Below, piece after piece: positions 1 to 64,000 of a stretch of DNA of 64,000 bases. This DNA comes from Vicinamibacteria bacterium (GTDB lineage Bacteria; Acidobacteriota; Vicinamibacteria; Marinacidobacterales; Marinacidobacteraceae). Position 1 is the first letter of the stretch. Every line of letters begins with the position of its first letter. The notes beneath the pieces were generated by a model. It did not search any database and was not told the DNA's origin. It saw nothing but the letters and a program-made list of their open reading frames with translations. Both the position numbers and the translations under genes were made by a program. The DNA lies in the NCBI GenBank assembly GCA_963555995.3, contig OY821641.1, positions 1,728,001-1,792,000 of the forward strand, written 5' to 3'.

Positions 1-427
1 GCCCCGGGAGTTGGAACCGCGGGCTCCCTCCCGCGCTCCCGTGGCCGATCAGCACCAGCACCAGGCCGCCGCCCGGAGTCCCGGCTCCCCGCGCCGCCTC
101 GACTTCGCGGGCGAGTTCCTCCTGGGTGCTCCGGGCGGCGGGGGAGCAGGGGTCGTCGGCCGCCGCGTCCTCGGGAAGGCGCTCCACCAGCACCCGGACG
201 CGGCCCGGCGCAGGCGTTCCCAGCGCGGCGGCGCAGAGCTCCCGCGCCCATCCCGCGAACCGTTCGCGGTGCTCGGGGGTGCCGCCGACGCCCGCGACGA
301 TGAGGAGCGCCGGGACGTCTTCCCCGCCGCGCTCCAGCGCTCCCGCATCGCCTCCGGCCAGGGCGAGGGCGCCGAAGCAAGCGGCCCCGAGGCGCCGGAC
401 CGTCCGGCGGCGCGGTCCGCGGCTCAC
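1..427 (-). CDS. Secreted hypothetical protein, caspase/C13-like fold suspected (partial, runs off window start)
   Basis: GTG at 427 overlaps the TGA of the upstream gene (GTGA). Manual translation MSRGPRRR...LLIVAGVGGTPEHRERF...LVLIGHGS...FQLPG: signal-like N-terminus and a GHG motif. Not in the ORF track because it is open-ended. Confidence 0.6.
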   Translation of the reverse strand, partial: MSRGPRRRTVRRLGAACFGALALAGGDAGALERGGEDVPALLIVAGVGGTPEHRERFAGWARELCAAALGTPAPGRVRVLVERLPEDAAADDPCSPAARSTQEELAREVEAARGAGTPGGGLVLVLIGHGSAGGSPRFQLPG

Positions 428-2775
428 GGAAGACCCCGCGCGTGCCGAACGCCCCAGTCGGCGGCCAGCAACCCGAAGAGCAGCAGGAACACCGCCGGCA
501 CGTTCCAGAGTTCCCGCCGCTCGACGACGGTGGTCCCCGATTCCGCGAGACTCAGATCGGTCACCAGCGCCTCGGCCTCGCCGGGCGCGAAGCGCCGGCC
601 GCCGGTGGCCTCCGCGATGCGGGCGAGCAGCTCGGGGTCCGCTTCCGCATCGAAGAACTCGTCGTCCACGATGCCCGCCTCGAACAGGGTCGCCGCCCGG
701 GGAGCTTCCGCGCCCTCGCGCAGCCCGCCCCCTCCGGCGCGGATCTCCACCTGGTGGACGCCCGGGCCCCCGGGGACATAGACGCCCGAGTACTCGCCGT
801 CCCCCAGTCCGGTCCAGCGCAGCGGCACCCCGGAGATGACGCCGTCGGGGCCGGTGACCTCGGCCTCGACGAACGCGTCGTTGACGGCGAGGAACCGTTC
901 GTCCTCGACCCGGGCGCTGAGCGTCACCCGTTCGCCGACCAGCGACCGGGCCGGGGACGCCGAGACTTCCAGCCGCCGGGGCGACTCGGACGCCAGCCAG
1001 CGGAGCAGCCGCCGGGACAGCACCTCGTGGGTCTCGTCCTCGAGCGGAACGCTCGCGTCCATCTGCCACACCCACAGGTCCTGGGCCGTCAGACTCGCCG
1101 AGCGCCCGCGCCCGAACCGCTGGACCAGCAGCACCGCCTCGGGTTCTTCCGACGGACCCAGTCCCTCGAGCAGCACCGTCGCCCCCGGTTTGGGCCGACC
1201 CAACCGGTTGACGCCCGAGAGCGGCGGCAGGTTCCGGTAGAGGTCCTCGTTGGCGAGCGGGTCCGGGGCGAGCCGCGCGACCGGATGCAGCGAACCGGCC
1301 CGGGTGGGGAGGATCGAGAGTTCCCGGAAGGCCGCCGGCACCGGCCGGTCCCGGGCGTCCGCGGGGGCCGCCGGCACTTCGGGAAGCGTGAGCGGCAGGA
1401 CTTCCGCCAGCGGGGTGTCGCGGTAGCCGCCCTCGCTGAAGGCGCTCGTCCCCCCGAGGGTCAGCAGGCCGCCTCCCCGCTGGCTCACGAAGTCGCGGAG
1501 CATGTTGAGCTGGCCCTGGGTGAAGAAGCTCGCCTCCACGCTGCCGAGGATTACCCCGTCGTAGGCGAAGAGTTCCTCGCGGGTATCGGGGAACCCCCCG
1601 GCCAGTTCCGCGGCGTCCGCGACATCCACCCGGTAGAACTTCCCCTCGGCGGTGCGGATCAGGCAGGAGACGTGCAGTTCCGGGTCGCCCGCGACCGCCC
1701 GCCGCAGGAACTTCAGTTCCCAGCGCGGCTGTCCCTCGAAATAGAGCAACCGCAGCGGCCGGTCGTCCACCTCCATCAGCACGCTCTGCTCGTTGTTGCG
1801 GGTCAGGACCTCGCCGGCGAACGGGGCCACCCGGAACCGCAGCCGCCGCGCCCCGGCCTCCTCCGCGGGCGCCAGCAGCGTCACCGTGGTCTCCACCGCG
1901 TCGCTCGGGAACCGGACGGTCTCGGTGGCGATGATGCGCCCCTCGTCGAGGGCCTCCACCCGCGCCGTGCGTCCGGCGAGTCCGGTGGCGCGGAGCGGCA
2001 GCCGGACTTCGAGCAGCGCCCCGCGCAGGACGCGCGCGGGCACGTCCGGGGCGCCGAGCTCCAGGTCGGCCTCGAACGCGGGCCGGCCCACCGCCACCGG
2101 ATAGACCCGGATCCCCCGGGTCCTGAGATCGAGGAGCGTCTGGTCGAGGTCGTCCTCCCGTCCTCCGGCCACGGTGTCCGCCCCGTCGCTCACGAGCACG
2201 ATGCCCGCCACCGGCAGCGAGGCGAGCTCGTCGGCCACCCGGGTGAGGCTGCCGAGCAGGTCGGTGCGCGCCCCGGTGAAGCCGAGTTCCGAAGCGCTTC
2301 CCACCCGCCGGGTGTCGTCCGCGAAGCGGAAGAGCCGGGTCACGAACTTCTCGCGCAGGAGGTCGCCCAGCGCGGCCTCCCCGCTGGCCGCCGCCTCGTC
2401 GGGAAAGGCCGCGAGCAGCGCCTCGCTCCGCGGCCGGCCGTCCTCCCCGTCGGGGATCTGCATGCTCCGGGAGTCGTCGAGGAGCACCCCGACGACGTTC
2501 TCCTGCGGCACGACGAGGGACAGCACCAGTTGCGGGCGGAGCAGGCAGAGGAGGACGAGGGCGATGGCGGCGAACCGCGCCGCCCCGAGCAGGAGGCGGC
2601 CCCGCGTCCCGAGCCGCCTTCCCAGCCGCCGGTAGCCGAGCAGGGCGAAGACCAGCGCGCCGGCCGCCGCGGCGGCGATCCAGAAGACGCCCCAGGGAAC
2701 CAGCAGTTCGATCTGTCCGCGCTCGAACGCGACCGGAGGGCTGCCCAGCAGCCATTCGAACGCGGAGAGGAACAA
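424..2775 (-). CDS. Membrane-anchored vWA + glutamine-amidotransferase-like domain protein
   Basis: N-terminal TM helices, DDSRSM MIDAS motif, LVSDG, EGQPRWELKFLRR, GGGLLTLGG and a C-terminal ELWN...TM anchor. Confidence 0.8.
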   Translation of the reverse strand: MFLSAFEWLLGSPPVAFERGQIELLVPWGVFWIAAAAAGALVFALLGYRRLGRRLGTRGRLLLGAARFAAIALVLLCLLRPQLVLSLVVPQENVVGVLLDDSRSMQIPDGEDGRPRSEALLAAFPDEAAASGEAALGDLLREKFVTRLFRFADDTRRVGSASELGFTGARTDLLGSLTRVADELASLPVAGIVLVSDGADTVAGGREDDLDQTLLDLRTRGIRVYPVAVGRPAFEADLELGAPDVPARVLRGALLEVRLPLRATGLAGRTARVEALDEGRIIATETVRFPSDAVETTVTLLAPAEEAGARRLRFRVAPFAGEVLTRNNEQSVLMEVDDRPLRLLYFEGQPRWELKFLRRAVAGDPELHVSCLIRTAEGKFYRVDVADAAELAGGFPDTREELFAYDGVILGSVEASFFTQGQLNMLRDFVSQRGGGLLTLGGTSAFSEGGYRDTPLAEVLPLTLPEVPAAPADARDRPVPAAFRELSILPTRAGSLHPVARLAPDPLANEDLYRNLPPLSGVNRLGRPKPGATVLLEGLGPSEEPEAVLLVQRFGRGRSASLTAQDLWVWQMDASVPLEDETHEVLSRRLLRWLASESPRRLEVSASPARSLVGERVTLSARVEDERFLAVNDAFVEAEVTGPDGVISGVPLRWTGLGDGEYSGVYVPGGPGVHQVEIRAGGGGLREGAEAPRAATLFEAGIVDDEFFDAEADPELLARIAEATGGRRFAPGEAEALVTDLSLAESGTTVVERRELWNVPAVFLLLFGLLAADWGVRHARGLP

Positions 2776-2797
2776 GGGGAGAGGGGTCGGGCGGCGA

Positions 2798-3625
2798 TCA
2801 GTGCGCCATCGCGTAGATGATGAAGTTGATCCCCATGGCGTAGGCGTAGTTCGAGAAGTGGAGCGGGTAGTAGGGGTTCTCGGCCCACTCCCAGGCGTCC
2901 CCGAGGTCGGTGTTCCAGTTCACGAGGACCATCAGGCGCCGCTCGTCGTCGAAGATGCCCCGCACCACCGGGTGGTAGCCGTCGCGCTCCCAGGTGGGGC
3001 CGCCGCGGATCCCCTGCCCCACGTTCGGCACCTGGACGATCTCGTCCACCTCGAAGAAGGCGCGGAACACGGGGTGGTCCAGCGGGATGTCCTCGATCGG
3101 CCGTCCGGGGAGGACCCGGCCCATCTCGTGCGCGAAGTTGACCCACTCGGCGGTGCCCCAGAAGTCGTCCACGACGAGGAAGCCCCCCTGGTGGAGGTAG
3201 CGGCGCAGGGCGAGCACTTCCGCTTCGGTCATCGCCATGTGTCCGACCTCGACGGTGTAGAGGAAGGGATACCTCCCGAGGTCGGGGTCGGTGAGCAGGA
3301 CGCTGTTCTCGTTCTCGTAGGAATCGAGGTTCGTGATCCGCCGCAGCCCGATCAGGAACTGCAGGTCCGCCTTGGGGTAGTCCACGCTCCAGCCGCGCCA
3401 GCCGTAGCTCGTGTAGGCGGCCCGCGTGAAATAGAAGTCATGGGCCGGCCGCGGTCCGTAACGCGGCCCTCCCAGGTCCTCCCGCATCGCCTCGGCCAGC
3501 ATCTCCCGGATCTGCTGCCGGCTCGGCTGGAACGCCGCCGGCAGACTGCGCCCAAGCACCGCTCCTCCGAACAGGAGCGCCGCCACGAGGACGAACCCGG
3601 CGGCCAGAATTCCTCGGCGAAACAC
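2798..3625 (-). CDS. DUF4159-like exported protein
   Basis: WSVDYPKAD, YPFLY, GGFLVVDDFWG, HPVF and NTDLGDAWE motifs; signal peptide after the chosen GTG (start uncertain). Confidence 0.75.
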   Translation of the reverse strand: MFRRGILAAGFVLVAALLFGGAVLGRSLPAAFQPSRQQIREMLAEAMREDLGGPRYGPRPAHDFYFTRAAYTSYGWRGWSVDYPKADLQFLIGLRRITNLDSYENENSVLLTDPDLGRYPFLYTVEVGHMAMTEAEVLALRRYLHQGGFLVVDDFWGTAEWVNFAHEMGRVLPGRPIEDIPLDHPVFRAFFEVDEIVQVPNVGQGIRGGPTWERDGYHPVVRGIFDDERRLMVLVNWNTDLGDAWEWAENPYYPLHFSNYAYAMGINFIIYAMAH

Positions 3626-3717
3626 GTCGCCGGAGCCTATCGCGTCCCAACCCGGCGGTGACACGCAGCCAGCCCGGACTGCCGAGAATGCGCACCCCAC
3701 TTGATGGCTTACCCGCC

Positions 3718-3914
3718 TGGACCGCCGGTCTCCAGACCGGCACCCGCGGGCCGGAGGTCCGCGGATGTTCCGTGGCTACGGGTCGTAGCGGAATCCCGAG
3801 GAAGCGTCCCAACTCGTGGCGGGCCAGCGGACAGGAACGCACCACCGCGCCGATCGGCGTCCCGCCACGCGCTGCGCCTTCGCGCAGCGTGCCGGTCTGG
3901 AGACCGGCGTTCCA
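3718..3914. repeat. REP-like inverted doublet (family B), copy 1
   Basis: TGGACCGCCGGTCTCCAGACCGGCAC ... GTGCCGGTCTGGAGACCGGCGTTCCA: palindromic units in inverted orientation, intergenic. Confidence 0.85.
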
Positions 3915-4009
3915 AGCCGTTTGCGCTACCTCTGCGGTTGAGGTGAGCGCCGAGACCGCTGGTACCATCGGGGCTCCCTTTTCTGGCGTTTCCGAAGCGG
4001 GGTATTGCC

Positions 4010-5074
4010 ATGCGGGTCTTCTCACGTTTCCTTGTTCTCGCTGCCTTCGCCGCCGCGCTCGCCTGCGCTCCGCCGCCCGAAGAGCCTGCCGAAGACGTCG
4101 CGCCGCCGGCCTTCGTACCCGGGCCGCCGGCGGACTTCGAGAGCCCGGTCATCCCCGCGGACAACCCCCAGACTCCCGAGAAGGTCGCCCTCGGGAAGCA
4201 GCTCTATTTCGACACCCGCCTCTCGGCGGACGGCACCCGGTCCTGCTACACCTGCCACCTCGTCGAGAACGGACTCACCGACGGCAAGCCGGTCGCCGAA
4301 GGCGCCCTCGGCCGGGTGCTGACGCGGTCCAGCCCCACGCTCTGGAACATCGCCTACCACACCCAGTTCTACTGGGACGGCCGCAGCGGCTCGCTCGAGG
4401 CCCAGGCGCGGGCGGCGTGGACCGGCGGCAACATGGGGGCCGACGCCGATGCGGTGGTGGCCGAACTGAACGCGATTCCAGGTTATGCGGAGCAGTTCGA
4501 GGCGGTCTTCGGAGGCCCCGCCACCCCCGACAGCGTGGTGCAGGCGATCGCCGCCTTCGAGCGGGACGCGTTCTATTGCGGCGACACCGCCTATGACGAC
4601 TGGCGGCGCGGCGACGGCAGCGCCATCCCGGAAGCGGCCATGCGGGGAGCGGAACTCTTCACCGCCGGCGCCGGCTGCGCGACGTGCCACAGCGGCGTGC
4701 TCTTCACCGACATGAAGTTCCACAACGTGGGCATCGGGATGGACGCCGAAGAGCCGGACCTCGGCCGGGCCCGGGTGACCGAGGAGGACGTCTGCAGCAC
4801 GACCGAGGACGAACCGTGCCAGGGCGCCTTCAAGACCCCCACCCTCCGCGACATCTCGAAGAGCGCCCCGTACTTCCACGACGGCAGCGTGGCGACCCTC
4901 GAGGAAGCCGTCCGCCTGATGGCGAGCGGCGGGCTGGCCAATCCGTATCTCGACACGGACGAACTCATGGACCGGGAGTTGTCCGACGAGCAGATCAGCG
5001 ACCTGGTGGCCTTCCTGCACACCCTTGACTGCAACGGCGGCCCGCAGATCTTCGAGCCGCCCACGCTGCCCTGA
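4010..5074 (+). CDS. Di-heme cytochrome c peroxidase (bCcP/MauG superfamily), lipoprotein
   Basis: Lipobox ALAC, two CxxCH motifs (CYTCH, CATCH), LGKQLYFDTRLS, FYWDGR, FKTPTLR and PYFHDG. Confidence 0.9.
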   Translation: MRVFSRFLVLAAFAAALACAPPPEEPAEDVAPPAFVPGPPADFESPVIPADNPQTPEKVALGKQLYFDTRLSADGTRSCYTCHLVENGLTDGKPVAEGALGRVLTRSSPTLWNIAYHTQFYWDGRSGSLEAQARAAWTGGNMGADADAVVAELNAIPGYAEQFEAVFGGPATPDSVVQAIAAFERDAFYCGDTAYDDWRRGDGSAIPEAAMRGAELFTAGAGCATCHSGVLFTDMKFHNVGIGMDAEEPDLGRARVTEEDVCSTTEDEPCQGAFKTPTLRDISKSAPYFHDGSVATLEEAVRLMASGGLANPYLDTDELMDRELSDEQISDLVAFLHTLDCNGGPQIFEPPTLP

Positions 5075-5105
5075 CGGCCCGGACACCACACTAGAATCCC
5101 GCGCC

Positions 5106-5417
5106 ATGAACGTGAGCTTCGAAGGCCGCGGCGCCCGCTGGGAAGGCGCGGCGGAAATTGCCGAACGGGCCGAAACCGACAAGCACCAACCGTGGTCCCT
5201 GCGGGTCGCCTCCGGGGGTGAAACGGTCGAGGGCACCCTGCTGGTCACCGACCTGGCGTCGAGCGCCGCCGACGAAGCGGCCGCCAGCAGCGGGGAGGAC
5301 GTGAACGCCGTCCTGGGGCGCGCCTTCTCGCGTTCGCTGGTCGCGGAACTGGGCCTCCGCCCGCTGGCGTCGGGCTTCCGCTTCGTGGTGGATCACCGCT
5401 GGGTGACCGGCTACTAG
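5106..5417 (+). CDS. Hypothetical protein (~103 aa)
   Basis: ATG 8 nt after a TAGAAT box, host-like codon usage, fills the gap between two genes. Confidence 0.6.
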   Translation: MNVSFEGRGARWEGAAEIAERAETDKHQPWSLRVASGGETVEGTLLVTDLASSAADEAAASSGEDVNAVLGRAFSRSLVAELGLRPLASGFRFVVDHRWVTGY

Positions 5418-5474
5418 GGGCGCGAGGGGCCCGGTGCCGGCGCCGGGCCCCGTACCGGAAGGACCCGGGACCGC

Positions 5475-7340
5475 ATGCGCCGCTCCGAACTCGCCGCCTT
5501 CCTGCGCGAACGGCCGCGCGCCGGCGACGGCGCCCTCGGCACCGCGCTCTATACCGGCGGGATCGCCGCGCGGCGCTCCTATGACGACCTGAACCGGTCG
5601 GACCCCGACCGGGTCCGGGCGATCCACGCCGCCCATCTCGCCGCCGGCGCCGAAGTGATCAGCACCAACACGTTCGGAGCCAACCGCTGGAAGCTGGGCC
5701 GGCACGGACTGGCCTCCGAGGTGGCGACGATCAACGCGGCCGGCGTGGCGGTGGCGCGGAGCGCCCTCCGGCCCGGCAACCTGGTGTTCGGGTCGGTGGG
5801 ACCGAGCGGCGAGGTCGTGGGGCCGCTCGACGAGGAGAAGGCTCCGGAGTTCACCGCCGGGTTCCGGGAGCAGGTCGCCGCGCTGGTGGAGAGCGGCGTG
5901 GACGCGGTCCTGATCGAGACCTTCACCAGCCTCGCCGAAGCCCGGCTGGCGCTCGCGGCGGCGCGCGAGGTGGCCCCCGACATCGGCGTCGTCGTGCTGA
6001 TGACGTTCTCCGAGCAGGCCACCACCCTGTTCGGCGTGGCGGCGGACCAGGCGGCTCGGGTGCTCGCCCGGGACGGGGCCGACGCGGTCGGCTCGAACTG
6101 CGGGGTGGGCCCGGACACCACCCTCACCGCGCTGGAGCGGATGCGGGACGCCGTGAGCCTCCCGCTGGTCGCCCAGCCGAACGCCGGCATTCCCGAGCGG
6201 ACCGAAGGCCGTTTCCTCTACCCGTCGTCGCCGGACTACGTGGCCCACTACGCCAAGCGGTACCTGCGCCTCGGGGTCTCGCTCATCGGCGGTTGCTGCG
6301 GGACCGGCGCCGAACACATCGGCGCGGTGGCGGGGGTGGTCCGGGCGGCGTCGGCGGGCGCGCGCGCGGACCGGGTGAAGGCCCCGGCGCGGCCGGCGCC
6401 CGCGGCTTTGGAGCAGAAGGCGCCGGTCGAACTCCCGGCCGTGCCGGTGCCGGAGCGCTCGGGCCTCGCCCGCTGCCTCGCGGAGGGCCGGTTCGCGGTG
6501 TCGGTGGAGATGGACCCGCCGCGCGGCGCCGAACCGGGCAAGTTCCTCGCCAAGGTCCGGGACCTGGCGGACGCGGGGGTCCGCTTCGTGAACGTGGCCG
6601 ACGGGCCGCGGGCCAGCGCCCGGATGAGCGCCATCGCGTTCGCGGCGCTGCTCGAACGGGGCGGCGAGGTCGAGACCATCCTCCACTACCAGTGCCGGGA
6701 CCGGAACCTCATCGGCATCCAGTCGGACCTGCTGGGAGCGCACGCCCTCGGCATCCGCAACCTGCTCGCGGTGACCGGCGACCCGCCGAAGCTCGGGGAC
6801 TACCCCCACGCGACCCCGGTCTTCGACGTGGACTCGGTCGGCCTCGTGCGTATCCTGCGGGGGCTGAACCACGGCCTCGATCTTGCCGGGAACCCGCTGG
6901 GGGCGGCGCTTCCCTTCCACATCGGGGTCGGCGCCAATCCGGCCGCCGCCGATCTCGAGAACGAGATGCAGAAGTTCGAGAAGAAGGTGGAAGCCGGCGC
7001 CCAGTACTGCCTCACCCAGCCGGTGTACGAGACCGGCCTGCTCGAGCGCTTCCTCGACGACGTCCGGGGCTACGGCGTCCCCGTCCTCGCCGGGGTGCTG
7101 CCGCTGGTCAGTTCCCGGAACGCCGAGTTCCTCCACAACGAGGTGCCCGGAATGAGCGTCCCGCGGGCGGTCCGCGAGCGGCTCGCAGCGGCGCCCACCC
7201 GGCAGCGGGCGCGGGAGGTCGGCGTCTCGGTGGCGCGCGAGATGGTGGCCGCGGCGCGGGACCTTGCCGCCGGGGTCTACGTGATGCCGCCCTTCAACCG
7301 CTTCGACCTCGCCATCCGCAGCGTGACCGGACTGATCTGA
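5475..7340 (+). CDS. yitJ: Bifunctional homocysteine S-methyltransferase / methylenetetrahydrofolate reductase (YitJ-like)
   Basis: DGALGT, TNTFGAN, GSNC and GGCCG (HMT domain), followed by VEMDPP, RDRN, TGDPP and TQPVY (MTHFR domain). Confidence 0.9.
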   Translation: MRRSELAAFLRERPRAGDGALGTALYTGGIAARRSYDDLNRSDPDRVRAIHAAHLAAGAEVISTNTFGANRWKLGRHGLASEVATINAAGVAVARSALRPGNLVFGSVGPSGEVVGPLDEEKAPEFTAGFREQVAALVESGVDAVLIETFTSLAEARLALAAAREVAPDIGVVVLMTFSEQATTLFGVAADQAARVLARDGADAVGSNCGVGPDTTLTALERMRDAVSLPLVAQPNAGIPERTEGRFLYPSSPDYVAHYAKRYLRLGVSLIGGCCGTGAEHIGAVAGVVRAASAGARADRVKAPARPAPAALEQKAPVELPAVPVPERSGLARCLAEGRFAVSVEMDPPRGAEPGKFLAKVRDLADAGVRFVNVADGPRASARMSAIAFAALLERGGEVETILHYQCRDRNLIGIQSDLLGAHALGIRNLLAVTGDPPKLGDYPHATPVFDVDSVGLVRILRGLNHGLDLAGNPLGAALPFHIGVGANPAAADLENEMQKFEKKVEAGAQYCLTQPVYETGLLERFLDDVRGYGVPVLAGVLPLVSSRNAEFLHNEVPGMSVPRAVRERLAAAPTRQRAREVGVSVAREMVAAARDLAAGVYVMPPFNRFDLAIRSVTGLI

Positions 7341-7393
7341 CCGCCCCGCTCGCGTCGCCGCCCGCTCGCGTGGGCGCCCGGCCGGGTGCGACA

Positions 7394-8380
7394 ATGGCGC
7401 GCATGATCCGCCTCGGGGGCCTGACGGGAGCCGGGGTGCTCCTGTTCGCCGCCGCCGCGGCCGCCCAGGAAGCGGAGATCTTCCAGTTCGAGGGAGGGGT
7501 GGACCTGGTCTCGGTGCCGGTGGCGGTCTCCACGGAGGATGGCGAGTTCGTCACCGGTCTCGGGGTCGAGAACTTCCGCGTCCTCGAGGACGGCGTGGAA
7601 CAGGAGATCCTGGTCTTCGGGGCGGGACTCGAGGAGTCGTGGGTGGACCTGCCGCCGGACCAGAAGGAAGAACTCTCCCAGAAGCAGGTGATCGGCCTCC
7701 TCCTCGATTCGTCGGGCAGCATGGAGGAGGACCTGTCCCTCCTCCACGAAGCGGCGATCAAGTTCCTCACCAACATCCCCCGGACCGAGAACCTGTTCGT
7801 CATCAGCTTCGACGAGAACATCTGGCTCTCCGAGTATTCGAGCGACGACCAGCGCATCATCTCGAACCGGATCTACGACATCGAGGCGGAGGGCTGGACG
7901 GCGCTCTACGACGCGGTCGCGACCTTCCTCGACCGCGTCTACGACTACGACGGCAGGAAGACGCTCGCGGTGCTCAGCGACGGCGCCGACTCCCGCTCCA
8001 CCCTGATGTTCTCGGAGGCCCTCGATCTGGTGAAGCTCGGGGACACCACCATCCACTCGATCCAGTTCGGAGACCGCGCGCGCCACGCCGCGGTCTTCGA
8101 GAACGGCCGCTTCCTGCGGGCCATCGCCGATGCGACCGGCGGCTCCTACGCCCTGGCTTCGTCCCTCGAGAAGCTCGACGAGCTCTACGACCGCATCCTC
8201 GACGAGCTCTACAGCCAGTACACGATCGGCTACGCCTCGTCGAACACCCGCCGGGAGGGACGCTACCGCCGCATCGAGGTGGACGTGACGGCGCCGGGGT
8301 ACGACGAGGTGGAAGTCAGGGCCCGCCGGGGCTACTACGGCCCCTACGAACCCTCGGAGATTCCTGAACTGCACGAGTAG
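7394..8380 (+). CDS. Exported vWA domain protein (Acidobacterial VWFA-related type)
   Basis: Signal peptide, VDLVSVPVAV, DSSGS MIDAS, TALYDA, LSDG, TGG, QYTIGY and ARRGYY. Start is 7394 or 7403. Confidence 0.85.
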   Translation: MARMIRLGGLTGAGVLLFAAAAAAQEAEIFQFEGGVDLVSVPVAVSTEDGEFVTGLGVENFRVLEDGVEQEILVFGAGLEESWVDLPPDQKEELSQKQVIGLLLDSSGSMEEDLSLLHEAAIKFLTNIPRTENLFVISFDENIWLSEYSSDDQRIISNRIYDIEAEGWTALYDAVATFLDRVYDYDGRKTLAVLSDGADSRSTLMFSEALDLVKLGDTTIHSIQFGDRARHAAVFENGRFLRAIADATGGSYALASSLEKLDELYDRILDELYSQYTIGYASSNTRREGRYRRIEVDVTAPGYDEVEVRARRGYYGPYEPSEIPELHE

Positions 8381-8425
8381 GCCCCACCCGGGGCTCGACT
8401 CTTTCAGCCACTAGACTCCGCGCCG

Positions 8426-10336
8426 ATGTTCGCCGCGCTCGAGGAGGTCGTCCGGGAGACCGCCGCCAAGGCCGGAGCGCCCGATTTCTCCGTGGTCTCG
8501 GAGATTCCCCCGTCGCCGGACCAGGGGGACCTCGCGTTCCCCGCCGCCTTCGGGCTGGCGCGCCGGCTGCGGCGTCCACCCCGGGAGATCGCCGCGACGC
8601 TCGCGGAAGCGCTCGCCGAGCGTCCCGAGGTGCGGCGGGTGGAGGTCGCCGGCCCCGGGTACGTCAACGTCTTCCTCAACCGGGCGATGTGGATCCGGCA
8701 GGCGCTCGCCGGAACGGCCGCCGACGCGCCCCACGGCATCCACGTCGTCGAGCACACCAGCATCAACCCCAACAAGGCGGCCCACATCGGGCATCTGCGG
8801 AACGCGGCGCTCGGCGACTCCTTCGCCCGCATCCTGCGCTTCCTGGGGCACCGGATCGAGGTGCAGACCTACACCGACGACACCGGCGTCCAGGTCGCGG
8901 ACGTGGTCCTCGGCTTCCTTCGGCTCCGGGGCGCGGACGCCGCGGAAGTGCGCCGGCTCGCCGGGGAGCCGCGCTTCGACTACCTCTGCTGGGACCTCTA
9001 CACCGAGGTCTCCCGCTGGATCGAAACGGACCCGGAGGGGCCGGCAGCGCGCCAGCAGGCCCTCCACGGACTCGAGCACGGCGAGGAACCGTGGGCGGAG
9101 ATCGGAACCGTCGTGGCCGGCGCGATCGCGCGCCGGCACCTCGAGACCATGGAACGGATCGGGGTCCGCTACGACCTCCTGCCCTGCGAGAAGTCCATCC
9201 TCCATCTCCACTTCTGGGAGCGGGCGTTCGAGCTGCTCCGGGACGGCGGCGCGATCCGGCTCAGTGAGTCCGGCCGGAACCGCGGCTGCTGGGTGATGGA
9301 CACCGATCTCGCCCAGGACGGCGAGAAGGTCATCGTGCGCTCGAACGCCACCGTGACCTACGTGGGCAAGGACATCGCCTACCAGATGTGGCAGCTCGGC
9401 CTGCTGGACCGCGACTTCCGCTGGCGGCGGTTCTACGAGTATCCCGACGGCAAACCCGCCTGGATCAGCACCTCCGGCCCCGAGGAACCCGACACCCCGG
9501 GTTTCGGTTCGGCGGCGCTCGTCCATCACGTCATTGACGCCCGGCAGTCCTACACCCAGCAGGTCGTTCAGGAGGCGGTCGCCCGGCTGACTTCCGAAGC
9601 CGACCGGGCCCGGACGCGGCACCTGTCCTACGAGATGGTGGCCCTGACGCCGGCCACCGTCTCCGCCCTCGGGCTCGGCGCCGCCGCGGGGGACGGCGCG
9701 GTGGAGGTCTCCGGGCGGAAGGGAATCGGCATCAAGGCCGACGACTTCCTCGACGCGCTCCTCGGACGCGCCGCGCGGGAGGTGGCGGCGCGGAATCCGG
9801 ATCTTCCGTCGGAAGAGCGGCAGACCGTGGCGCTCGCGATCGCGGTCGGGGCGCTCCGCTACCTGATGGTGCGGGTGACCAAGAACCAGCTCATCGTCTT
9901 CGACCTCGAAGAGGCGCTCAGCCTCGAGGGCGCCACCGGGCCGTACCTCCAGTATGCGGCGGTCCGGGCGGCGAAGATCCTGGCCCGCGTCGAGCGCGCC
10001 CTTCCCGAAGCGCCGCCCCCGCCGCCCGCGGACTTCGACGGCCTCCTCGCCGGGCGGGACCCCGAAGAGGCCGCCGACCTCTGGGTCCTGGTCCGGGGCG
10101 CCCTCGGTCTCCGGGGGGCGGCCGCCGCCGCCGCCGCCGCCGAAGACCCGCAGGTCCTCGCCCGCTGGGCCTACGAGGGCGCGCAGCGCTTCAACGCCTT
10201 CTACCACCGCTACCGGATCGCCGGCGAGCCGGACGCCGCCGCGCGCTCGCTGCGCACCTACGCGGTGGAGACCTTCTTCGCCCAGCACCGGCAGGGGCTC
10301 GCCCTGCTCGGAATCCCGGTCCCGGAACGGATGTGA
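8426..10336 (+). CDS. argS: Arginine--tRNA ligase
   Basis: EHTSINPNKAAHIGHLRN (HIGH motif), GPGYVN, SGRKG and GPYLQYA. Confidence 0.95.
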   Translation: MFAALEEVVRETAAKAGAPDFSVVSEIPPSPDQGDLAFPAAFGLARRLRRPPREIAATLAEALAERPEVRRVEVAGPGYVNVFLNRAMWIRQALAGTAADAPHGIHVVEHTSINPNKAAHIGHLRNAALGDSFARILRFLGHRIEVQTYTDDTGVQVADVVLGFLRLRGADAAEVRRLAGEPRFDYLCWDLYTEVSRWIETDPEGPAARQQALHGLEHGEEPWAEIGTVVAGAIARRHLETMERIGVRYDLLPCEKSILHLHFWERAFELLRDGGAIRLSESGRNRGCWVMDTDLAQDGEKVIVRSNATVTYVGKDIAYQMWQLGLLDRDFRWRRFYEYPDGKPAWISTSGPEEPDTPGFGSAALVHHVIDARQSYTQQVVQEAVARLTSEADRARTRHLSYEMVALTPATVSALGLGAAAGDGAVEVSGRKGIGIKADDFLDALLGRAAREVAARNPDLPSEERQTVALAIAVGALRYLMVRVTKNQLIVFDLEEALSLEGATGPYLQYAAVRAAKILARVERALPEAPPPPPADFDGLLAGRDPEEAADLWVLVRGALGLRGAAAAAAAAEDPQVLARWAYEGAQRFNAFYHRYRIAGEPDAAARSLRTYAVETFFAQHRQGLALLGIPVPERM

Positions 10337-10932
10337 TGCCAGCAGTGCCCCTTCTCCGCCGGGTCCTGCGGTTCGCGCGGACCGCGGCCATCGCCGCGGC
10401 GGTCGCCTGGGTGGTCATGGCGCACGGCGCGCAGGTCTACCGGATCCAGGGGTCGAGCATGGCGCCGACGCTCCGCTCCGGAGAACGGGTGCTGGTCAAC
10501 AAGGTGGGGATGCGTCTCGCTGCCATCCGCCGCGACGACGTGGTGCTGTTCCGGGACCCGTCGAACGAGGACACCGTCATGGTGAAGCGCGTGGTCGGCG
10601 TTCCGGGGGACACGGTCCGTTTCCGGGGCAACGAGGTGCAGGTGCTCCCCGGGTACGGGGCGAGCCGTCCGCTCCACGAAGTGGTGACACCGGTGGCGAA
10701 CGCCGCGGGGGGCGGCGGTCCTCTCGGCGCCGGAGGCAGCGGTCCCGATGCCGCCGATGGGCCGGGCTCGGTCTCGATGACCCTCGGCGCGGGCGAGTAC
10801 TTCGTGCTCGGCGACAACCGGAGCGGCAGCAGCGACAGCCGTCACTGGGGCGCCGTGTCGAGGGACGCCATCCTCGGGGAGGCCGCGCTCCGCGTGTTCC
10901 CCTGGCGCCGGATCGGATTCGTGACCCCATGA
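10336..10932 (+). CDS. lepB: Signal peptidase I
   Basis: GSSMAPTL (catalytic Ser), VKRVVG (Lys), GDNR and SDSRHWG. Confidence 0.92.
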   Translation: MPAVPLLRRVLRFARTAAIAAAVAWVVMAHGAQVYRIQGSSMAPTLRSGERVLVNKVGMRLAAIRRDDVVLFRDPSNEDTVMVKRVVGVPGDTVRFRGNEVQVLPGYGASRPLHEVVTPVANAAGGGGPLGAGGSGPDAADGPGSVSMTLGAGEYFVLGDNRSGSSDSRHWGAVSRDAILGEAALRVFPWRRIGFVTP

Positions 10933-12539
10933 GCCCGGCGGGAACCCCGGCGGAGACTCCCGCCCGTCCCCTGCGCACCCTCCCCGTCCGCCCGGGGACC
11001 TTCTTCGACGCCTGGACCCGCAGTCCCGAGCGTTTCGCCGAGCTGCTCCCGGACCCGTTCGCGGCGGATGCCTGCGCGCGCTTCGGGACCCCCCGGCCTC
11101 CCGACACCGCCCGGACGGCCGCCGCCAGCGTGATCGGGACGACGAACCGCGCCTGGGGCGCGGACCCGGCCGCCCTCGCTTCGGCGAAGCGGCTTGGCGG
11201 TCGGGACACCCTGGCGGTCGTCACCGGCCAGCAGCCCGGACTCTTCGGGGGCCCCCTCTATTCGCTCATCAAGGCGATGTCCACGGCCGCCGCCGCCCGC
11301 GACCTCGAGGCGCGCACCGGCCAGCCCGTGGTCCCGGTCTTCTGGATCGAGGGCGACGACCACGACTTCGAGGAGATCCGCAACGCCTGGTTGCTGGACC
11401 GGGCGGGTTCCCCTCACCCGCTCCGTTACGTGCCGGAGGACGAACACGTCGGGCTGCCGGCGTTCCGGCGGGTCCTGGACGACTCGGTTCTCGACCTGCA
11501 CGGACAGTTGCCGGAGGTCCTTCCCGAAACGGAATACACCGGCGATCTCCTGTCCGCTGTCCGGGACGCCTACGCGCCCGGGCGGGCGCTTTCGGAAGCG
11601 TTCGGCCGGCTGCTCCTCCACCTCTCGCGGGGTTCGGGGCTCGTGGTGATGGACCCCACCAGCCCGGCCCTGAAGCGGCTCGCCTTCCCGGTGTACGAGA
11701 CCGCGGTCCGGCACGAAGCCGAGGGCCGCCGCCGGATCACCGCCCGCACCCGGGAGATCGAGGCGTTCGGGTTCGAGGGGCAGGCAGCCCCCGAGGGATA
11801 CGGCGTCTTCTGCACGGGAACGACCGGAGTGCGGGCGCGGGTCCGGACCGATGCCGGCGGCGAGCGTCCGGAAGCCGTCCTCGACGGCTGTGTCGAGCGC
11901 CTGAGCGCCGCCGTGCTGCTGCGGCCGCTGGTCCAGGACTTCCTGCTGCCGACCGCGATGTACGTCGGCGGACCGTCGGAGATCGCCTACCACGCCCAGA
12001 TGGGAGACCTCTACGGTCTCCACCGGATCCCGCGTCCCCTCGTGGTCCCCCGTCATCAGGTCGCCATCCTCACGAAGTCCCAGCTTCGGGTGCTGGACGA
12101 GGACGGCATCGGGTTCGATGAACTCTCGGCCGGCGACGAGGCGGCCCTCAACCGGCGCGCCGCCGATCCCGCCGCCCGGACGGCCTTCGCGAAGGCCAAC
12201 GAGGCCGTGGACTCCTCGCTCGCGGACGTCGAGCAGGCCGCCGGCGCGGTGGACCGGAGCCTGACGGCGGCGGCCCGGCGCGCCCGGGGCAAGATGCACG
12301 CGATCCTCTCCGATCTCGAAGCCAAGAGCGTCCGCGCCGCAAAGCGCCGCGACGAGGAACGCCGGCAGCGCTTCCTGCGCGCCCGGAACGCCCTCTTCCC
12401 CGGCGGCGCGCCGCAGGAGCGCCGGCTCAGCCCGCTCGTCTTCGCCAACCGCTACGGGCCACACTTCGGCGCGTGGCTGCTCGCCGCGCTCGAAGACCCC
12501 GCCGCCGACCGGCGGGCCCGGAACCTGCTGGTCCGCTGA
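10929..12539 (+). CDS. bshC: Bacillithiol biosynthesis cysteine-adding enzyme
   Basis: VTGQQPGLFGGPLY, PVFWIEGDDHD, LRPLVQD, GGPSEIAY and PQER; ATGA coupling to lepB. Confidence 0.88.
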   Translation: MSPAGTPAETPARPLRTLPVRPGTFFDAWTRSPERFAELLPDPFAADACARFGTPRPPDTARTAAASVIGTTNRAWGADPAALASAKRLGGRDTLAVVTGQQPGLFGGPLYSLIKAMSTAAAARDLEARTGQPVVPVFWIEGDDHDFEEIRNAWLLDRAGSPHPLRYVPEDEHVGLPAFRRVLDDSVLDLHGQLPEVLPETEYTGDLLSAVRDAYAPGRALSEAFGRLLLHLSRGSGLVVMDPTSPALKRLAFPVYETAVRHEAEGRRRITARTREIEAFGFEGQAAPEGYGVFCTGTTGVRARVRTDAGGERPEAVLDGCVERLSAAVLLRPLVQDFLLPTAMYVGGPSEIAYHAQMGDLYGLHRIPRPLVVPRHQVAILTKSQLRVLDEDGIGFDELSAGDEAALNRRAADPAARTAFAKANEAVDSSLADVEQAAGAVDRSLTAAARRARGKMHAILSDLEAKSVRAAKRRDEERRQRFLRARNALFPGGAPQERRLSPLVFANRYGPHFGAWLLAALEDPAADRRARNLLVR

Positions 12540-13532
12540 TCAGCGTTCTTCCGGGGGCCGCTCGGGGAAGAAGCAGACGACAGGTCCGGCCCGCGCCTCG
12601 GCGACGGCGGTCGCCCCGCCGCTGACGAACCCGGGCGGGTCCACGTCCACGTCCGTGTTGCCGGGCGGCCGCGAATACATCGCCTGGGCGTGGAAGATGT
12701 CCCACTCGGTGAAGTGCGGCGGCTCGAGTTCCCCGGAGTACCACATGTGGGAAGGCCGCAGGCCGCCGAGCGGGTGGTAGAGCCCCATCACGTGCCCGAT
12801 CTCGTGGTGCACCGCCCAGGTCTCGGGGAGGTGCCGGAAGACCACCACGTTGGCGTCGCCGCCGACCCGGTAGGCGAACGCGTCCGCCGTCTCCGCGTAC
12901 TCGGACACCTCGGCCGTGTTCCAGCGGAGGATCACCGTTCCCGGCGTCATGTCCGCGGGCGGGTCCCGCGTCACCTCGATCCGCTCGCCCCGGTAGCGTC
13001 CGGCGCTGAGCAGCGGCACCGTGACCCGGATGGCCTCCCGCACGAAGTCAATGGTCTCGGCCGGAATCTCGGCGCCGGTCGTGGGTTCCGGGCGGGCGTC
13101 AATGACGAAGGTCGGCTCGGAGTCCCAGGGGATGAGCGGCTCCAGTTCGCCGCCCCCCGCCCCGTTCCGGACGAGCTCCCGGTAGAAGTCGAGGGTCCAG
13201 GGCCCTCCCGCCGGGATGACGTCGAGTTCCAGGGCCCCGTTCGGCGCCCGGATGGTGGTGGTGCGCTCGACGATGCCGGGCCCGGACACCGTGATCCGGT
13301 GTTCCCCGGCGGGGAGATCGAGCGCGAAGGACCCGTCGGCGCCGGAGCGCGCCGTCATCCCGCCGGCGCTCAGCGCCGCCCCCGCCACCGGGCCGCCTTC
13401 GACCGTCCTGGTAAGGGTCCCGCGCACGCTCGCGGCGGCCGGAGGCGTCGCGGGCGTGGTGGGCGCGACGGGCTCTCCTCCGCCGCACGCACCGAGGACC
13501 AGGCCGCAGGCAGCGAGCCGGCCGGCCTTCAT
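12540..13532 (-). CDS. Lipoprotein with carboxypeptidase-regulatory-like domain and metzincin Zn-protease domain
   Basis: Lipobox LGAC, Pro/Thr linker, HEIGHVMGLYH (HExxHxxGxxH) and a downstream SHM Met-turn. Confidence 0.75.
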   Translation of the reverse strand: MKAGRLAACGLVLGACGGGEPVAPTTPATPPAAASVRGTLTRTVEGGPVAGAALSAGGMTARSGADGSFALDLPAGEHRITVSGPGIVERTTTIRAPNGALELDVIPAGGPWTLDFYRELVRNGAGGGELEPLIPWDSEPTFVIDARPEPTTGAEIPAETIDFVREAIRVTVPLLSAGRYRGERIEVTRDPPADMTPGTVILRWNTAEVSEYAETADAFAYRVGGDANVVVFRHLPETWAVHHEIGHVMGLYHPLGGLRPSHMWYSGELEPPHFTEWDIFHAQAMYSRPPGNTDVDVDPPGFVSGGATAVAEARAGPVVCFFPERPPEER

Positions 13533-14740
13533 TCGTTCCGCGCGGCGATTTCCCCGGTGGTGGCCGCGGTGAAGATCGCGTTGGAGATCTGACCGGTCAG
13601 GTTCCCGCTCGTCCGGAGGTGGTCGAGCGGACGCTCGACGGCCAGCACCAGCGCCGACAGCGTGACCGGCAGCCCCAGCGCGCCGAGCAGGATCGTGAGG
13701 TTCACGAAGCTCGCCGCCGGCACGCCCGAGACCGCGAGGGAACTCAGGATCGCGGTCACCCAGAGGAGGCCGAGTTCGCCCAGGTCCAGCGGGCGCCCCA
13801 CGAGCTGGGCGATCGCCACCACCGACACCACCTGGTAGATCCCGCTGGAGTCACGGCCGGCCGCCGCGCCCAGCGGCAACACGAAGCCGGCGACTTTTTC
13901 GGAGATTCCGGTCTCGCGCGGAACCGCCGCCATGGAAACCGGAAGCGCCGCCGCCGTCGAGACCGAGGCGAAAGCGATGGGCAGCGGTTCGCGCAACGCC
14001 CGGACCAGCGTGCCGAAGGGCTGGCGCGCCCACAGCCGCAACAGCATCGCGTGAACGCCGCCGACGTGCACGAGGGTGGCGATGAGGCAGACCGTGGCGT
14101 ACCAGGCCAGCGTTCCCAGAATGTCGAGACCGGACTGACCCACCACCGCCGCCAGAATCGCGAACACCCCGGCCGGCGCCAGCCGCACCACCCAGTGGAC
14201 GACCCGGTAGAGGACGTCGTTCACCGCCTGCAGCACGTCAATCAGCGGTTTCACCCGGTCGCTGCCGAGCGCGTTCACGGCGACGCCGAACAGGATCGCG
14301 AGGAAGAGGACCTGGAGGACCTCGGCTTCGGCGAACGCCCCCACGACGTTCGTCGGGACGATGCCCACCAGGATGTCCATGATGGACCGCGCCTGCCCGG
14401 CGCCCGCGCCGGCCGCCGGGTCCGTACCGCCGAGCGCCGAAATGTCCACCCCCCGCCCGGGCCCGAGCCACACCGCAATCCCGATGCCGAGCGCCAGCGC
14501 CACCGACAGAGTGCTCAGGTTGTAGACGATCGCCCGAACGCCGATCCTGCCCGCGCCCTTGCCTCCGGTCCGCGTGAGCGCAAGCGCCAGCGTGACGAAG
14601 ATCAGGGGCGCGATGATCATGCGGAGCAGCCGCACGAACAGGTCGGCGATCGGCTGCAGCACGATCGCTGACTCCCCGAAAAGCATCCCGACGAGCACGC
14701 CACCCACCGCTCCCACGACGACCTGAACGTGAAGCGGCAT
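13529..14740 (-). CDS. Dicarboxylate/amino acid:cation symporter (DAACS, GltP family)
   Basis: FVRLLRMIIAPLIF, VLQVLF, AFASVSTAAALP, FVLPLG and DHLRTSGN; multiple TM helices. Confidence 0.88.
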   Translation of the reverse strand: MPLHVQVVVGAVGGVLVGMLFGESAIVLQPIADLFVRLLRMIIAPLIFVTLALALTRTGGKGAGRIGVRAIVYNLSTLSVALALGIGIAVWLGPGRGVDISALGGTDPAAGAGAGQARSIMDILVGIVPTNVVGAFAEAEVLQVLFLAILFGVAVNALGSDRVKPLIDVLQAVNDVLYRVVHWVVRLAPAGVFAILAAVVGQSGLDILGTLAWYATVCLIATLVHVGGVHAMLLRLWARQPFGTLVRALREPLPIAFASVSTAAALPVSMAAVPRETGISEKVAGFVLPLGAAAGRDSSGIYQVVSVVAIAQLVGRPLDLGELGLLWVTAILSSLAVSGVPAASFVNLTILLGALGLPVTLSALVLAVERPLDHLRTSGNLTGQISNAIFTAATTGEIAARNE

Positions 14741-14831
14741 TGGCGGAGTCCTCCGATCCGGTTTGGCCCCCGATGGTACGGCAGTCCCGCCCGCGTCGGA
14801 GCGCCGGCCTCCGGAAAGTGGCGGAAGCGCC

Positions 14832-14996
14832 TGGGACCGCCGCTCTTCAGAGCGGCACAGCGGGCCGAGGGCCCGCGGATGTCGTGTCGCTGCCTGTGGT
14901 GATGAACCGGCAGCAGGGCGCCGCCACGCCGCCCCGCGTCGTGCCGTGCGCTGCGCAGTTGCGCAGCGCGTGCCGGTCTGAAGACCGGCGCTCCCA
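14832..14996. repeat. REP-like inverted doublet (family B), copy 2
   Basis: TGGGACCGCCGCTCTTCAGAGCGGCAC ... GTGCCGGTCTGAAGACCGGCGCTCCCA; interior similar to copies 3 and 4. Confidence 0.85.
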
Positions 14997-15032
14997 GGCG
15001 GGCGCTCCGAGGCTCCTAGACTTCCGGTCGCG

Positions 15033-18680
<3,648 letters not shown>

Positions 18681-18707
18681 CTTGCCGGCAGGGTGGCGCC
18701 GGAGGGG

Positions 18708-19076
18708 TCAACTGTTCGGGATGCGGTACTTCTCGACCGGGGCGCCCTCGATGAGATGCTGCTGGATGACCTCCTCGAGCGCGTCCGGCGTCATGCCGGA
18801 ATACCAGACACCCTCGGGGTACACCACCGCGATGGGACCCTCGGCGCAGACCCGGAGACAGTTCGCCTTGCTGCGGGCGATCTGCCCGCCGGCCGGGCCG
18901 TTCGCGAGGCCCAGCTCCTCCAGCCGCCGTTTCAGGTAGAGCCAGCTCTCGCAGCCGACGGCCGGCTCGCAGCACTTGGGCTTGTCGGCGTCGGCGCAGA
19001 GGAAGATGTGGCGCTCGACCCTCGCGAGTTCCAGCGACTTCGCCTTCTCGGCGGCGGCGCCGGCGGCGTCGGCCAA
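18708..19076 (-). CDS. Thioredoxin-like [2Fe-2S] ferredoxin
   Basis: HIFLC...KCC...ANCLRVCAEGPIAVVYPEGVWY; start uncertain (TTG at 19076). Confidence 0.85.
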   Translation of the reverse strand: MADAAGAAAEKAKSLELARVERHIFLCADADKPKCCEPAVGCESWLYLKRRLEELGLANGPAGGQIARSKANCLRVCAEGPIAVVYPEGVWYSGMTPDALEEVIQQHLIEGAPVEKYRIPNS

Positions 19077-19084
19077 GTTGCGCG

Positions 19085-19726
19085 TCAGCCCGACAGGCCC
19101 GCCGGGCACGCGACGCCGGTGCCCCCGATGCCGCAGTAGCCGTCCGGGTTCTTCGCCAGGTACTGCTGGTGGTAGTCCTCGGCGTAGTAGAAGACGGGCG
19201 CCTCGCGGATCTCGGTGGTGACCGCCCCGTATCCCGCCGTCCGGAGCCGTTCGGCATAGGCGTCGCGGCTCCTGAGCGCGGCATCGCGCTGTCCGCGCCC
19301 CACCGGGTAGATCGCCGACCGGTACTGGGTCCCCACGTCGTTGCCCTGACGCATTCCCTGGGTCGGATCGTGGTTCTCCCAGAAGATCCGCAAGAGCCCC
19401 TCGTAGGTCACCGCGGCGGGGTCGAAGACCACGCGGACGACCTCGGCGTGGCCGGTGCGGCCGGTACAGACCTCGCGGTAGTTCGGGTTGGGCGTGAGGC
19501 CCCCGGCGTATCCCACCGCGCTCGTGTACACCCCGGCCGCCTTCCAGAAGAGCCGCTCGGCGCCCCAGAAACATCCCATCCCGAAGCGCGCCTCCTCCAG
19601 GCCCTCCGGCCAGGGCGGGGCCAGCGGCGTCTTCAGTACGAAGTGCCGTTCCGGAACCCGCATGAGGTCCCCGCGCCCCGCCAGGGCGCTTTCGGATGTT
19701 GGAAGCACGGGCTCGAGGAATCGCAT
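19085..19726 (-). CDS. msrA: Peptide methionine sulfoxide reductase A
   Basis: GCFWGAE, GHAEVV, HDPTQ, QYRS and AEDYHQQY. Confidence 0.96.
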
Positions 19727-19816
19727 GACCGACCGGCCGGAAGTCTATCCAGCAGCCACCGTAAGCAGCCCGGTGGTCAACGTGGCTGGTCCACCGTCGT
19801 GACGGCGTCGCCGGCC

Positions 19817-19979
19817 GGGAGCGCCGGTCTTCAGACCGGCACAGTGGGCCGAAGGCCCACGGATGTCGTGTCGCTGTCTGCGGTGATGGACCGGGAGCAG
19901 AGCGCCACTGTGCCGGCGAGCGCCGTGCCTTGCGCTGCGCTATCGCGCAGCGCGTGCCGGTCTGAAGACCGGCGCTCCC
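19817..19979. repeat. REP-like inverted doublet (family B), copy 3
   Basis: GGGAGCGCCGGTCTTCAGACCGGCAC ... GTGCCGGTCTGAAGACCGGCGCTCCC. Confidence 0.85.
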
Positions 19980-20009
19980 AACCGTTGGCTCCGTATACTC
20001 GCCGCCCCG

Positions 20010-21383
20010 GTGACGAACGACCTGTCAGCAGTCCTCGAGCGGGCGCGGCGGCTCGTGGAGTCCGGCGAGACCACGCCCCGGAGGTTCCGGAGCGAAGCGC
20101 TCGCGGCGCTGGCGGCGGTCCTGCGGGACCACCGCGACACCTGGGAAGACGCGCTCCGGGCGGATCTCGGAGCCCCCGCGTTCGAGACCTGGGCCACCCA
20201 GACCGGCCTCGTCCTCGCCGAGATCCGCCACGCCCGGCGTCACCTCCGGCGCTGGATGCGTCCCCGCCGGGTCGGCACGCCGCTCGCCGTCATGCCGGCG
20301 CGGAGCCGCATCGAGCCGGCCCCCGCCGGCGTCGTGCTGGTGATCGCTCCCTGGAACTACCCGTTGCAGCTCTGCCTGGCCCCCGCCGCGGCGGCGATCG
20401 CCGCCGGCAACGCGGTGGTGATCAAACCCTCGGAGCACGCGCCCCGGACGGCGGGGAAGCTCGCGGAACTCGCGCCCGCCGCGCTGCCGCCGGGGCTCGT
20501 GCAGGTGGTCGAGGGGGGACCGGAGACGGCCCAGGCGCTCATCGGCGAGGGTTTCGACCACGTCCTGTTCACCGGCAGCCGGCGCGCCGGCGCCCGGGTG
20601 GCGGAGGCGGCGGGACGCCGGCTGACCCCCGTCACCCTCGAGCTCGGCGGCAAGTGCCCGGCGCTCGTGGACCGGAGCGCCGACCTGCGCGTCGCCGCCC
20701 GCCGCCTCGCGTGGGCGAAGTTCCTGAACGCGGGACAGACCTGCGTCGCCCCCGACTTCGTGCTGGTGCCCGAAGACCGGTACGACGAATTCTCGGAAAG
20801 GCTCGGCGAAAACCTCGACCGGTTCTACGGCGGCGCCCCCGCCGCGAGCCCGGACTACGGCCGGATCGTCCACGCGACCCACTTCCGGCGGCTGGAGCGG
20901 CTGCTGTCCGGCCTGCCCCTGCTCCAGGGCGGCGAGCGGGACCCGGAGCGGCTCCATTTCGGCCCCACCGTCACCGGGCCGTGGCCCGCCGGGCACCCGG
21001 CGCAGCGCGAGGAGATCTTCGGGCCCATCCTGCCGCTCCTCCCCTACCGGGACCTCGACGAGGCGCTCGCCGAGCTCGGCGAGCATCCCGACCCGCTGGC
21101 GCTCTATGTGTTCTCCCGGCGGCGCGAGCCCGTTCGCCGCGCCGCGGCCGTGCTCCGTTCCGGGGCGCTGGTCACGAACGACGCGGTCGTTCACTGCGCG
21201 AACCCCGCGCTCCCCTTCGGCGGCGTCGGCAGGAGCGGCCATGGCTCCTATCACGGGGTCCACGGCTTCGAGCTGCTCTCCCGGAAACGGGCGGTCCTGA
21301 ACGCCGCGACCTGGCTCGATCCCCCGGTGCGCTATCCCCCCTACCGGGGCAAGCTCGGGCTCCTGCGGCTGCTGCTCCGCTGA
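20010..21383 (+). CDS. Aldehyde dehydrogenase (ALDH3-like)
   Basis: PWNYP, KPSE, FTGS, LELGGK, GQTCVAP, EEIFGP and PFGGVG. Confidence 0.93.
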   Translation: MTNDLSAVLERARRLVESGETTPRRFRSEALAALAAVLRDHRDTWEDALRADLGAPAFETWATQTGLVLAEIRHARRHLRRWMRPRRVGTPLAVMPARSRIEPAPAGVVLVIAPWNYPLQLCLAPAAAAIAAGNAVVIKPSEHAPRTAGKLAELAPAALPPGLVQVVEGGPETAQALIGEGFDHVLFTGSRRAGARVAEAAGRRLTPVTLELGGKCPALVDRSADLRVAARRLAWAKFLNAGQTCVAPDFVLVPEDRYDEFSERLGENLDRFYGGAPAASPDYGRIVHATHFRRLERLLSGLPLLQGGERDPERLHFGPTVTGPWPAGHPAQREEIFGPILPLLPYRDLDEALAELGEHPDPLALYVFSRRREPVRRAAAVLRSGALVTNDAVVHCANPALPFGGVGRSGHGSYHGVHGFELLSRKRAVLNAATWLDPPVRYPPYRGKLGLLRLLLR

Positions 21384-24300
21384 TGCCGCACGCCGCGCAC
21401 GCCGGGGGGCTCCCGTTCCCCATGGATCCCCTGAGGCACCGGCCGCGGGTCGCCGTTCGGGAGGCCGAGGCCGCCGCCGGCGAAGTGTGGGGCCTGAAGG
21501 GGCGCGCCACCCCGCTCCCGGGCGAGCGCGACGCGAACTTTCTCCTCGAAGACGATTCGGGCGGCCGGTTCGTGCTCAAGATCAGCAGCGCCTCCGAGCG
21601 ACCCGAACGGCTCGGCCTGCAGCACGGCCTCATCGCGCGGGTCCGCGCGCGGGACCCGGCGCTGCGCCTCCCGGAGGCCGTTCCGACCTCCACCGGCGAG
21701 TCGCCGGCGTCGCGGGACTTCGGCGGCCGCGGGCACCGGGTGCGGCTCTTCCGCTACCTCGAGGGCTCGCCGCTCTCCGCCTTCCGGCGGCGTCCGCCCC
21801 CCCTGCTGGATTCCGTCGGCAGGCTGGCCGGCCGGGTGCAGCGCACCCTCGACGGTTTCGATCATCCCGAACTGGACGTCCACGAGATCCCCTGGGCGCC
21901 GGCCCACGCTCCCGCGGTCATCGCCGCGGCTTCGGGGGTCTTCCGTGAGGACGACGACTTGGGGACCTACCGGAGCGTCGCCGGCGCCGTGCGGGACCAC
22001 CTGCCGGAGCTTCTGGGCCTGCCGGCCGGCGCGCTCCACAACGACGCCAACGACGACAACCTCCTCCTCGCCGCGGGGACGCCCGAGACCGCGGAACCGG
22101 AGGACATGGCGCTCCTCGACTTCGGGGACGCCGTCCGGGGTCCGCTGGTCTGCGAGGCGGCGACGGCGGCCCTCTACACCGCCGCCGCCGCGTTCGCACC
22201 GCTGCCGGCCGCCGCGCGGGTGCTCGCCGGCTTCGCGGCTGAACGGCCGCTCAGCGAGCGGGAGGCGGACCTCTTCGGGGTCGCCTTTGCGGTCCGGGCG
22301 CTGGTGAGCGCCGGGGTCGCGGCCCTGCGCCGGACGCGGGTCGCCGGAGCGGCGGACGACGGGTACCTCATGGTGAGTCAGGCCGGGGTCTGGCGCGTCC
22401 TCCGGGCCATCGAGGCCGAACCGGCCGCGGTCACCGCGGGCCGGTTCCGGCTCGCCGCCGGGTTCTCTCCCCTGCCCCGACTGGCCGAGCGGCGCGCCGC
22501 CGTCCGGCGCGCCGCCGCGCGGGCCATCCCTCCGATCGCACCCGGAGAGGCTCCGGTGGCGCTGGACCTCTCGCCGGAGAGCCCGGCGGTGGATCCGGGC
22601 GCCGCCGCCGCATCCCTCCGCGCCGCCGTCACGGCCGCCACCGAGACGGCGGGCATTGCCGTCGGCCGGTATCTTGAACCCCGGGTCCCCGAGACGACGC
22701 CCCGGGACGGCCCCGAGGGCCCGCGGGCGGAGCCCGCCACCCTCCAGTTGGGGATCGAGATCTTCGCTCCGGCGGGGACACCGGTGCGGGCGGCGCTGGC
22801 CGGAGAGGTGGAATGGGCCGGGGACGGCTCGGGCGACTCCGTGAGCGGCGCTTCCGCGGGCATCCGCCACGCGTTCGACGGCGAGGTCTTCTGGACCTCC
22901 TACCGCCAGCTCGACCCCGGGTGCCTCAAGACAGTCGTTCCGGGGCGCCGCGTCGAGGCCGGAGACGTGCTGGGAACCGTCGCAGGGTCGCCTCGCCGTG
23001 GCGACCCGCCGCCCCACCTCCAGTTCCAGGTGCTCCTGAGCCGGTTGCGCGGCCGGCCGCCCCGACGGACCACCGCCGCCGACCTCCCGGTCCTTTCCGC
23101 CCTGAGCGCCGATCCGCTGGACTTCTTCGGCCTGGGACCCGAGGCCCGCGTTCCTCCCGAAGCCCGTGAGGAGCGCGGCGACCGTTTGCTCGAAACCCGC
23201 AGGCGGCGGTTCAGCAGCGCCCTCAGCATTTCCTACGACGTCCCCATCCGGGTGGTGCGCGGCCGGGGCGCCCGCCTCTACGACGACACCGGACGCGACT
23301 ACCTCGACATGGTGAACAACGTCGCGCACGTCGGGCACGCCCACCCGCGGGTCGCGGACGCCATCGCCCGCCAGGCCGCCCTCCTCAACACGAACACCCG
23401 CTACCTCTACCGCCAGCTCACCGACTACGCCGAACGCCTGGGGGGGACCTTCCCGGCGCCGCTGGAAGTGGTCTTTCTCACGAACTCCGGCAGCGAAGCG
23501 AACGACCTCGCGCTCCGCATCGCCCGCGCCCACCTGGGGCGGCGGGAGACCCTGGCGTTCGACGGCGGCTATCACGGCAACCTCACCTCCCTCATCGAGG
23601 TCAGCCCCTACAAGCTCGATGGCCGGGGAGGACGCCCGGGGCCGGCGTGGCTCCACCGGCTGCCGATGCCGGACGGGTACCGCGGCCGCTTCCGGGACGG
23701 GGAGCGGGACTTCCCGGCGTCCCTGATCGAGGACGCCGAGGCCCGGGTCCGGGTGGCGGGGCCGGCGACCCTGATCGGGGAGGCCATCCTGAGCTGCGGC
23801 GGCCAGATCGTGCCGCCTCCGGGCTACCTGGGAGCCCTCTACCGGGCCGTCCGGAGCGCCGGCGGCGTGATCGTAGCGGACGAGGTCCAGACCGGCTTCG
23901 GCCGGACCGGGCCGGCGCTGTGGGCCTTTCTCGCCGTGCAGGACGAGGGCGAACCGCTCCTTCCGGACATCGTCACGCTCGGGAAACCCGCCGGGAACGG
24001 ACATCCGCTCGGCGCGGTGGTGACCACCCGCGAACTCGCCCGGTCCTTCGAGACCGGGATGGAGTACTTCAACACCTTCGGCGGCAACCCGGTCTCCTGC
24101 GCCGCGGGACTCGCGGTCCTCGACGTGATCCGGGAGGAGCGGCTCGCCGAACACGCCGCGGCCGTGGGCGGGGAGCTGCTCGGCGGGCTCACGAGCCTCG
24201 CGAGCCGCTACCCTATCCTCGGCCAGGTTCGGGGGCGCGGACTCTTCCTCGGGTTCGAAATGGTCCGCGACCCGTCGAGCCGCGCGCCGGCTGGCGAGGA

Positions 24301-24463
24301 GGCCCGGCGGCTCGTGAACCGGCTCCGCGACTTCGGGGTCCTCAACAGCACCGACGGGCCGGACGCCAACGTCATCAAGCTCAAACCGCCCCTGCCCTTC
24401 TCCTCCGCCGACGCCGCCCGCTACCTCGAAGTCCTCGAAACCGTCCTGGAGGAGCAGTTCTGA
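21383..24463 (+). CDS. Fusion of APH-type kinase, degenerate M23-like domain and class III aminotransferase/phospho-lyase
   Basis: GERDANF, HNDAND and DFGD (kinase); APAGTPVRA (M23-like); [22 protein letters not shown] and FNTFGGNP (PLP enzyme). Confidence 0.88.
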
Positions 24464-25221
24464 GCCATCTCCCTGAACCGGGGTCGAAGGCCCGCTCCGG
24501 CCCGGCTTCCCCCGCGGCGCCCCCGTGGAGCGTGGTGGAGGCGCCTCCCGCCGGACCGCACCGCGCCACGGTCATCTGGCTCCACGGGCTCGGCGCCGAC
24601 GGCCACGACTTCGAGCCCGTCATCCCGGCGCTGCGGCTTCCCGACGCCCTGGGGGTCCGGTTCGTGTTCCCCGAGGCGCCCTTCCGGCCGGTCACGATCA
24701 ACGGCGGGATGGAGATGCGCGCCTGGTTCGACATCGAGTCGGTGCAACGCGACACGGGCATCAACCGCGAGCACCTCGCGGAATCGGTCGCCGGCGTCCG
24801 CTCGCTGGTGGAGCTGGAGGCCGAGCGGGGAATCCCGCCCGAGCGCGTGGTGCTGGCCGGGTTCTCCCAGGGTGGAGCGGTCGTCCTCCAGGCGGCCACC
24901 GGTCCCGGCGCCGCGGGCGAGCCGCCCCTCCGGCCGGCCGGCGTGGTGGCGCTCTCCACCTACCTCCCGGTCACGGACCGGGTGGCGCCGCCGCCGGAGC
25001 CCCCTACCCCCATCTTCCAGGCGCACGGCACGTTCGATCCGCTGATCCCGGTCCACCTGGCCGGAGTGAGTCGCCGGGCGCTCGGGCAAGCGGGATGGAC
25101 CGTCGAGTACCACGAATACCCGATGGCGCACCAGGTCGCGGAGGCGGAGATCCGGGACATCGGGATCTTCCTGCGGCGCGTGCTGGAAGCCCCGCCGGCC
25201 GGGGGCGGTTCCTCCACATGA
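24460..25221 (+). CDS. Carboxylesterase/phospholipase (alpha/beta hydrolase)
   Basis: LHGLGADG, AWFDI, GFSQG nucleophile, HGTFD and MAH. Start uncertain (CTG 24460 after GGAGGA, or GTG 24532). Confidence 0.88.
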   Translation: MSHLPEPGSKARSGPASPAAPPWSVVEAPPAGPHRATVIWLHGLGADGHDFEPVIPALRLPDALGVRFVFPEAPFRPVTINGGMEMRAWFDIESVQRDTGINREHLAESVAGVRSLVELEAERGIPPERVVLAGFSQGGAVVLQAATGPGAAGEPPLRPAGVVALSTYLPVTDRVAPPPEPPTPIFQAHGTFDPLIPVHLAGVSRRALGQAGWTVEYHEYPMAHQVAEAEIRDIGIFLRRVLEAPPAGGGSST

Positions 25222-26219
25222 GCGGCGGACGGCTTCCGGTCACGCTGATCACCGGCGCCGCGGGCGAGATCGGGCAGGCGCTCCTCCAGCGGCTGGCCGA
25301 CGGGCCGGGCGATCCCGTCGTGACCGTGGACCTCCGTCCCCTGCCCGCCGCGACATCCGGGGGCCGCCCCCGGGAGCACTTCCGGGGAGACATCCTCGAT
25401 CCCGCGCTCTGGGAGGAACTCCTCCGCCGCTACCGCCCCGCCCTCATCTTTCACCTCGCCGCGATCCTCTCGACGCGGGCCGAAGCGGTCCCGGTGCTCG
25501 CCCACCGCGTGAATGCCGACGGCGCCGCCCGCCTCCTCGCCACCGCCGCGGACCTCGCCACCCCGGACGAGCCGGTCCGCTTCGTCTTTCCGAGTTCGAT
25601 CGCGGTGTACGGCCTCCCGACGCAGGAAGCCAAGGAGGCGGCGGCGCCCGTCGGCGAAGACGAGCGTCTCGACCCGGCGACGCTCTACGGGGCCCAGAAG
25701 CTGTACGTCGAGCGCCTCGGCGCGGCCATCGAGCGACGGGGCGGCGGCCTCGACTTCCGGGCGGTGCGGCTGCCCGGGCTCATCTCCTCGGACACGCTGC
25801 CGCAGGGCGGCACGAGCGACTGGGCCCCGGAACTCATCCATGCCGCCGCCCGCGACGAGCCCTACTCCTGCTTCGTGAACCCACAAGCCCGCCTCCCCTT
25901 CTGCGCCATGCCCAATGCGGTGGAGGGGATCCTGCGTCTCGCGTTCCGCCGGAAGGCGTCCCTGACCCGAAGCGCCTACAACCTGGGCGGCCCGAGCCTC
26001 TCCGCCGCGGAGATCATCGCGCGCGTGGCGCGGGACTTTCCGGATCTCGAGGTCCGGTTCCGGCTGGACCCGGCGCGCGACCGGATCGTGGCGAGCTGGC
26101 CCGGCGCCGTGGACGACGCCGCGGCCCGCCGGGACTTCGGCTTCGCCCCCGGGCACGACGAGGAGACGCTCTTTTCCCGATACCTGATCCCGGGCATCCG
26201 GCGCCGCTACCAGGGGTAA
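25218..26219 (+). CDS. NAD-dependent epimerase/dehydratase, L-threonine 3-dehydrogenase-like SDR
   Basis: TGAAGEIG, HLAAILS, PSSIAVYG, YGAQK and GGTSDW. Confidence 0.82.
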   Translation: MSGGRLPVTLITGAAGEIGQALLQRLADGPGDPVVTVDLRPLPAATSGGRPREHFRGDILDPALWEELLRRYRPALIFHLAAILSTRAEAVPVLAHRVNADGAARLLATAADLATPDEPVRFVFPSSIAVYGLPTQEAKEAAAPVGEDERLDPATLYGAQKLYVERLGAAIERRGGGLDFRAVRLPGLISSDTLPQGGTSDWAPELIHAAARDEPYSCFVNPQARLPFCAMPNAVEGILRLAFRRKASLTRSAYNLGGPSLSAAEIIARVARDFPDLEVRFRLDPARDRIVASWPGAVDDAAARRDFGFAPGHDEETLFSRYLIPGIRRRYQG

Positions 26220-26764
26220 CAGCCTGTGGTGAAACCCCCGTGAGCGCCGAGAGCGGCGAGGCGCCCGGCTGACAAGGCGCGTGAGGGAGGAATACCGGGT
26301 GTATTCCGACCGAAACGCAACGCAGAGCGCCTCGCAGAGGCGCGGTTCAGGCGGGATGCATCGCCGCTCGAACGCCGCGTGGGTTTTGCCACAGGCTGTT
26401 AACAGTCTGTGGTGAAACCCACGTGAGCGCCGAGACGGGCGAGGCGCCCGGCTGACAAGGCGCGTGAGGGAGGAATACCGGGTGTATTCCGACCGAAACG
26501 CAACGATGAGCGCCTCGTAGAGGCGCGGTTCAGCCGGGATGCATCGCCCGTCGAACGCCGCGTGGGTTTTGCCACAGGCTGTTAACAGTCTGTGGTGAAA
26601 CCCACGTGAGCGCCGAGACGGGCGAGGCGCCCGGCTGACAAGGCGCGTGAGGGAGGAATACCGGGTGTATTCCGACCGAAACGCAACGATGAGCGCCTCG
26701 TAGAGGCGCGGTTCAGCCGGGATGCATCGCCCGTCGAACGCCGCGTGGGTTTTGCCACAGGCTG
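26220..26764 (+). mobile_element. Tandem triple of the 179-bp MITE-like structured element (family A)
   Basis: Units 26220-26398, 26403-26581 and 26586-26764 separated by TTAA; terminal IRs CAG(C/T)CTGTGG...CCACAGGCTG; units 2 and 3 appear identical. Confidence 0.85.
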
Positions 26765-26777
26765 TTAAATTCCCGCG

Positions 26778-27548
26778 ATGGCAAACGCGCCTCGTTCTCC
26801 CTTCTGGCCCGGCGTCCTCTCGCCGTTCGTTTCGGCGTTCCTGGGCGCGGCCACGTATCTCATCCTCACCCGGCTGAGTTCGAACCCGGACGCGGACTAC
26901 CTGTTTCGCCTGGGGGCCGTGGCGTTCGTCATGCTGCTGCCCCCTGCGTTCGCGCTGTACCGCGCCTTTCGGGGCTACCGGGACGGCGGCCTCCAATGGA
27001 CCGGATGGATGGCCGCAGCGGTGGCCCTCCTCTCCCTCGGCCTCGTCGCCGTTCCCATCGGCGGCGCCGTGCGGCGAGCCCGCCAGGCGGCCAACCTGGC
27101 GCTTTCCGGGGTGGCCGCGCCCGACTTCGTCGCCCGGGACCTCGACGGCAGGGTCCACCGCCTCTCGGATCACCGTGGATCCGTGGTCCTCGTCAACATC
27201 TGGGCCACCTGGTGCCCGCCTTGCCGCGCCGAGATGCCCGAGCTGGACCGGCTGGCGCGGGAACGCGGCGAGGAAGGCTTCCGCGTCTACGGCATCTCCA
27301 CCGAGGAGGAGGCCATCCAGCAGGACTTCCGCAGGGACGTCCTGTCGGTGGACTACCCGCTGCTCCTGCCCGGCGCGCTCGAGAGCGGCGTCATGCCGGA
27401 CATCTTCGTGGAGACCGCCCGCTACCCAGCCAATTTCCTCATCGACCGCGACGGGCTCCTGCATCCGGCCCCGAGCACCGACCAGCCCTTCGCGGCGCTC
27501 GAAGCCGAAGTGGACCGGGTCCTGGCGTTGCCCGCAGGAACGCCCTGA
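26778..27548 (+). CDS. TlpA/ResA-family thiol-disulfide oxidoreductase with N-terminal TM helices
   Basis: APDF, NIWATWCPPCRAEMP and YPANFLIDRDG. Confidence 0.9.
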   Translation: MANAPRSPFWPGVLSPFVSAFLGAATYLILTRLSSNPDADYLFRLGAVAFVMLLPPAFALYRAFRGYRDGGLQWTGWMAAAVALLSLGLVAVPIGGAVRRARQAANLALSGVAAPDFVARDLDGRVHRLSDHRGSVVLVNIWATWCPPCRAEMPELDRLARERGEEGFRVYGISTEEEAIQQDFRRDVLSVDYPLLLPGALESGVMPDIFVETARYPANFLIDRDGLLHPAPSTDQPFAALEAEVDRVLALPAGTP

Positions 27549-27559
27549 ACGGGCCGGCT

Positions 27560-27717
27560 TGGAACGCCGGCTTCAGCCGGCACCCGCGGCGCGAAGCGCA
27601 GCGGACTGCACGACGCTGCCCCGCGCGATGGCGTTCGGCTCTCGGTCCATCACGGCGAACCGCGGCACAACATCCGCGGGCCTTCGGCCCGCTGTGCCGG
27701 CTGAAGCCGGCGTTCCA
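27560..27717. repeat. REP-like inverted doublet (family B), copy 4, reverse orientation
   Basis: TGGAACGCCGGCTTCAGCCGGCAC ... GTGCCGGCTGAAGCCGGCGTTCCA between convergent genes. Confidence 0.85.
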
Positions 27718-27726
27718 AGCCGTCGG

Positions 27727-29121
27727 TTAGCGGTCGGCGCCGAAGTTGCCGAGCGCCATGATGGACGGCACCGCAACTCCGTTCAGCGTGGCGGGGGTGT
27801 AGCGGCCGCGGACCAGCGACATCATCATCTGGTGGACGCGCCCCGAACTCTCGGGCGCGAAGTGCGCGGACTTGACCCGGCCCCGGTGGTCAATGAGGAC
27901 CATGATCCCGTCCCGCTCCGAGGAACGCCGCGAACCGCCCGAATCCCGCATGGGCACCGGCGTGCTCCGGAGCACCGGGGGCTCGTAGAGGATGCCGGGG
28001 TTGCTGGCGCGCTCCCGCACCGCCATCAGGAACGGGGCGAGATCGTGCATGAGGTAGTCGAAGTCCGTTTCGAACGCGATCTCGAACGCCGCTTCGGCGC
28101 CGACGCCGTCGGAGCGCAGGGCATGGAGATAACCGAGCTGCAGGTGGGCTTCCGCGTCCCGGGGCCGAATGTCGAGCAGCGCCCGGTACAGGCTCTCGGT
28201 GTCCTCGAGATCGCCGTTCAGCGAATGGGAACGGGCGAGCAACCGGAGCGCCCGGAGGTTTGTCGGGTCCTGGAGGAGTACCTCCCCGAGTTCCTCGATG
28301 GCGAGATCGAGGTTGCGGGACCCCAGGTGGGACTCGCCGATCAACAGGCGAACATCGTTGCGCTGCGCGTCCGAGACCGGCATGAAGGTCGACAGCCAGT
28401 TGATCGCCTGCTCGAACTTCCCGTCCTCGATGTAGCGGCGCGCCTGCCGGATCGGATCCTCCATCCCGACGATCATCTCCAACGGGGGTTCCGGGACGGT
28501 CGGGCGGAGCATGAAGTGCCGCTGCGGGACCACCGCCCGCTCGCTCAGGCTGGCCGCCAGCAGCGGATACGAAGTGGCCAGCCGCTCCATGGCGACGTCG
28601 AAGTCATCCAGCACGCGGAGTTTCTGGCCCTCGTAGACCATCCCCTGCCGCTCGGCGCCGGCCCGGATGGTACCGATGTAGACCGGACGGTCCGCGGGGA
28701 CGGAAATCAGGGTCTCTCCCCGTTCGTGATCGCGGGGGGACACGGTGAAACGTTGCCGGATGGGCCGGAACCGCCGGGTGTTCAGCGGGCGGATGTTCGG
28801 GAAATAGACGGCCTCGATCGCCTCCACGTCATAGACGCCGGGGGGCACCAGCTCGTTGATCAGGCCGAGCCCGTCGTCCACCGACAGGGTTTCGTTGCGG
28901 CCGGTATCACGATGCCGCAGGACGATCCGGCGCGAACGGAAGTCGGGGCTCTCGAATTTGCCCACGAACCGGCCGATCACCAGCGACTTGCCGTCGCGCT
29001 GCACTTCGGGCCAGACCGAGTTCCGGGAGGGCAGCTCCGCCTCGGCGGCGGGCAGGAATGGCCCGGTCCCGTTCAGCCCGAGGACCAGCAGGCCCGTGAA
29101 GAAACCGCGGAGCACCTTCAC
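27727..29121 (-). CDS. Exported TPR-repeat protein with a TonB-C-like C-terminus
   Basis: Signal peptide, TPR-like helices (DPTNLRALRLLA, PRDAEAHLQLGY) and C-terminal YTPATLNGVAVP; start uncertain. Confidence 0.65.
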   Translation of the reverse strand: MKVLRGFFTGLLVLGLNGTGPFLPAAEAELPSRNSVWPEVQRDGKSLVIGRFVGKFESPDFRSRRIVLRHRDTGRNETLSVDDGLGLINELVPPGVYDVEAIEAVYFPNIRPLNTRRFRPIRQRFTVSPRDHERGETLISVPADRPVYIGTIRAGAERQGMVYEGQKLRVLDDFDVAMERLATSYPLLAASLSERAVVPQRHFMLRPTVPEPPLEMIVGMEDPIRQARRYIEDGKFEQAINWLSTFMPVSDAQRNDVRLLIGESHLGSRNLDLAIEELGEVLLQDPTNLRALRLLARSHSLNGDLEDTESLYRALLDIRPRDAEAHLQLGYLHALRSDGVGAEAAFEIAFETDFDYLMHDLAPFLMAVRERASNPGILYEPPVLRSTPVPMRDSGGSRRSSERDGIMVLIDHRGRVKSAHFAPESSGRVHQMMMSLVRGRYTPATLNGVAVPSIMALGNFGADR

Positions 29122-29203
29122 GATGGTCTCACCCTTTCCTTTGCCGTTCAACCCGGCCCCCCGGCAGGCCCCTGCACACCGCTCGGCCGGCTGCGCCGCG
29201 CGG

Positions 29204-30496
29204 CTAGCGAGCCCCGCTCCGGCGGGTCAGGACCCGCGCCGCCGCCCGCGCCCGGTCCGCAACTTCGCTGTCTTCGTCCTCGCCGACCTCCTGGAGCCCG
29301 GGAATCGCGTCCGGGTCGCCGAGGCGTTCCAGCAGCGCGATGAGCTCGAGCCGGATCTCCCGGTCCGGGTCGCCCAGATAGCGCAGGAACTCGTCAAGGT
29401 GATCGGACGCGAGCTCCAATCCGTACTGCCGGGCGGTCTCGCGCAGGCGGCGGTCGGAGAGCGAAAGCACCACCCGGTCCACGAAGGGCGCCTGCCCGAG
29501 CCGCACCAGCGCGAAGCAGAACGCGAGCTGCACCCGGGAGTCCTCCTCGCGAAGGAAATCCCGGATCAGGCCGTCCACGAGCGTCGGGTCGTCCAGCCGG
29601 CCCAGTCCCTCGGCGGCGTACTCGCGGCGGCGCGCGTCGCGGCTCGAGAGTTCGTGGTAGAACGTCCCCCGGGCCTCGGCGGCCCCGATCCTGGCGAGCC
29701 CTTCGAGGGCGTCCCGCGCGAGATCGTTCCCCGGGTCGCGGTCGTAGATCGCCAGCAACGCCGGCGTCGCGGCGGGGAAGGCCATCCGCCCCAGCGCCCG
29801 GACGACGTGCCGCTGAAGGTCCGCGTCCTCCACCATCGCGAGCAGGCTCTCCCCGGCCGCTTCGGTCCCGATCGCGCCCAGGGACTCCACCGCGTTCCGC
29901 CGCACTTCGCCGTCCGTGTCGCCGGCGGCGCTGCGTGCGAGCGGGGCCGCCGCCGCGGTCGCGCGCAGCGCCCCGAGCGCCTCGGCGGCGAGCCTCCGAT
30001 TCTCGGTTTCCTCGTCATCGAGCCGGGCGGCGAGGGCATCCACGATCGCGGGTTCCACGGGCCGCAGCGGATCGAGCGCGAATTCCTGTTCCCGCCGCAG
30101 CAACCAGTCCACCGCGCGCTCCGTTCGGCCCGCGGGAGGTTCCCGGCGGTGGATGTCCACGAGTCCCCCGATGGCGCCGCGGCGATGCGCGGGAACTTCA
30201 TCCTCGAGCAGGACGATCAGGCCCGCCGCGGCATCGGGCCGGCGGACCGCCGCCAGCGCCTCCAGCACCGCACGCCGCACGTCGCGGTCGGCATCGCGCG
30301 CCGCGGGGAGAAGCGCCGCCACCGCCTCGGCCGAGCCGTCTTCTCCGAGCGCGCGCGCCGCGTCGCGGCGGGTCCGGACATCGCGGCTCTCCAGCCGGGC
30401 GGCCAACTCCTCGACATTCGACTGCGCCGGCGCGAGCGTCGCGGCGCCGGCGAGGAGAGCGAGAGCGACCCCGATTGCGGCGGGGCGCTCCCGCAT
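29204..30496 (-). CDS. Exported HEAT/PBS-lyase repeat protein
   Basis: Signal peptide and repeated D..VRR.A..ALG units. Confidence 0.85.
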   Translation of the reverse strand: MRERPAAIGVALALLAGAATLAPAQSNVEELAARLESRDVRTRRDAARALGEDGSAEAVAALLPAARDADRDVRRAVLEALAAVRRPDAAAGLIVLLEDEVPAHRRGAIGGLVDIHRREPPAGRTERAVDWLLRREQEFALDPLRPVEPAIVDALAARLDDEETENRRLAAEALGALRATAAAAPLARSAAGDTDGEVRRNAVESLGAIGTEAAGESLLAMVEDADLQRHVVRALGRMAFPAATPALLAIYDRDPGNDLARDALEGLARIGAAEARGTFYHELSSRDARRREYAAEGLGRLDDPTLVDGLIRDFLREEDSRVQLAFCFALVRLGQAPFVDRVVLSLSDRRLRETARQYGLELASDHLDEFLRYLGDPDREIRLELIALLERLGDPDAIPGLQEVGEDEDSEVADRARAAARVLTRRSGAR

Positions 30497-32172
30497 CAGC
30501 GGTCCTCCCCGCCGGTGGTCCCGGCCAGGTACGCCTCGGGATCGCGGAGCAGCAGCGCCGCCCGCGGCATCGCCTGGAGCGCCGCGGTGATCTGCGGGTC
30601 GCGGTCCATGGTCGTCTCCCGGGAGGCTCCCGGTCCCCAGAGGAGGCTGAAGACCTCGCCTTCGATGCGGAGCGCCACCGCGTCGCGATGCCGCTCCAGT
30701 CCCTCCCGGTCGTGCGGGATCCGCTCCTCCGACAGGAAATCGAAGAACTCCGCGAGCGTCGCATCGTCCACGCGGAAACTCTGATCCACCGCCCGGATCA
30801 GGTCACCGCGCGCCTGGAGCTCGTCCGGGCGGGTGCCCGCCCCGTCCACCGCCCCGCGGCCGTCCGCCGGGACGAACCGGGTGGCGAAGCGGAAGAAGGC
30901 CCCGTGCGCTTCGACATCCACCAGGACGCCGGGGAACTCCGGCGCGGCGATCTCGATGTCGGGCGCCACCCCTCCCCCGCCCCGGATCTCCCGCCCCAGC
31001 CCGGTCAGCACGACCGTCCCGGCCTCGTCGTTCGATTCGCGTTCTCCCCGATCCTGGAAGTACGCGAGGAAGTCTCCCGAGTCGTAGTCCCGCTGGAGCC
31101 GGCGGCCGCTCGGCGTGAAGTACTCCGCGGAAGTGAGGCCCAGCGCGTAACCGTGCTTCAACTGAAAGACCGACTGGACGAGTCCCTTGCCGTAGGTGTT
31201 CTCCCCGAGGATCAGCCCGCGGTCGTGATCCTGGATGGCGCCCGCGACGATCTCGGATGCGGAGGCGCTCTCCCGGGAGACGAGCACGATCACGGGGAGA
31301 TCGCTGTAGGGACTGGGCTCTTCGGCATGGAAGACCTGGTCGTTTTCGGAGTGGCGTCCGCGGATCGAAACGATTTCCTGGTGCTGCTTCAGGAACACGT
31401 TGGAAACGGCCACCGCCTGGTTCAGGAGTCCGCCCGGGTTGTGGCGAAGGTCCACCAGCAGGCGGTCCGCCCCGGCGAGGCGGAGTTCCCGGATGGCGTC
31501 GCGCAGCTCGCCGTCGGTGTTCTCGTTGAAGTCCGAGACCCGCACGTAGCCGGTCTTCTCGGACCCGGCGGGCTCGTCGAGCACGAAGTAGTAGGGAACG
31601 CTCTTGAGCGGGATCCGGTCCCGGATCACCGTGAAGTCCAGCGGGGCGTCGTAGCCGGGCCGGGTGATGGTGATGCTGACCGGCGTTCCTCTCGGACCCC
31701 GGAGCAGGTTCACCGCGTCGTCCATCGTGTACTGCGTCGCGTCCTCGCCCTCGATCCGGGAAATCACGTCACCCGCCCGAATCCCGAGCCGGTACGCCGG
31801 GGTCCCCTCGAACGGCGAGACCACGGTCAGGAGGCCGTTCTGGTGCTGCACCCGGATCCCGAGCCCGACGTAGCCTCCCTGCTGCCGCTCCCGCATCTGG
31901 CGGTAGTTGCGGGGAACGAAGAGGTTCGAATGGGGGTCGAGCCGGGCGAGCATCCCGGACACCGTCGCCCGCGTCAGGGTCTCCGGGTTGATTTCGCGGG
32001 GGTACGCCGTCTCGATGTGCCGGATGACGTTGGAGTGCCGCTGCAGCAACCGCCTCAGGTCGTCCGAGGGCGGGAGTCCGCGCGCCGGCTGGACGCCGAG
32101 GACCGTGACCGAGATCGCCGCCCCCACGAGGAGCGGCATCAACAGGGGGATGACCCGCGCCCGGAGCCTCAT
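30496..32172 (-). CDS. ctpA: C-terminal processing peptidase (S41A)
   Basis: LDPHS, PDZ domain (GLGI), DLRHNPGG, SASASE and TYGKG. Confidence 0.92.
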   Translation of the reverse strand: MRLRARVIPLLMPLLVGAAISVTVLGVQPARGLPPSDDLRRLLQRHSNVIRHIETAYPREINPETLTRATVSGMLARLDPHSNLFVPRNYRQMRERQQGGYVGLGIRVQHQNGLLTVVSPFEGTPAYRLGIRAGDVISRIEGEDATQYTMDDAVNLLRGPRGTPVSITITRPGYDAPLDFTVIRDRIPLKSVPYYFVLDEPAGSEKTGYVRVSDFNENTDGELRDAIRELRLAGADRLLVDLRHNPGGLLNQAVAVSNVFLKQHQEIVSIRGRHSENDQVFHAEEPSPYSDLPVIVLVSRESASASEIVAGAIQDHDRGLILGENTYGKGLVQSVFQLKHGYALGLTSAEYFTPSGRRLQRDYDSGDFLAYFQDRGERESNDEAGTVVLTGLGREIRGGGGVAPDIEIAAPEFPGVLVDVEAHGAFFRFATRFVPADGRGAVDGAGTRPDELQARGDLIRAVDQSFRVDDATLAEFFDFLSEERIPHDREGLERHRDAVALRIEGEVFSLLWGPGASRETTMDRDPQITAALQAMPRAALLLRDPEAYLAGTTGGEDR

Positions 32173-32185
32173 GGCGTGATCCTAG

Positions 32186-32245
32186 CAGCCTGTGGGGAAA
32201 CCCACGTGAGCGCCGAGACGGGCGAGGCGCCCCGGCTCAGCCGGG
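32186..32245 (+). mobile_element. Truncated family A element (left end)
   Basis: CTAG|CAGCCTGTGGGGAAACCCACGTGAGCGCCGAGACGGGCGAGGCG... with the centre collapsed to CCCGGCTCAGCCGGG. Confidence 0.75.
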
Positions 32246-32298
32246 CCGCTTCGCGGATCAGGCCGGGTGCGCCGTGGGAGCGATTGGCGTTGCGACCT

Positions 32299-32345
32299 GC
32301 GCGGCGCGGAGCGCCGCGCGTGCCGGTCTGGAGACCGGCGTTCCA
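32299..32345. repeat. Solo family B REP-like arm
   Basis: GCGCGGCGCGGAGCGCCGCGC hairpin followed by GTGCCGGTCTGGAGACCGGCGTTCCA. Confidence 0.75.
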
Positions 32346-32360
32346 GGCCGGATGCGCGGC

Positions 32361-33143
32361 CTAGTCGTCCTTCGGCTTCTTGCCGCGCATCCGGTTCCCC
32401 ACCCAGGCGATCCCGATGGAGAGGGTGTAGAGCAGGATCATGGGCCCGGCCAGCAGGATCTGGGTGGCCGGATCGGGTGGGGTCAGGAGGGCGGCGAAAA
32501 CGAAGCAGAGCAGGATCGCGTACTTGAAGTAGCGGACGAGGAAACCGGGAGTGATCATCCCGAGCCGCGACAGCAGCAGCGCCAGCGTGGGGATCTGGAA
32601 CATCACCGCGGTCACCAGCACCAACCGGGCGTAGAAGCTGAAGGTCTCCGAGACCCGGTAGCGGATCTCGATGTCCTCCCCGACGCCGCCGAAGGTGCTC
32701 AGGAACTCGGCGCCGATGGGGAAGAGCACGTAGTGGCAGAACGCCGCCCCCGAAATGAAGAAGACGGAGCCCACGATGACGAACGGGACGGCGAGGTGGC
32801 GCTCGTGGCGGTAGAGCCCGGGGGCGATGAACCCCCACGCCTGACCCAGCCAGACCGGCGTGGAGATGACGACCGCCACCAGGAAGCTCATCTTGATCCC
32901 GAGCACGAAGTTCTCCTGCGGCGCGGTGGCGATGAGACTCCCGCCGTACGGCTCGATCACGTTCCGGAGCGGCTGCATCAGGAAGTTGAAGACCTCGTCG
33001 TAGAAGAAGAAGCAACCCACGAACGCCACCATGACCGCGATCGCCGCCCGGATGAGACGGCTGCGCAACTCGTCCAGGTGTTCGAGGAAGGTCATCCGGT
33101 CGGCCGGCCCGTTCGGGCCGTCCGTCCGTTCAGCGTCGCTCAC
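32361..33143 (-). CDS. tatC: Twin-arginine translocase subunit TatC
   Basis: MTFLEHLDELRSRL, FIAPGLY, FQIP and LTPPD. Confidence 0.95.
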   Translation of the reverse strand: MSDAERTDGPNGPADRMTFLEHLDELRSRLIRAAIAVMVAFVGCFFFYDEVFNFLMQPLRNVIEPYGGSLIATAPQENFVLGIKMSFLVAVVISTPVWLGQAWGFIAPGLYRHERHLAVPFVIVGSVFFISGAAFCHYVLFPIGAEFLSTFGGVGEDIEIRYRVSETFSFYARLVLVTAVMFQIPTLALLLSRLGMITPGFLVRYFKYAILLCFVFAALLTPPDPATQILLAGPMILLYTLSIGIAWVGNRMRGKKPKDD

Positions 33144-33174
33144 GGATCGCCGTGGGGCAGCGGGAACCGCCCCG

Positions 33175-33654
33175 TCACTTGCCGGGATCCCCTCGGGATT
33201 CCGATTCCGCGGACCCGTCGTCGCCCGCCCCGCCGTTCCCGCCCGCGGGTTCCCCGGCGACCGCCGGCTCGGTTCCGGGAGCCGCGGTGGCGTCCGCCGC
33301 TTCGTCCGGGCCCGACGCCGCCGGAGGCGAGTCCGCCGCGGACTCCGTTGCCGGCGGGTCCTCCTTCGCGCGCGGCCCCGCGGCCGACGGACCGGACCCG
33401 CCCGCCGGATCGAGCCCCCGGCCCAGATCCGTCACGTCCTTCTTCAGCTCGGAAACCTCGCTCCGCGCCGCCCGGAACTCCTCCATCTGGACCTCGCGTT
33501 CCAGGGTGCTGCGGAGTTCGGTGCTGGTCCGCCGGAACTCGGCGAGGCTCTTGCCGAGCGTCTTGCCGATCTGGGGCAGCTTGCGGGGGCCGAACACGAT
33601 CAGGGCCACCACCAGGATGATCAGCATCTCCTGCATGCCGAGCGGACCGATCAT
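33175..33654 (-). CDS. tatB: Twin-arginine translocase TatA/TatB family subunit
   Basis: GMQEMLIILVVALIVFGPRKLP, amphipathic helix and long acidic tail, adjacent to tatC. Start and TatA-versus-TatB assignment uncertain. Confidence 0.75.
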   Translation of the reverse strand: MIGPLGMQEMLIILVVALIVFGPRKLPQIGKTLGKSLAEFRRTSTELRSTLEREVQMEEFRAARSEVSELKKDVTDLGRGLDPAGGSGPSAAGPRAKEDPPATESAADSPPAASGPDEAADATAAPGTEPAVAGEPAGGNGGAGDDGSAESESRGDPGK

Positions 33655-33771
33655 CAGCGGGAGCAGGGAGAGGGCGGGCAAGAGTCCGCACATTATGGTC
33701 TGCCCGGGCGGCGCCCGCGCCCCCGCCACCGCGCCTGCGGGCTCCTTTCCGAACGCCCGTTAGACTGAATC

Positions 33772-34611
33772 ATGCGCTCGCCGCCGCTTTCCCCGGAGGC
33801 CCGGCGTCGGGCCCCGGGGGCGATTCGGCGCATGTTCGAAGCCGTCGCGCCGCGCTACGACCGGATGAACCGGATCCTCAGCGTCGGACTCGACCAGGGC
33901 TGGAGGCGGGCCGCCCTCCGGGAACTGGACTGTGCTCCGGGTTCCCGGATCCTGGACCTGTGCTGCGGAACCGGGGACCTCGCCCTGCTGCTGCCGCGCA
34001 GCCTCCGTCCCGTGGGGTGCGACCTGACGCCCGCGATGCTGGAGATCGCGGAGGCCAAGGCGGCGCGCCGCCGGCGGGCGTTCCCCGGCGTCGCTGGAGA
34101 CGCGATGCGGCTGCCCTTCGCGAACGGCGTCTTCGATGCCGCGGTGGTCGGTTTCGGAATCCGGAATCTCCCGGACCTGGAGCGGGGGCTCGCCGAGATC
34201 CACCGGGTTCTTTCCCCCGGCGCCCGGCTCGTGATCCTGGAGTTCTCGCGGCCGGAGCGCCGGGTGGTGCGGCTCGGGCACGGGGCCTGGCTCCGGCTCG
34301 CGGTCCCCGGCCTCGCCCGTCTCGCTGCCGGGGGCGGGGAGCCCTACGACTACCTGCGGGATTCGATCCTGAGCTTTCCGGACGCCGGCGCGCTCGCCCG
34401 AACGCTCGGCGCGGCCGGGTTCCACGGCGTCTCCTGGCGGCACCTGGCCCTGGGGACGGTCGCCATCCACTCGGGCCGCCGTGACCTCGGGGTGGCGTCC
34501 CGCGACCCGGCGCCGGGAACCGGACGCGGGAACCGGCCTACCAGGGCACCGGCAGAAACCGGAGCGGCCCGATGCGGGGGATCTCGGTCGGCAGCGCGCT
34601 CAACTGCATGA
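33772..34611 (+). CDS. ubiE: UbiE/MenG (demethylmenaquinone) methyltransferase
   Basis: MFEAVAPRYDRMN, LDLCCGTGD, GDAMRLPF, FGIRN, ILEFS and YLRDSI. Confidence 0.9.
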   Translation: MRSPPLSPEARRRAPGAIRRMFEAVAPRYDRMNRILSVGLDQGWRRAALRELDCAPGSRILDLCCGTGDLALLLPRSLRPVGCDLTPAMLEIAEAKAARRRRAFPGVAGDAMRLPFANGVFDAAVVGFGIRNLPDLERGLAEIHRVLSPGARLVILEFSRPERRVVRLGHGAWLRLAVPGLARLAAGGGEPYDYLRDSILSFPDAGALARTLGAAGFHGVSWRHLALGTVAIHSGRRDLGVASRDPAPGTGRGNRPTRAPAETGAARCGGSRSAARSTA

Positions 34612-35899
34612 GTTCCTCCCAGGCGCGGCGTTCGACGCCGGCCGCGGCCACCCGGAGACCGACCCGGCGCCGGTAGACCTGGGTGAGGTCCCCGGCTCCT
34701 TCTTCCCGAAGCGCGGCGCCGCTCCCGGCGAAGGCCCTCGTGGCCCGGCTCTCGGCGGCCCGGACCCGGACCGCAATGTCCACCGCGCGCACGATGTGAT
34801 CGCGCAGCCGCGCCGCCGACGCCATGTCACCGACAAAGCGGGGCGGAGCGTCGAGCAGGACGTCCCCGTTCTGCCCCGTGACGTAGCGGACCTGCAGGTC
34901 CTCCACGTAGCCGACCGGCTGCGGCGGCCCCTCATCCGTCCGGCGCATCAGGACCCGGCGGGGATCCGCGGCATCCGGGGCGGCCTCCCGTACCCAGTAG
35001 CGGATGCGGCTCACCGGCACCAGCCCGGGCTGTCCGAGCCCGAACAGTCCGGTTCCCTCCCGCGCCCGGACCTGCACCGGCGTTCCCACCGGCACGCCCC
35101 GTTCCCGCGCCCACCGCTCCAGCATCGCGCCCACCACCTGCTCGGTCAGGCGCGTGAGCGCACCACTGCCGATTCCGGGGACGGCCGCCTCGATCGCTCC
35201 CCCGAGCACGCTCTGCAGCGCGCGCTCCAGCAGGCCGCCGCCGCTTCCCGGCTCGAACGTATCGCCGTCCACGCTCGGACGGAAATGCCGGTGCCAGGGA
35301 GCGTCTCGGGGAGCGATCCGCACCACCGCGCCTTCACTCGCCCCGCGGACGGAGACAACCTCACCGAAGGCCCAGCGCGGCGTCATCTCGTCGTCGTTGA
35401 AGACCACCGCGAAGCGCCGCCCCGCGTCCCCCGCCCCGCGGTCGAAGCGGGACCCGGGATGCCCTAGCCTGACCTCGGCGCCGTCAAACGAAACCACCGG
35501 CTCGAACGACGCCTCGGCGAGGCGGTCCGGGGCCGTCAGGAAGTCGAGTCCGTCCGGGTTCCGGTCGCCGGCGCGGCCCAGGTCGTTGAAGACGGGAATC
35601 TCGGCCGGCAGACCGCCGCCCGCGCGCGCCAGGTCCGCCGCGATGCGATCGAGGATCGCGCGTCCGTCCTGTCGGAGTGTCGCGAGTTCCGGCTGCAGGT
35701 CCAGGGTCAGCCGGGCCTGGCGAAACAGCAGGCCGAAGCTCCCGGCCACCATCAGGGTGAGGCCCAGCGCCACCACGGCCTCCGTGATCGTGAAACCCGG
35801 GGCCGCGCCGCGTCCGCGCGGACGCCGGCGGGCGGCCGGCGCCGGGCCGCGCGCCGGCGGCCCGGCAGCGGACCCGAGCCGGAATGGCCGTCCCGTCAT
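34538..35899 (-). CDS. Minor pilin, PilW-like
   Basis: G|FTITE prepilin motif, RIAADLARAG and VEDLQVRY. Confidence 0.7.
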   Translation of the reverse strand: MTGRPFRLGSAAGPPARGPAPAARRRPRGRGAAPGFTITEAVVALGLTLMVAGSFGLLFRQARLTLDLQPELATLRQDGRAILDRIAADLARAGGGLPAEIPVFNDLGRAGDRNPDGLDFLTAPDRLAEASFEPVVSFDGAEVRLGHPGSRFDRGAGDAGRRFAVVFNDDEMTPRWAFGEVVSVRGASEGAVVRIAPRDAPWHRHFRPSVDGDTFEPGSGGGLLERALQSVLGGAIEAAVPGIGSGALTRLTEQVVGAMLERWARERGVPVGTPVQVRAREGTGLFGLGQPGLVPVSRIRYWVREAAPDAADPRRVLMRRTDEGPPQPVGYVEDLQVRYVTGQNGDVLLDAPPRFVGDMASAARLRDHIVRAVDIAVRVRAAESRATRAFAGSGAALREEGAGDLTQVYRRRVGLRVAAAGVERRAWEELMQLSALPTEIPRIGPLRFLPVPW

Positions 35900-35903
35900 G
35901 AGT

Positions 35904-38900
35904 TCAGCCCTCCGGGCGGGTCCAGAAGGGGGAGCGGCGGAAACCCTCGACGAAGAGGGTCACGTCCTCGAGGGCGCCGTCCCGCACCCGGAACTCGAAG
36001 TCCCCGATGATCGAATCCATCGCCTGACCACCGACCTTGCTGACGCTCAGGGCCAGGTTCCCCGAAGCGGAGAGGCTGATCCCCCGAACGCGTCCCGCGC
36101 CGAACTCGAGCACCGAGGCGTCCCCGGCGACCACTCCGACCGCCTCCGCTCCCGTCAGGCCGTTGAACGCGCGCAACCGGGCGACTCCATCGGTCGTGGT
36201 GGAGGTGTCGCAGGAGAGCGTTTCGGTCCGGGCCGTGTGCGTGGCGAGCACCACCTCGACGCCCGAGCCGTCCGCGAGCACCACGGGTTGTCCCTGCGGG
36301 GCCTCGCCGTCGGACAGCGTCTTCCTCCAGACCTCGTGGAAACGGGTCCCCTCGTCCCGGAGCAGGACGACCGCGGAGGGCGTATCCCGGACCCGGCGGT
36401 CACCCCCGGTCAGGACGAGCAGGTGCGGCTCCGTCCGTCCCGGGAACGGGAACACCACCGGTGGCGTCAGGATCGGATGCTCCCCGCCCAGCCGGTGGGC
36501 AACGCTCCACTGCCAGGCGCCGGGCTGCGCGAGCCCGAGGCGGTGTATCTGGCCGTGCAGATCGCCGAGATACACCCGGGTGACGAGGTCGGCGCCCCCC
36601 GGCGCCGACCATGCCGGCCGCCACGGCGACGCCGAGGTGACGGCGCTGTTCTTCGCGATGCGCGCGCCGGGTGCCCGCGCCAGCCGGTAGCGGCCCTGGA
36701 TCCGGCCGTCCTCGGGGGAGAGGGCGAGGAGCCACTCGCCGGACTCGCCGCCGGGACTCCCCTGCCCCGCCGGCAGGAACATCGTCCAGGCGCTTCCCCC
36801 GGCCGCGGGCGTCTCGACGAGGAGCGGCTCCGGCGTCTCACCGAGTTCCGGCAACGAGACGCCGGGACCGCCGGGACGAGGTCCGACGTTGAACAGCAGT
36901 CGCGGCAAGCCCGGGCCGCCGACCGAGGGGGCTGGGGCGCGATGCCCGCCGGCCCAGCCGTCTCCCACCTCCGACACGTCGAGCGCGGTCACGAACCGTC
37001 CCCCGAAGGAGCGGCCGAAGGCGAGCAGCGTTCGCCAGTCCTGGATCCCCGGCAGAAAGACATCGCGCACCACCGGTGAGCCGGCGAGCGCGAAGCGGTT
37101 CACGAGGCCGCGCCGGAGCCCGGCCGCACCCCGGACGCCAGCGAGCACGAGGTCCCGCAGGAAGACGCGCTCCCCGGTGTTTCCGGCGCCTGGGGCCGGT
37201 CCGAGAATGTCGTCCGGGATGTACGCGAAGACCTCCTTTCCGCTGTCGGCGGCGAAAGCGTGGAGCAACCCGCCGCTGGTCGGGAGATAGACCATCGTCC
37301 TCCGGTTCACGTGCCGGGAGAAGAAACGTTCGTAGCTCTCCCGTTCCCGGAGGATGCGATCCGGACGGTGGGGAGGATGCGTGACCACGGCCGGGGAGGC
37401 CAGCCCCTCGCGGAGCTTCCAGGTGCCCCGGCCCCCCGTGAAGTGGAGGTTCCCGTCGGGCCGGTAGATCGTCCCGGTGTCGGGATGCACCTCGAGCGCC
37501 TCGCCGCGGACCAGGCGCACCACGATGCGGGCCGCGTCCTCGGCGGTGCGGGCTCCGTCGCCGTCCACCTCGGCCAGGTAGCCCGCCCCGACGCCGAGGT
37601 CCTCCGGGGTCACCTCGCCGACCCGAAAAGCCCGGAGCTCGCGGCTCCCCGCCCGGTTGAAGAGGACCAGCCGATCCTCCGGGTCGCGCTCGGCGAGCTG
37701 CGCCCCCGCATCCCAGACGGACGTCGCCAGCAGACTCCCTCCGCCCACGGCGGACGTGGGAAACGCGCGCAGTCCACCGCGCAGCGCATGAAGCTCCGCG
37801 CTCGTCGAGAAGAGGATGTTGTCGGCGTAGGAAGCGCGCCGCCGGATCACCTCCTCCCGACCGTCGGGGTCGCTCGCGGGGGCCACCAGGGCGTCCGCGG
37901 GAAGGGTCGGATCGCTTCCGCGGAACGCCGGGCTCGGGGAACTCGCGACCAGTTCCTTGACGGTGGCCAGCCGCGGCGCCGCGAGCTTTACCGTCCCGGA
38001 GGGGAGGGTGATCTCGTCGAGGACCTGACGGAGGGCCCGCCGGAGGGTCTCGGGCCGGTCGGCGTAGATGGCGGAATGCCGGCCGCCCGAGGCCATCCAC
38101 GCCAGGTGGTTGGTGTAGCCGCGGATCTCTTCGTCCGCCATGGCGACGCCGACCACGTGGATGTCTCCCAGACCGGCGTCCGGGTCACCGCCGTTGAGCG
38201 CCCGATACGCCGCCCTCGCCTTGAGCCCCGCGTTCCAGCCGGCGAAAGCCCGCCCGGACGGCGCTACGCGAACCAGGACATCCGGATTCACCTGGCTCGT
38301 ACTGAGCCACACCCCGCTGGCGACACCGCGCCCCGGGGGCCCGGTGTTGAAGTCGAGCCAGGGGTGGTAGATGCACTCGCAGGTGTCGAGGCCGTCCGTG
38401 ATCAGGACGATCACGTTCTGCTGGCCCGGCTCCAGGTCCTGGGTGGCGTTCGTCGCGATGTGGCTCGCGAGCTGGTAGAGCGCGATCCCGTTCGGGGTGC
38501 GGTTGCTGTTCACTCCTCCCGGAAGTTGCCGGAGCAGGGCCGTGCGTCCCGCTTCCGCATCGCACCCGGAAGGGTCGCTGAGAATCCGGACGCCCCCGCA
38601 ACGCACCCCGGTCACCGGCACTCCGGGCGATCCGCTGGGAAGTCCGGCGCCCATCGTGGGGTCCTGGCAGATCGCCCGCCGGGAACTGCCGTCCTCCGAA
38701 GCCCGGAACTGCTGGAAGGCGGCGAGCCGCCAGTGCACGAGGGGTTCGCCCGACGCCGATTCCAGGTTCCGGACGATGGACCGGACCACGTCCTGGGCGG
38801 CCGCGAACCGGCTTCCGTTCCCCATGCCCCTCAACATGGACGTCGAGGTGTCGAACAGGATCCAGACCCGGGGACGCGTGGTGGTCCGCACGATCCCCAG

Positions 38901-39041
38901 CGGGTCGCGTCGTTCGTCGAGGGACTCCTGGACGCCGCGCGCGCCGGGGCGCGGCAGGACGCCCGCCGGCGCGGCGGCGGCGAGCAGCAGCGCCGGCGCC
39001 AGACACGCACCGGCGGGTAGCCAAGGGTTGCATCGCTTCAT
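35904..39041 (-). CDS. PilY1-like pilus tip adhesin (vWA + beta-propeller)
   Basis: Signal peptide, DTSTS MIDAS, LITDG, WDAG, GLLHAF...GKEVFAYIP and VYLGDLHG. Confidence 0.8.
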   Translation of the reverse strand: MKRCNPWLPAGACLAPALLLAAAAPAGVLPRPGARGVQESLDERRDPLGIVRTTTRPRVWILFDTSTSMLRGMGNGSRFAAAQDVVRSIVRNLESASGEPLVHWRLAAFQQFRASEDGSSRRAICQDPTMGAGLPSGSPGVPVTGVRCGGVRILSDPSGCDAEAGRTALLRQLPGGVNSNRTPNGIALYQLASHIATNATQDLEPGQQNVIVLITDGLDTCECIYHPWLDFNTGPPGRGVASGVWLSTSQVNPDVLVRVAPSGRAFAGWNAGLKARAAYRALNGGDPDAGLGDIHVVGVAMADEEIRGYTNHLAWMASGGRHSAIYADRPETLRRALRQVLDEITLPSGTVKLAAPRLATVKELVASSPSPAFRGSDPTLPADALVAPASDPDGREEVIRRRASYADNILFSTSAELHALRGGLRAFPTSAVGGGSLLATSVWDAGAQLAERDPEDRLVLFNRAGSRELRAFRVGEVTPEDLGVGAGYLAEVDGDGARTAEDAARIVVRLVRGEALEVHPDTGTIYRPDGNLHFTGGRGTWKLREGLASPAVVTHPPHRPDRILRERESYERFFSRHVNRRTMVYLPTSGGLLHAFAADSGKEVFAYIPDDILGPAPGAGNTGERVFLRDLVLAGVRGAAGLRRGLVNRFALAGSPVVRDVFLPGIQDWRTLLAFGRSFGGRFVTALDVSEVGDGWAGGHRAPAPSVGGPGLPRLLFNVGPRPGGPGVSLPELGETPEPLLVETPAAGGSAWTMFLPAGQGSPGGESGEWLLALSPEDGRIQGRYRLARAPGARIAKNSAVTSASPWRPAWSAPGGADLVTRVYLGDLHGQIHRLGLAQPGAWQWSVAHRLGGEHPILTPPVVFPFPGRTEPHLLVLTGGDRRVRDTPSAVVLLRDEGTRFHEVWRKTLSDGEAPQGQPVVLADGSGVEVVLATHTARTETLSCDTSTTTDGVARLRAFNGLTGAEAVGVVAGDASVLEFGAGRVRGISLSASGNLALSVSKVGGQAMDSIIGDFEFRVRDGALEDVTLFVEGFRRSPFWTRPEG

Positions 39042-39076
39042 GGACCTTCTCCTCTCGGGAATCGCTTCCGTACCGC

Positions 39077-39874
39077 TCACCGCGAACCCCCGCGCGCAGC
39101 GGCCGGGAGGCGCCGTCTCACCCAGTTCCTCAGGCCGTCGCTGTAGCCGGGGGTTCCCGGTTCTTGGTGCGACGGACGCGGGGCGAGCCGCAGGGTCAGT
39201 TCGAGCCGGCTGACCGCGTGCGGGTCTTCCGGCCCGCGGGGCGGCGGATGGCGCGCTTCGGCGGTGAGCACCGCCCGGTCGTGCGGAGCCCCGGCGTCCC
39301 GGTCGCCCACCACCGGCCGGCGAATCCAGACGGTGACCCCCGCGACGTCGGGCGTCCCGTCGCCATCGAGGTCCGGCGCCCACCCGGCGCCCGGAGCCCG
39401 CGGGTCGAACAGCAGCGCGCGACCGTCGAGGGCTCGCAACACCCGGCCCACGTAGACGCGGGCGTTCCCGCCCGCCATCGGCTCGTCCCGGAACACCTCG
39501 TAGTCCCGGCAACCCGGCGTGTCCGGATTGCCGCAGGCGGCGCCGTCGGGCGGACGCGCGCTGCCCCACGGGTCTCCCGCGCCGGCCCGGATCGAGGGAC
39601 GGACCGGCGGGAGAGCCCTTTCGAGACTGTCGTGCTCCTCCACGTAACGGGCGAGGAGAGCCTTCGACACCTCGAGCCCCGCCTCCGCCTGGGCCGCCGC
39701 CCGCGCCGTCCACGCCTGGTTCCGCGCCACCGCGCCGTCGGATCCCACCGACATCAGCACCACCGCCCCGATCCCGGCGAGGGCCAGCACCAGCAGGAGC
39801 GCCAGGACGAGCGCCATCCCCCGCTCCCGCGGGCTCGTTCGGGACCCCGCCGGGAAGGCCGCTCCCCTATTCAC
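39077..39874 (-). CDS. Minor pilin, PilX-like
   Basis: ERG|MALVLALLLV prepilin lacking Glu5, with AQAEAGLE. Confidence 0.75.
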   Translation of the reverse strand: MNRGAAFPAGSRTSPRERGMALVLALLLVLALAGIGAVVLMSVGSDGAVARNQAWTARAAAQAEAGLEVSKALLARYVEEHDSLERALPPVRPSIRAGAGDPWGSARPPDGAACGNPDTPGCRDYEVFRDEPMAGGNARVYVGRVLRALDGRALLFDPRAPGAGWAPDLDGDGTPDVAGVTVWIRRPVVGDRDAGAPHDRAVLTAEARHPPPRGPEDPHAVSRLELTLRLAPRPSHQEPGTPGYSDGLRNWVRRRLPAAARGGSR

Positions 39875-40373
39875 GGTTCGCCACCCGCACCGAGTCCAGC
39901 CGCACCACGGAACCGCGTCCGCCGGAGACCGGCATGGCCACCACCTCGAAACGAAGACCGGCGAGCCGGTCTCCCCCTCGCGCCGCGAGTTCCCGGATCC
40001 GCCAGCGCACCTCGTAGCGCGCGGCGCGGCGGTCGGCCGGCTCCCCGTCCGCGCCGAAGAACGCGAAGTATCCGGGCGCGCCGGCGCCCTCGATTTCGAC
40101 GCTGCCCCCGGGAGCGACCGCCGCGTGATATCCGGGCCAGGGCCATCCCCGCCAGAAAGGGGCGGCCAGCAGTTCCTGCATCCGGGCTTCGGCGATCCGG
40201 GTCGCGAGCCCGGTGTCGGCGGCGGCCCGGCGGGCCTCGGACGCCTGGGCCAGCGCCCGCACGAGCCCACCGGCGGCGGCCACCAGCACCAGGACGGCGA
40301 AGAGGGTTTCGACGAGCGAGAAGCCTCCCTCTCCCCGCTCGCGCGCGCGTCGGTGTGCGGTCCTGCGATCCAT
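39867..40373 (-). CDS. Minor pilin, PilV-like
   Basis: G|FSLVE prepilin motif, AEARMQEL and YEVRWRI. Confidence 0.75.
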   Translation of the reverse strand: MDRRTAHRRARERGEGGFSLVETLFAVLVLVAAAGGLVRALAQASEARRAAADTGLATRIAEARMQELLAAPFWRGWPWPGYHAAVAPGGSVEIEGAGAPGYFAFFGADGEPADRRAARYEVRWRIRELAARGGDRLAGLRFEVVAMPVSGGRGSVVRLDSVRVANRE

Positions 40374-40492
40374 GTCCCTGCCCTACAGGAACACAGACGT
40401 AAATCTCCGAAATTTTTCCCGTTTTGGAGCCAATTGTGGAAAAGTCGAAGCGATCGTGCACCTTGCCGGGCCTGAAAACGGCGAAAACGGCT

Positions 40493-40650
40493 TGGAGCGC
40501 CGGCTTCAGCCGGCACAGCCCGCCACAGGCGGGCGGCGGGACGGACCTCGTTCGCCGGGATGGCGCGGCTGCGCGCGCCAATGCATCCGGGGCAGCAACG
40601 AAGCGCCCGCGGCCTGACAGGCCGCTGTGCCGGCCGAAGTCGGCGTTCCA
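40493..40650. repeat. REP-like inverted doublet (family B), copy 5
   Basis: TGGAGCGCCGGCTTCAGCCGGCACA ... TGTGCCGGCCGAAGTCGGCGTTCCA. Confidence 0.8.
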
Positions 40651-40716
40651 GGCCGGCGCGTCACGCGCATCGCAGCCCCATCCCCCTTCAGGGTGTGGGG
40701 GCGCCGCGCCCCCCGG

Positions 40717-41448
40717 TCAGCCGGCCGTCGAGACTACGAAGACGACGCCCGCGCCGAGGGCGAGCAGGGTCCCGAACGGCAACGGGGTGTCACGCCGGAT
40801 CCTGCCGAGGAACAGCAACGGGCCGGCCACCACCACTCCCAGCGCGGCCGCGAGGGCGACCGCCCCGAGCGCGGCCGACGGGCCCAGGAAGGCCCCGATC
40901 AGCAGCAGCAGCTTCACGTCGCCGAGGCCGACCGCCTCGACACCGCGGAAGCGCAGCCAGAGCACGCGAAGGGAGAAGAGCAGGGCGGCCGCAAGCAGAG
41001 CGCCGGCCGCCGAGGTCACCACATCCAGGTCGGAGCGCGGTCCGGCGAGGACGAGACCCAGCGCCGCTCCGGGAAGCGTCAGGGCGTCCGGCAGCACCAT
41101 CCGCTCCCAGTCCGTCACCGCCAGCGCGAGCAGCAGGCTCAGCAGGACCAGCCGGGAAGCGGTGAGCGCGGGATCGCTTCCCTCCGGCGCCCACACGAAC
41201 AGGAGACCCGTCAGCAATTCGACCAGCGGATAGCGGACCGGGATCCCCGCCCGGCAATCCCGGCAGCGGCCGCCGAGCCGGAGCCAGGAGACCACCGGCA
41301 GGTTGTCGCGCACGCGGATCGGCGCGGCGCACGCGGGGCATCGGGAACGCGGGAACAGCACCGATTCCCCGGCCGGGAGGCGATGGATCAGGACGTTCAG
41401 AAAGCTCCCGGCCGCGAGTCCGACCAGGAACAGCACGGCAGGGGTCAA
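40717..41448 (-). CDS. pilD: Prepilin peptidase
   Basis: GSFLNV, RSRCPAC, CRDC, YPLVE, GLGDVKL and PFG. Confidence 0.92.
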   Translation of the reverse strand: MTPAVLFLVGLAAGSFLNVLIHRLPAGESVLFPRSRCPACAAPIRVRDNLPVVSWLRLGGRCRDCRAGIPVRYPLVELLTGLLFVWAPEGSDPALTASRLVLLSLLLALAVTDWERMVLPDALTLPGAALGLVLAGPRSDLDVVTSAAGALLAAALLFSLRVLWLRFRGVEAVGLGDVKLLLLIGAFLGPSAALGAVALAAALGVVVAGPLLFLGRIRRDTPLPFGTLLALGAGVVFVVSTAG

Positions 41449-42338
41449 CGTCCCGGATGACCGGCCAGCGGCGACTGCGGGGCGATTCGGGGAACGCCGG
41501 CCTCGTCAAACACGAACGGGACCCCCGCCGGATCGGCCGGCAGCCCCGGCAACATCCCGGCGGCGACCAGATCCTCCCAGCCGCGGGGAGGCTGTCCCGA
41601 GCGCCTTTCGTAAACGCGCACCATCGAACCGAGTTCATCCAGCCGGTCGAGCGCGTCGAGCTGCAGCAGGTGCGTGCGGGCGTTGGAGCGCGTGCGTCCG
41701 TCGCCGGCCCGCTCCAGCAGTACGCCCCAGAGATGCCGGGCCGCGGCGCGGGCGCCGACGCCGGTCAGCGACCGCGCCGCGAGCGCCATGACCCAGGGAG
41801 GCGCGTCGTCCCGGGCGCTCGCCGCCTCCAGCAGGCCGGCGCCCGTCGCCGGGTCCTCGAGATGCCAGGTGTGCAGCAGGCTGCGGACGAGCACGGCGTC
41901 GAAGTCGCCGGGGTAGCGCCGCACCCAGTCGGCGAGGATGGCGTCGGCCCGCTCCGGTTCCCCGGCGCCGAGCGGCGGCGGTTCCGCGAGGAGCAGGGGC
42001 CCGGTGAGCGCCGCCGGCCGGAGACCCGGGTCGAAGCGCAGCGCCTGCTCCACCAGCGCGCCCAGATCCGGGAACCCCGGCGAGCCTTCGAGCCGCCGGT
42101 TTCCGTAGTACTGGACCGCCAGCAGCCACGACGTGTCGGCCAGCACGCGCCGAACTCCCGTGGGGAGCGCCGCGATCCCGGCGGCGCTGAGGGAGGCGCC
42201 GGGAGGCGGCGCGGCGGCATCCGGCCGCGCCGCGGGGGCGATGCGGGCGGCCATCCCGAGGCACACGAGCGACAGGCCGGCGCTCGCGAGACGGCCGGCG
42301 CCGAGGCCGCGGAGGCCGGCCCGCCGAGGTTTCCGCAT
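41445..42338 (-). CDS. Pilus-associated hypothetical protein (helical, one N-terminal TM)
   Basis: LADTSWLLAVQYYG and C-terminal LVAAG...DPAGVPF; lies between the ABC permease and pilD. Confidence 0.65.
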   Translation of the reverse strand: MRKPRRAGLRGLGAGRLASAGLSLVCLGMAARIAPAARPDAAAPPPGASLSAAGIAALPTGVRRVLADTSWLLAVQYYGNRRLEGSPGFPDLGALVEQALRFDPGLRPAALTGPLLLAEPPPLGAGEPERADAILADWVRRYPGDFDAVLVRSLLHTWHLEDPATGAGLLEAASARDDAPPWVMALAARSLTGVGARAAARHLWGVLLERAGDGRTRSNARTHLLQLDALDRLDELGSMVRVYERRSGQPPRGWEDLVAAGMLPGLPADPAGVPFVFDEAGVPRIAPQSPLAGHPGR

Positions 42339-42346
42339 CCGCCCGT

Positions 42347-43123
42347 TCAGGAAGCCGGCGCGGCGGGCTGGCGGGCCCGCCACGGGAACACGGCGACCGC
42401 GGCGGCCACCATGGCGGCCGCGTACAGGATCGCGTAGAGGGTCGGGCCCGCGAGCATCGGCCCCGCTTCGGAGAAGCTCTCGGGAACACCCGCGAGCGGC
42501 GCATCGAGCGCCCGGAGGTCCGGCAGGACGAACGTCGCGAGCCGCGCGACCGGCTCCAGCCAGGCGGGACCCGCCGCCGGGAAGCTGGCGGCCAGCCAGC
42601 CGGCGAGGGAAGCGAGCGCGGCGAGCACGATGGCCACGGGCGGACGGACCAGCGCGAGGAACAGCGTGGACACCGCGAGGATCACGAGGAGCCGCAGCCA
42701 GAGCAGCCAACCGGCGCCGAGCACCGCGGCCACCGCGCCGCCGGGAGCGACGAGGAGCCATGCCGCGAGCGTCGCGCCCACCACCGCCACGTAGAGGAAG
42801 AGACCCGCGGCGAGGCCCAGGAAACGGCCGCCGAGCAGGAGCCCGGCGGAGACCGGCCGCGCCAGCGCGAAGGCGCCGAGCACCCCCCGGCGGCCGGCGA
42901 GGCCCGCTCCGTGGCTGAGCGCCAGCCACCAGCCCAGCGCTTCGGCGAGCGCCCACGCGAGGTTGGACTCGAATCGCCCGCCCCGATCCAGCGACACGTC
43001 GCCCAGCAGCACCCCGGCGCCGAAGCACGAAAGCACCAGCGCGAGAGCGGCCAGCAGGCTCCGCTCGGCGAGAAACCCGCGTACGACGACGGCGGCGGTA
43101 GCGGTCAGGGGAGCGATCGGCAC
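42347..43123 (-). CDS. ABC transporter permease (PilI-like)
   Basis: About six TM helices and LARPVS...LGGRFLG; next to an ABC ATPase in the pil cluster. Confidence 0.75.
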   Translation of the reverse strand: MPIAPLTATAAVVVRGFLAERSLLAALALVLSCFGAGVLLGDVSLDRGGRFESNLAWALAEALGWWLALSHGAGLAGRRGVLGAFALARPVSAGLLLGGRFLGLAAGLFLYVAVVGATLAAWLLVAPGGAVAAVLGAGWLLWLRLLVILAVSTLFLALVRPPVAIVLAALASLAGWLAASFPAAGPAWLEPVARLATFVLPDLRALDAPLAGVPESFSEAGPMLAGPTLYAILYAAAMVAAAVAVFPWRARQPAAPAS

Positions 43124-43149
43124 CGGGAGCTACGGCGTGATCGGGCCAG

Positions 43150-43327
43150 CAGCCTGTGGTGGAACTGACGTGAGCACCGAGACGTCCGCTGGGCCTCGCT
43201 GACAAGGCGTGCGAGGGAGGAATACCGAGTGTATTTCGACCGAAGCGCAACGACGAGCGAGCCGAAGGCGAGCGTTCAGCGGGGATTCAGCGGGCGTCGA
43301 ATGCCGCGTGAGTTTCAGCACCGGCTG
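43150..43327 (+). mobile_element. Family A element, divergent subtype
   Basis: CAGCCTGTGGTGGAAC...GAGGGAGGAATACCGAGTGTATTTCGACCGAA...CACCGGCTG, 178 bp. Confidence 0.8.
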
Positions 43328-44088
43328 CTCACGCCGTTCAGCGCCGCCGCCAGCCAGCCGCCGCGGTCTCCGGCAGCGGATCGGCCCTTGCCAGCCGTCG
43401 CCACGAAGTCCTCCACCGGCCCGGACGCGGTGACGGCGCCCTCCGCGAGAACGATCAGCCGGTCGGCGACCGACTCGATGGTGGCGGCCTCGTGAAGGCT
43501 CAGGATGACGGCCGCTCCGTCCCCGGCCGCCGCGCGAATGGCCGCCAGGGACCGGACCCGGGCCTCCGGGTCGAGCCCGGTGAGCGGTTCGTCGAGGACG
43601 AGCGCCCGGGGTTCGCCGAGCAGCGCCTGCGCCAGGGATACCCGGCGCCGGACACCCCGCGAAGCGCGGGCGGCGGGAATCGCCAGCCACTCCAGGAGCC
43701 CGACCGCCTCCGCCGTCCGCTGCGCCTCGCGACGGGCGCCCGCGCCGCCATACCCGGCGAGCACGGCGGCGTAGCGCAGGACGTCCCGCACCTTCAGACC
43801 CGCCGGAAACTCGTCTTCCTCCGCCAGGTATCCCAGAGCGCGGCGCGCCCGGCTGCGGCTGGCCGGCGTCTCCCCGAGGAGCGCCTCGCCCCGGTCAGGG
43901 GGCAGGAGCCCGGCCAGCAGCCGCAACGTGGTGGACTTGCCCGAGCCGTTCTTCCCCGCCAGCGCCACCACCTCCCCCGGCGCCACCGCGAAGCTCACCT
44001 CCCGCAGGACGGTCCGGCGGCGAAGCGCCAGCCCGAAACGTCCGGGCGCCGGATACGAAGCGGTCAGCCGGCGAGCGCGGATTTCCAA
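43315..44088 (-). CDS. ABC transporter ATP-binding protein (PilH-like)
   Basis: GKNGSGKST Walker A, ASRG degenerate signature, LVLDEP and SLH. Confidence 0.88.
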   Translation of the reverse strand: MEIRARRLTASYPAPGRFGLALRRRTVLREVSFAVAPGEVVALAGKNGSGKSTTLRLLAGLLPPDRGEALLGETPASRSRARRALGYLAEEDEFPAGLKVRDVLRYAAVLAGYGGAGARREAQRTAEAVGLLEWLAIPAARASRGVRRRVSLAQALLGEPRALVLDEPLTGLDPEARVRSLAAIRAAAGDGAAVILSLHEAATIESVADRLIVLAEGAVTASGPVEDFVATAGKGRSAAGDRGGWLAAALNGVSSRC

Positions 44089-44106
44089 ACGGGCCCGGCC
44101 TGTCGG

Positions 44107-44763
<657 letters not shown>

Positions 44764-44825
44764 AAGGATACGTCCTCCTTGGGACAGGTGTGGAACGGGC
44801 CGGTTGCCGACTTCACGGTCGCTAA

Positions 44826-45094
44826 CCGCCGTTGGTGGAACTGGCGTGAGCACCGAGACGCCCGCTGGGTCTCGCTGACAAGGCGCGCGAGGGAGGAATA
44901 CCGGGTGTATTCCGACCGAAACGCAACGCAGAGCGCCTCGTAGAGGCGCGGTTCAGGCGGGATGCATCGGCGTTCGCGTCGTGAGCGGGGCGTGAGCCCC
45001 GCGCAGACCCCGGAGCGAGAGGGATAGGGGACGGGTTCACCCGGCTCCTATCCCTCTTGGCTCGGGAATGCCGCGTGACTTTGTCCACAGGCTG
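44826..45094 (+). mobile_element. Family A element with ~90-bp internal insertion
   Basis: Conserved core GAGGGAGGAATACCGGGTGTATTCCGACCGAAACGCAACG, right end TTGTCCACAGGCTG, extra hairpins at about 44970-45065. Confidence 0.8.
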
Positions 45095-46198
45095 TCAAGC
45101 CAATCGGCCGACGAGCGTCCAGATCGGCAGGTACATGGCGATCACGATGGCTCCGATCACCAGGCCCAGGACAAGGATCAACAGCGGCTCGAGGAGCGGC
45201 AGGATCGTGGCCGTCGTCCGCCGCACCTCCTCCTCGTAGAACTCGGCGACCTTCTCGAGCGAGACGTCCAGCTCCCCGGTGCGTTCCCCCACGCCGACCA
45301 TCTGCACCACCATCGGCGGGAAGAGTCCGGTCTGCCGCAGCGGGCCGGCGAGCGACGAGCCCGCCTCCACGCTCGGGCGGACCTCCGCCATGACCCCCTC
45401 CAGGTGCCGGTTTCCCACCGCGCGGCGGGCGATCTCGAGCCCCTCCAGCACGGGCACGCCGGCCTCGGTGAGCACCGAGAGCGTCCTGCAGAAACGGGAG
45501 ATGCCGGCCTGGTGCAGCAGGCCGCCGAGGAGCGGCAGGCGGAGCGCCACCCGGTCGCAGAGGGCGCCCCCGGTCTCGGTCCGCCGGAAGCGCGCCAACC
45601 CCGCCGCGCCGCCGGCCAGGACGCTGGCTCCCGCGAGCGCCCACCCCCCGAACGAGCGGGACGCATCCACCACCACCCGCGTCAGGAGGGGCAACTCGGC
45701 ATCGAGGCCCTCGTAGAGCTCGCTGAACACGGGGACGACGCGCCACAGGATCACCGACACCACCAGCACCCCGATCGCACCGACCACCGCCGGATAGGCA
45801 AAGGCGCCGCGCACCTGCTCGGCCACCGCCGCCGCCTTCTCCAGCTCGGTGGCGAGGCGCAGCAGGCTCCGGTCGAGCCGCCCGCCGGTTTCGCCGATGG
45901 CGGTCATGGCCACCGCCAGCCGGCTGAAGACGCGCGGGTGGCGGCTCATGGCCCCCGCCAGCGAACTGCCCGACTCGACGTCCCGGGCAATCCGTTCCAC
46001 GGTCGTTCGCAGCTTCGGGTGCTCCTCCTGGCGGTAGAGCACCGCCAGGCTCTCGGCGAGCGGCAGCCCCGCTCCCACCATGACGCCCAGTTGGCGCACC
46101 AGGACGGCGACCTTCCGCCGGCCGATGCGGTGGGTCGCGAGCCGGGGGAAACGACGGCGCCGTCCCGGCCCCGGGGGGCTGTTTCTCACCCTCGCCAC
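45095..46198 (-). CDS. pilC: Type IV pilus platform protein (T2SS F family)
   Basis: RQLGVMVGAGLPL, GETGGRLD, AYP, VGERTGELD, LLEP and AMYLP. Confidence 0.92.
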   Translation of the reverse strand: MARVRNSPPGPGRRRRFPRLATHRIGRRKVAVLVRQLGVMVGAGLPLAESLAVLYRQEEHPKLRTTVERIARDVESGSSLAGAMSRHPRVFSRLAVAMTAIGETGGRLDRSLLRLATELEKAAAVAEQVRGAFAYPAVVGAIGVLVVSVILWRVVPVFSELYEGLDAELPLLTRVVVDASRSFGGWALAGASVLAGGAAGLARFRRTETGGALCDRVALRLPLLGGLLHQAGISRFCRTLSVLTEAGVPVLEGLEIARRAVGNRHLEGVMAEVRPSVEAGSSLAGPLRQTGLFPPMVVQMVGVGERTGELDVSLEKVAEFYEEEVRRTTATILPLLEPLLILVLGLVIGAIVIAMYLPIWTLVGRLA

Positions 46199-46210
46199 CG
46201 GTCCCGGAGA

Positions 46211-47338
46211 TCAGGCCCGCCCGTTCGTGGCGGAACCGAGGGCGACCCGCAGCGCTGCCGGTTCGTTCGACGCGGCGAGCGCGTCGCCTCGGGTGACGAT
46301 TCCCTGGCGCCAGAGCGAGAGCAGCGCCTCGTTGAGCGACACCGAGGCGCCCCGCCCGGCGCCGGCGTCGAGCACCGCGAAGAGCTGGTGCAGCTTGTCT
46401 TCCCGGATCAGGTTCCGCGCGGCCGGGGTCGGAGCGAGCTGCTCGACGGCCACGACCCGTCCCCGCCCGTCGGCGCGGGGCACGAGGCGCTGGCAGTAGA
46501 TCGCCTCCAGCGACACCGAGAGCCGAATCCGGGACTGGCGATGCTGGGAAGCGGGAAACATCTCCACGATGCGGGTCAGCGCGTGCAGCGCCGAGCGGGC
46601 GTGGAGGGTCGCCAGCGCCAGGTGTCCGGTCTCGCTGACCCGGAGCGCCGCATCCACGGTGTCGCGGTCCCGAATCTCGCCGATCATCACCACGTCCGGG
46701 TCGGAACGCAGCACCGAACGAAGCGCGTCGTGAAAGGAAGCGGTATCGCTGCCGACCTGCCGCTGGGTGACGAGGGCGCGCCGGTTCCGATGGATGACCT
46801 CGACCGGGTCCTCGATGGTGACGACGTGCACCGCGCGGGTGCGGTTGATCCGGTCCACGATCGCCGCCATCGTGGTGGATTTGCCCGAGCCGACCGGACC
46901 GGCGGTGAGGATCAATCCGGAGGTCAGTCCCGCCAGCGCCGCCGCGCTTGCCGGGAGGCCGAGCGTATCGAGCGACGGCACCTCGCCGGGCACCACCCGG
47001 TAGACCGCCGCGAGCGCCCCGCGACACCGGAACACACTGCCGCGAAAGCGGGCGACGCCCGTCAGCGTGAACGCATAGTCCGCCTCCCCGCCCTGCTCGA
47101 GCAGCGTCCGCTGGCGATCCGGAACACCGGCGGACACGAGCGACTCCACGACGTCCGCGGGCAGCGGTTCCCCTGCCGCCTGGGTGAGCCGGCCGTCGAT
47201 CCGCAACCGGGGCGCGGCGCCCGGACTCAGGTGCAGGTCGCTTCCCCCGCGGCCGACCAGCTCCTTGAGGAGCCGTGCGAGTTCCTCCCGGGGATCCGGC
47301 GGGGGCTGGGGCGGCGAGGCAGGCGGTCCTTCGGGCAT
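46211..47338 (-). CDS. pilT: Type IV pilus retraction ATPase
   Basis: SDLHL, GPVGSGKSTT, TIEDPVE, LRSDPDVVMIGEIRD, TGHL and NLIRE; ATG 47338 chosen as start. Confidence 0.9.
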   Translation of the reverse strand: MPEGPPASPPQPPPDPREELARLLKELVGRGGSDLHLSPGAAPRLRIDGRLTQAAGEPLPADVVESLVSAGVPDRQRTLLEQGGEADYAFTLTGVARFRGSVFRCRGALAAVYRVVPGEVPSLDTLGLPASAAALAGLTSGLILTAGPVGSGKSTTMAAIVDRINRTRAVHVVTIEDPVEVIHRNRRALVTQRQVGSDTASFHDALRSVLRSDPDVVMIGEIRDRDTVDAALRVSETGHLALATLHARSALHALTRIVEMFPASQHRQSRIRLSVSLEAIYCQRLVPRADGRGRVVAVEQLAPTPAARNLIREDKLHQLFAVLDAGAGRGASVSLNEALLSLWRQGIVTRGDALAASNEPAALRVALGSATNGRA

Positions 47339-47611
47339 TCCAAAAGGGTCAGACGAGATTTCCGCCCAATCCCGGTCAAAGTTGTTCGGAGTCGAAAAAA
47401 CACCCTTCGTTGGTCCGGAGGTTGCTTGCTCCCGCCGCCGCTCGATCCGGAGGGGGCTGCGGAAGGTCGGAGACCGGCTGGTACGCTTCGGACATGGCAT
47501 GGGAGCAGGGGCCGGGCGCGTTCCGTCCCCCGGACCGGGAGAGCCGGCGCCAGCGCCGTCTCCGCCCCTCCCGGTCCCCGTTCGATCTCGCCACGGAGGC
47601 ATCAAGCGGTC

Positions 47612-48148
47612 GTGTTCAACAATCCTTTTGGCTCATTTCACAACACCGTCGCCGAAGCAAAGGAAGAACGTGAACAACTCGACCGGCTGCTGACCGTTTC
47701 CACTCCGCGGGAACGGCTGCTCGTCGGGGCCATCGCTCTCCTGCTGCTGGGCTTCTCCGCCTGGCTCTTCCTGGGCGCCGTGTCCCGCAGCCTCGCGGTG
47801 GACGCCGTCGTGGTGGAGCCCGGCGGGACCCGGTCGCTGCAGGCGCTCGTCCGGATCGAACCCGGGATCGCGCCGCACATCAGGGCCGGGATGCCGGCGC
47901 GTATCGAACTGATCGTTGCCGACGGCGAAGCGGAGACACTGGCCGGAGAGATCACGACCATCTCCGCCGTTCCCCTGTCCGAGGGGCTGGGCGCGCTCGC
48001 CTCCGTCGCGGCCGTGTCCGCGTACCGCGTCCACATCGCGATCGAGGAGGGGCTCGCTCTCGCCCCCCGCGCGGGCCAGGAATGCCGGATCGTCATCGAA
48101 CTCGGCCGGCAGGCGCCCATCGCCCTGCTGCGAATGAGGCGCTTCTGA
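47612..48148 (+). CDS. Shortened NHLP-system secretion (HlyD-like) protein
   Basis: GGAGG RBS before GTG; EQLDRLLTVSTP plus a TM helix typical of NHLM secretion protein N-termini; C-terminal IELGRQAPIALL; only 178 aa. Confidence 0.7.
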   Translation: MFNNPFGSFHNTVAEAKEEREQLDRLLTVSTPRERLLVGAIALLLLGFSAWLFLGAVSRSLAVDAVVVEPGGTRSLQALVRIEPGIAPHIRAGMPARIELIVADGEAETLAGEITTISAVPLSEGLGALASVAAVSAYRVHIAIEEGLALAPRAGQECRIVIELGRQAPIALLRMRRF

Positions 48149-48149
48149 C

Positions 48150-50360
48150 ATGCCGCCCCGCGCTCTGGGGGGAACCGGCGCCAAAGGCCCGCCGGACTCG
48201 CCAAAACAGCGCGTAGCCACGCCGATTCTGCTGCAGATGCACGCCTCGGAGTGCGGGGCCGCCTGCCTCGGGAGCGTCCTCGGCTACTTCGGCCGCTGGG
48301 TGCCGCTCACCGAACTGCGGGAGAAATGCGAGGTGAGCCGGGACGGGAGCAACGCCGCGAGCATCCTGCGCGCCGCCCGACACTACGGTCTCGAATGCGG
48401 TGGACTCAGCCTGCGCGGCGAGCAACTGAAACGGCTGGAGTTGCCGCTGATCCTGTTCTGGCAGTTCAGCCATTTCGTCGTCCTCGAGGGATTCGACGGC
48501 GGCAGCTTCTACCTCAACGACCCCTCCACGGGGCGACGCAAGCTCTCCGCCGACGAGTTCCATGGCGGCTACAGCGGCATCGCGCTTCGATTCAAGCGCG
48601 GCGACGGTTTCACCACCGGCGGCGAACCGCGCAGCCTGTTCCGGCAGTTGGGCGTGCTGCTCGCCGGATCCTGGAGCGTGCTCACCGGCCTGACTGCCTG
48701 CGCGCTCATGCTGACCCTGCTCGCGCTGGTCATTCCCGGAGTTCTCGGCGTTTTCGTGGACGACGTGCTGGAGAACCGGGGGCCCGTGGGCGGACTGGTG
48801 GCCGCCCTGCTGGGCGGCGGGATCCTGGTCTATGTCCTGTCCCTGCTCAAGCACCGCTTCCTGAAGCGGCTCGCCGTCCGGATTTCCGTGGCCGGCTACA
48901 GCCGGGGCGTGTCCCGGCTGCTGCGGTTGCCGGTTGCGTTCTTCGAGCACCGGTTGGTAGGCGACCTGACGGACCGGGTCTCGTCCATAGACCGGGTCGC
49001 GAAGAACCTGACGGACCAGTTCCTGGTGCTGCTCATTGACATGGCCATGAGCGCGGTGCTGCTCCTCGCCATGTTGGCCTACGACGGGTTGCTGACGCTG
49101 ATCGTGTTGGCCCTGGCGGTCCTCCACGGCGCGCTGGCCCACCTGCTCAACGGCGTCCAGGCCATTCGCACCCGAGCGATGCGGCGCGAACAGGGACTGC
49201 TGATCGGCGTCGGTATGCAGATGTTGGGTCATGCCGGCAACCTGCGCATGACGGGAGCGGACGACCGTTTCTTTGCGCGCTGGAGCGGTCAGCAGGCGCG
49301 TGAACTGCGCGCGCGACAACTCTGTGCGGAAGTGGGCGCCGTCCATGCCGCGCTTCCGGGGCTGGTCGCCGGACTGCGCAGTGCGGCGATCCTGGGCATC
49401 GGAGGGAGTCTGGTCCTCGACGGCGCCATGACCCTGGGGACGCTGGTCGGCTTCTATGTCCTGGCCGAGATGTTTCTGGCGCCCATCGGCCGCTTCCTGG
49501 AGTTCGCCGACGGGCGCCAGGCGCTCGAAACCGATCTGCAACGGCTGGACGACATCTCCAGGACCGAGGAAGATCCCGTCTTCCGCCGGCGAAGTCCGGA
49601 ATCGGAATCCATCCCCACGTTCCAGGGTCGGCTCCAACTGACCGGCCGGCTCGAACTGCGGGACATCACCTTCGGTTTCAACAGGGGCCGGCCACCCCTG
49701 ATCAAGAACTTCAACCTCGTGATCAAGCCCGGCCAGCGAGTCGCCGTGGTCGGTCCCAGTGGTTCCGGCAAATCAACCTTGGCGCGCCTGGTCTCGGGTA
49801 TCCATCAGCCCTGGTCGGGTGAAATCCTGTTCGATGGCCACCGGCGGGACGAGATTCCCGAGGAAGTGCTGCAGCAGTCCATTTCCATGGTGGATCAGGA
49901 GGTCGTGCTGTTTTCCGCGTCGCTGCGCGACAACATCACGCTGTGGAACCCGGCCGTTCCGGATGAAGCCGTCTTCGCGGCCACCCGGGATGCGCGGATC
50001 CATGACGAAATCCTGGTCAGGCCGCACGGGTTCGCGACCCTCGTTGAAGAAGGCGGCGCGAATTTCAGCGGCGGCCAGCGCCAACGACTGGAAATCGCGC
50101 GAGCGCTGGTGGGCCATCCGACGGTGCTCGTTCTGGACGAGGCGACCAGCGCCCTCGATGCGGCAACCGAGGAAGATGTGGACGATGCCCTGCGGCGACG
50201 GGGCGTCACCTGCCTGATCGTGGCCCACCGGCTGAGCACCGTGCGGGACTGCGACCAAATCATCGTGCTCGACAAGGGCGCCGAAGTGCAGCGCGGCACG
50301 CACGACGCCTTGATCGCCGATCTGGACGGCACGTATTCCAGGCTGGTCAGGACCGGCTGA
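48150..50360 (+). CDS. NHLP-family peptidase-containing ABC transporter (C39 + TMD + NBD)
   Basis: QMHASECGAACL (catalytic Cys), HFVVLEG (His), NDP, GPSGSGKST, FSGGQRQR and LDEATS. Confidence 0.93.
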   Translation: MPPRALGGTGAKGPPDSPKQRVATPILLQMHASECGAACLGSVLGYFGRWVPLTELREKCEVSRDGSNAASILRAARHYGLECGGLSLRGEQLKRLELPLILFWQFSHFVVLEGFDGGSFYLNDPSTGRRKLSADEFHGGYSGIALRFKRGDGFTTGGEPRSLFRQLGVLLAGSWSVLTGLTACALMLTLLALVIPGVLGVFVDDVLENRGPVGGLVAALLGGGILVYVLSLLKHRFLKRLAVRISVAGYSRGVSRLLRLPVAFFEHRLVGDLTDRVSSIDRVAKNLTDQFLVLLIDMAMSAVLLLAMLAYDGLLTLIVLALAVLHGALAHLLNGVQAIRTRAMRREQGLLIGVGMQMLGHAGNLRMTGADDRFFARWSGQQARELRARQLCAEVGAVHAALPGLVAGLRSAAILGIGGSLVLDGAMTLGTLVGFYVLAEMFLAPIGRFLEFADGRQALETDLQRLDDISRTEEDPVFRRRSPESESIPTFQGRLQLTGRLELRDITFGFNRGRPPLIKNFNLVIKPGQRVAVVGPSGSGKSTLARLVSGIHQPWSGEILFDGHRRDEIPEEVLQQSISMVDQEVVLFSASLRDNITLWNPAVPDEAVFAATRDARIHDEILVRPHGFATLVEEGGANFSGGQRQRLEIARALVGHPTVLVLDEATSALDAATEEDVDDALRRRGVTCLIVAHRLSTVRDCDQIIVLDKGAEVQRGTHDALIADLDGTYSRLVRTG

Positions 50361-53302
50361 TGCAGGACACGAGGCCGGCATACCCAACGCTGGCGGCACT
50401 CGCGGCTCGCGCGGGTACGTCCGTACCCTGCGCCGGCAACCTGCCGGTGAAACTCGACGACCCGGACGGCGTCTGGTTCATCGAACGGGGTTCGGTCCAT
50501 CTGTTCGTGGTCGAACTCGAGGACGGGGAGGAGTGCGCGGCGCCCCAACATCTGCTGCGTCGAGAAGCGGGCTGGCTGCTGCCGGGCGTCGCGCCGAGCG
50601 GAGGAGAAGATGACGAAGGCACGACGCTCAGCCTGATCGCCAAGGGGTTGCCGGGCACCCTGCTGAAGCGCCTGCCGGCGTCCCTGCTCTCGGAGCTGGA
50701 TCCGGCAGAACTGGCGGAACAGACGGACACCTGGTTGACCGCCGTCACCGACACGCTCGCCCGCTTCGCGGCCCGCCTGCCGCGGGCGACCGCGCTGGCC
50801 GAACCCGGCCGGACGCGGACCCTGGCGCCCGGCACGGTTTCCGTACGGCGGGGGGTGGTCTGGGTGTCCGGTCCGCCGCGCGGCGCCAGCCTGTTCATGG
50901 GGATCGTGGACCCGCTGGAATTCGCCGGGACGAGCGACCGGGAGGAAGCTCCGATGCCGTTGACGCGGACGAGCTGGCTCAGCCTGTTCGACGAGGCGAC
51001 CCTTGCCGGCGAATCCACCGCGTCCCTGGTGCGGCAAGGCATGCTGCTGCCCGCGCTCGCCGCCTTTCATGCGGTGGCGTTCTCCCTCGAACGCCACAAC
51101 CGGCGACTGGCCACGGTTGATGACGCGAATCTGGAACGCGCGCGGACGAGCAGTCGCCGCCGGGCCGCGAGGACGGCGCGGGAGCGGCTCTTCAACATCT
51201 ATGACCTTCCGACGGGCCGGGATGCCGGGGTCGAGGACAGGGCGCTGGCGGATGCCCTTCAGATCATCGGCCGCCGCGAAGGAATCGCGTTCCGGATTCC
51301 CGCGCGCTCAGCGCATTCGGATTCGCCGCTCAGCCTGTTGGACGTCCTCGATGCCTCCGGGGTCCGCGCCCGGCGCGTGCGCTTCAAGGCCGAGGGCGAC
51401 TGGTGGCACGGCGACAGCAACGCGCTGCTGGCGTTCCGAGCCGAGGACGGCCGGCCCGTAGCGCTCCTGCCGGGACTCTTCGGCCGCTACCGGGAAGTGG
51501 ATCCGGTCAGCAAGCGACGGGGCCGGATCAACGCGGACCGCGCCGCCGCGCTGGGCGAGGAAGCCTGGATGTTCTATCGGCCCTTCCCCTCGGGCAACGT
51601 CGAGCCGGCGGACCTGCTGCGAACGGCTCTCCATGGATCGGGCGTGGACCTCGCGCGGCTGGTGATCGCCGGGCTTCCCGGCGGTCTGATCAAGCTGGCG
51701 CCGGCGCTCGGGCTCGGATTCGTGGCGCACCAGGTCACGGCGGGCGGAACCGCCGGAGCGCTCTATGCCGTGGCCGCGACGGTGGCGGCGTTCGGCCTGC
51801 TCGGCGCGCTGCTCCACCTGCTGCAGAGCACGGCGATGATGCGGCTCGAGGGACGGTCGGCGTCGCGGGTGGAAGCCGCTTTCTGGGACCGCCTCATGCG
51901 GCTCTCGCCAAGCATCCTGCGGCGCCATCCGGCCGGCGACCTCGCCATGTCGGGAATGACGTTCCAGAACCTGCGCGACGGCCTGCGGGGGATCGTCGCC
52001 GACAGCCTGCTGTCGGTCCTTTTCCTGCTTCCGGTGCTCGGCGTCATCTTCTTCTACGACACCGGTCTCGGGGCCATTGCCCTCGGTTTCAGCCTGGTGT
52101 CGCTGCTGATCACCGCAGTCCTGGGCTGGCGCCAGATTGCGCCCTACGGGCGGATGGTCGCTACCGCCCGCCGCGTAGCCGGCCGGCTCTTCCAGATCGT
52201 GGGCGGGATCACCAAGCTGCGGGTGGAGAGCGCCGAAGGCTCGGCGTTCGCGGTCTGGGCGCAGGACTATCGCGAGCAGAAACGCGCGGAACTCGACCTG
52301 AGCGCGCTCGAAGGACACTCCCGAGCCTTCGGCGCCGCGCTTCCCTTTCTCGCCGGCGGGGTTCTGCTCTTCGCCGTGGTGGCGCTGGGCGACCGGAACG
52401 TCCCGGTCGGCGACTTCCTGGTCGTGTACACCGTCTTCATCGCTTTCCAGTCCGCGGTGGCCCAACTCGCCGAATCCTTCGGCGCCATCGCCGCCATGGC
52501 GCCGGCGTTCCGGCAGATGCGTCCCCTGCTCACCACGGTTCCCGAAACCGAGGGCGAGGGAGAGCCCGTTGACCACCTGGGGGGCGAGGTCCTCTTCGAC
52601 CGCGTTTCCTTCCGCTACGACCCGGACGGACCCCTGATTCTCGACGACGTCACCCTTCGCGCCCGTCCCGGCGAATTCGTCGCGATCACCGGTGAGTCCG
52701 GCGCGGGCAAGAGCACCCTGTTCCGGCTCGCGCTCGGCATTGACCGGCCCAGCGCCGGGGCCGTGTACTTCGACGGACGCGATCTGCGGCACCTGAACCT
52801 GAAGCAGGTGCGCCGGCAGATCGGCGCCGTACCGCAATCCGTCAAGCTCCATCCCCTCGACCTCTGGGACAACCTGGTCAGTCACCACGAAGGCGTGACG
52901 AACGAGGAAGTGTGGAAAGCGGTCCGGGTGGCCCAGGTCGAAGCCGAAATCAAGAGTATGCCCATGGGTCTGATGACCATGGTGGGCACCAGCGGGGCGG
53001 TCCTGTCGGGCGGCGAAAGCCAGCGCGTCACCATCGCTCGCTCGGTGATCGGCAGTCCGCGCATCATGCTGTTCGACGAGGCGACCAACTGGCTCGACAA
53101 CGAAAGCCAGGCAAAGGTCATGGAGAACCTCGCCGCCCTGACCTCCACGCGGCTCGTGATCGCCCACCGCCTGTCCACGCTGGAAGCGGCCGACCGCATC
53201 TACGTCCTGAAGGCCGGCAAGGTGGTCGAGAGCGGCTCCTTCACCGAACTCATGGAAGCCGAGGGAGCATTCCAGGAACTGATCAAGAGGCAGATCGCTT
53301 GA
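50360..53302 (+). CDS. NHLP-system second ABC transporter permease/ATPase with N-terminal cNMP-like domain
   Basis: LDDPDGVWFIERG N-domain, ASGVRARRV, GESGAGKST, LSGGESQR and FDEAT. Confidence 0.9.
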   Translation: MQDTRPAYPTLAALAARAGTSVPCAGNLPVKLDDPDGVWFIERGSVHLFVVELEDGEECAAPQHLLRREAGWLLPGVAPSGGEDDEGTTLSLIAKGLPGTLLKRLPASLLSELDPAELAEQTDTWLTAVTDTLARFAARLPRATALAEPGRTRTLAPGTVSVRRGVVWVSGPPRGASLFMGIVDPLEFAGTSDREEAPMPLTRTSWLSLFDEATLAGESTASLVRQGMLLPALAAFHAVAFSLERHNRRLATVDDANLERARTSSRRRAARTARERLFNIYDLPTGRDAGVEDRALADALQIIGRREGIAFRIPARSAHSDSPLSLLDVLDASGVRARRVRFKAEGDWWHGDSNALLAFRAEDGRPVALLPGLFGRYREVDPVSKRRGRINADRAAALGEEAWMFYRPFPSGNVEPADLLRTALHGSGVDLARLVIAGLPGGLIKLAPALGLGFVAHQVTAGGTAGALYAVAATVAAFGLLGALLHLLQSTAMMRLEGRSASRVEAAFWDRLMRLSPSILRRHPAGDLAMSGMTFQNLRDGLRGIVADSLLSVLFLLPVLGVIFFYDTGLGAIALGFSLVSLLITAVLGWRQIAPYGRMVATARRVAGRLFQIVGGITKLRVESAEGSAFAVWAQDYREQKRAELDLSALEGHSRAFGAALPFLAGGVLLFAVVALGDRNVPVGDFLVVYTVFIAFQSAVAQLAESFGAIAAMAPAFRQMRPLLTTVPETEGEGEPVDHLGGEVLFDRVSFRYDPDGPLILDDVTLRARPGEFVAITGESGAGKSTLFRLALGIDRPSAGAVYFDGRDLRHLNLKQVRRQIGAVPQSVKLHPLDLWDNLVSHHEGVTNEEVWKAVRVAQVEAEIKSMPMGLMTMVGTSGAVLSGGESQRVTIARSVIGSPRIMLFDEATNWLDNESQAKVMENLAALTSTRLVIAHRLSTLEAADRIYVLKAGKVVESGSFTELMEAEGAFQELIKRQIA

Positions 53303-54606
53303 CGTCCATCAAGAAACCGACGGACGTCGCCGACTCTCTCCTCGCGAGAGCCGCCGAGGACAGCGACTTTCGCGGACGCCTGCTAGCGGAACCCAACGCG
53401 ACGGTGGAAACGGAACTCGGCGTGCGGCTTCCCGCCGGCCACGAGATTCACGTGCACGAGGAGTCCTATGCGGAGACCCACCTGGTGCTTCCGCCGCGCA
53501 GCAGACTCACCGCGGCCGAACGGCAGGAGGCGCAGACGGGCGCGGCGTCGCTCGCGTTTCTCAGGAAGACGCTCCACGACCCCGCGCCGCCGCTGCGTCC
53601 CCCGGCCCCCAGGCGGGCGTGGGCCCACCCGGGCGCGAGTCCCGCGGCCCTCGCGGAAGCGGCGCGGACGAGCATCCGCCGGGGTCTCGATTTCCTCGAG
53701 TCCACGACCGACGCGAACGGGGCGTTTCACTGCATCCGGTTCAACGTCGCCGATCCGGACATTCCACGGCATTTCGAACGGCCGCCCTTCGTTTCGGCCT
53801 TCTGCGCACTGGCCCTCGAACGCTGCGCCGACGCGCGGGCCCGGGCCATGTGCGCCGCCGCCCGGGCCTACCTGGCCGACACCATCGAACATCCCGGTTT
53901 GTGGCGGTACTACCGCCATCTCCCCCAGGACCTCGACAGCACGGCGCTCGCCTCCATGGTCACCGGGACCCACCCCTGGATCCTGCTGGGGAAGAACGTG
54001 CCGCCGATCCTGGCGAATCGCGACGAGGAAGGCCGTTTCCTGACCTGGGTGCTCGCGGCAGACGAACCGGACGTGGTGTCCACGTTCCGCATCGAAGCCG
54101 ACCCGGTGGTCAATGCGAACGTCATCGCCTACCTTGGCGACCATCCGGAAACCAGGGATGCGCGGCGCTGGCTGGAACGTCTCATCGCCGAAGGCAACGT
54201 CGAGGGCGCATCCAAGTGGTACCCCGACCGGGTCGCGACCTACTACGCGGCGGCGCGGGCGGCGGCGCGCGTCCGGCCGGCGCTGGACCCGCTGCGGCCG
54301 CACCTCGCGGACCGCATCCTGGAGCTCCGTGACGACCGGGGCGAGTTCGGCAACGTCCTGCAGACCGCCCAGGCGGTGTCGGCGCTCCACGACGTCGGTG
54401 GCCTGGAGCGCGTTGACGCGCATCGCCAGGTGGAAGCGCTGGTGGGTTCGCAACACGAGGACGGGAGTTGGCCGGAGCTGCTCGCGTTCGGTGACCAGAC
54501 GCTGAAGTGGGGCGCGGTAGGGCAGATCGGGCATGGGTCGGAAGCCGTGACCTCCGCGTTAAGCATCGAAGCGCTGGAGCGGCTCGTCGAAGTCCTGAAC
54601 GCTTGA
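53299..54606 (+). CDS. NHLP leader domain fused to a class II terpene cyclase/prenyltransferase-like alpha-barrel domain
   Basis: TTGA coupling with AAGAGG upstream. Residues 4-81 align ungapped to the precursor leader; then PQDLDSTA, DPVVNANV and the QW motif QHEDGSW. Confidence 0.75.
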   Translation: MTSIKKPTDVADSLLARAAEDSDFRGRLLAEPNATVETELGVRLPAGHEIHVHEESYAETHLVLPPRSRLTAAERQEAQTGAASLAFLRKTLHDPAPPLRPPAPRRAWAHPGASPAALAEAARTSIRRGLDFLESTTDANGAFHCIRFNVADPDIPRHFERPPFVSAFCALALERCADARARAMCAAARAYLADTIEHPGLWRYYRHLPQDLDSTALASMVTGTHPWILLGKNVPPILANRDEEGRFLTWVLAADEPDVVSTFRIEADPVVNANVIAYLGDHPETRDARRWLERLIAEGNVEGASKWYPDRVATYYAAARAAARVRPALDPLRPHLADRILELRDDRGEFGNVLQTAQAVSALHDVGGLERVDAHRQVEALVGSQHEDGSWPELLAFGDQTLKWGAVGQIGHGSEAVTSALSIEALERLVEVLNA

Positions 54607-54612
54607 CCGCCT

Positions 54613-56922
54613 GTGGAAGACGTCACGCCCCGGCAAGGGATCCTCACCCGGACCACCCCCGCCGACCGGGGCCTCGTCAGGCTTCCGGCGCTGACGCCGC
54701 ATCTGGATTTCCGCGACATTGGCGAAGGGCGGACCCTGCTGGTCTCCGAATCGTTCAACACCCTGTTGCACGGTGAGCTGTTTGCCGCTCTCCTGCCGCT
54801 GCTCGACGGCCGCCGTTCGTGCGAGGAGATCGTCGCGGCCGTGGAGGGGACCCATGCCGCGGTGGATGTCCTCACCGCGCTGGCTTCGCTGTCCGCCAGG
54901 GGTTACGTCGTCTCGGGCGACCATGCGCTGGACCGGCGCCGGGCGGCCTACTGGTCGTCGCTCGGCGCGTCGCCGCGCTGGGTCGAGGCGCGGCTGGCGG
55001 AGTCGCGCCTCGCGGTCGAAGGCGACGACGGCCGGTTCACCCGGCGCCTCGAGGAGAACGGCGCCGCGCTCGGGCCCGGGGATCCCGACCTCACCGTGGT
55101 GGTCTGCGACGACTACCTCGAACCGCGCCTCGCCGAGGTGAATCGGCGCCGGCTCGAGGCGGGAGCGCCGTGGGCCGTGGTGCGGCCGCGCGGCATGGAG
55201 GCGCTGTTCGGGCCCGTCTTCCGGGCGGATCGTCGAGGGCCCTGCTGGGATTGTCTCGCCCATCGTCTCGGCGCTCATCGGGAAGTCCACCGTTTTCTCC
55301 GGAGCGTCGCGGGCGAGAAAGCCGCCTTCAGGCCCTTCGCCGCCCAGCCCGCCGTTCTCGAAGCGCTCTACGGGCTGATCGCGGCGGAGATCGTCAAGTG
55401 GATCGTGCTGCGCGACGCGGCGCCGATCCACGACCACGCGCTCACCGTGAACGTCGGCGCCTTCGGAACTTCGCGACACCCGGTGCGCCGCCGGCCGCAG
55501 TGCCGGGCCTGTGGTGATCCGGCGCTCCATCGCCCGGACCGGCCGCCGGTTCCGCTCGCTCTGCAACCGAGCCCCAAGACGCATCGCACGAGCGGCGGCG
55601 CGCGCTCCGTGGCGCCGGAAGTCACCCTGGCGAAGTACGGCCACCTCGTGAGCCCGATCAGCGGGGTGGTGACCTGGTTGCGGCGCACCACGGACGCGAG
55701 CGATTCCTGGCTGCACGTCCACTGGGCCGGCAGCAACCCGGCCATCACGAGCCGGAGCCTGAGTTCGCTCCGGCGCAGCCTGCGCAGCAAGAGCGCCGGC
55801 AAGGGCAGCACCGCGGAGCAATCCCGGGTGAGCGCGCTGTGCGAAGCCATCGAGCGCACTTCGGGCGCCCATGCCGGTGACGAGATCCGTACCCGCGGGC
55901 GGTTCACCGAGTTCGCCGGAGAAGACGAAGCGATCCATCCCAACGACGTGCAACTGTTCAGCGACCACCAGCTCGACAACGCGGCGGACATCAACGCGAA
56001 GGGCCATCCTTACAACATCGTGCCGCCGCTGTTCGACCCCGACGCCCGCATCGCCTGGACCCCGGTGTGGTCGCTGACGCAGCAGCGGCACCGCTTTCTG
56101 CCGACGTCCATGCTCTATTCCATGCCGGCCGAAGCGCGCGGGCCGCAAGACCTGATCGCCGATTCGAACGGCTGCGCCGCGGGCAACACGGTGGAAGAAG
56201 CGATCCTGCAGGGCTTTTTCGAACTGGTCGAGCGCGATGCGTTCGCCATCTGGTGGTACAACCGGCTGCGCGTACCGGCGGTTGACCTGTCCAGCTTCGA
56301 CGACGACTACCTCGCCTCGGCCCCGGACTACTACGCCCGTCGCGAGAGGGAGGTGTGGGTGCTCGACGTCACCTCGGATCTCGGCGTTCCCGCGTTCGTC
56401 GCGCTCTCGCGCCGGCCGTCCGCCCCCACCGAGGACATCATCTACGGCGCCGGCGCCCACGACGACCCGCGCATCGCGGCGCTGCGGGCGATCTGCGAAC
56501 TGAACCAGTGCCTCACCTGGCTGCCGGACCCCGGGAAGCGCGACGGCCGGCCCACGATTGATGACCCGCTGGCGCTTCGGTGGTGGAAGACCGGGCGGCT
56601 CGCGGACTGTCCCTGGTTGGCGCCGGCCGCCAGCCAGCCGCCCTCGACGGCCTCCCGGTATGCGGCGGTCCCGTCAACGGATACCCGCGAGGACGTGGAG
56701 CGGTGCCGCGCGCTCGTCGAAGCCAGGGGCATGGAGTTCCTGGTGCTGGACCAGACCCGGCCCGACATCGGAATGCCGGTGGTGCGGGTCATCGTGCCGG
56801 GGATGCGCCATTTCTGGGCGAGGTTCGCTCCCGGGCGCCTCTACGACGTGCCGGTCAGCATGGGCCGCCGGGAACATCCGCTTGCCGAAGCGGATCTGAA
56901 CTCCGTCCCGGTGATCGCGTGA
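54613..56922 (+). CDS. Fused RRE/E1-YcaO azoline-forming cyclodehydratase
   Basis: N-terminal winged-helix RRE, CWDC/CRAC, SAGKG, EAIER, SNGCAAG, ELVERD and ELNQ ATP/Mg-binding motifs. Confidence 0.93.
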   Translation: MEDVTPRQGILTRTTPADRGLVRLPALTPHLDFRDIGEGRTLLVSESFNTLLHGELFAALLPLLDGRRSCEEIVAAVEGTHAAVDVLTALASLSARGYVVSGDHALDRRRAAYWSSLGASPRWVEARLAESRLAVEGDDGRFTRRLEENGAALGPGDPDLTVVVCDDYLEPRLAEVNRRRLEAGAPWAVVRPRGMEALFGPVFRADRRGPCWDCLAHRLGAHREVHRFLRSVAGEKAAFRPFAAQPAVLEALYGLIAAEIVKWIVLRDAAPIHDHALTVNVGAFGTSRHPVRRRPQCRACGDPALHRPDRPPVPLALQPSPKTHRTSGGARSVAPEVTLAKYGHLVSPISGVVTWLRRTTDASDSWLHVHWAGSNPAITSRSLSSLRRSLRSKSAGKGSTAEQSRVSALCEAIERTSGAHAGDEIRTRGRFTEFAGEDEAIHPNDVQLFSDHQLDNAADINAKGHPYNIVPPLFDPDARIAWTPVWSLTQQRHRFLPTSMLYSMPAEARGPQDLIADSNGCAAGNTVEEAILQGFFELVERDAFAIWWYNRLRVPAVDLSSFDDDYLASAPDYYARREREVWVLDVTSDLGVPAFVALSRRPSAPTEDIIYGAGAHDDPRIAALRAICELNQCLTWLPDPGKRDGRPTIDDPLALRWWKTGRLADCPWLAPAASQPPSTASRYAAVPSTDTREDVERCRALVEARGMEFLVLDQTRPDIGMPVVRVIVPGMRHFWARFAPGRLYDVPVSMGRREHPLAEADLNSVPVIA

Positions 56923-56931
56923 GGAGGCGAC

Positions 56932-58044
56932 ATGCAACTTGACGCGGCGGTCGCGCTGACGGAGAACCGCCTTGCGGAGGAGGGCGGCGTCCTGAGTGAC
57001 CTGCTCCGGCACTTCCGAGACCGGGTCTCACCGGTTCTCATCGGCGATCCGGAGTGGGAACTCGTCCTCGAGCGCGCCGGAAGACTTCCGATCACGATGG
57101 GCGCGCTTCCCTTCGGCTTCGAACTGCCGCTGCACGCGCAGGCGCCAAGGGCGGACCTGGGGGTCTCGCTGGCGAGCGGGACCAGAACGGCGGCGTTCTT
57201 CCTGGAACGCGCCCGGGACCCGAAGGACGCGACCGCGAGAGCGATTGGCCGGCTGTTCCGCCGGATGGATGCCGAGGACTCGCCGCTACGCGAGATCGTC
57301 GGCCGCAAGCTGATGCTGGAGTACGACATCGGCCCCGGACGGGGCGACGACGACTCGCTTCCCGGCATGTTCCTGCGGCCCGGGGAACGCCCGATCCTCG
57401 GCGCCCGCGGTCAGGTGAACGATGTCCGGCTGGTGGTGGACGCGCTCGCCTCCTGCGTCGGTTGGGAACTGACCGGCGCCGAGCGGCGAAACGTCGAGCG
57501 GGTGTACCTGGCGCAGCCCGAAGACACCCGCATGGATTCGTTCGGGGTGTTTCCCTCCCGCTCGCGGACGATCCGCCTCGCGGTGATGGGGTTCCAGTCA
57601 CCGGCGGCGTTCGCTTCCTGGCTCGAAGCGATCGGGTGGCCGGGTCGGCTGTCGGCCGCCAATTCCGTGATCGAACGCTTCCGGGAACGCGCGCACGTCG
57701 TCCGAACCGGGGCGAACCTCGACGTGCGGGATGCGGGTGTCGGCCCGACCCTCGGCCTGACGCTCATCGTCAAGCAGCGGTACACGAAAGGTTCCCGGTA
57801 CTGGCTCGACGGCCTCACCGACTGGGAACCGTTCCTGGAGGCCCTTGGCCATGAAGAACTCGTGTTTTCGGACAAGCTGGCCGCGCTCGCCGGCTGGGTT
57901 TCGAAGCCGACGACCCTCTTCGCGAAGTCCGGGCGCTATGTCCTGCTACGCGGAATCCATCACATCAAACTGGTCGTCTCCGAGAACCAGCTTCGCCAGG
58001 CCAAAGCCTACGTGTTCCTGGTGCTTTCCGGCGGAATCCCCTAG
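56932..58044 (+). CDS. Hypothetical RiPP tailoring protein, possible PT-barrel prenyltransferase
   Basis: GAGGAGG RBS; last gene of the operon; FGFELPL, LMLEYD, IRLAV and HHIKL...KAY. The CDS is solid, the function speculative. Confidence 0.6.
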   Translation: MQLDAAVALTENRLAEEGGVLSDLLRHFRDRVSPVLIGDPEWELVLERAGRLPITMGALPFGFELPLHAQAPRADLGVSLASGTRTAAFFLERARDPKDATARAIGRLFRRMDAEDSPLREIVGRKLMLEYDIGPGRGDDDSLPGMFLRPGERPILGARGQVNDVRLVVDALASCVGWELTGAERRNVERVYLAQPEDTRMDSFGVFPSRSRTIRLAVMGFQSPAAFASWLEAIGWPGRLSAANSVIERFRERAHVVRTGANLDVRDAGVGPTLGLTLIVKQRYTKGSRYWLDGLTDWEPFLEALGHEELVFSDKLAALAGWVSKPTTLFAKSGRYVLLRGIHHIKLVVSENQLRQAKAYVFLVLSGGIP

Positions 58045-58137
58045 AAACGGTGCGAGCCTCGGAGCGCCGTCAGCGCGGGTTTGCTGTGAAAATGCAGTCC
58101 CGGCGAAACGTCAGCCAGCGCAATGGGGCCACCGGCC

Positions 58138-58331
58138 TGGAACGCCGGCTTCAGCCGGCACCCGCTGCGCGACAGCACAGCGCACGGCGCGACGTTGACC
58201 TGCGGGGTGGTTCTTTTTCTGCGCCGACCTGAACGGACCGGACGTTCCGGTAATAGCGTTCCGTACGGCCGAACCGCTACGCATCGCGCGCGGGCCTCCG
58301 GCCGGCGGTGCCGGCTGAAGCCGGCGTTCCA
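58138..58331. repeat. REP-like inverted doublet (family B), copy 6
   Basis: TGGAACGCCGGCTTCAGCCGGCAC ... GTGCCGGCTGAAGCCGGCGTTCCA between convergent RiPP genes. Confidence 0.85.
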
Positions 58332-58450
58332 AGCCGGGCACGCCAAGTGACCGAACGGCCTCACGCTCTCTGCGAGCCGTGGCCCGGATGCCAGCGCGAG
58401 GCTGGCGCTCCTACCCGGTGAGGAAGCCGGCTAGCTGCCGGTTGTCGAAC

Positions 58451-58702
58451 CTACCAGCAGCAGCAAAGGCCGGCCGAGATCGCTTCGAGCTGCTCCTCGG
58501 TGATGTTCGGGTCCGGCGGTAGCGCGAGATGCACCGTCTGCATGTCGCTCTCGTGGACCTGGATGCTCATCGAATCCGGAATCGTGATGCCGAGTTCCGC
58601 GCTGATCGCGCCCTTCGGATCTGCCAGAAGCTGACGCCGGAAATCCGCGTCGAGGGCGGACTTGTCGACAATCTGCTGCAACATTTCGTCGCCGTTTCTC
58701 AT
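58451..58702 (-). CDS. NHLP/proteusin RiPP precursor (SrpE-like): 78-aa leader + LCCCW core
   Basis: AAGGAGGA RBS; DADFRRQLLADP...ELG...VHE...HLALPP leader; EQLEAISAG| double-Gly-type cleavage site. Confidence 0.93.
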   Translation of the reverse strand: MRNGDEMLQQIVDKSALDADFRRQLLADPKGAISAELGITIPDSMSIQVHESDMQTVHLALPPDPNITEEQLEAISAGLCCCW

Positions 58703-58743
58703 GGTGTGTCCTCCTTGATGTCAGGCGCGGGCCAACCGCGCCA

Positions 58744-58771
58744 CGTATAACAGGATTGAATAGTAACACAA
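58744..58771 (-). promoter_or_regulatory. Candidate sigma70-type promoter for the precursor gene
   Basis: AT-rich patch; minus strand reads TTGTGT-N16-TATACG with an extended TG motif, about 40 nt upstream of the start codon. Confidence 0.35.
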
Positions 58772-59014
58772 CGCTGTGGGAACGTCTGGTGAACCGCAAC
58801 CGCGGGCCTTCGCTTCCCGTGCCCGGGCCGGCGGTGAGGGACCGTCCGGCCTCCCGCCGCGCCCGAGCCCGCCTCCGGCAAACGACCGCCCGGCGCCGCC
58901 TCCGTGACCCGAAGGGCGATGGTGCTAGTGTGGTGCCCCGGAAATGGCGCACGCAGCACATCCGGGCATCCCGCGCGAGGGTCCACTGGCCGAACCCCGG
59001 GGAAGGCGTCGAGG

Positions 59015-60289
59015 GTGATCCAACCGGGCAGCAACTCGCTGCGGAAGATCGCGGTCATCGGGCGAGGAACCGCAGGGTCGCTCGCGGCCGCCGCGGTGAC
59101 CCGTCTTCACCCTGACGGCGACCACGAGCTGCACCACATCCATGACTCGCGCATTCCGGTCATCGGAGTGGGTGAAGGCAGTTGGCCGAGCCTGGTCGGG
59201 CACCTGCAGCAACTGACGGCCCTGCCCCACGAAACGGTCCAGCAGCGCCTGCAGGGAACGCGCAAGTACGGCGTGGCCTTTGAGGGGTGGGGACGGCGCA
59301 ATCGGGACTTCACCCACTACTTCACGCCGCAACAGGTCTCCTACGCCTACCACCTGTCCGCCGACCTGCTGGCGGAGCTGCTGCACGAGAGCACGCGCGC
59401 GCGCCACGTCAACGCGAAAGTGCTCGGGATCACCCGGGTGGACGGCGGCGCCGAGGTCGAATTCGAGGATCGGGCCCCGGAGCGCTACGACCTGGTCTTC
59501 GATGCCCGCGGGTTTCCCCGTGACCTGGACCCCGACCGGCACATCCCAATTTCCTTCATCCCGACGGACACCGCCGTCATCCGCCGCTGTCCGGCGATCG
59601 TCGGGGACGGGCGGGACGGCCCGGTCCTCCAGCACACCTATACCCGCGCGGTGGCGCGCCCGCACGGCTGGATCTTCGTCATCCCGCTCGTGGCGCACAC
59701 GTCCTACGGGTACATCTTCAACCGCGACGTATCCGGCCTCGCCGAAGTCGAAGCGGACTTCGACGCGTTCCTCGAAGCCGATGGCGCGCCGGAGTTCGAG
59801 CAGCGCGCCGTCATCCCGTTTCCCAATTTCGTCCACCGGCAGATCTACGACGGCGCGGTGGCCCGCATCGGAAACCGGGCGGCCTTCATGGAACCGCTCG
59901 AAGCCACCGCGATCGTGTCCGCCCAGTTCCAGATCGGGATGGTCCTGCAGACCCGCCTGAACCGTCCGGTCGAGCATCTCGAGCGCGACGCGCCGGTGAT
60001 CAACCGGTTTCTCGTGAACGAGATGCTCGCCTACGGCCTGTTCGTCGGCTGGCACTACTCCTGCGGCTCCCGCTACGACAGCGGCTTCTGGCGCTACGCT
60101 CGCGACCAGGCCTGGCCGAGGCACCGCCAGACGGCGGACCCCGAGGCGGTGGGTTGCGCCGCGCTCCGCAAGTTCGACGCAATGATCGAGTTGCTGAACC
60201 GGCCCGTCATCGCCAGGGCCGACTGGGATCGGATGTGCGCGGTCCCTCTCACCAGCTACGCCCAGATGTCCCAGGGTCTGGGCTGCTGA
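59015..60289 (+). CDS. Flavin-dependent peptidyl-tryptophan halogenase (SrpI-like)
   Basis: GRGTAG, IGVGEG, GTRKYG (catalytic Lys), GWIFVIP (WxWxIP variant) and FMEPLEATAI. Confidence 0.9.
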   Translation: MIQPGSNSLRKIAVIGRGTAGSLAAAAVTRLHPDGDHELHHIHDSRIPVIGVGEGSWPSLVGHLQQLTALPHETVQQRLQGTRKYGVAFEGWGRRNRDFTHYFTPQQVSYAYHLSADLLAELLHESTRARHVNAKVLGITRVDGGAEVEFEDRAPERYDLVFDARGFPRDLDPDRHIPISFIPTDTAVIRRCPAIVGDGRDGPVLQHTYTRAVARPHGWIFVIPLVAHTSYGYIFNRDVSGLAEVEADFDAFLEADGAPEFEQRAVIPFPNFVHRQIYDGAVARIGNRAAFMEPLEATAIVSAQFQIGMVLQTRLNRPVEHLERDAPVINRFLVNEMLAYGLFVGWHYSCGSRYDSGFWRYARDQAWPRHRQTADPEAVGCAALRKFDAMIELLNRPVIARADWDRMCAVPLTSYAQMSQGLGC

Positions 60290-60404
60290 TCCTGGTCGCC
60301 GACGGCGGGCCGGGACGGCCGCCGGCCCGGCGCGGGTGCGCGGGGCGCGGCTCTGGTAGACTCACGTCCCGCATGGCGGGCATCCGGGACCGGGCGGCGA
60401 CAGC

Positions 60405-62069
60405 TTGAGCCTCCCCTCTCTCCCCGCCAAGACGCGCTTTCTCTTCGTCACCGGCGGAGTGATCTCTTCGCTCGGGAAGGGCATCGCGTCCGCCTCCATC
60501 GGGCGCCTGCTGAAATCGCAGGGATACTCGGTCACCTTCCTCAAGTTCGACCCGTATCTGAACGTGGACCCGGGCACCATGAGCCCGTACCAGCACGGCG
60601 AGGTCTTCGTGACGCACGACGGCGCCGAGACGGATCTCGACGTGGGGCACTACGAGCGCTTCACCGGCAACGCGTTCTCCGCGCTCTCGAACGTCACCAG
60701 CGGCCAGATCTACGAGACCGTGATCGAGCGGGAACGGCAGGGGGGATACCTGGGAGCGACGGTCCAAGTGATTCCCCACGTGACCGACGAGATCAAGCGC
60801 CGCCTGATCGCGGTGGCCGGCGATGCCGACGTGGTCATCGTCGAGATCGGCGGAACGGTCGGTGACATCGAGGGCCAGCCCTTCCTCGAGGCGGCGCGGC
60901 AGTTCCGGCTGGACGTGGGACCGGCGCGCGTCTGTTTCCTGCACCTGACGCTCGTCCCGATGATCGCCACCGCCGGCGAGTACAAGACCAAACCCACGCA
61001 GCACAGCGTCCGGGAGCTGCGCGCGATCGGAATCCAGCCCGACGTGCTGCTGTGCCGCGCCAAGGAGGGCCTCCCCGCCGAGGTCAAGGCCAAGATCGGA
61101 CTCCACACCTCGGTGGCTTCGGGCGCCGTCTTCACCGCGGTGGACGCGCGGTCCGTGTACGAGGTCCCCCTCAACCTGGCGGCCGAGGGCGTGGACCGCA
61201 GGATCCTCGAGCACTTCCAGCTTCCGTCCCGGGAACGGCAGCTCTCGGACTGGAAGGACCTGGTCCAGCGCCTGAGGGCCGGTTCCCGGGACGTCCGGAT
61301 CGGGGTGGTCGGCAAGTATGTCGAACTCGAGGACTCCTACAAGAGCCTCAGCGAGGCCCTCGTGCATGGCGGAGTCCCCCACGACGCGCGCGTCGAGATC
61401 CGCTGGGTGGAAGCCGAGAGCCTCCAGGACGGTGACCTCTCCCAGCTCGACGACTGCGACGGCATCCTGGTGCCCGGCGGATTCGGCTCGCGGGGGACCG
61501 AAGGGATGGCGCAGGCCGCCGGACGGGCGCGCACCGATCGCGTGCCGTTCCTCGGGATCTGCTACGGATTCCAGTGGGCGGTGGTGGAGTTCGCGCGCTC
61601 CGAGTGCGGACTCGTCGGGGCGAGCACCCAGGAACTCAACCCGGATGCGGAACACCAGGTCTTCCAGTTGCTGCGCAACCTCGAAGGCGTCGAACCGCTG
61701 GGTGGGACCATGCGGGTGGGGGCGGTGACCTGCATTCTCCGGGAGGGTTCGCTCGCCGCGCGCACCTACGGGAGGACCAGGATCAGCGAGCGCCATCGCC
61801 ACCGCTACGAGTTCGAGCGCGGCTACACCGAACTCGTGGAGTCCCGGGGCATGAAGTTCTCCGGTTTCACCGAGGACGGGTTCTACGAGATCGCCGAGAT
61901 TCCCGACCATCCCTGGTTCCTGGCCGTTCAGTTCCATCCGGAGTTCCAGTCGAACCCGCTCCGCCCGCACCCCCTCTTCAGCGACTTCATCGGAGCCGCC
62001 CTCGAAAAGCGGGAGGAGCGCGCTCGGACCGCGCTGCCGGCGTCGGCGGACGCCGTTTCCGCCGGCTGA
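60405..62069 (+). CDS. pyrG: CTP synthase
   Basis: VTGGVISSLGKG, DPYLNVDPGTMSP, KTKPTQ, GICYG, ERHRHRYE and QFHPE. Confidence 0.97.
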   Translation: MSLPSLPAKTRFLFVTGGVISSLGKGIASASIGRLLKSQGYSVTFLKFDPYLNVDPGTMSPYQHGEVFVTHDGAETDLDVGHYERFTGNAFSALSNVTSGQIYETVIERERQGGYLGATVQVIPHVTDEIKRRLIAVAGDADVVIVEIGGTVGDIEGQPFLEAARQFRLDVGPARVCFLHLTLVPMIATAGEYKTKPTQHSVRELRAIGIQPDVLLCRAKEGLPAEVKAKIGLHTSVASGAVFTAVDARSVYEVPLNLAAEGVDRRILEHFQLPSRERQLSDWKDLVQRLRAGSRDVRIGVVGKYVELEDSYKSLSEALVHGGVPHDARVEIRWVEAESLQDGDLSQLDDCDGILVPGGFGSRGTEGMAQAAGRARTDRVPFLGICYGFQWAVVEFARSECGLVGASTQELNPDAEHQVFQLLRNLEGVEPLGGTMRVGAVTCILREGSLAARTYGRTRISERHRHRYEFERGYTELVESRGMKFSGFTEDGFYEIAEIPDHPWFLAVQFHPEFQSNPLRPHPLFSDFIGAALEKREERARTALPASADAVSAG

Positions 62070-62095
62070 TCCGGCGCCCGGCCTTTCGGTACCCC

Positions 62096-62698
62096 GTGCC
62101 CAGCGAGGATTCCGGCGGTCCCGCCGCGGTCCGGCGCCAGGACCCGCAGGCCACGGAGGGTGGGCGCGATCCGGTCTCCCGGCGGGCCGCCGCCATCGAG
62201 GCCATCCTGATGGACGTGGACGGGGTCCTGACCGACGGCACCTTCGAGCCGGGCGACGAGGACGCCGGAATCCCCGAGCGGAAGCGTTTCCACTCCCGGG
62301 ACGGCCTGGGCCTCGTGATGGCGAAGAAGAGCGGCCTGCGCCTCGGTTTCGTGACCGGCCGCCGCTCCGGAACCGTGAGGGGGCGCGCCGCGGAACTGGA
62401 GCTCGACTATCTCCGCGAAGGCTGCTTCGACAAGGGTCCGGCGTTCGACGAGGCCTGCGCCTCCTTCGGCCTGCTGCCGGAGCAGGTCGCCTTCGTGGGT
62501 GACGACGTGCAGGACCTGCCGGCGCTTCGCAAGGCCGGCTTCGCCGCCGCCCCCGCCGACGCCCATCCCGCCGTCCTCGACTGCGTCCACTTCGTCGCCG
62601 ACGCTCCGGGGGGGCGGGGCGCCGTCCGTCAGGTCATCGAGCGGATCCTGGAGGCTCGCGGGCTGCTCGACGCCGCGCTGTTTCGGTTCTGGGGCTAG
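62096..62698 (+). CDS. kdsC: KDO-8-phosphate phosphatase-like HAD hydrolase
   Basis: DVDGVLTDG, FHSRDG, VTGR, GDDVQD and GGRGAVR; start uncertain. Confidence 0.85.
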   Translation: MPSEDSGGPAAVRRQDPQATEGGRDPVSRRAAAIEAILMDVDGVLTDGTFEPGDEDAGIPERKRFHSRDGLGLVMAKKSGLRLGFVTGRRSGTVRGRAAELELDYLREGCFDKGPAFDEACASFGLLPEQVAFVGDDVQDLPALRKAGFAAAPADAHPAVLDCVHFVADAPGGRGAVRQVIERILEARGLLDAALFRFWG

Positions 62699-62878
62699 CA
62701 GCCTGTGGATAAAGTGACGTGAGCGCCGAGGCGGGCGAGGCGCCCGGCTGACAAGGCGCGTGAGGGAGGAATACCGGGTGTATTTCGACCGAAACGCAAC
62801 GCAGAGCGCCGCAAAAGCGGCGCGGTTCAGCCGGGATGCATCGCCCGCCGAACGCCGCGTGACTTTGTCCACAGGCTG
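62699..62878 (+). mobile_element. Family A element with perfect CTAG duplication
   Basis: CTAG|CAGCCTGTGGATAAAGT...ACTTTGTCCACAGGCTG|CTAG, 180 bp. Confidence 0.87.
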
Positions 62879-62924
62879 CTAGCAGGCGTTACCGCGCCGT
62901 GAGGGGCGGAGTAGGGTTGCGCCG

Positions 62925-62971
62925 TGCGCGGCGCGGAGCGCCGCGGTGCCGGTCTGGAGACCGGCGTTCCA
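62925..62971. repeat. Solo family B REP-like arm
   Basis: GCGGCGCGGAGCGCCGC hairpin followed by GTGCCGGTCTGGAGACCGGCGTTCCA. Confidence 0.75.
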
Positions 62972-63007
62972 AGCCGGCAGCGCCATACCCCCGGTCAGGG
63001 ACCGATC

Positions 63008-63616
63008 TCAGGGAACGGCGCGGGTGAGGAGCGACCGGGCCACGGCGGCGGCGGCTTCCTCCGTCTCCTTGAGGGTTCCCGACGCGTCCACGAGGTCGTC
63101 GGCGCGCCGGGCCTTCTCGAGGGGATCCATCTGGGCGGCAAGCCGGAGGCGCGCCTCCTCCGGGGTCATCCCGGAGCGCGCGGTGAGGCGCTCGAACTGC
63201 TGCTCGGGACGGCAGACCACGACGACCAGCCGGTCGTAGTTGGCGGCGCTGCCGGTCTCCACCATGAGGGCGGCCTCGACCCCGGCGACCCGTTCTCCCT
63301 CCGCCTCGCGTCCGTCCAGAAAGGCCGCGATCCGCTGCCAGATCCGCGGGTGCACGACCCCGTTCAGCCATTCGCGCTCCGCCGGATCGGCGAAGACCCG
63401 GGCCCCCAGGGTCTTCCGGTCGATGCCTCCGTCCCGGCCGACCACCTCGCTCCCGAAGTGACCGGCGACCTCCTCCACGAGGTCGCCGCCCGGGGCGAAG
63501 AACTCGTGGGTCAGGGCGTCGGCGTCGAGCATGGGAATCCCGGCGCGCTCGAACACCCGCCGCACCGTGGTCTTTCCCGAGGCGATCCCTCCGGTCAGGC
63601 CAATCCGAAGCATCAT
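63008..63616 (-). CDS. coaE: Dephospho-CoA kinase
   Basis: IGLTGGIASGKT, DAD, IDRKTLG, VHP and LAAQM. Confidence 0.94.
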   Translation of the reverse strand: MMLRIGLTGGIASGKTTVRRVFERAGIPMLDADALTHEFFAPGGDLVEEVAGHFGSEVVGRDGGIDRKTLGARVFADPAEREWLNGVVHPRIWQRIAAFLDGREAEGERVAGVEAALMVETGSAANYDRLVVVVCRPEQQFERLTARSGMTPEEARLRLAAQMDPLEKARRADDLVDASGTLKETEEAAAAVARSLLTRAVP

Positions 63617-63838
63617 CAAGCCGTTGGGGAAGCAGCCCGCACCGACCCCCGAAGAACGTGCGCAGTTGGGTCACCGGGCTTTCCGCGCGCGGGCTGCTTC
63701 CCCCACGGCGTGATGCCGGAGATCGCGTTGCGATCCCCGCCATCGTTCTTCATGGGGAGGGGAAGCCCCTCCCCAAACCCCTCCCCCGCGGCGCCGCGCG
63801 CCGCGAACCGGCACCTGCGGTTCTCTCTCATGAGTCGG

Positions 63839-64000
63839 TCAACGATCCGGAGAGCGACGTGCGACCGCGAGGGCGACGGTGTTGGCGAGGAGCATCGCGA
63901 TGGTGAGCGGCCCGACGCCGCCCGGAACCGGGGTATACGCCGACGAACGTTCCCGCATCGCCACCGGGTGGACGTCGCCGACCAGCGTGTAGCCGTTCCG
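63839..64000 (-). CDS. folD: Bifunctional methylene-THF dehydrogenase/cyclohydrolase, 3' end only
   Basis: Manual translation [12 protein letters not shown]...[20 protein letters not shown]...*. Confidence 0.92.

Follow-up and report, generated by a model that had tools for sequence, protein, structure and literature searches.

The window analysed here, a 64-kb stretch of DNA, contains seven copies of a short repeat (family A) at five loci, all on the + strand, as an earlier note on this DNA had counted, but only five of them are about full length (178-180 bp). Three stand in tandem, namely copy 1 (26220..26398, 179 bp), in whose left flank, GTAA, the upstream gene has its stop codon (the gene call ends at 26219), copy 2 (26403..26581, 179 bp), which serves as the reference copy and has a TTAA junction on each side, and copy 3 (26586..26764, 179 bp), which is identical in sequence to copy 2 and is followed by TTAA. 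The others are a truncated copy (32186..32245), in which the left arm is fused to the inner stem and the core and right end are missing, a divergent subfamily copy of 178 bp (43150..43327, flanks CCAG and CTCA), a variant of 269 bp whose right arm holds an additional hairpin module (44826..45094, flanks CTAA and TCAA), and a copy of 180 bp (62699..62878) between perfect CTAG repeats, at the point where its upstream gene ends in a stop codon. The TTAA/CTAG flanks described in the earlier note are present at some loci (one reads CTAG..CTAG) and absent from others (GTAA..TTAA, CCAG..CTCA and CTAA..TCAA).

In copy 2, the left terminal inverted repeat (26403..26423, + strand), whose first 15-16 nt equal the left end of an insertion sequence (IS) of the same genome (G000:C1:362858) with one mismatch, pairs with the right terminal inverted repeat (26561..26581, + strand) in the folded + strand. 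The conserved core of 53 nt (26456..26508, + strand) begins 53 nt inward of the left end and contains a CAAGGC / AACG-N-N-G internal loop, tandem GA pairs and an apical hairpin, and next to it a side hairpin with a c-GNA-g triloop (26510..26526, + strand) makes a three-way junction. The six stem pairs quoted in the earlier note were all located at the expected places, with both variants of the side hairpin in the sequence, and the core is nearly invariant as it had stated. Folding of the element, computed as DNA, gives a z score of -9.1, far outside chance. In agreement with the earlier note, which saw no transposase in the window, no DUF772, DDE_Tnp_1, IS1380-type or Y1 match was found there.

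Genome-wide, 82 near-full copies of family A were detected in G000, and 75 of the 80 copies with clear ends have a length of 179 bp, with a terminal stem of 21 bp. Perfect 4-bp direct repeats flank 37 of these 80 copies overall, including 25/32 young copies vs 1/25 old copies. Empty sites were found in relatives for both window loci tested, that is, a single CTAG in G006 for the locus at 62699 and a single GTAA in G012 and G005 for that at 26220, where the duplication is imperfect (right flank TTAA vs left GTAA). In relatives the sites either lack the element or carry one that is turned round, and positions are not conserved between species. We rejected a 2-bp TA duplication as the general rule, because identical cores have TTAA, CTAG or TTAG on both sides and because the IS flanks are perfect 4-mers (3/3 in G000 and 17/18 related IS); a TA duplication does suit some imperfect sites, that at 26220 included. 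Flank shuffling by recombination was also rejected, with zero CTAG/TTAA mixed pairs in 80 + 85 copies. Mosaic and nested copies occur. The orientation of copies relative to replication shows no bias (46/95 copies). Family A is therefore a non-autonomous miniature transposon, a type II MITE, being short and non-coding, with terminal inverted repeats (TIRs), target duplication, empty sites, termini shared with an IS and an unrelated interior.

A transposase gene with the same ends was found elsewhere in the genome: three identical, intact 1515-bp elements in G000, outside the window, have termini equal to the family A ends and are flanked by direct 4-bp repeats (TTAA, TTAG and GTAA). Together with the duplications around young copies, these flanks support the IS5-like YTAR transposition that the earlier note had named. 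The transposase (475 aa) is encoded by a single ORF in an element of ~1.5 kb with a short direct repeat, and carries DUF772 and DDE_Tnp_1 domains. The curated IS1182 profile (NCBIfam NF033551) is its best match and yet falls short of the cut-off (146 bits vs 270), so the IS is filed here as IS1182/IS5-like only; the IS5_4 profile comes second (83 vs a cut-off of 140). No relative of the transposase was found in the PDB, and an attempt to map the ends of a 594-aa DDE element yielded none. The interior of the IS lacks the family A core, which was found in 0/18 related IS. Whereas IS copies of other genomes mostly have YTAR duplications, all five IS copies fetched from the relative G018 have AATT duplications, and AATT-type flanks were observed at 6/7 MITE loci of that genome. 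An element other than a MITE, or one without a transposase partner, is not supported, given the resident IS with the same ends, the empty sites and target sites that follow the local IS. The partner transposase very probably moves family A in trans. With the query used, the transposase was not found in 4/12 genomes searched, some of which have many MITE copies.

The earlier note had claimed covariation of the stems between copies, and this holds in a tree-aware test. On a tree of 147 unique sequences, 81 double events from one Watson-Crick pair to another were counted across 31 pairs, and same-branch double changes numbered 99 against a null mean of 16 and maximum of 31, although gene conversion between copies can inflate such counts and is excluded from the null. 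Changes from Watson-Crick to G·T pairs also exceed those to A·C (158 vs 29), an excess that lies in variants common to several copies (147 vs 10) and not in private variants (12 vs 17); in G000 alone, private variants still tilt to G·T (16 vs 8, p = 0.15). Within the core, sites that stay unpaired have changed less often than the paired sites further out (median 1 vs 5 changes). The covariation and the G·T excess in shared variants support the proposed selection on a single-stranded fold, and, since the excess is confined to shared variants, it is likely that multiplication of copies filters the fold of one strand.

The core, that is, the CAAGGC / AACG-N-N-G loop plus its hairpin, is also present within MITEs with unrelated ends in two phyla, and the ends of the core-bearing MITEs of G148 and G142 resemble those of the IS1380 family. 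Across phyla the unpaired loop is kept and the neighboring stems vary. Element lengths cluster at 147, 158-159, 179 and 262 bp. Under many end types the distance from end to core is 51-54 nt, against 33-35 nt in other subclasses. BLAST searches of plasmids and E. coli with four element queries gave no match. Viral matches were mostly chance coding, and about 12/46 looked structured by eye. In the literature searched (mostly open-access), we found no description of family A or of the shared core; such elements may be listed unnamed in a MITE catalogue (PMC11602168, available in part).

We propose, with belief and doubt about evenly divided, that family A is a MITE moved by the co-resident IS and that a copy likely multiplies only if one strand of its interior folds, probably in the form of single-stranded DNA. 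The 1515-bp IS would mobilise the element in trans; during copying, the + strand would be exposed and fold to a rod that pairs both ends, and the conserved internal loop of this rod might be recognised by a host factor that many bacteria possess, and not by the transposase. By analogy with single-strand initiation signals, our guess is that such a factor would most likely be a priming or replication-restart protein. The usual substrate of DDE enzymes is double-stranded DNA, so that the single-stranded step is one that we infer.

It is also conceivable, at about half the credence given to the reading above, that MITE and transposase are the same and the selected fold is RNA, in which a + strand transcript is bound by a host protein or, as has been reported for ERIC, cut by an RNase, and thereby affects the persistence or accessibility of copies. 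G-U-type wobbles and tandem GA pairs suit RNA equally well, the module of the 269-bp variant has GNRA tetraloops, which are an RNA-type feature, and ERIC changes mRNA stability depending on its orientation (cited second-hand in the available passages of PMC2229807). Copies at all core-bearing loci tend to be antisense to their neighbouring genes (42 vs 20, p = 0.007); however, this tendency is weaker in full-length copies (33 vs 19, p = 0.07; 15 vs 10; 19 vs 9) and speaks against the presence of the folding strand in mRNA. The element was found, in small shares only, in metatranscriptome contigs, but the Logan contigs show neither strand nor level. The asymmetry is absent among private mutations, and the side loop reads c-GNA-g in 107/147 sequences. 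According to the accessible part of PMC13037366, GNA is the only triloop class making a stable DNA mini-hairpin; ViennaRNA parameters do not separate or rank the triloops. No RVT_1 match was found in G000 (93% complete). Since the triloops are of GNA type and no reverse transcriptase was found, the comparison leans toward single-stranded DNA over RNA for the fold.

A third explanation, that the interior enhances transposition as double-stranded or cruciform DNA, setting length and bending so that the ends meet, appears improbable. The clustered lengths and the 51-54 nt spacing under many end types would suit it, and internal enhancers are reportedly known in a plant MITE, but neither form predicts the one-strand bias, since pairing within a strand is unnecessary for a duplex site and both strands fold in a cruciform, and the spacing differs in other subclasses. 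Less probable again is a fold without function, in which the compensatory changes arise by palindrome-templated repair (template switching) and by gene conversion between copies, and the core descends from a single ancient MITE that exchanged its ends. Long inverted repeats do copy changes from arm to arm, and mosaic and nested copies exist; against this, the explanation predicts no G·T excess of the kind seen in shared variants, unpaired core sites are the more conserved, and the unpaired loop is retained across phyla despite stem change; it is already largely contradicted. As for the proposal of a mobile structured ncRNA or ssDNA element, selection on a single-stranded fold is supported, and a stand-alone ncRNA gene is unlikely because positions are unconserved, both orientations are present and Rfam gave no match (family A scored below gathering thresholds, with no family in gathering or E-value modes and only generic miRNA-hairpin matches far under threshold). 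Such a gene or a REP/RAYT-type element, suggested by the 6S-like size and rod shape and by a Y1 transposase in the genome, is the least credible reading, contradicted by the empty or opposite-oriented sites and the matching IS, and the only Y1 match is flanked by family B repeats with no family A end or core nearby.

Beyond these rivals, we compared family A with a repeat fetched from E. coli K-12, which we take to be ERIC from its location and sequence, the record itself carrying no such annotation. ERIC, also IRU or RU-1 of enterobacteria (passages of PMC2229807, PMC3184786, PMC2267715 and PMC10969869), is a single long stem-loop, as is family A, and 5/13 K-12 copies show what appears to be the same internal loop (N-AAGGY / AACG-N-N-N') in register with a covarying closing pair. 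The ERIC apical hairpin nearly equals that of an acidobacterial sister family with the family A end type. The features of ERIC (about 127 bp, TA flanks and a 7-bp TIR) are not found in family A, which has 179 bp, 4-bp YTAR duplications and other termini; the ERIC arm is ~12 nt longer, and its core lies 24 nt from the end. Alignment of family A with ERIC is not significant (p = 0.54), and p < 0.05 was obtained for 8/29 cores, family A being outside those 8. The ERIC-type loop was observed in register in 10/15 gammaproteobacterial genomes with a pattern lacking the 3' half, for which the chance is ~0.017 per window of the scan. With an ERIC HMM, neither the 492 kb of loci searched nor G000 yielded a core, the core CM found 1/13 ERICs with filters off and none chromosome-wide, and a loose core pattern stayed at background (136 vs 155 in the control); a joint pattern with the loop fixed at 5 nt missed E. 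coli, the ERIC loop being 4 nt. The core may thus be said to resemble the ERIC centre at the motif level only, profile searches having largely failed. It is possible, though we consider it rather doubtful, that ERIC and many bacterial MITEs share an ancient portable one-strand DNA fold, with a fixed internal loop, that recruits a host copying factor, to which IS1182-like elements, IS1380 and the mover of ERIC would supply only the ends. If true, MITE amplification by DDE enzymes would gain a single-stranded, host-assisted step, and the conservation of ERIC interiors would be explained.

Among described elements, MITEPye1 of Paracoccus yeei (IS1182-type; excerpts of PMC11578231) is like family A in being ~160 bp, non-coding and intergenic with 4-bp direct repeats; it has TIRs like those of IS1182-family IS and a predicted long stem-loop, and its termini resemble family A by eye. 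It has 1-3 copies per chromosome vs ~80 for family A, one Table S7 entry has a GGCC duplication, the CAAGGC/AACG core was not seen there by eye, and the excerpts treat neither covariation nor strand. MITEPsy1 of Pseudomonas syringae (IS5-type; PMC3189936, in part) has a CTAG or YTAA 4-nt duplication, IS-shared ends and proven transposition, but is 100 nt with ISPsy2-type termini, unlike family A. In the Bacillus cereus group, bcr1 (a passage of PMC3184786) is a ~155-bp mobile repeat with 5-bp repeats whose branched fold, taken as RNA, is kept by compensatory changes, a precedent for covariation in a MITE; the passage names no autonomous partner. Type II MITE interiors appear in the available parts of reviews as filler or incidental RNA hairpins. 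In family A the interior is probably under strand-specific selection tied to multiplication, and its core recurs under unrelated ends and in different phyla, with a likeness to ERIC at the level of the motif; should the fold have no role, the finding shrinks to a new IS1182-type MITE family. Since the MITE and its probable transposase, in three intact copies, are both resident in G000, the role of the interior is directly testable. The strand-specific DNA folds of single-strand initiation signals and DNA mini-hairpins (phage G4 origin, RSF1010 ssiA and the N4 promoter), whose GNA-type loops are read by primase or RNA polymerase (PMC13037366, in the part available), offer an analogy for family A, whose strand-specific fold and GNA loops are compatible with such a role.

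The family A element is a MITE with a partner IS in the same genome. When end pairs were searched in the source genome (G000, contig C1) with a weight matrix built on the family A termini, paired ends were mostly 179 bp apart, and 1515 bp apart in three cases (C1:362858-364372, C1:2715918-2717432, and C1:3789945-3791459). These three IS copies are identical to one another, agree with the MITE over the outermost 15-16 nt at either end, are surrounded by direct repeats (TTAA, TTAG, and GTAA), and code for one protein of 475 aa, in which DUF772 and DDE_Tnp_1 domains occur. They provide the transposase gene with the same ends that the earlier note had suggested looking for. Because the best NCBIfam match of the protein, IS1182, scores 146 bits against a cut-off of 270, we name the partner IS1182/IS5-like only. 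The core (a 53-nt conserved stretch of the MITE comprising a CAAGGC/AACG-N-N-G internal loop, tandem GA pairs, and an apical hairpin) is absent from the interior of the 1515-bp IS, and family A is thus a type II MITE. With the transposase as query, no match was obtained in 4 of 12 genomes tested. G000 also contains a 342-bp internal deletion derivative of the partner IS (type I MITE; C1:3647893-3648234), a degraded second DUF772 element adjoining one IS copy (C1:2718579), and another DDE element, present four times and having an open frame of 594 aa (C1:1699007, 2145923, 3742172, and 3792565).

All seven family A copies reported earlier at five loci are present in the window, with some details corrected. 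G000 holds 82 near-full copies, and clear ends were found in 80 copies, 75 of them exactly 179 bp long; 269-281-bp variants, nested copies, and fragments also occur. Family A has matches in each of 15 genomes of the same genus and, with G000 counted, in 32 of the 41 searched, and the proposed Rfam search gave none. At four loci (G000:C1:278029, 861651, 2494277, and 2890302) a copy has inserted into another's core, always at one and the same position, and this nested element apparently moves as a unit. Identical copies form a triple array at C1:1812857-1813401, with TTAA as outer flanks and TTAG at both junctions, which fits either insertion of a multimer or a single mutation followed by slippage. 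In related genomes, insertions of an 18-nt module occur at many places within the element (L042, L050, L055, L066, L335, and L336), often as matched pairs by which the stem is lengthened.

The 4-bp, YTAR-type duplications described as IS5-like were borne out, being perfect in 25 of 32 young copies vs. 1 of 25 old ones. Two window sites (26220 and 62699) were also compared in 15 congeners, following another suggestion of the earlier note: most species lack the element, some carry copies in the opposite orientation, and the empty alleles have a single CTAG for 62699 (G006) and a single GTAA for 26220 (G012 and G005). At 26220 the right flank of the copy is nevertheless TTAA. By our own crude gene caller, the 76 loci include 25 gene ends whose stop codon falls within the duplication. 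The bases beside the two family A ends form Watson-Crick pairs with each other in 73 of 80 copies in G000 and in 76 of 85 copies of relatives, including cases of imperfect duplication, while IS flanks are plain direct repeats. In the related genome G018, AATT is duplicated by all five IS copies fetched and AATT-type flanks occur at 6 of 7 MITE loci, whereas related IS in other genomes mostly duplicate YTAR. Of all the evidence, this agreement points most strongly to this enzyme family as the mover of the MITE, and we infer that the IS1182-like enzyme mobilises family A.

In folding, the + strand adopts a rod shape in which both ends are paired and a three-way junction is closed. In all 73 unique copies its fold is more stable than that of the - strand, with RNA and with DNA parameters. 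Counted for a DNA fold were a c-GNA-g side loop in 107 of 147 sequences (all four N represented), the lack of an RVT_1 match in G000, and the lack of preference among copies for the orientation placing the folding strand in mRNA. According to the available text of PMC13037366, GNA is the sole class among 64 triloops that forms a DNA mini-hairpin, its RNA counterpart, as tested, being much weaker. Counted for an RNA fold were GNRA loops in the module of the 269-bp variant and an orientation-dependent effect of ERIC on mRNA decay (cited within the available part of PMC2229807). G·T wobbles and GA pairs are compatible with both, and the RNA runs examined were indecisive. The claimed stem covariation stood up on a tree built from G000 copies and 85 copies taken from fetched loci (147 unique sequences of 179 nt; those with gaps were excluded), where 81 Watson-Crick-to-Watson-Crick double changes fell on 31 pairs. 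Double changes on the same branch numbered 99, whereas the null gave 16 on average and never more than 31 in 1000; conversion between copies could have inflated the observed count. Single changes on this tree went to G·T in 158 cases vs. 29 to A·C; strand-biased mutation is an unlikely cause, because unpaired sites have no C-to-T excess. When variants were divided by abundance, private ones comprised 12 G·T and 17 A·C (p = 0.46; 16 vs. 8 in G000 alone, p = 0.15) and those shared among copies 147 and 10, so the strand filter seems to operate in those lineages that multiply, in agreement with the selection on a single-stranded fold proposed earlier. A single-stranded step would expose the fold, which a host factor may read, and our best-guess candidate for the role of the fold is priming.

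The core is not specific to family A. It also occurs in a 170-bp MITE family of G000 with different ends (six copies, mostly flanked by CTAG: C1:62851, 1514166, 2037385, 2141616, 2495597, and 2757874), for which no autonomous partner was found; the window itself has solitary ends of the same kind near 5093 and 58925. The pattern CAAGGCGCG-N18-46-CGCAACG-N-N-G matched at least three times per genome in 22 of the 250 other genomes examined from the same phylum; for the phylum to which a Pseudohaliea genome belongs, the figure was 6 of 301. The reversed control gave at most two matches in any genome. Among the named GTDB matches listed for a stricter pattern (80 of at least 118), all were Acidobacteriota MAGs except the Pseudohaliea genome. 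The distance from the end to the start of the core is 51-54 nt across about ten end types and 33-35 nt in other subclasses. The second phylum contains some elements of 262-265 bp with other ends; that of Pseudohaliea has two cores, one per strand, each 52 nt away from one end. In two families that carry the core, the ends resemble IS1380-family ends. In 29 cores picked by pattern, so that their loop invariance is by construction, the stems on either side show covariation, 73.7% being paired against 58.7% after shuffling and 26-46% in slid controls. Core-like hairpins adjoin apparent tmRNA and tRNA genes, recognised by eye, in three genomes (L213, L262, and L284).

A second, REP-like repeat (family B) has 735 arm matches at 443 loci in G000, with window positions 3718, 14969, 19817, 32319, and 62945 and related repeats near 27554, 40487, and 58132; its arrays lie on both sides of the sole Y1/RAYT-type transposase match (C1:751513; L453). 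At C1:3.2-3.5 Mb, cumulative GC skew falls far more steeply than in the rest of the replichore.

MITEs of IS1182 type (PMC11578231), YTAR-targeting MITEs (PMC3189936), and compensatory change in bcr1 (PMC3184786) are already described in the accessible portions of these papers. In literature outside ISfinder and most subscription papers, we found no account of family A or of a core common to MITE end types. The comparison with ERIC used the repeat located between aceF and lpd in E. coli K-12, taken here to be an ERIC, together with 12 homologues. Family A is not classed as ERIC. Against a link with ERIC, profile searches largely failed, and only 8 of the 29 cores, that of family A not among them, aligned to ERIC at p < 0.05. 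A pattern restricted to the 5' half and apical hairpin matched in 15 of 251 genomes of the gammaproteobacterial class (control 1), 10 of which had the predicted AACG in register and paired stems; the arms there measure 9-10 or 19 nt, compared with 21 in ERIC. Like the core, ERIC has the identical loop in register in 5 of the 13 K-12 copies, closed by C-G, A-T, G·T, or G-C pairs, and on these sequence comparisons it is somewhat more likely than not that the core and ERIC have a functional motif in common.
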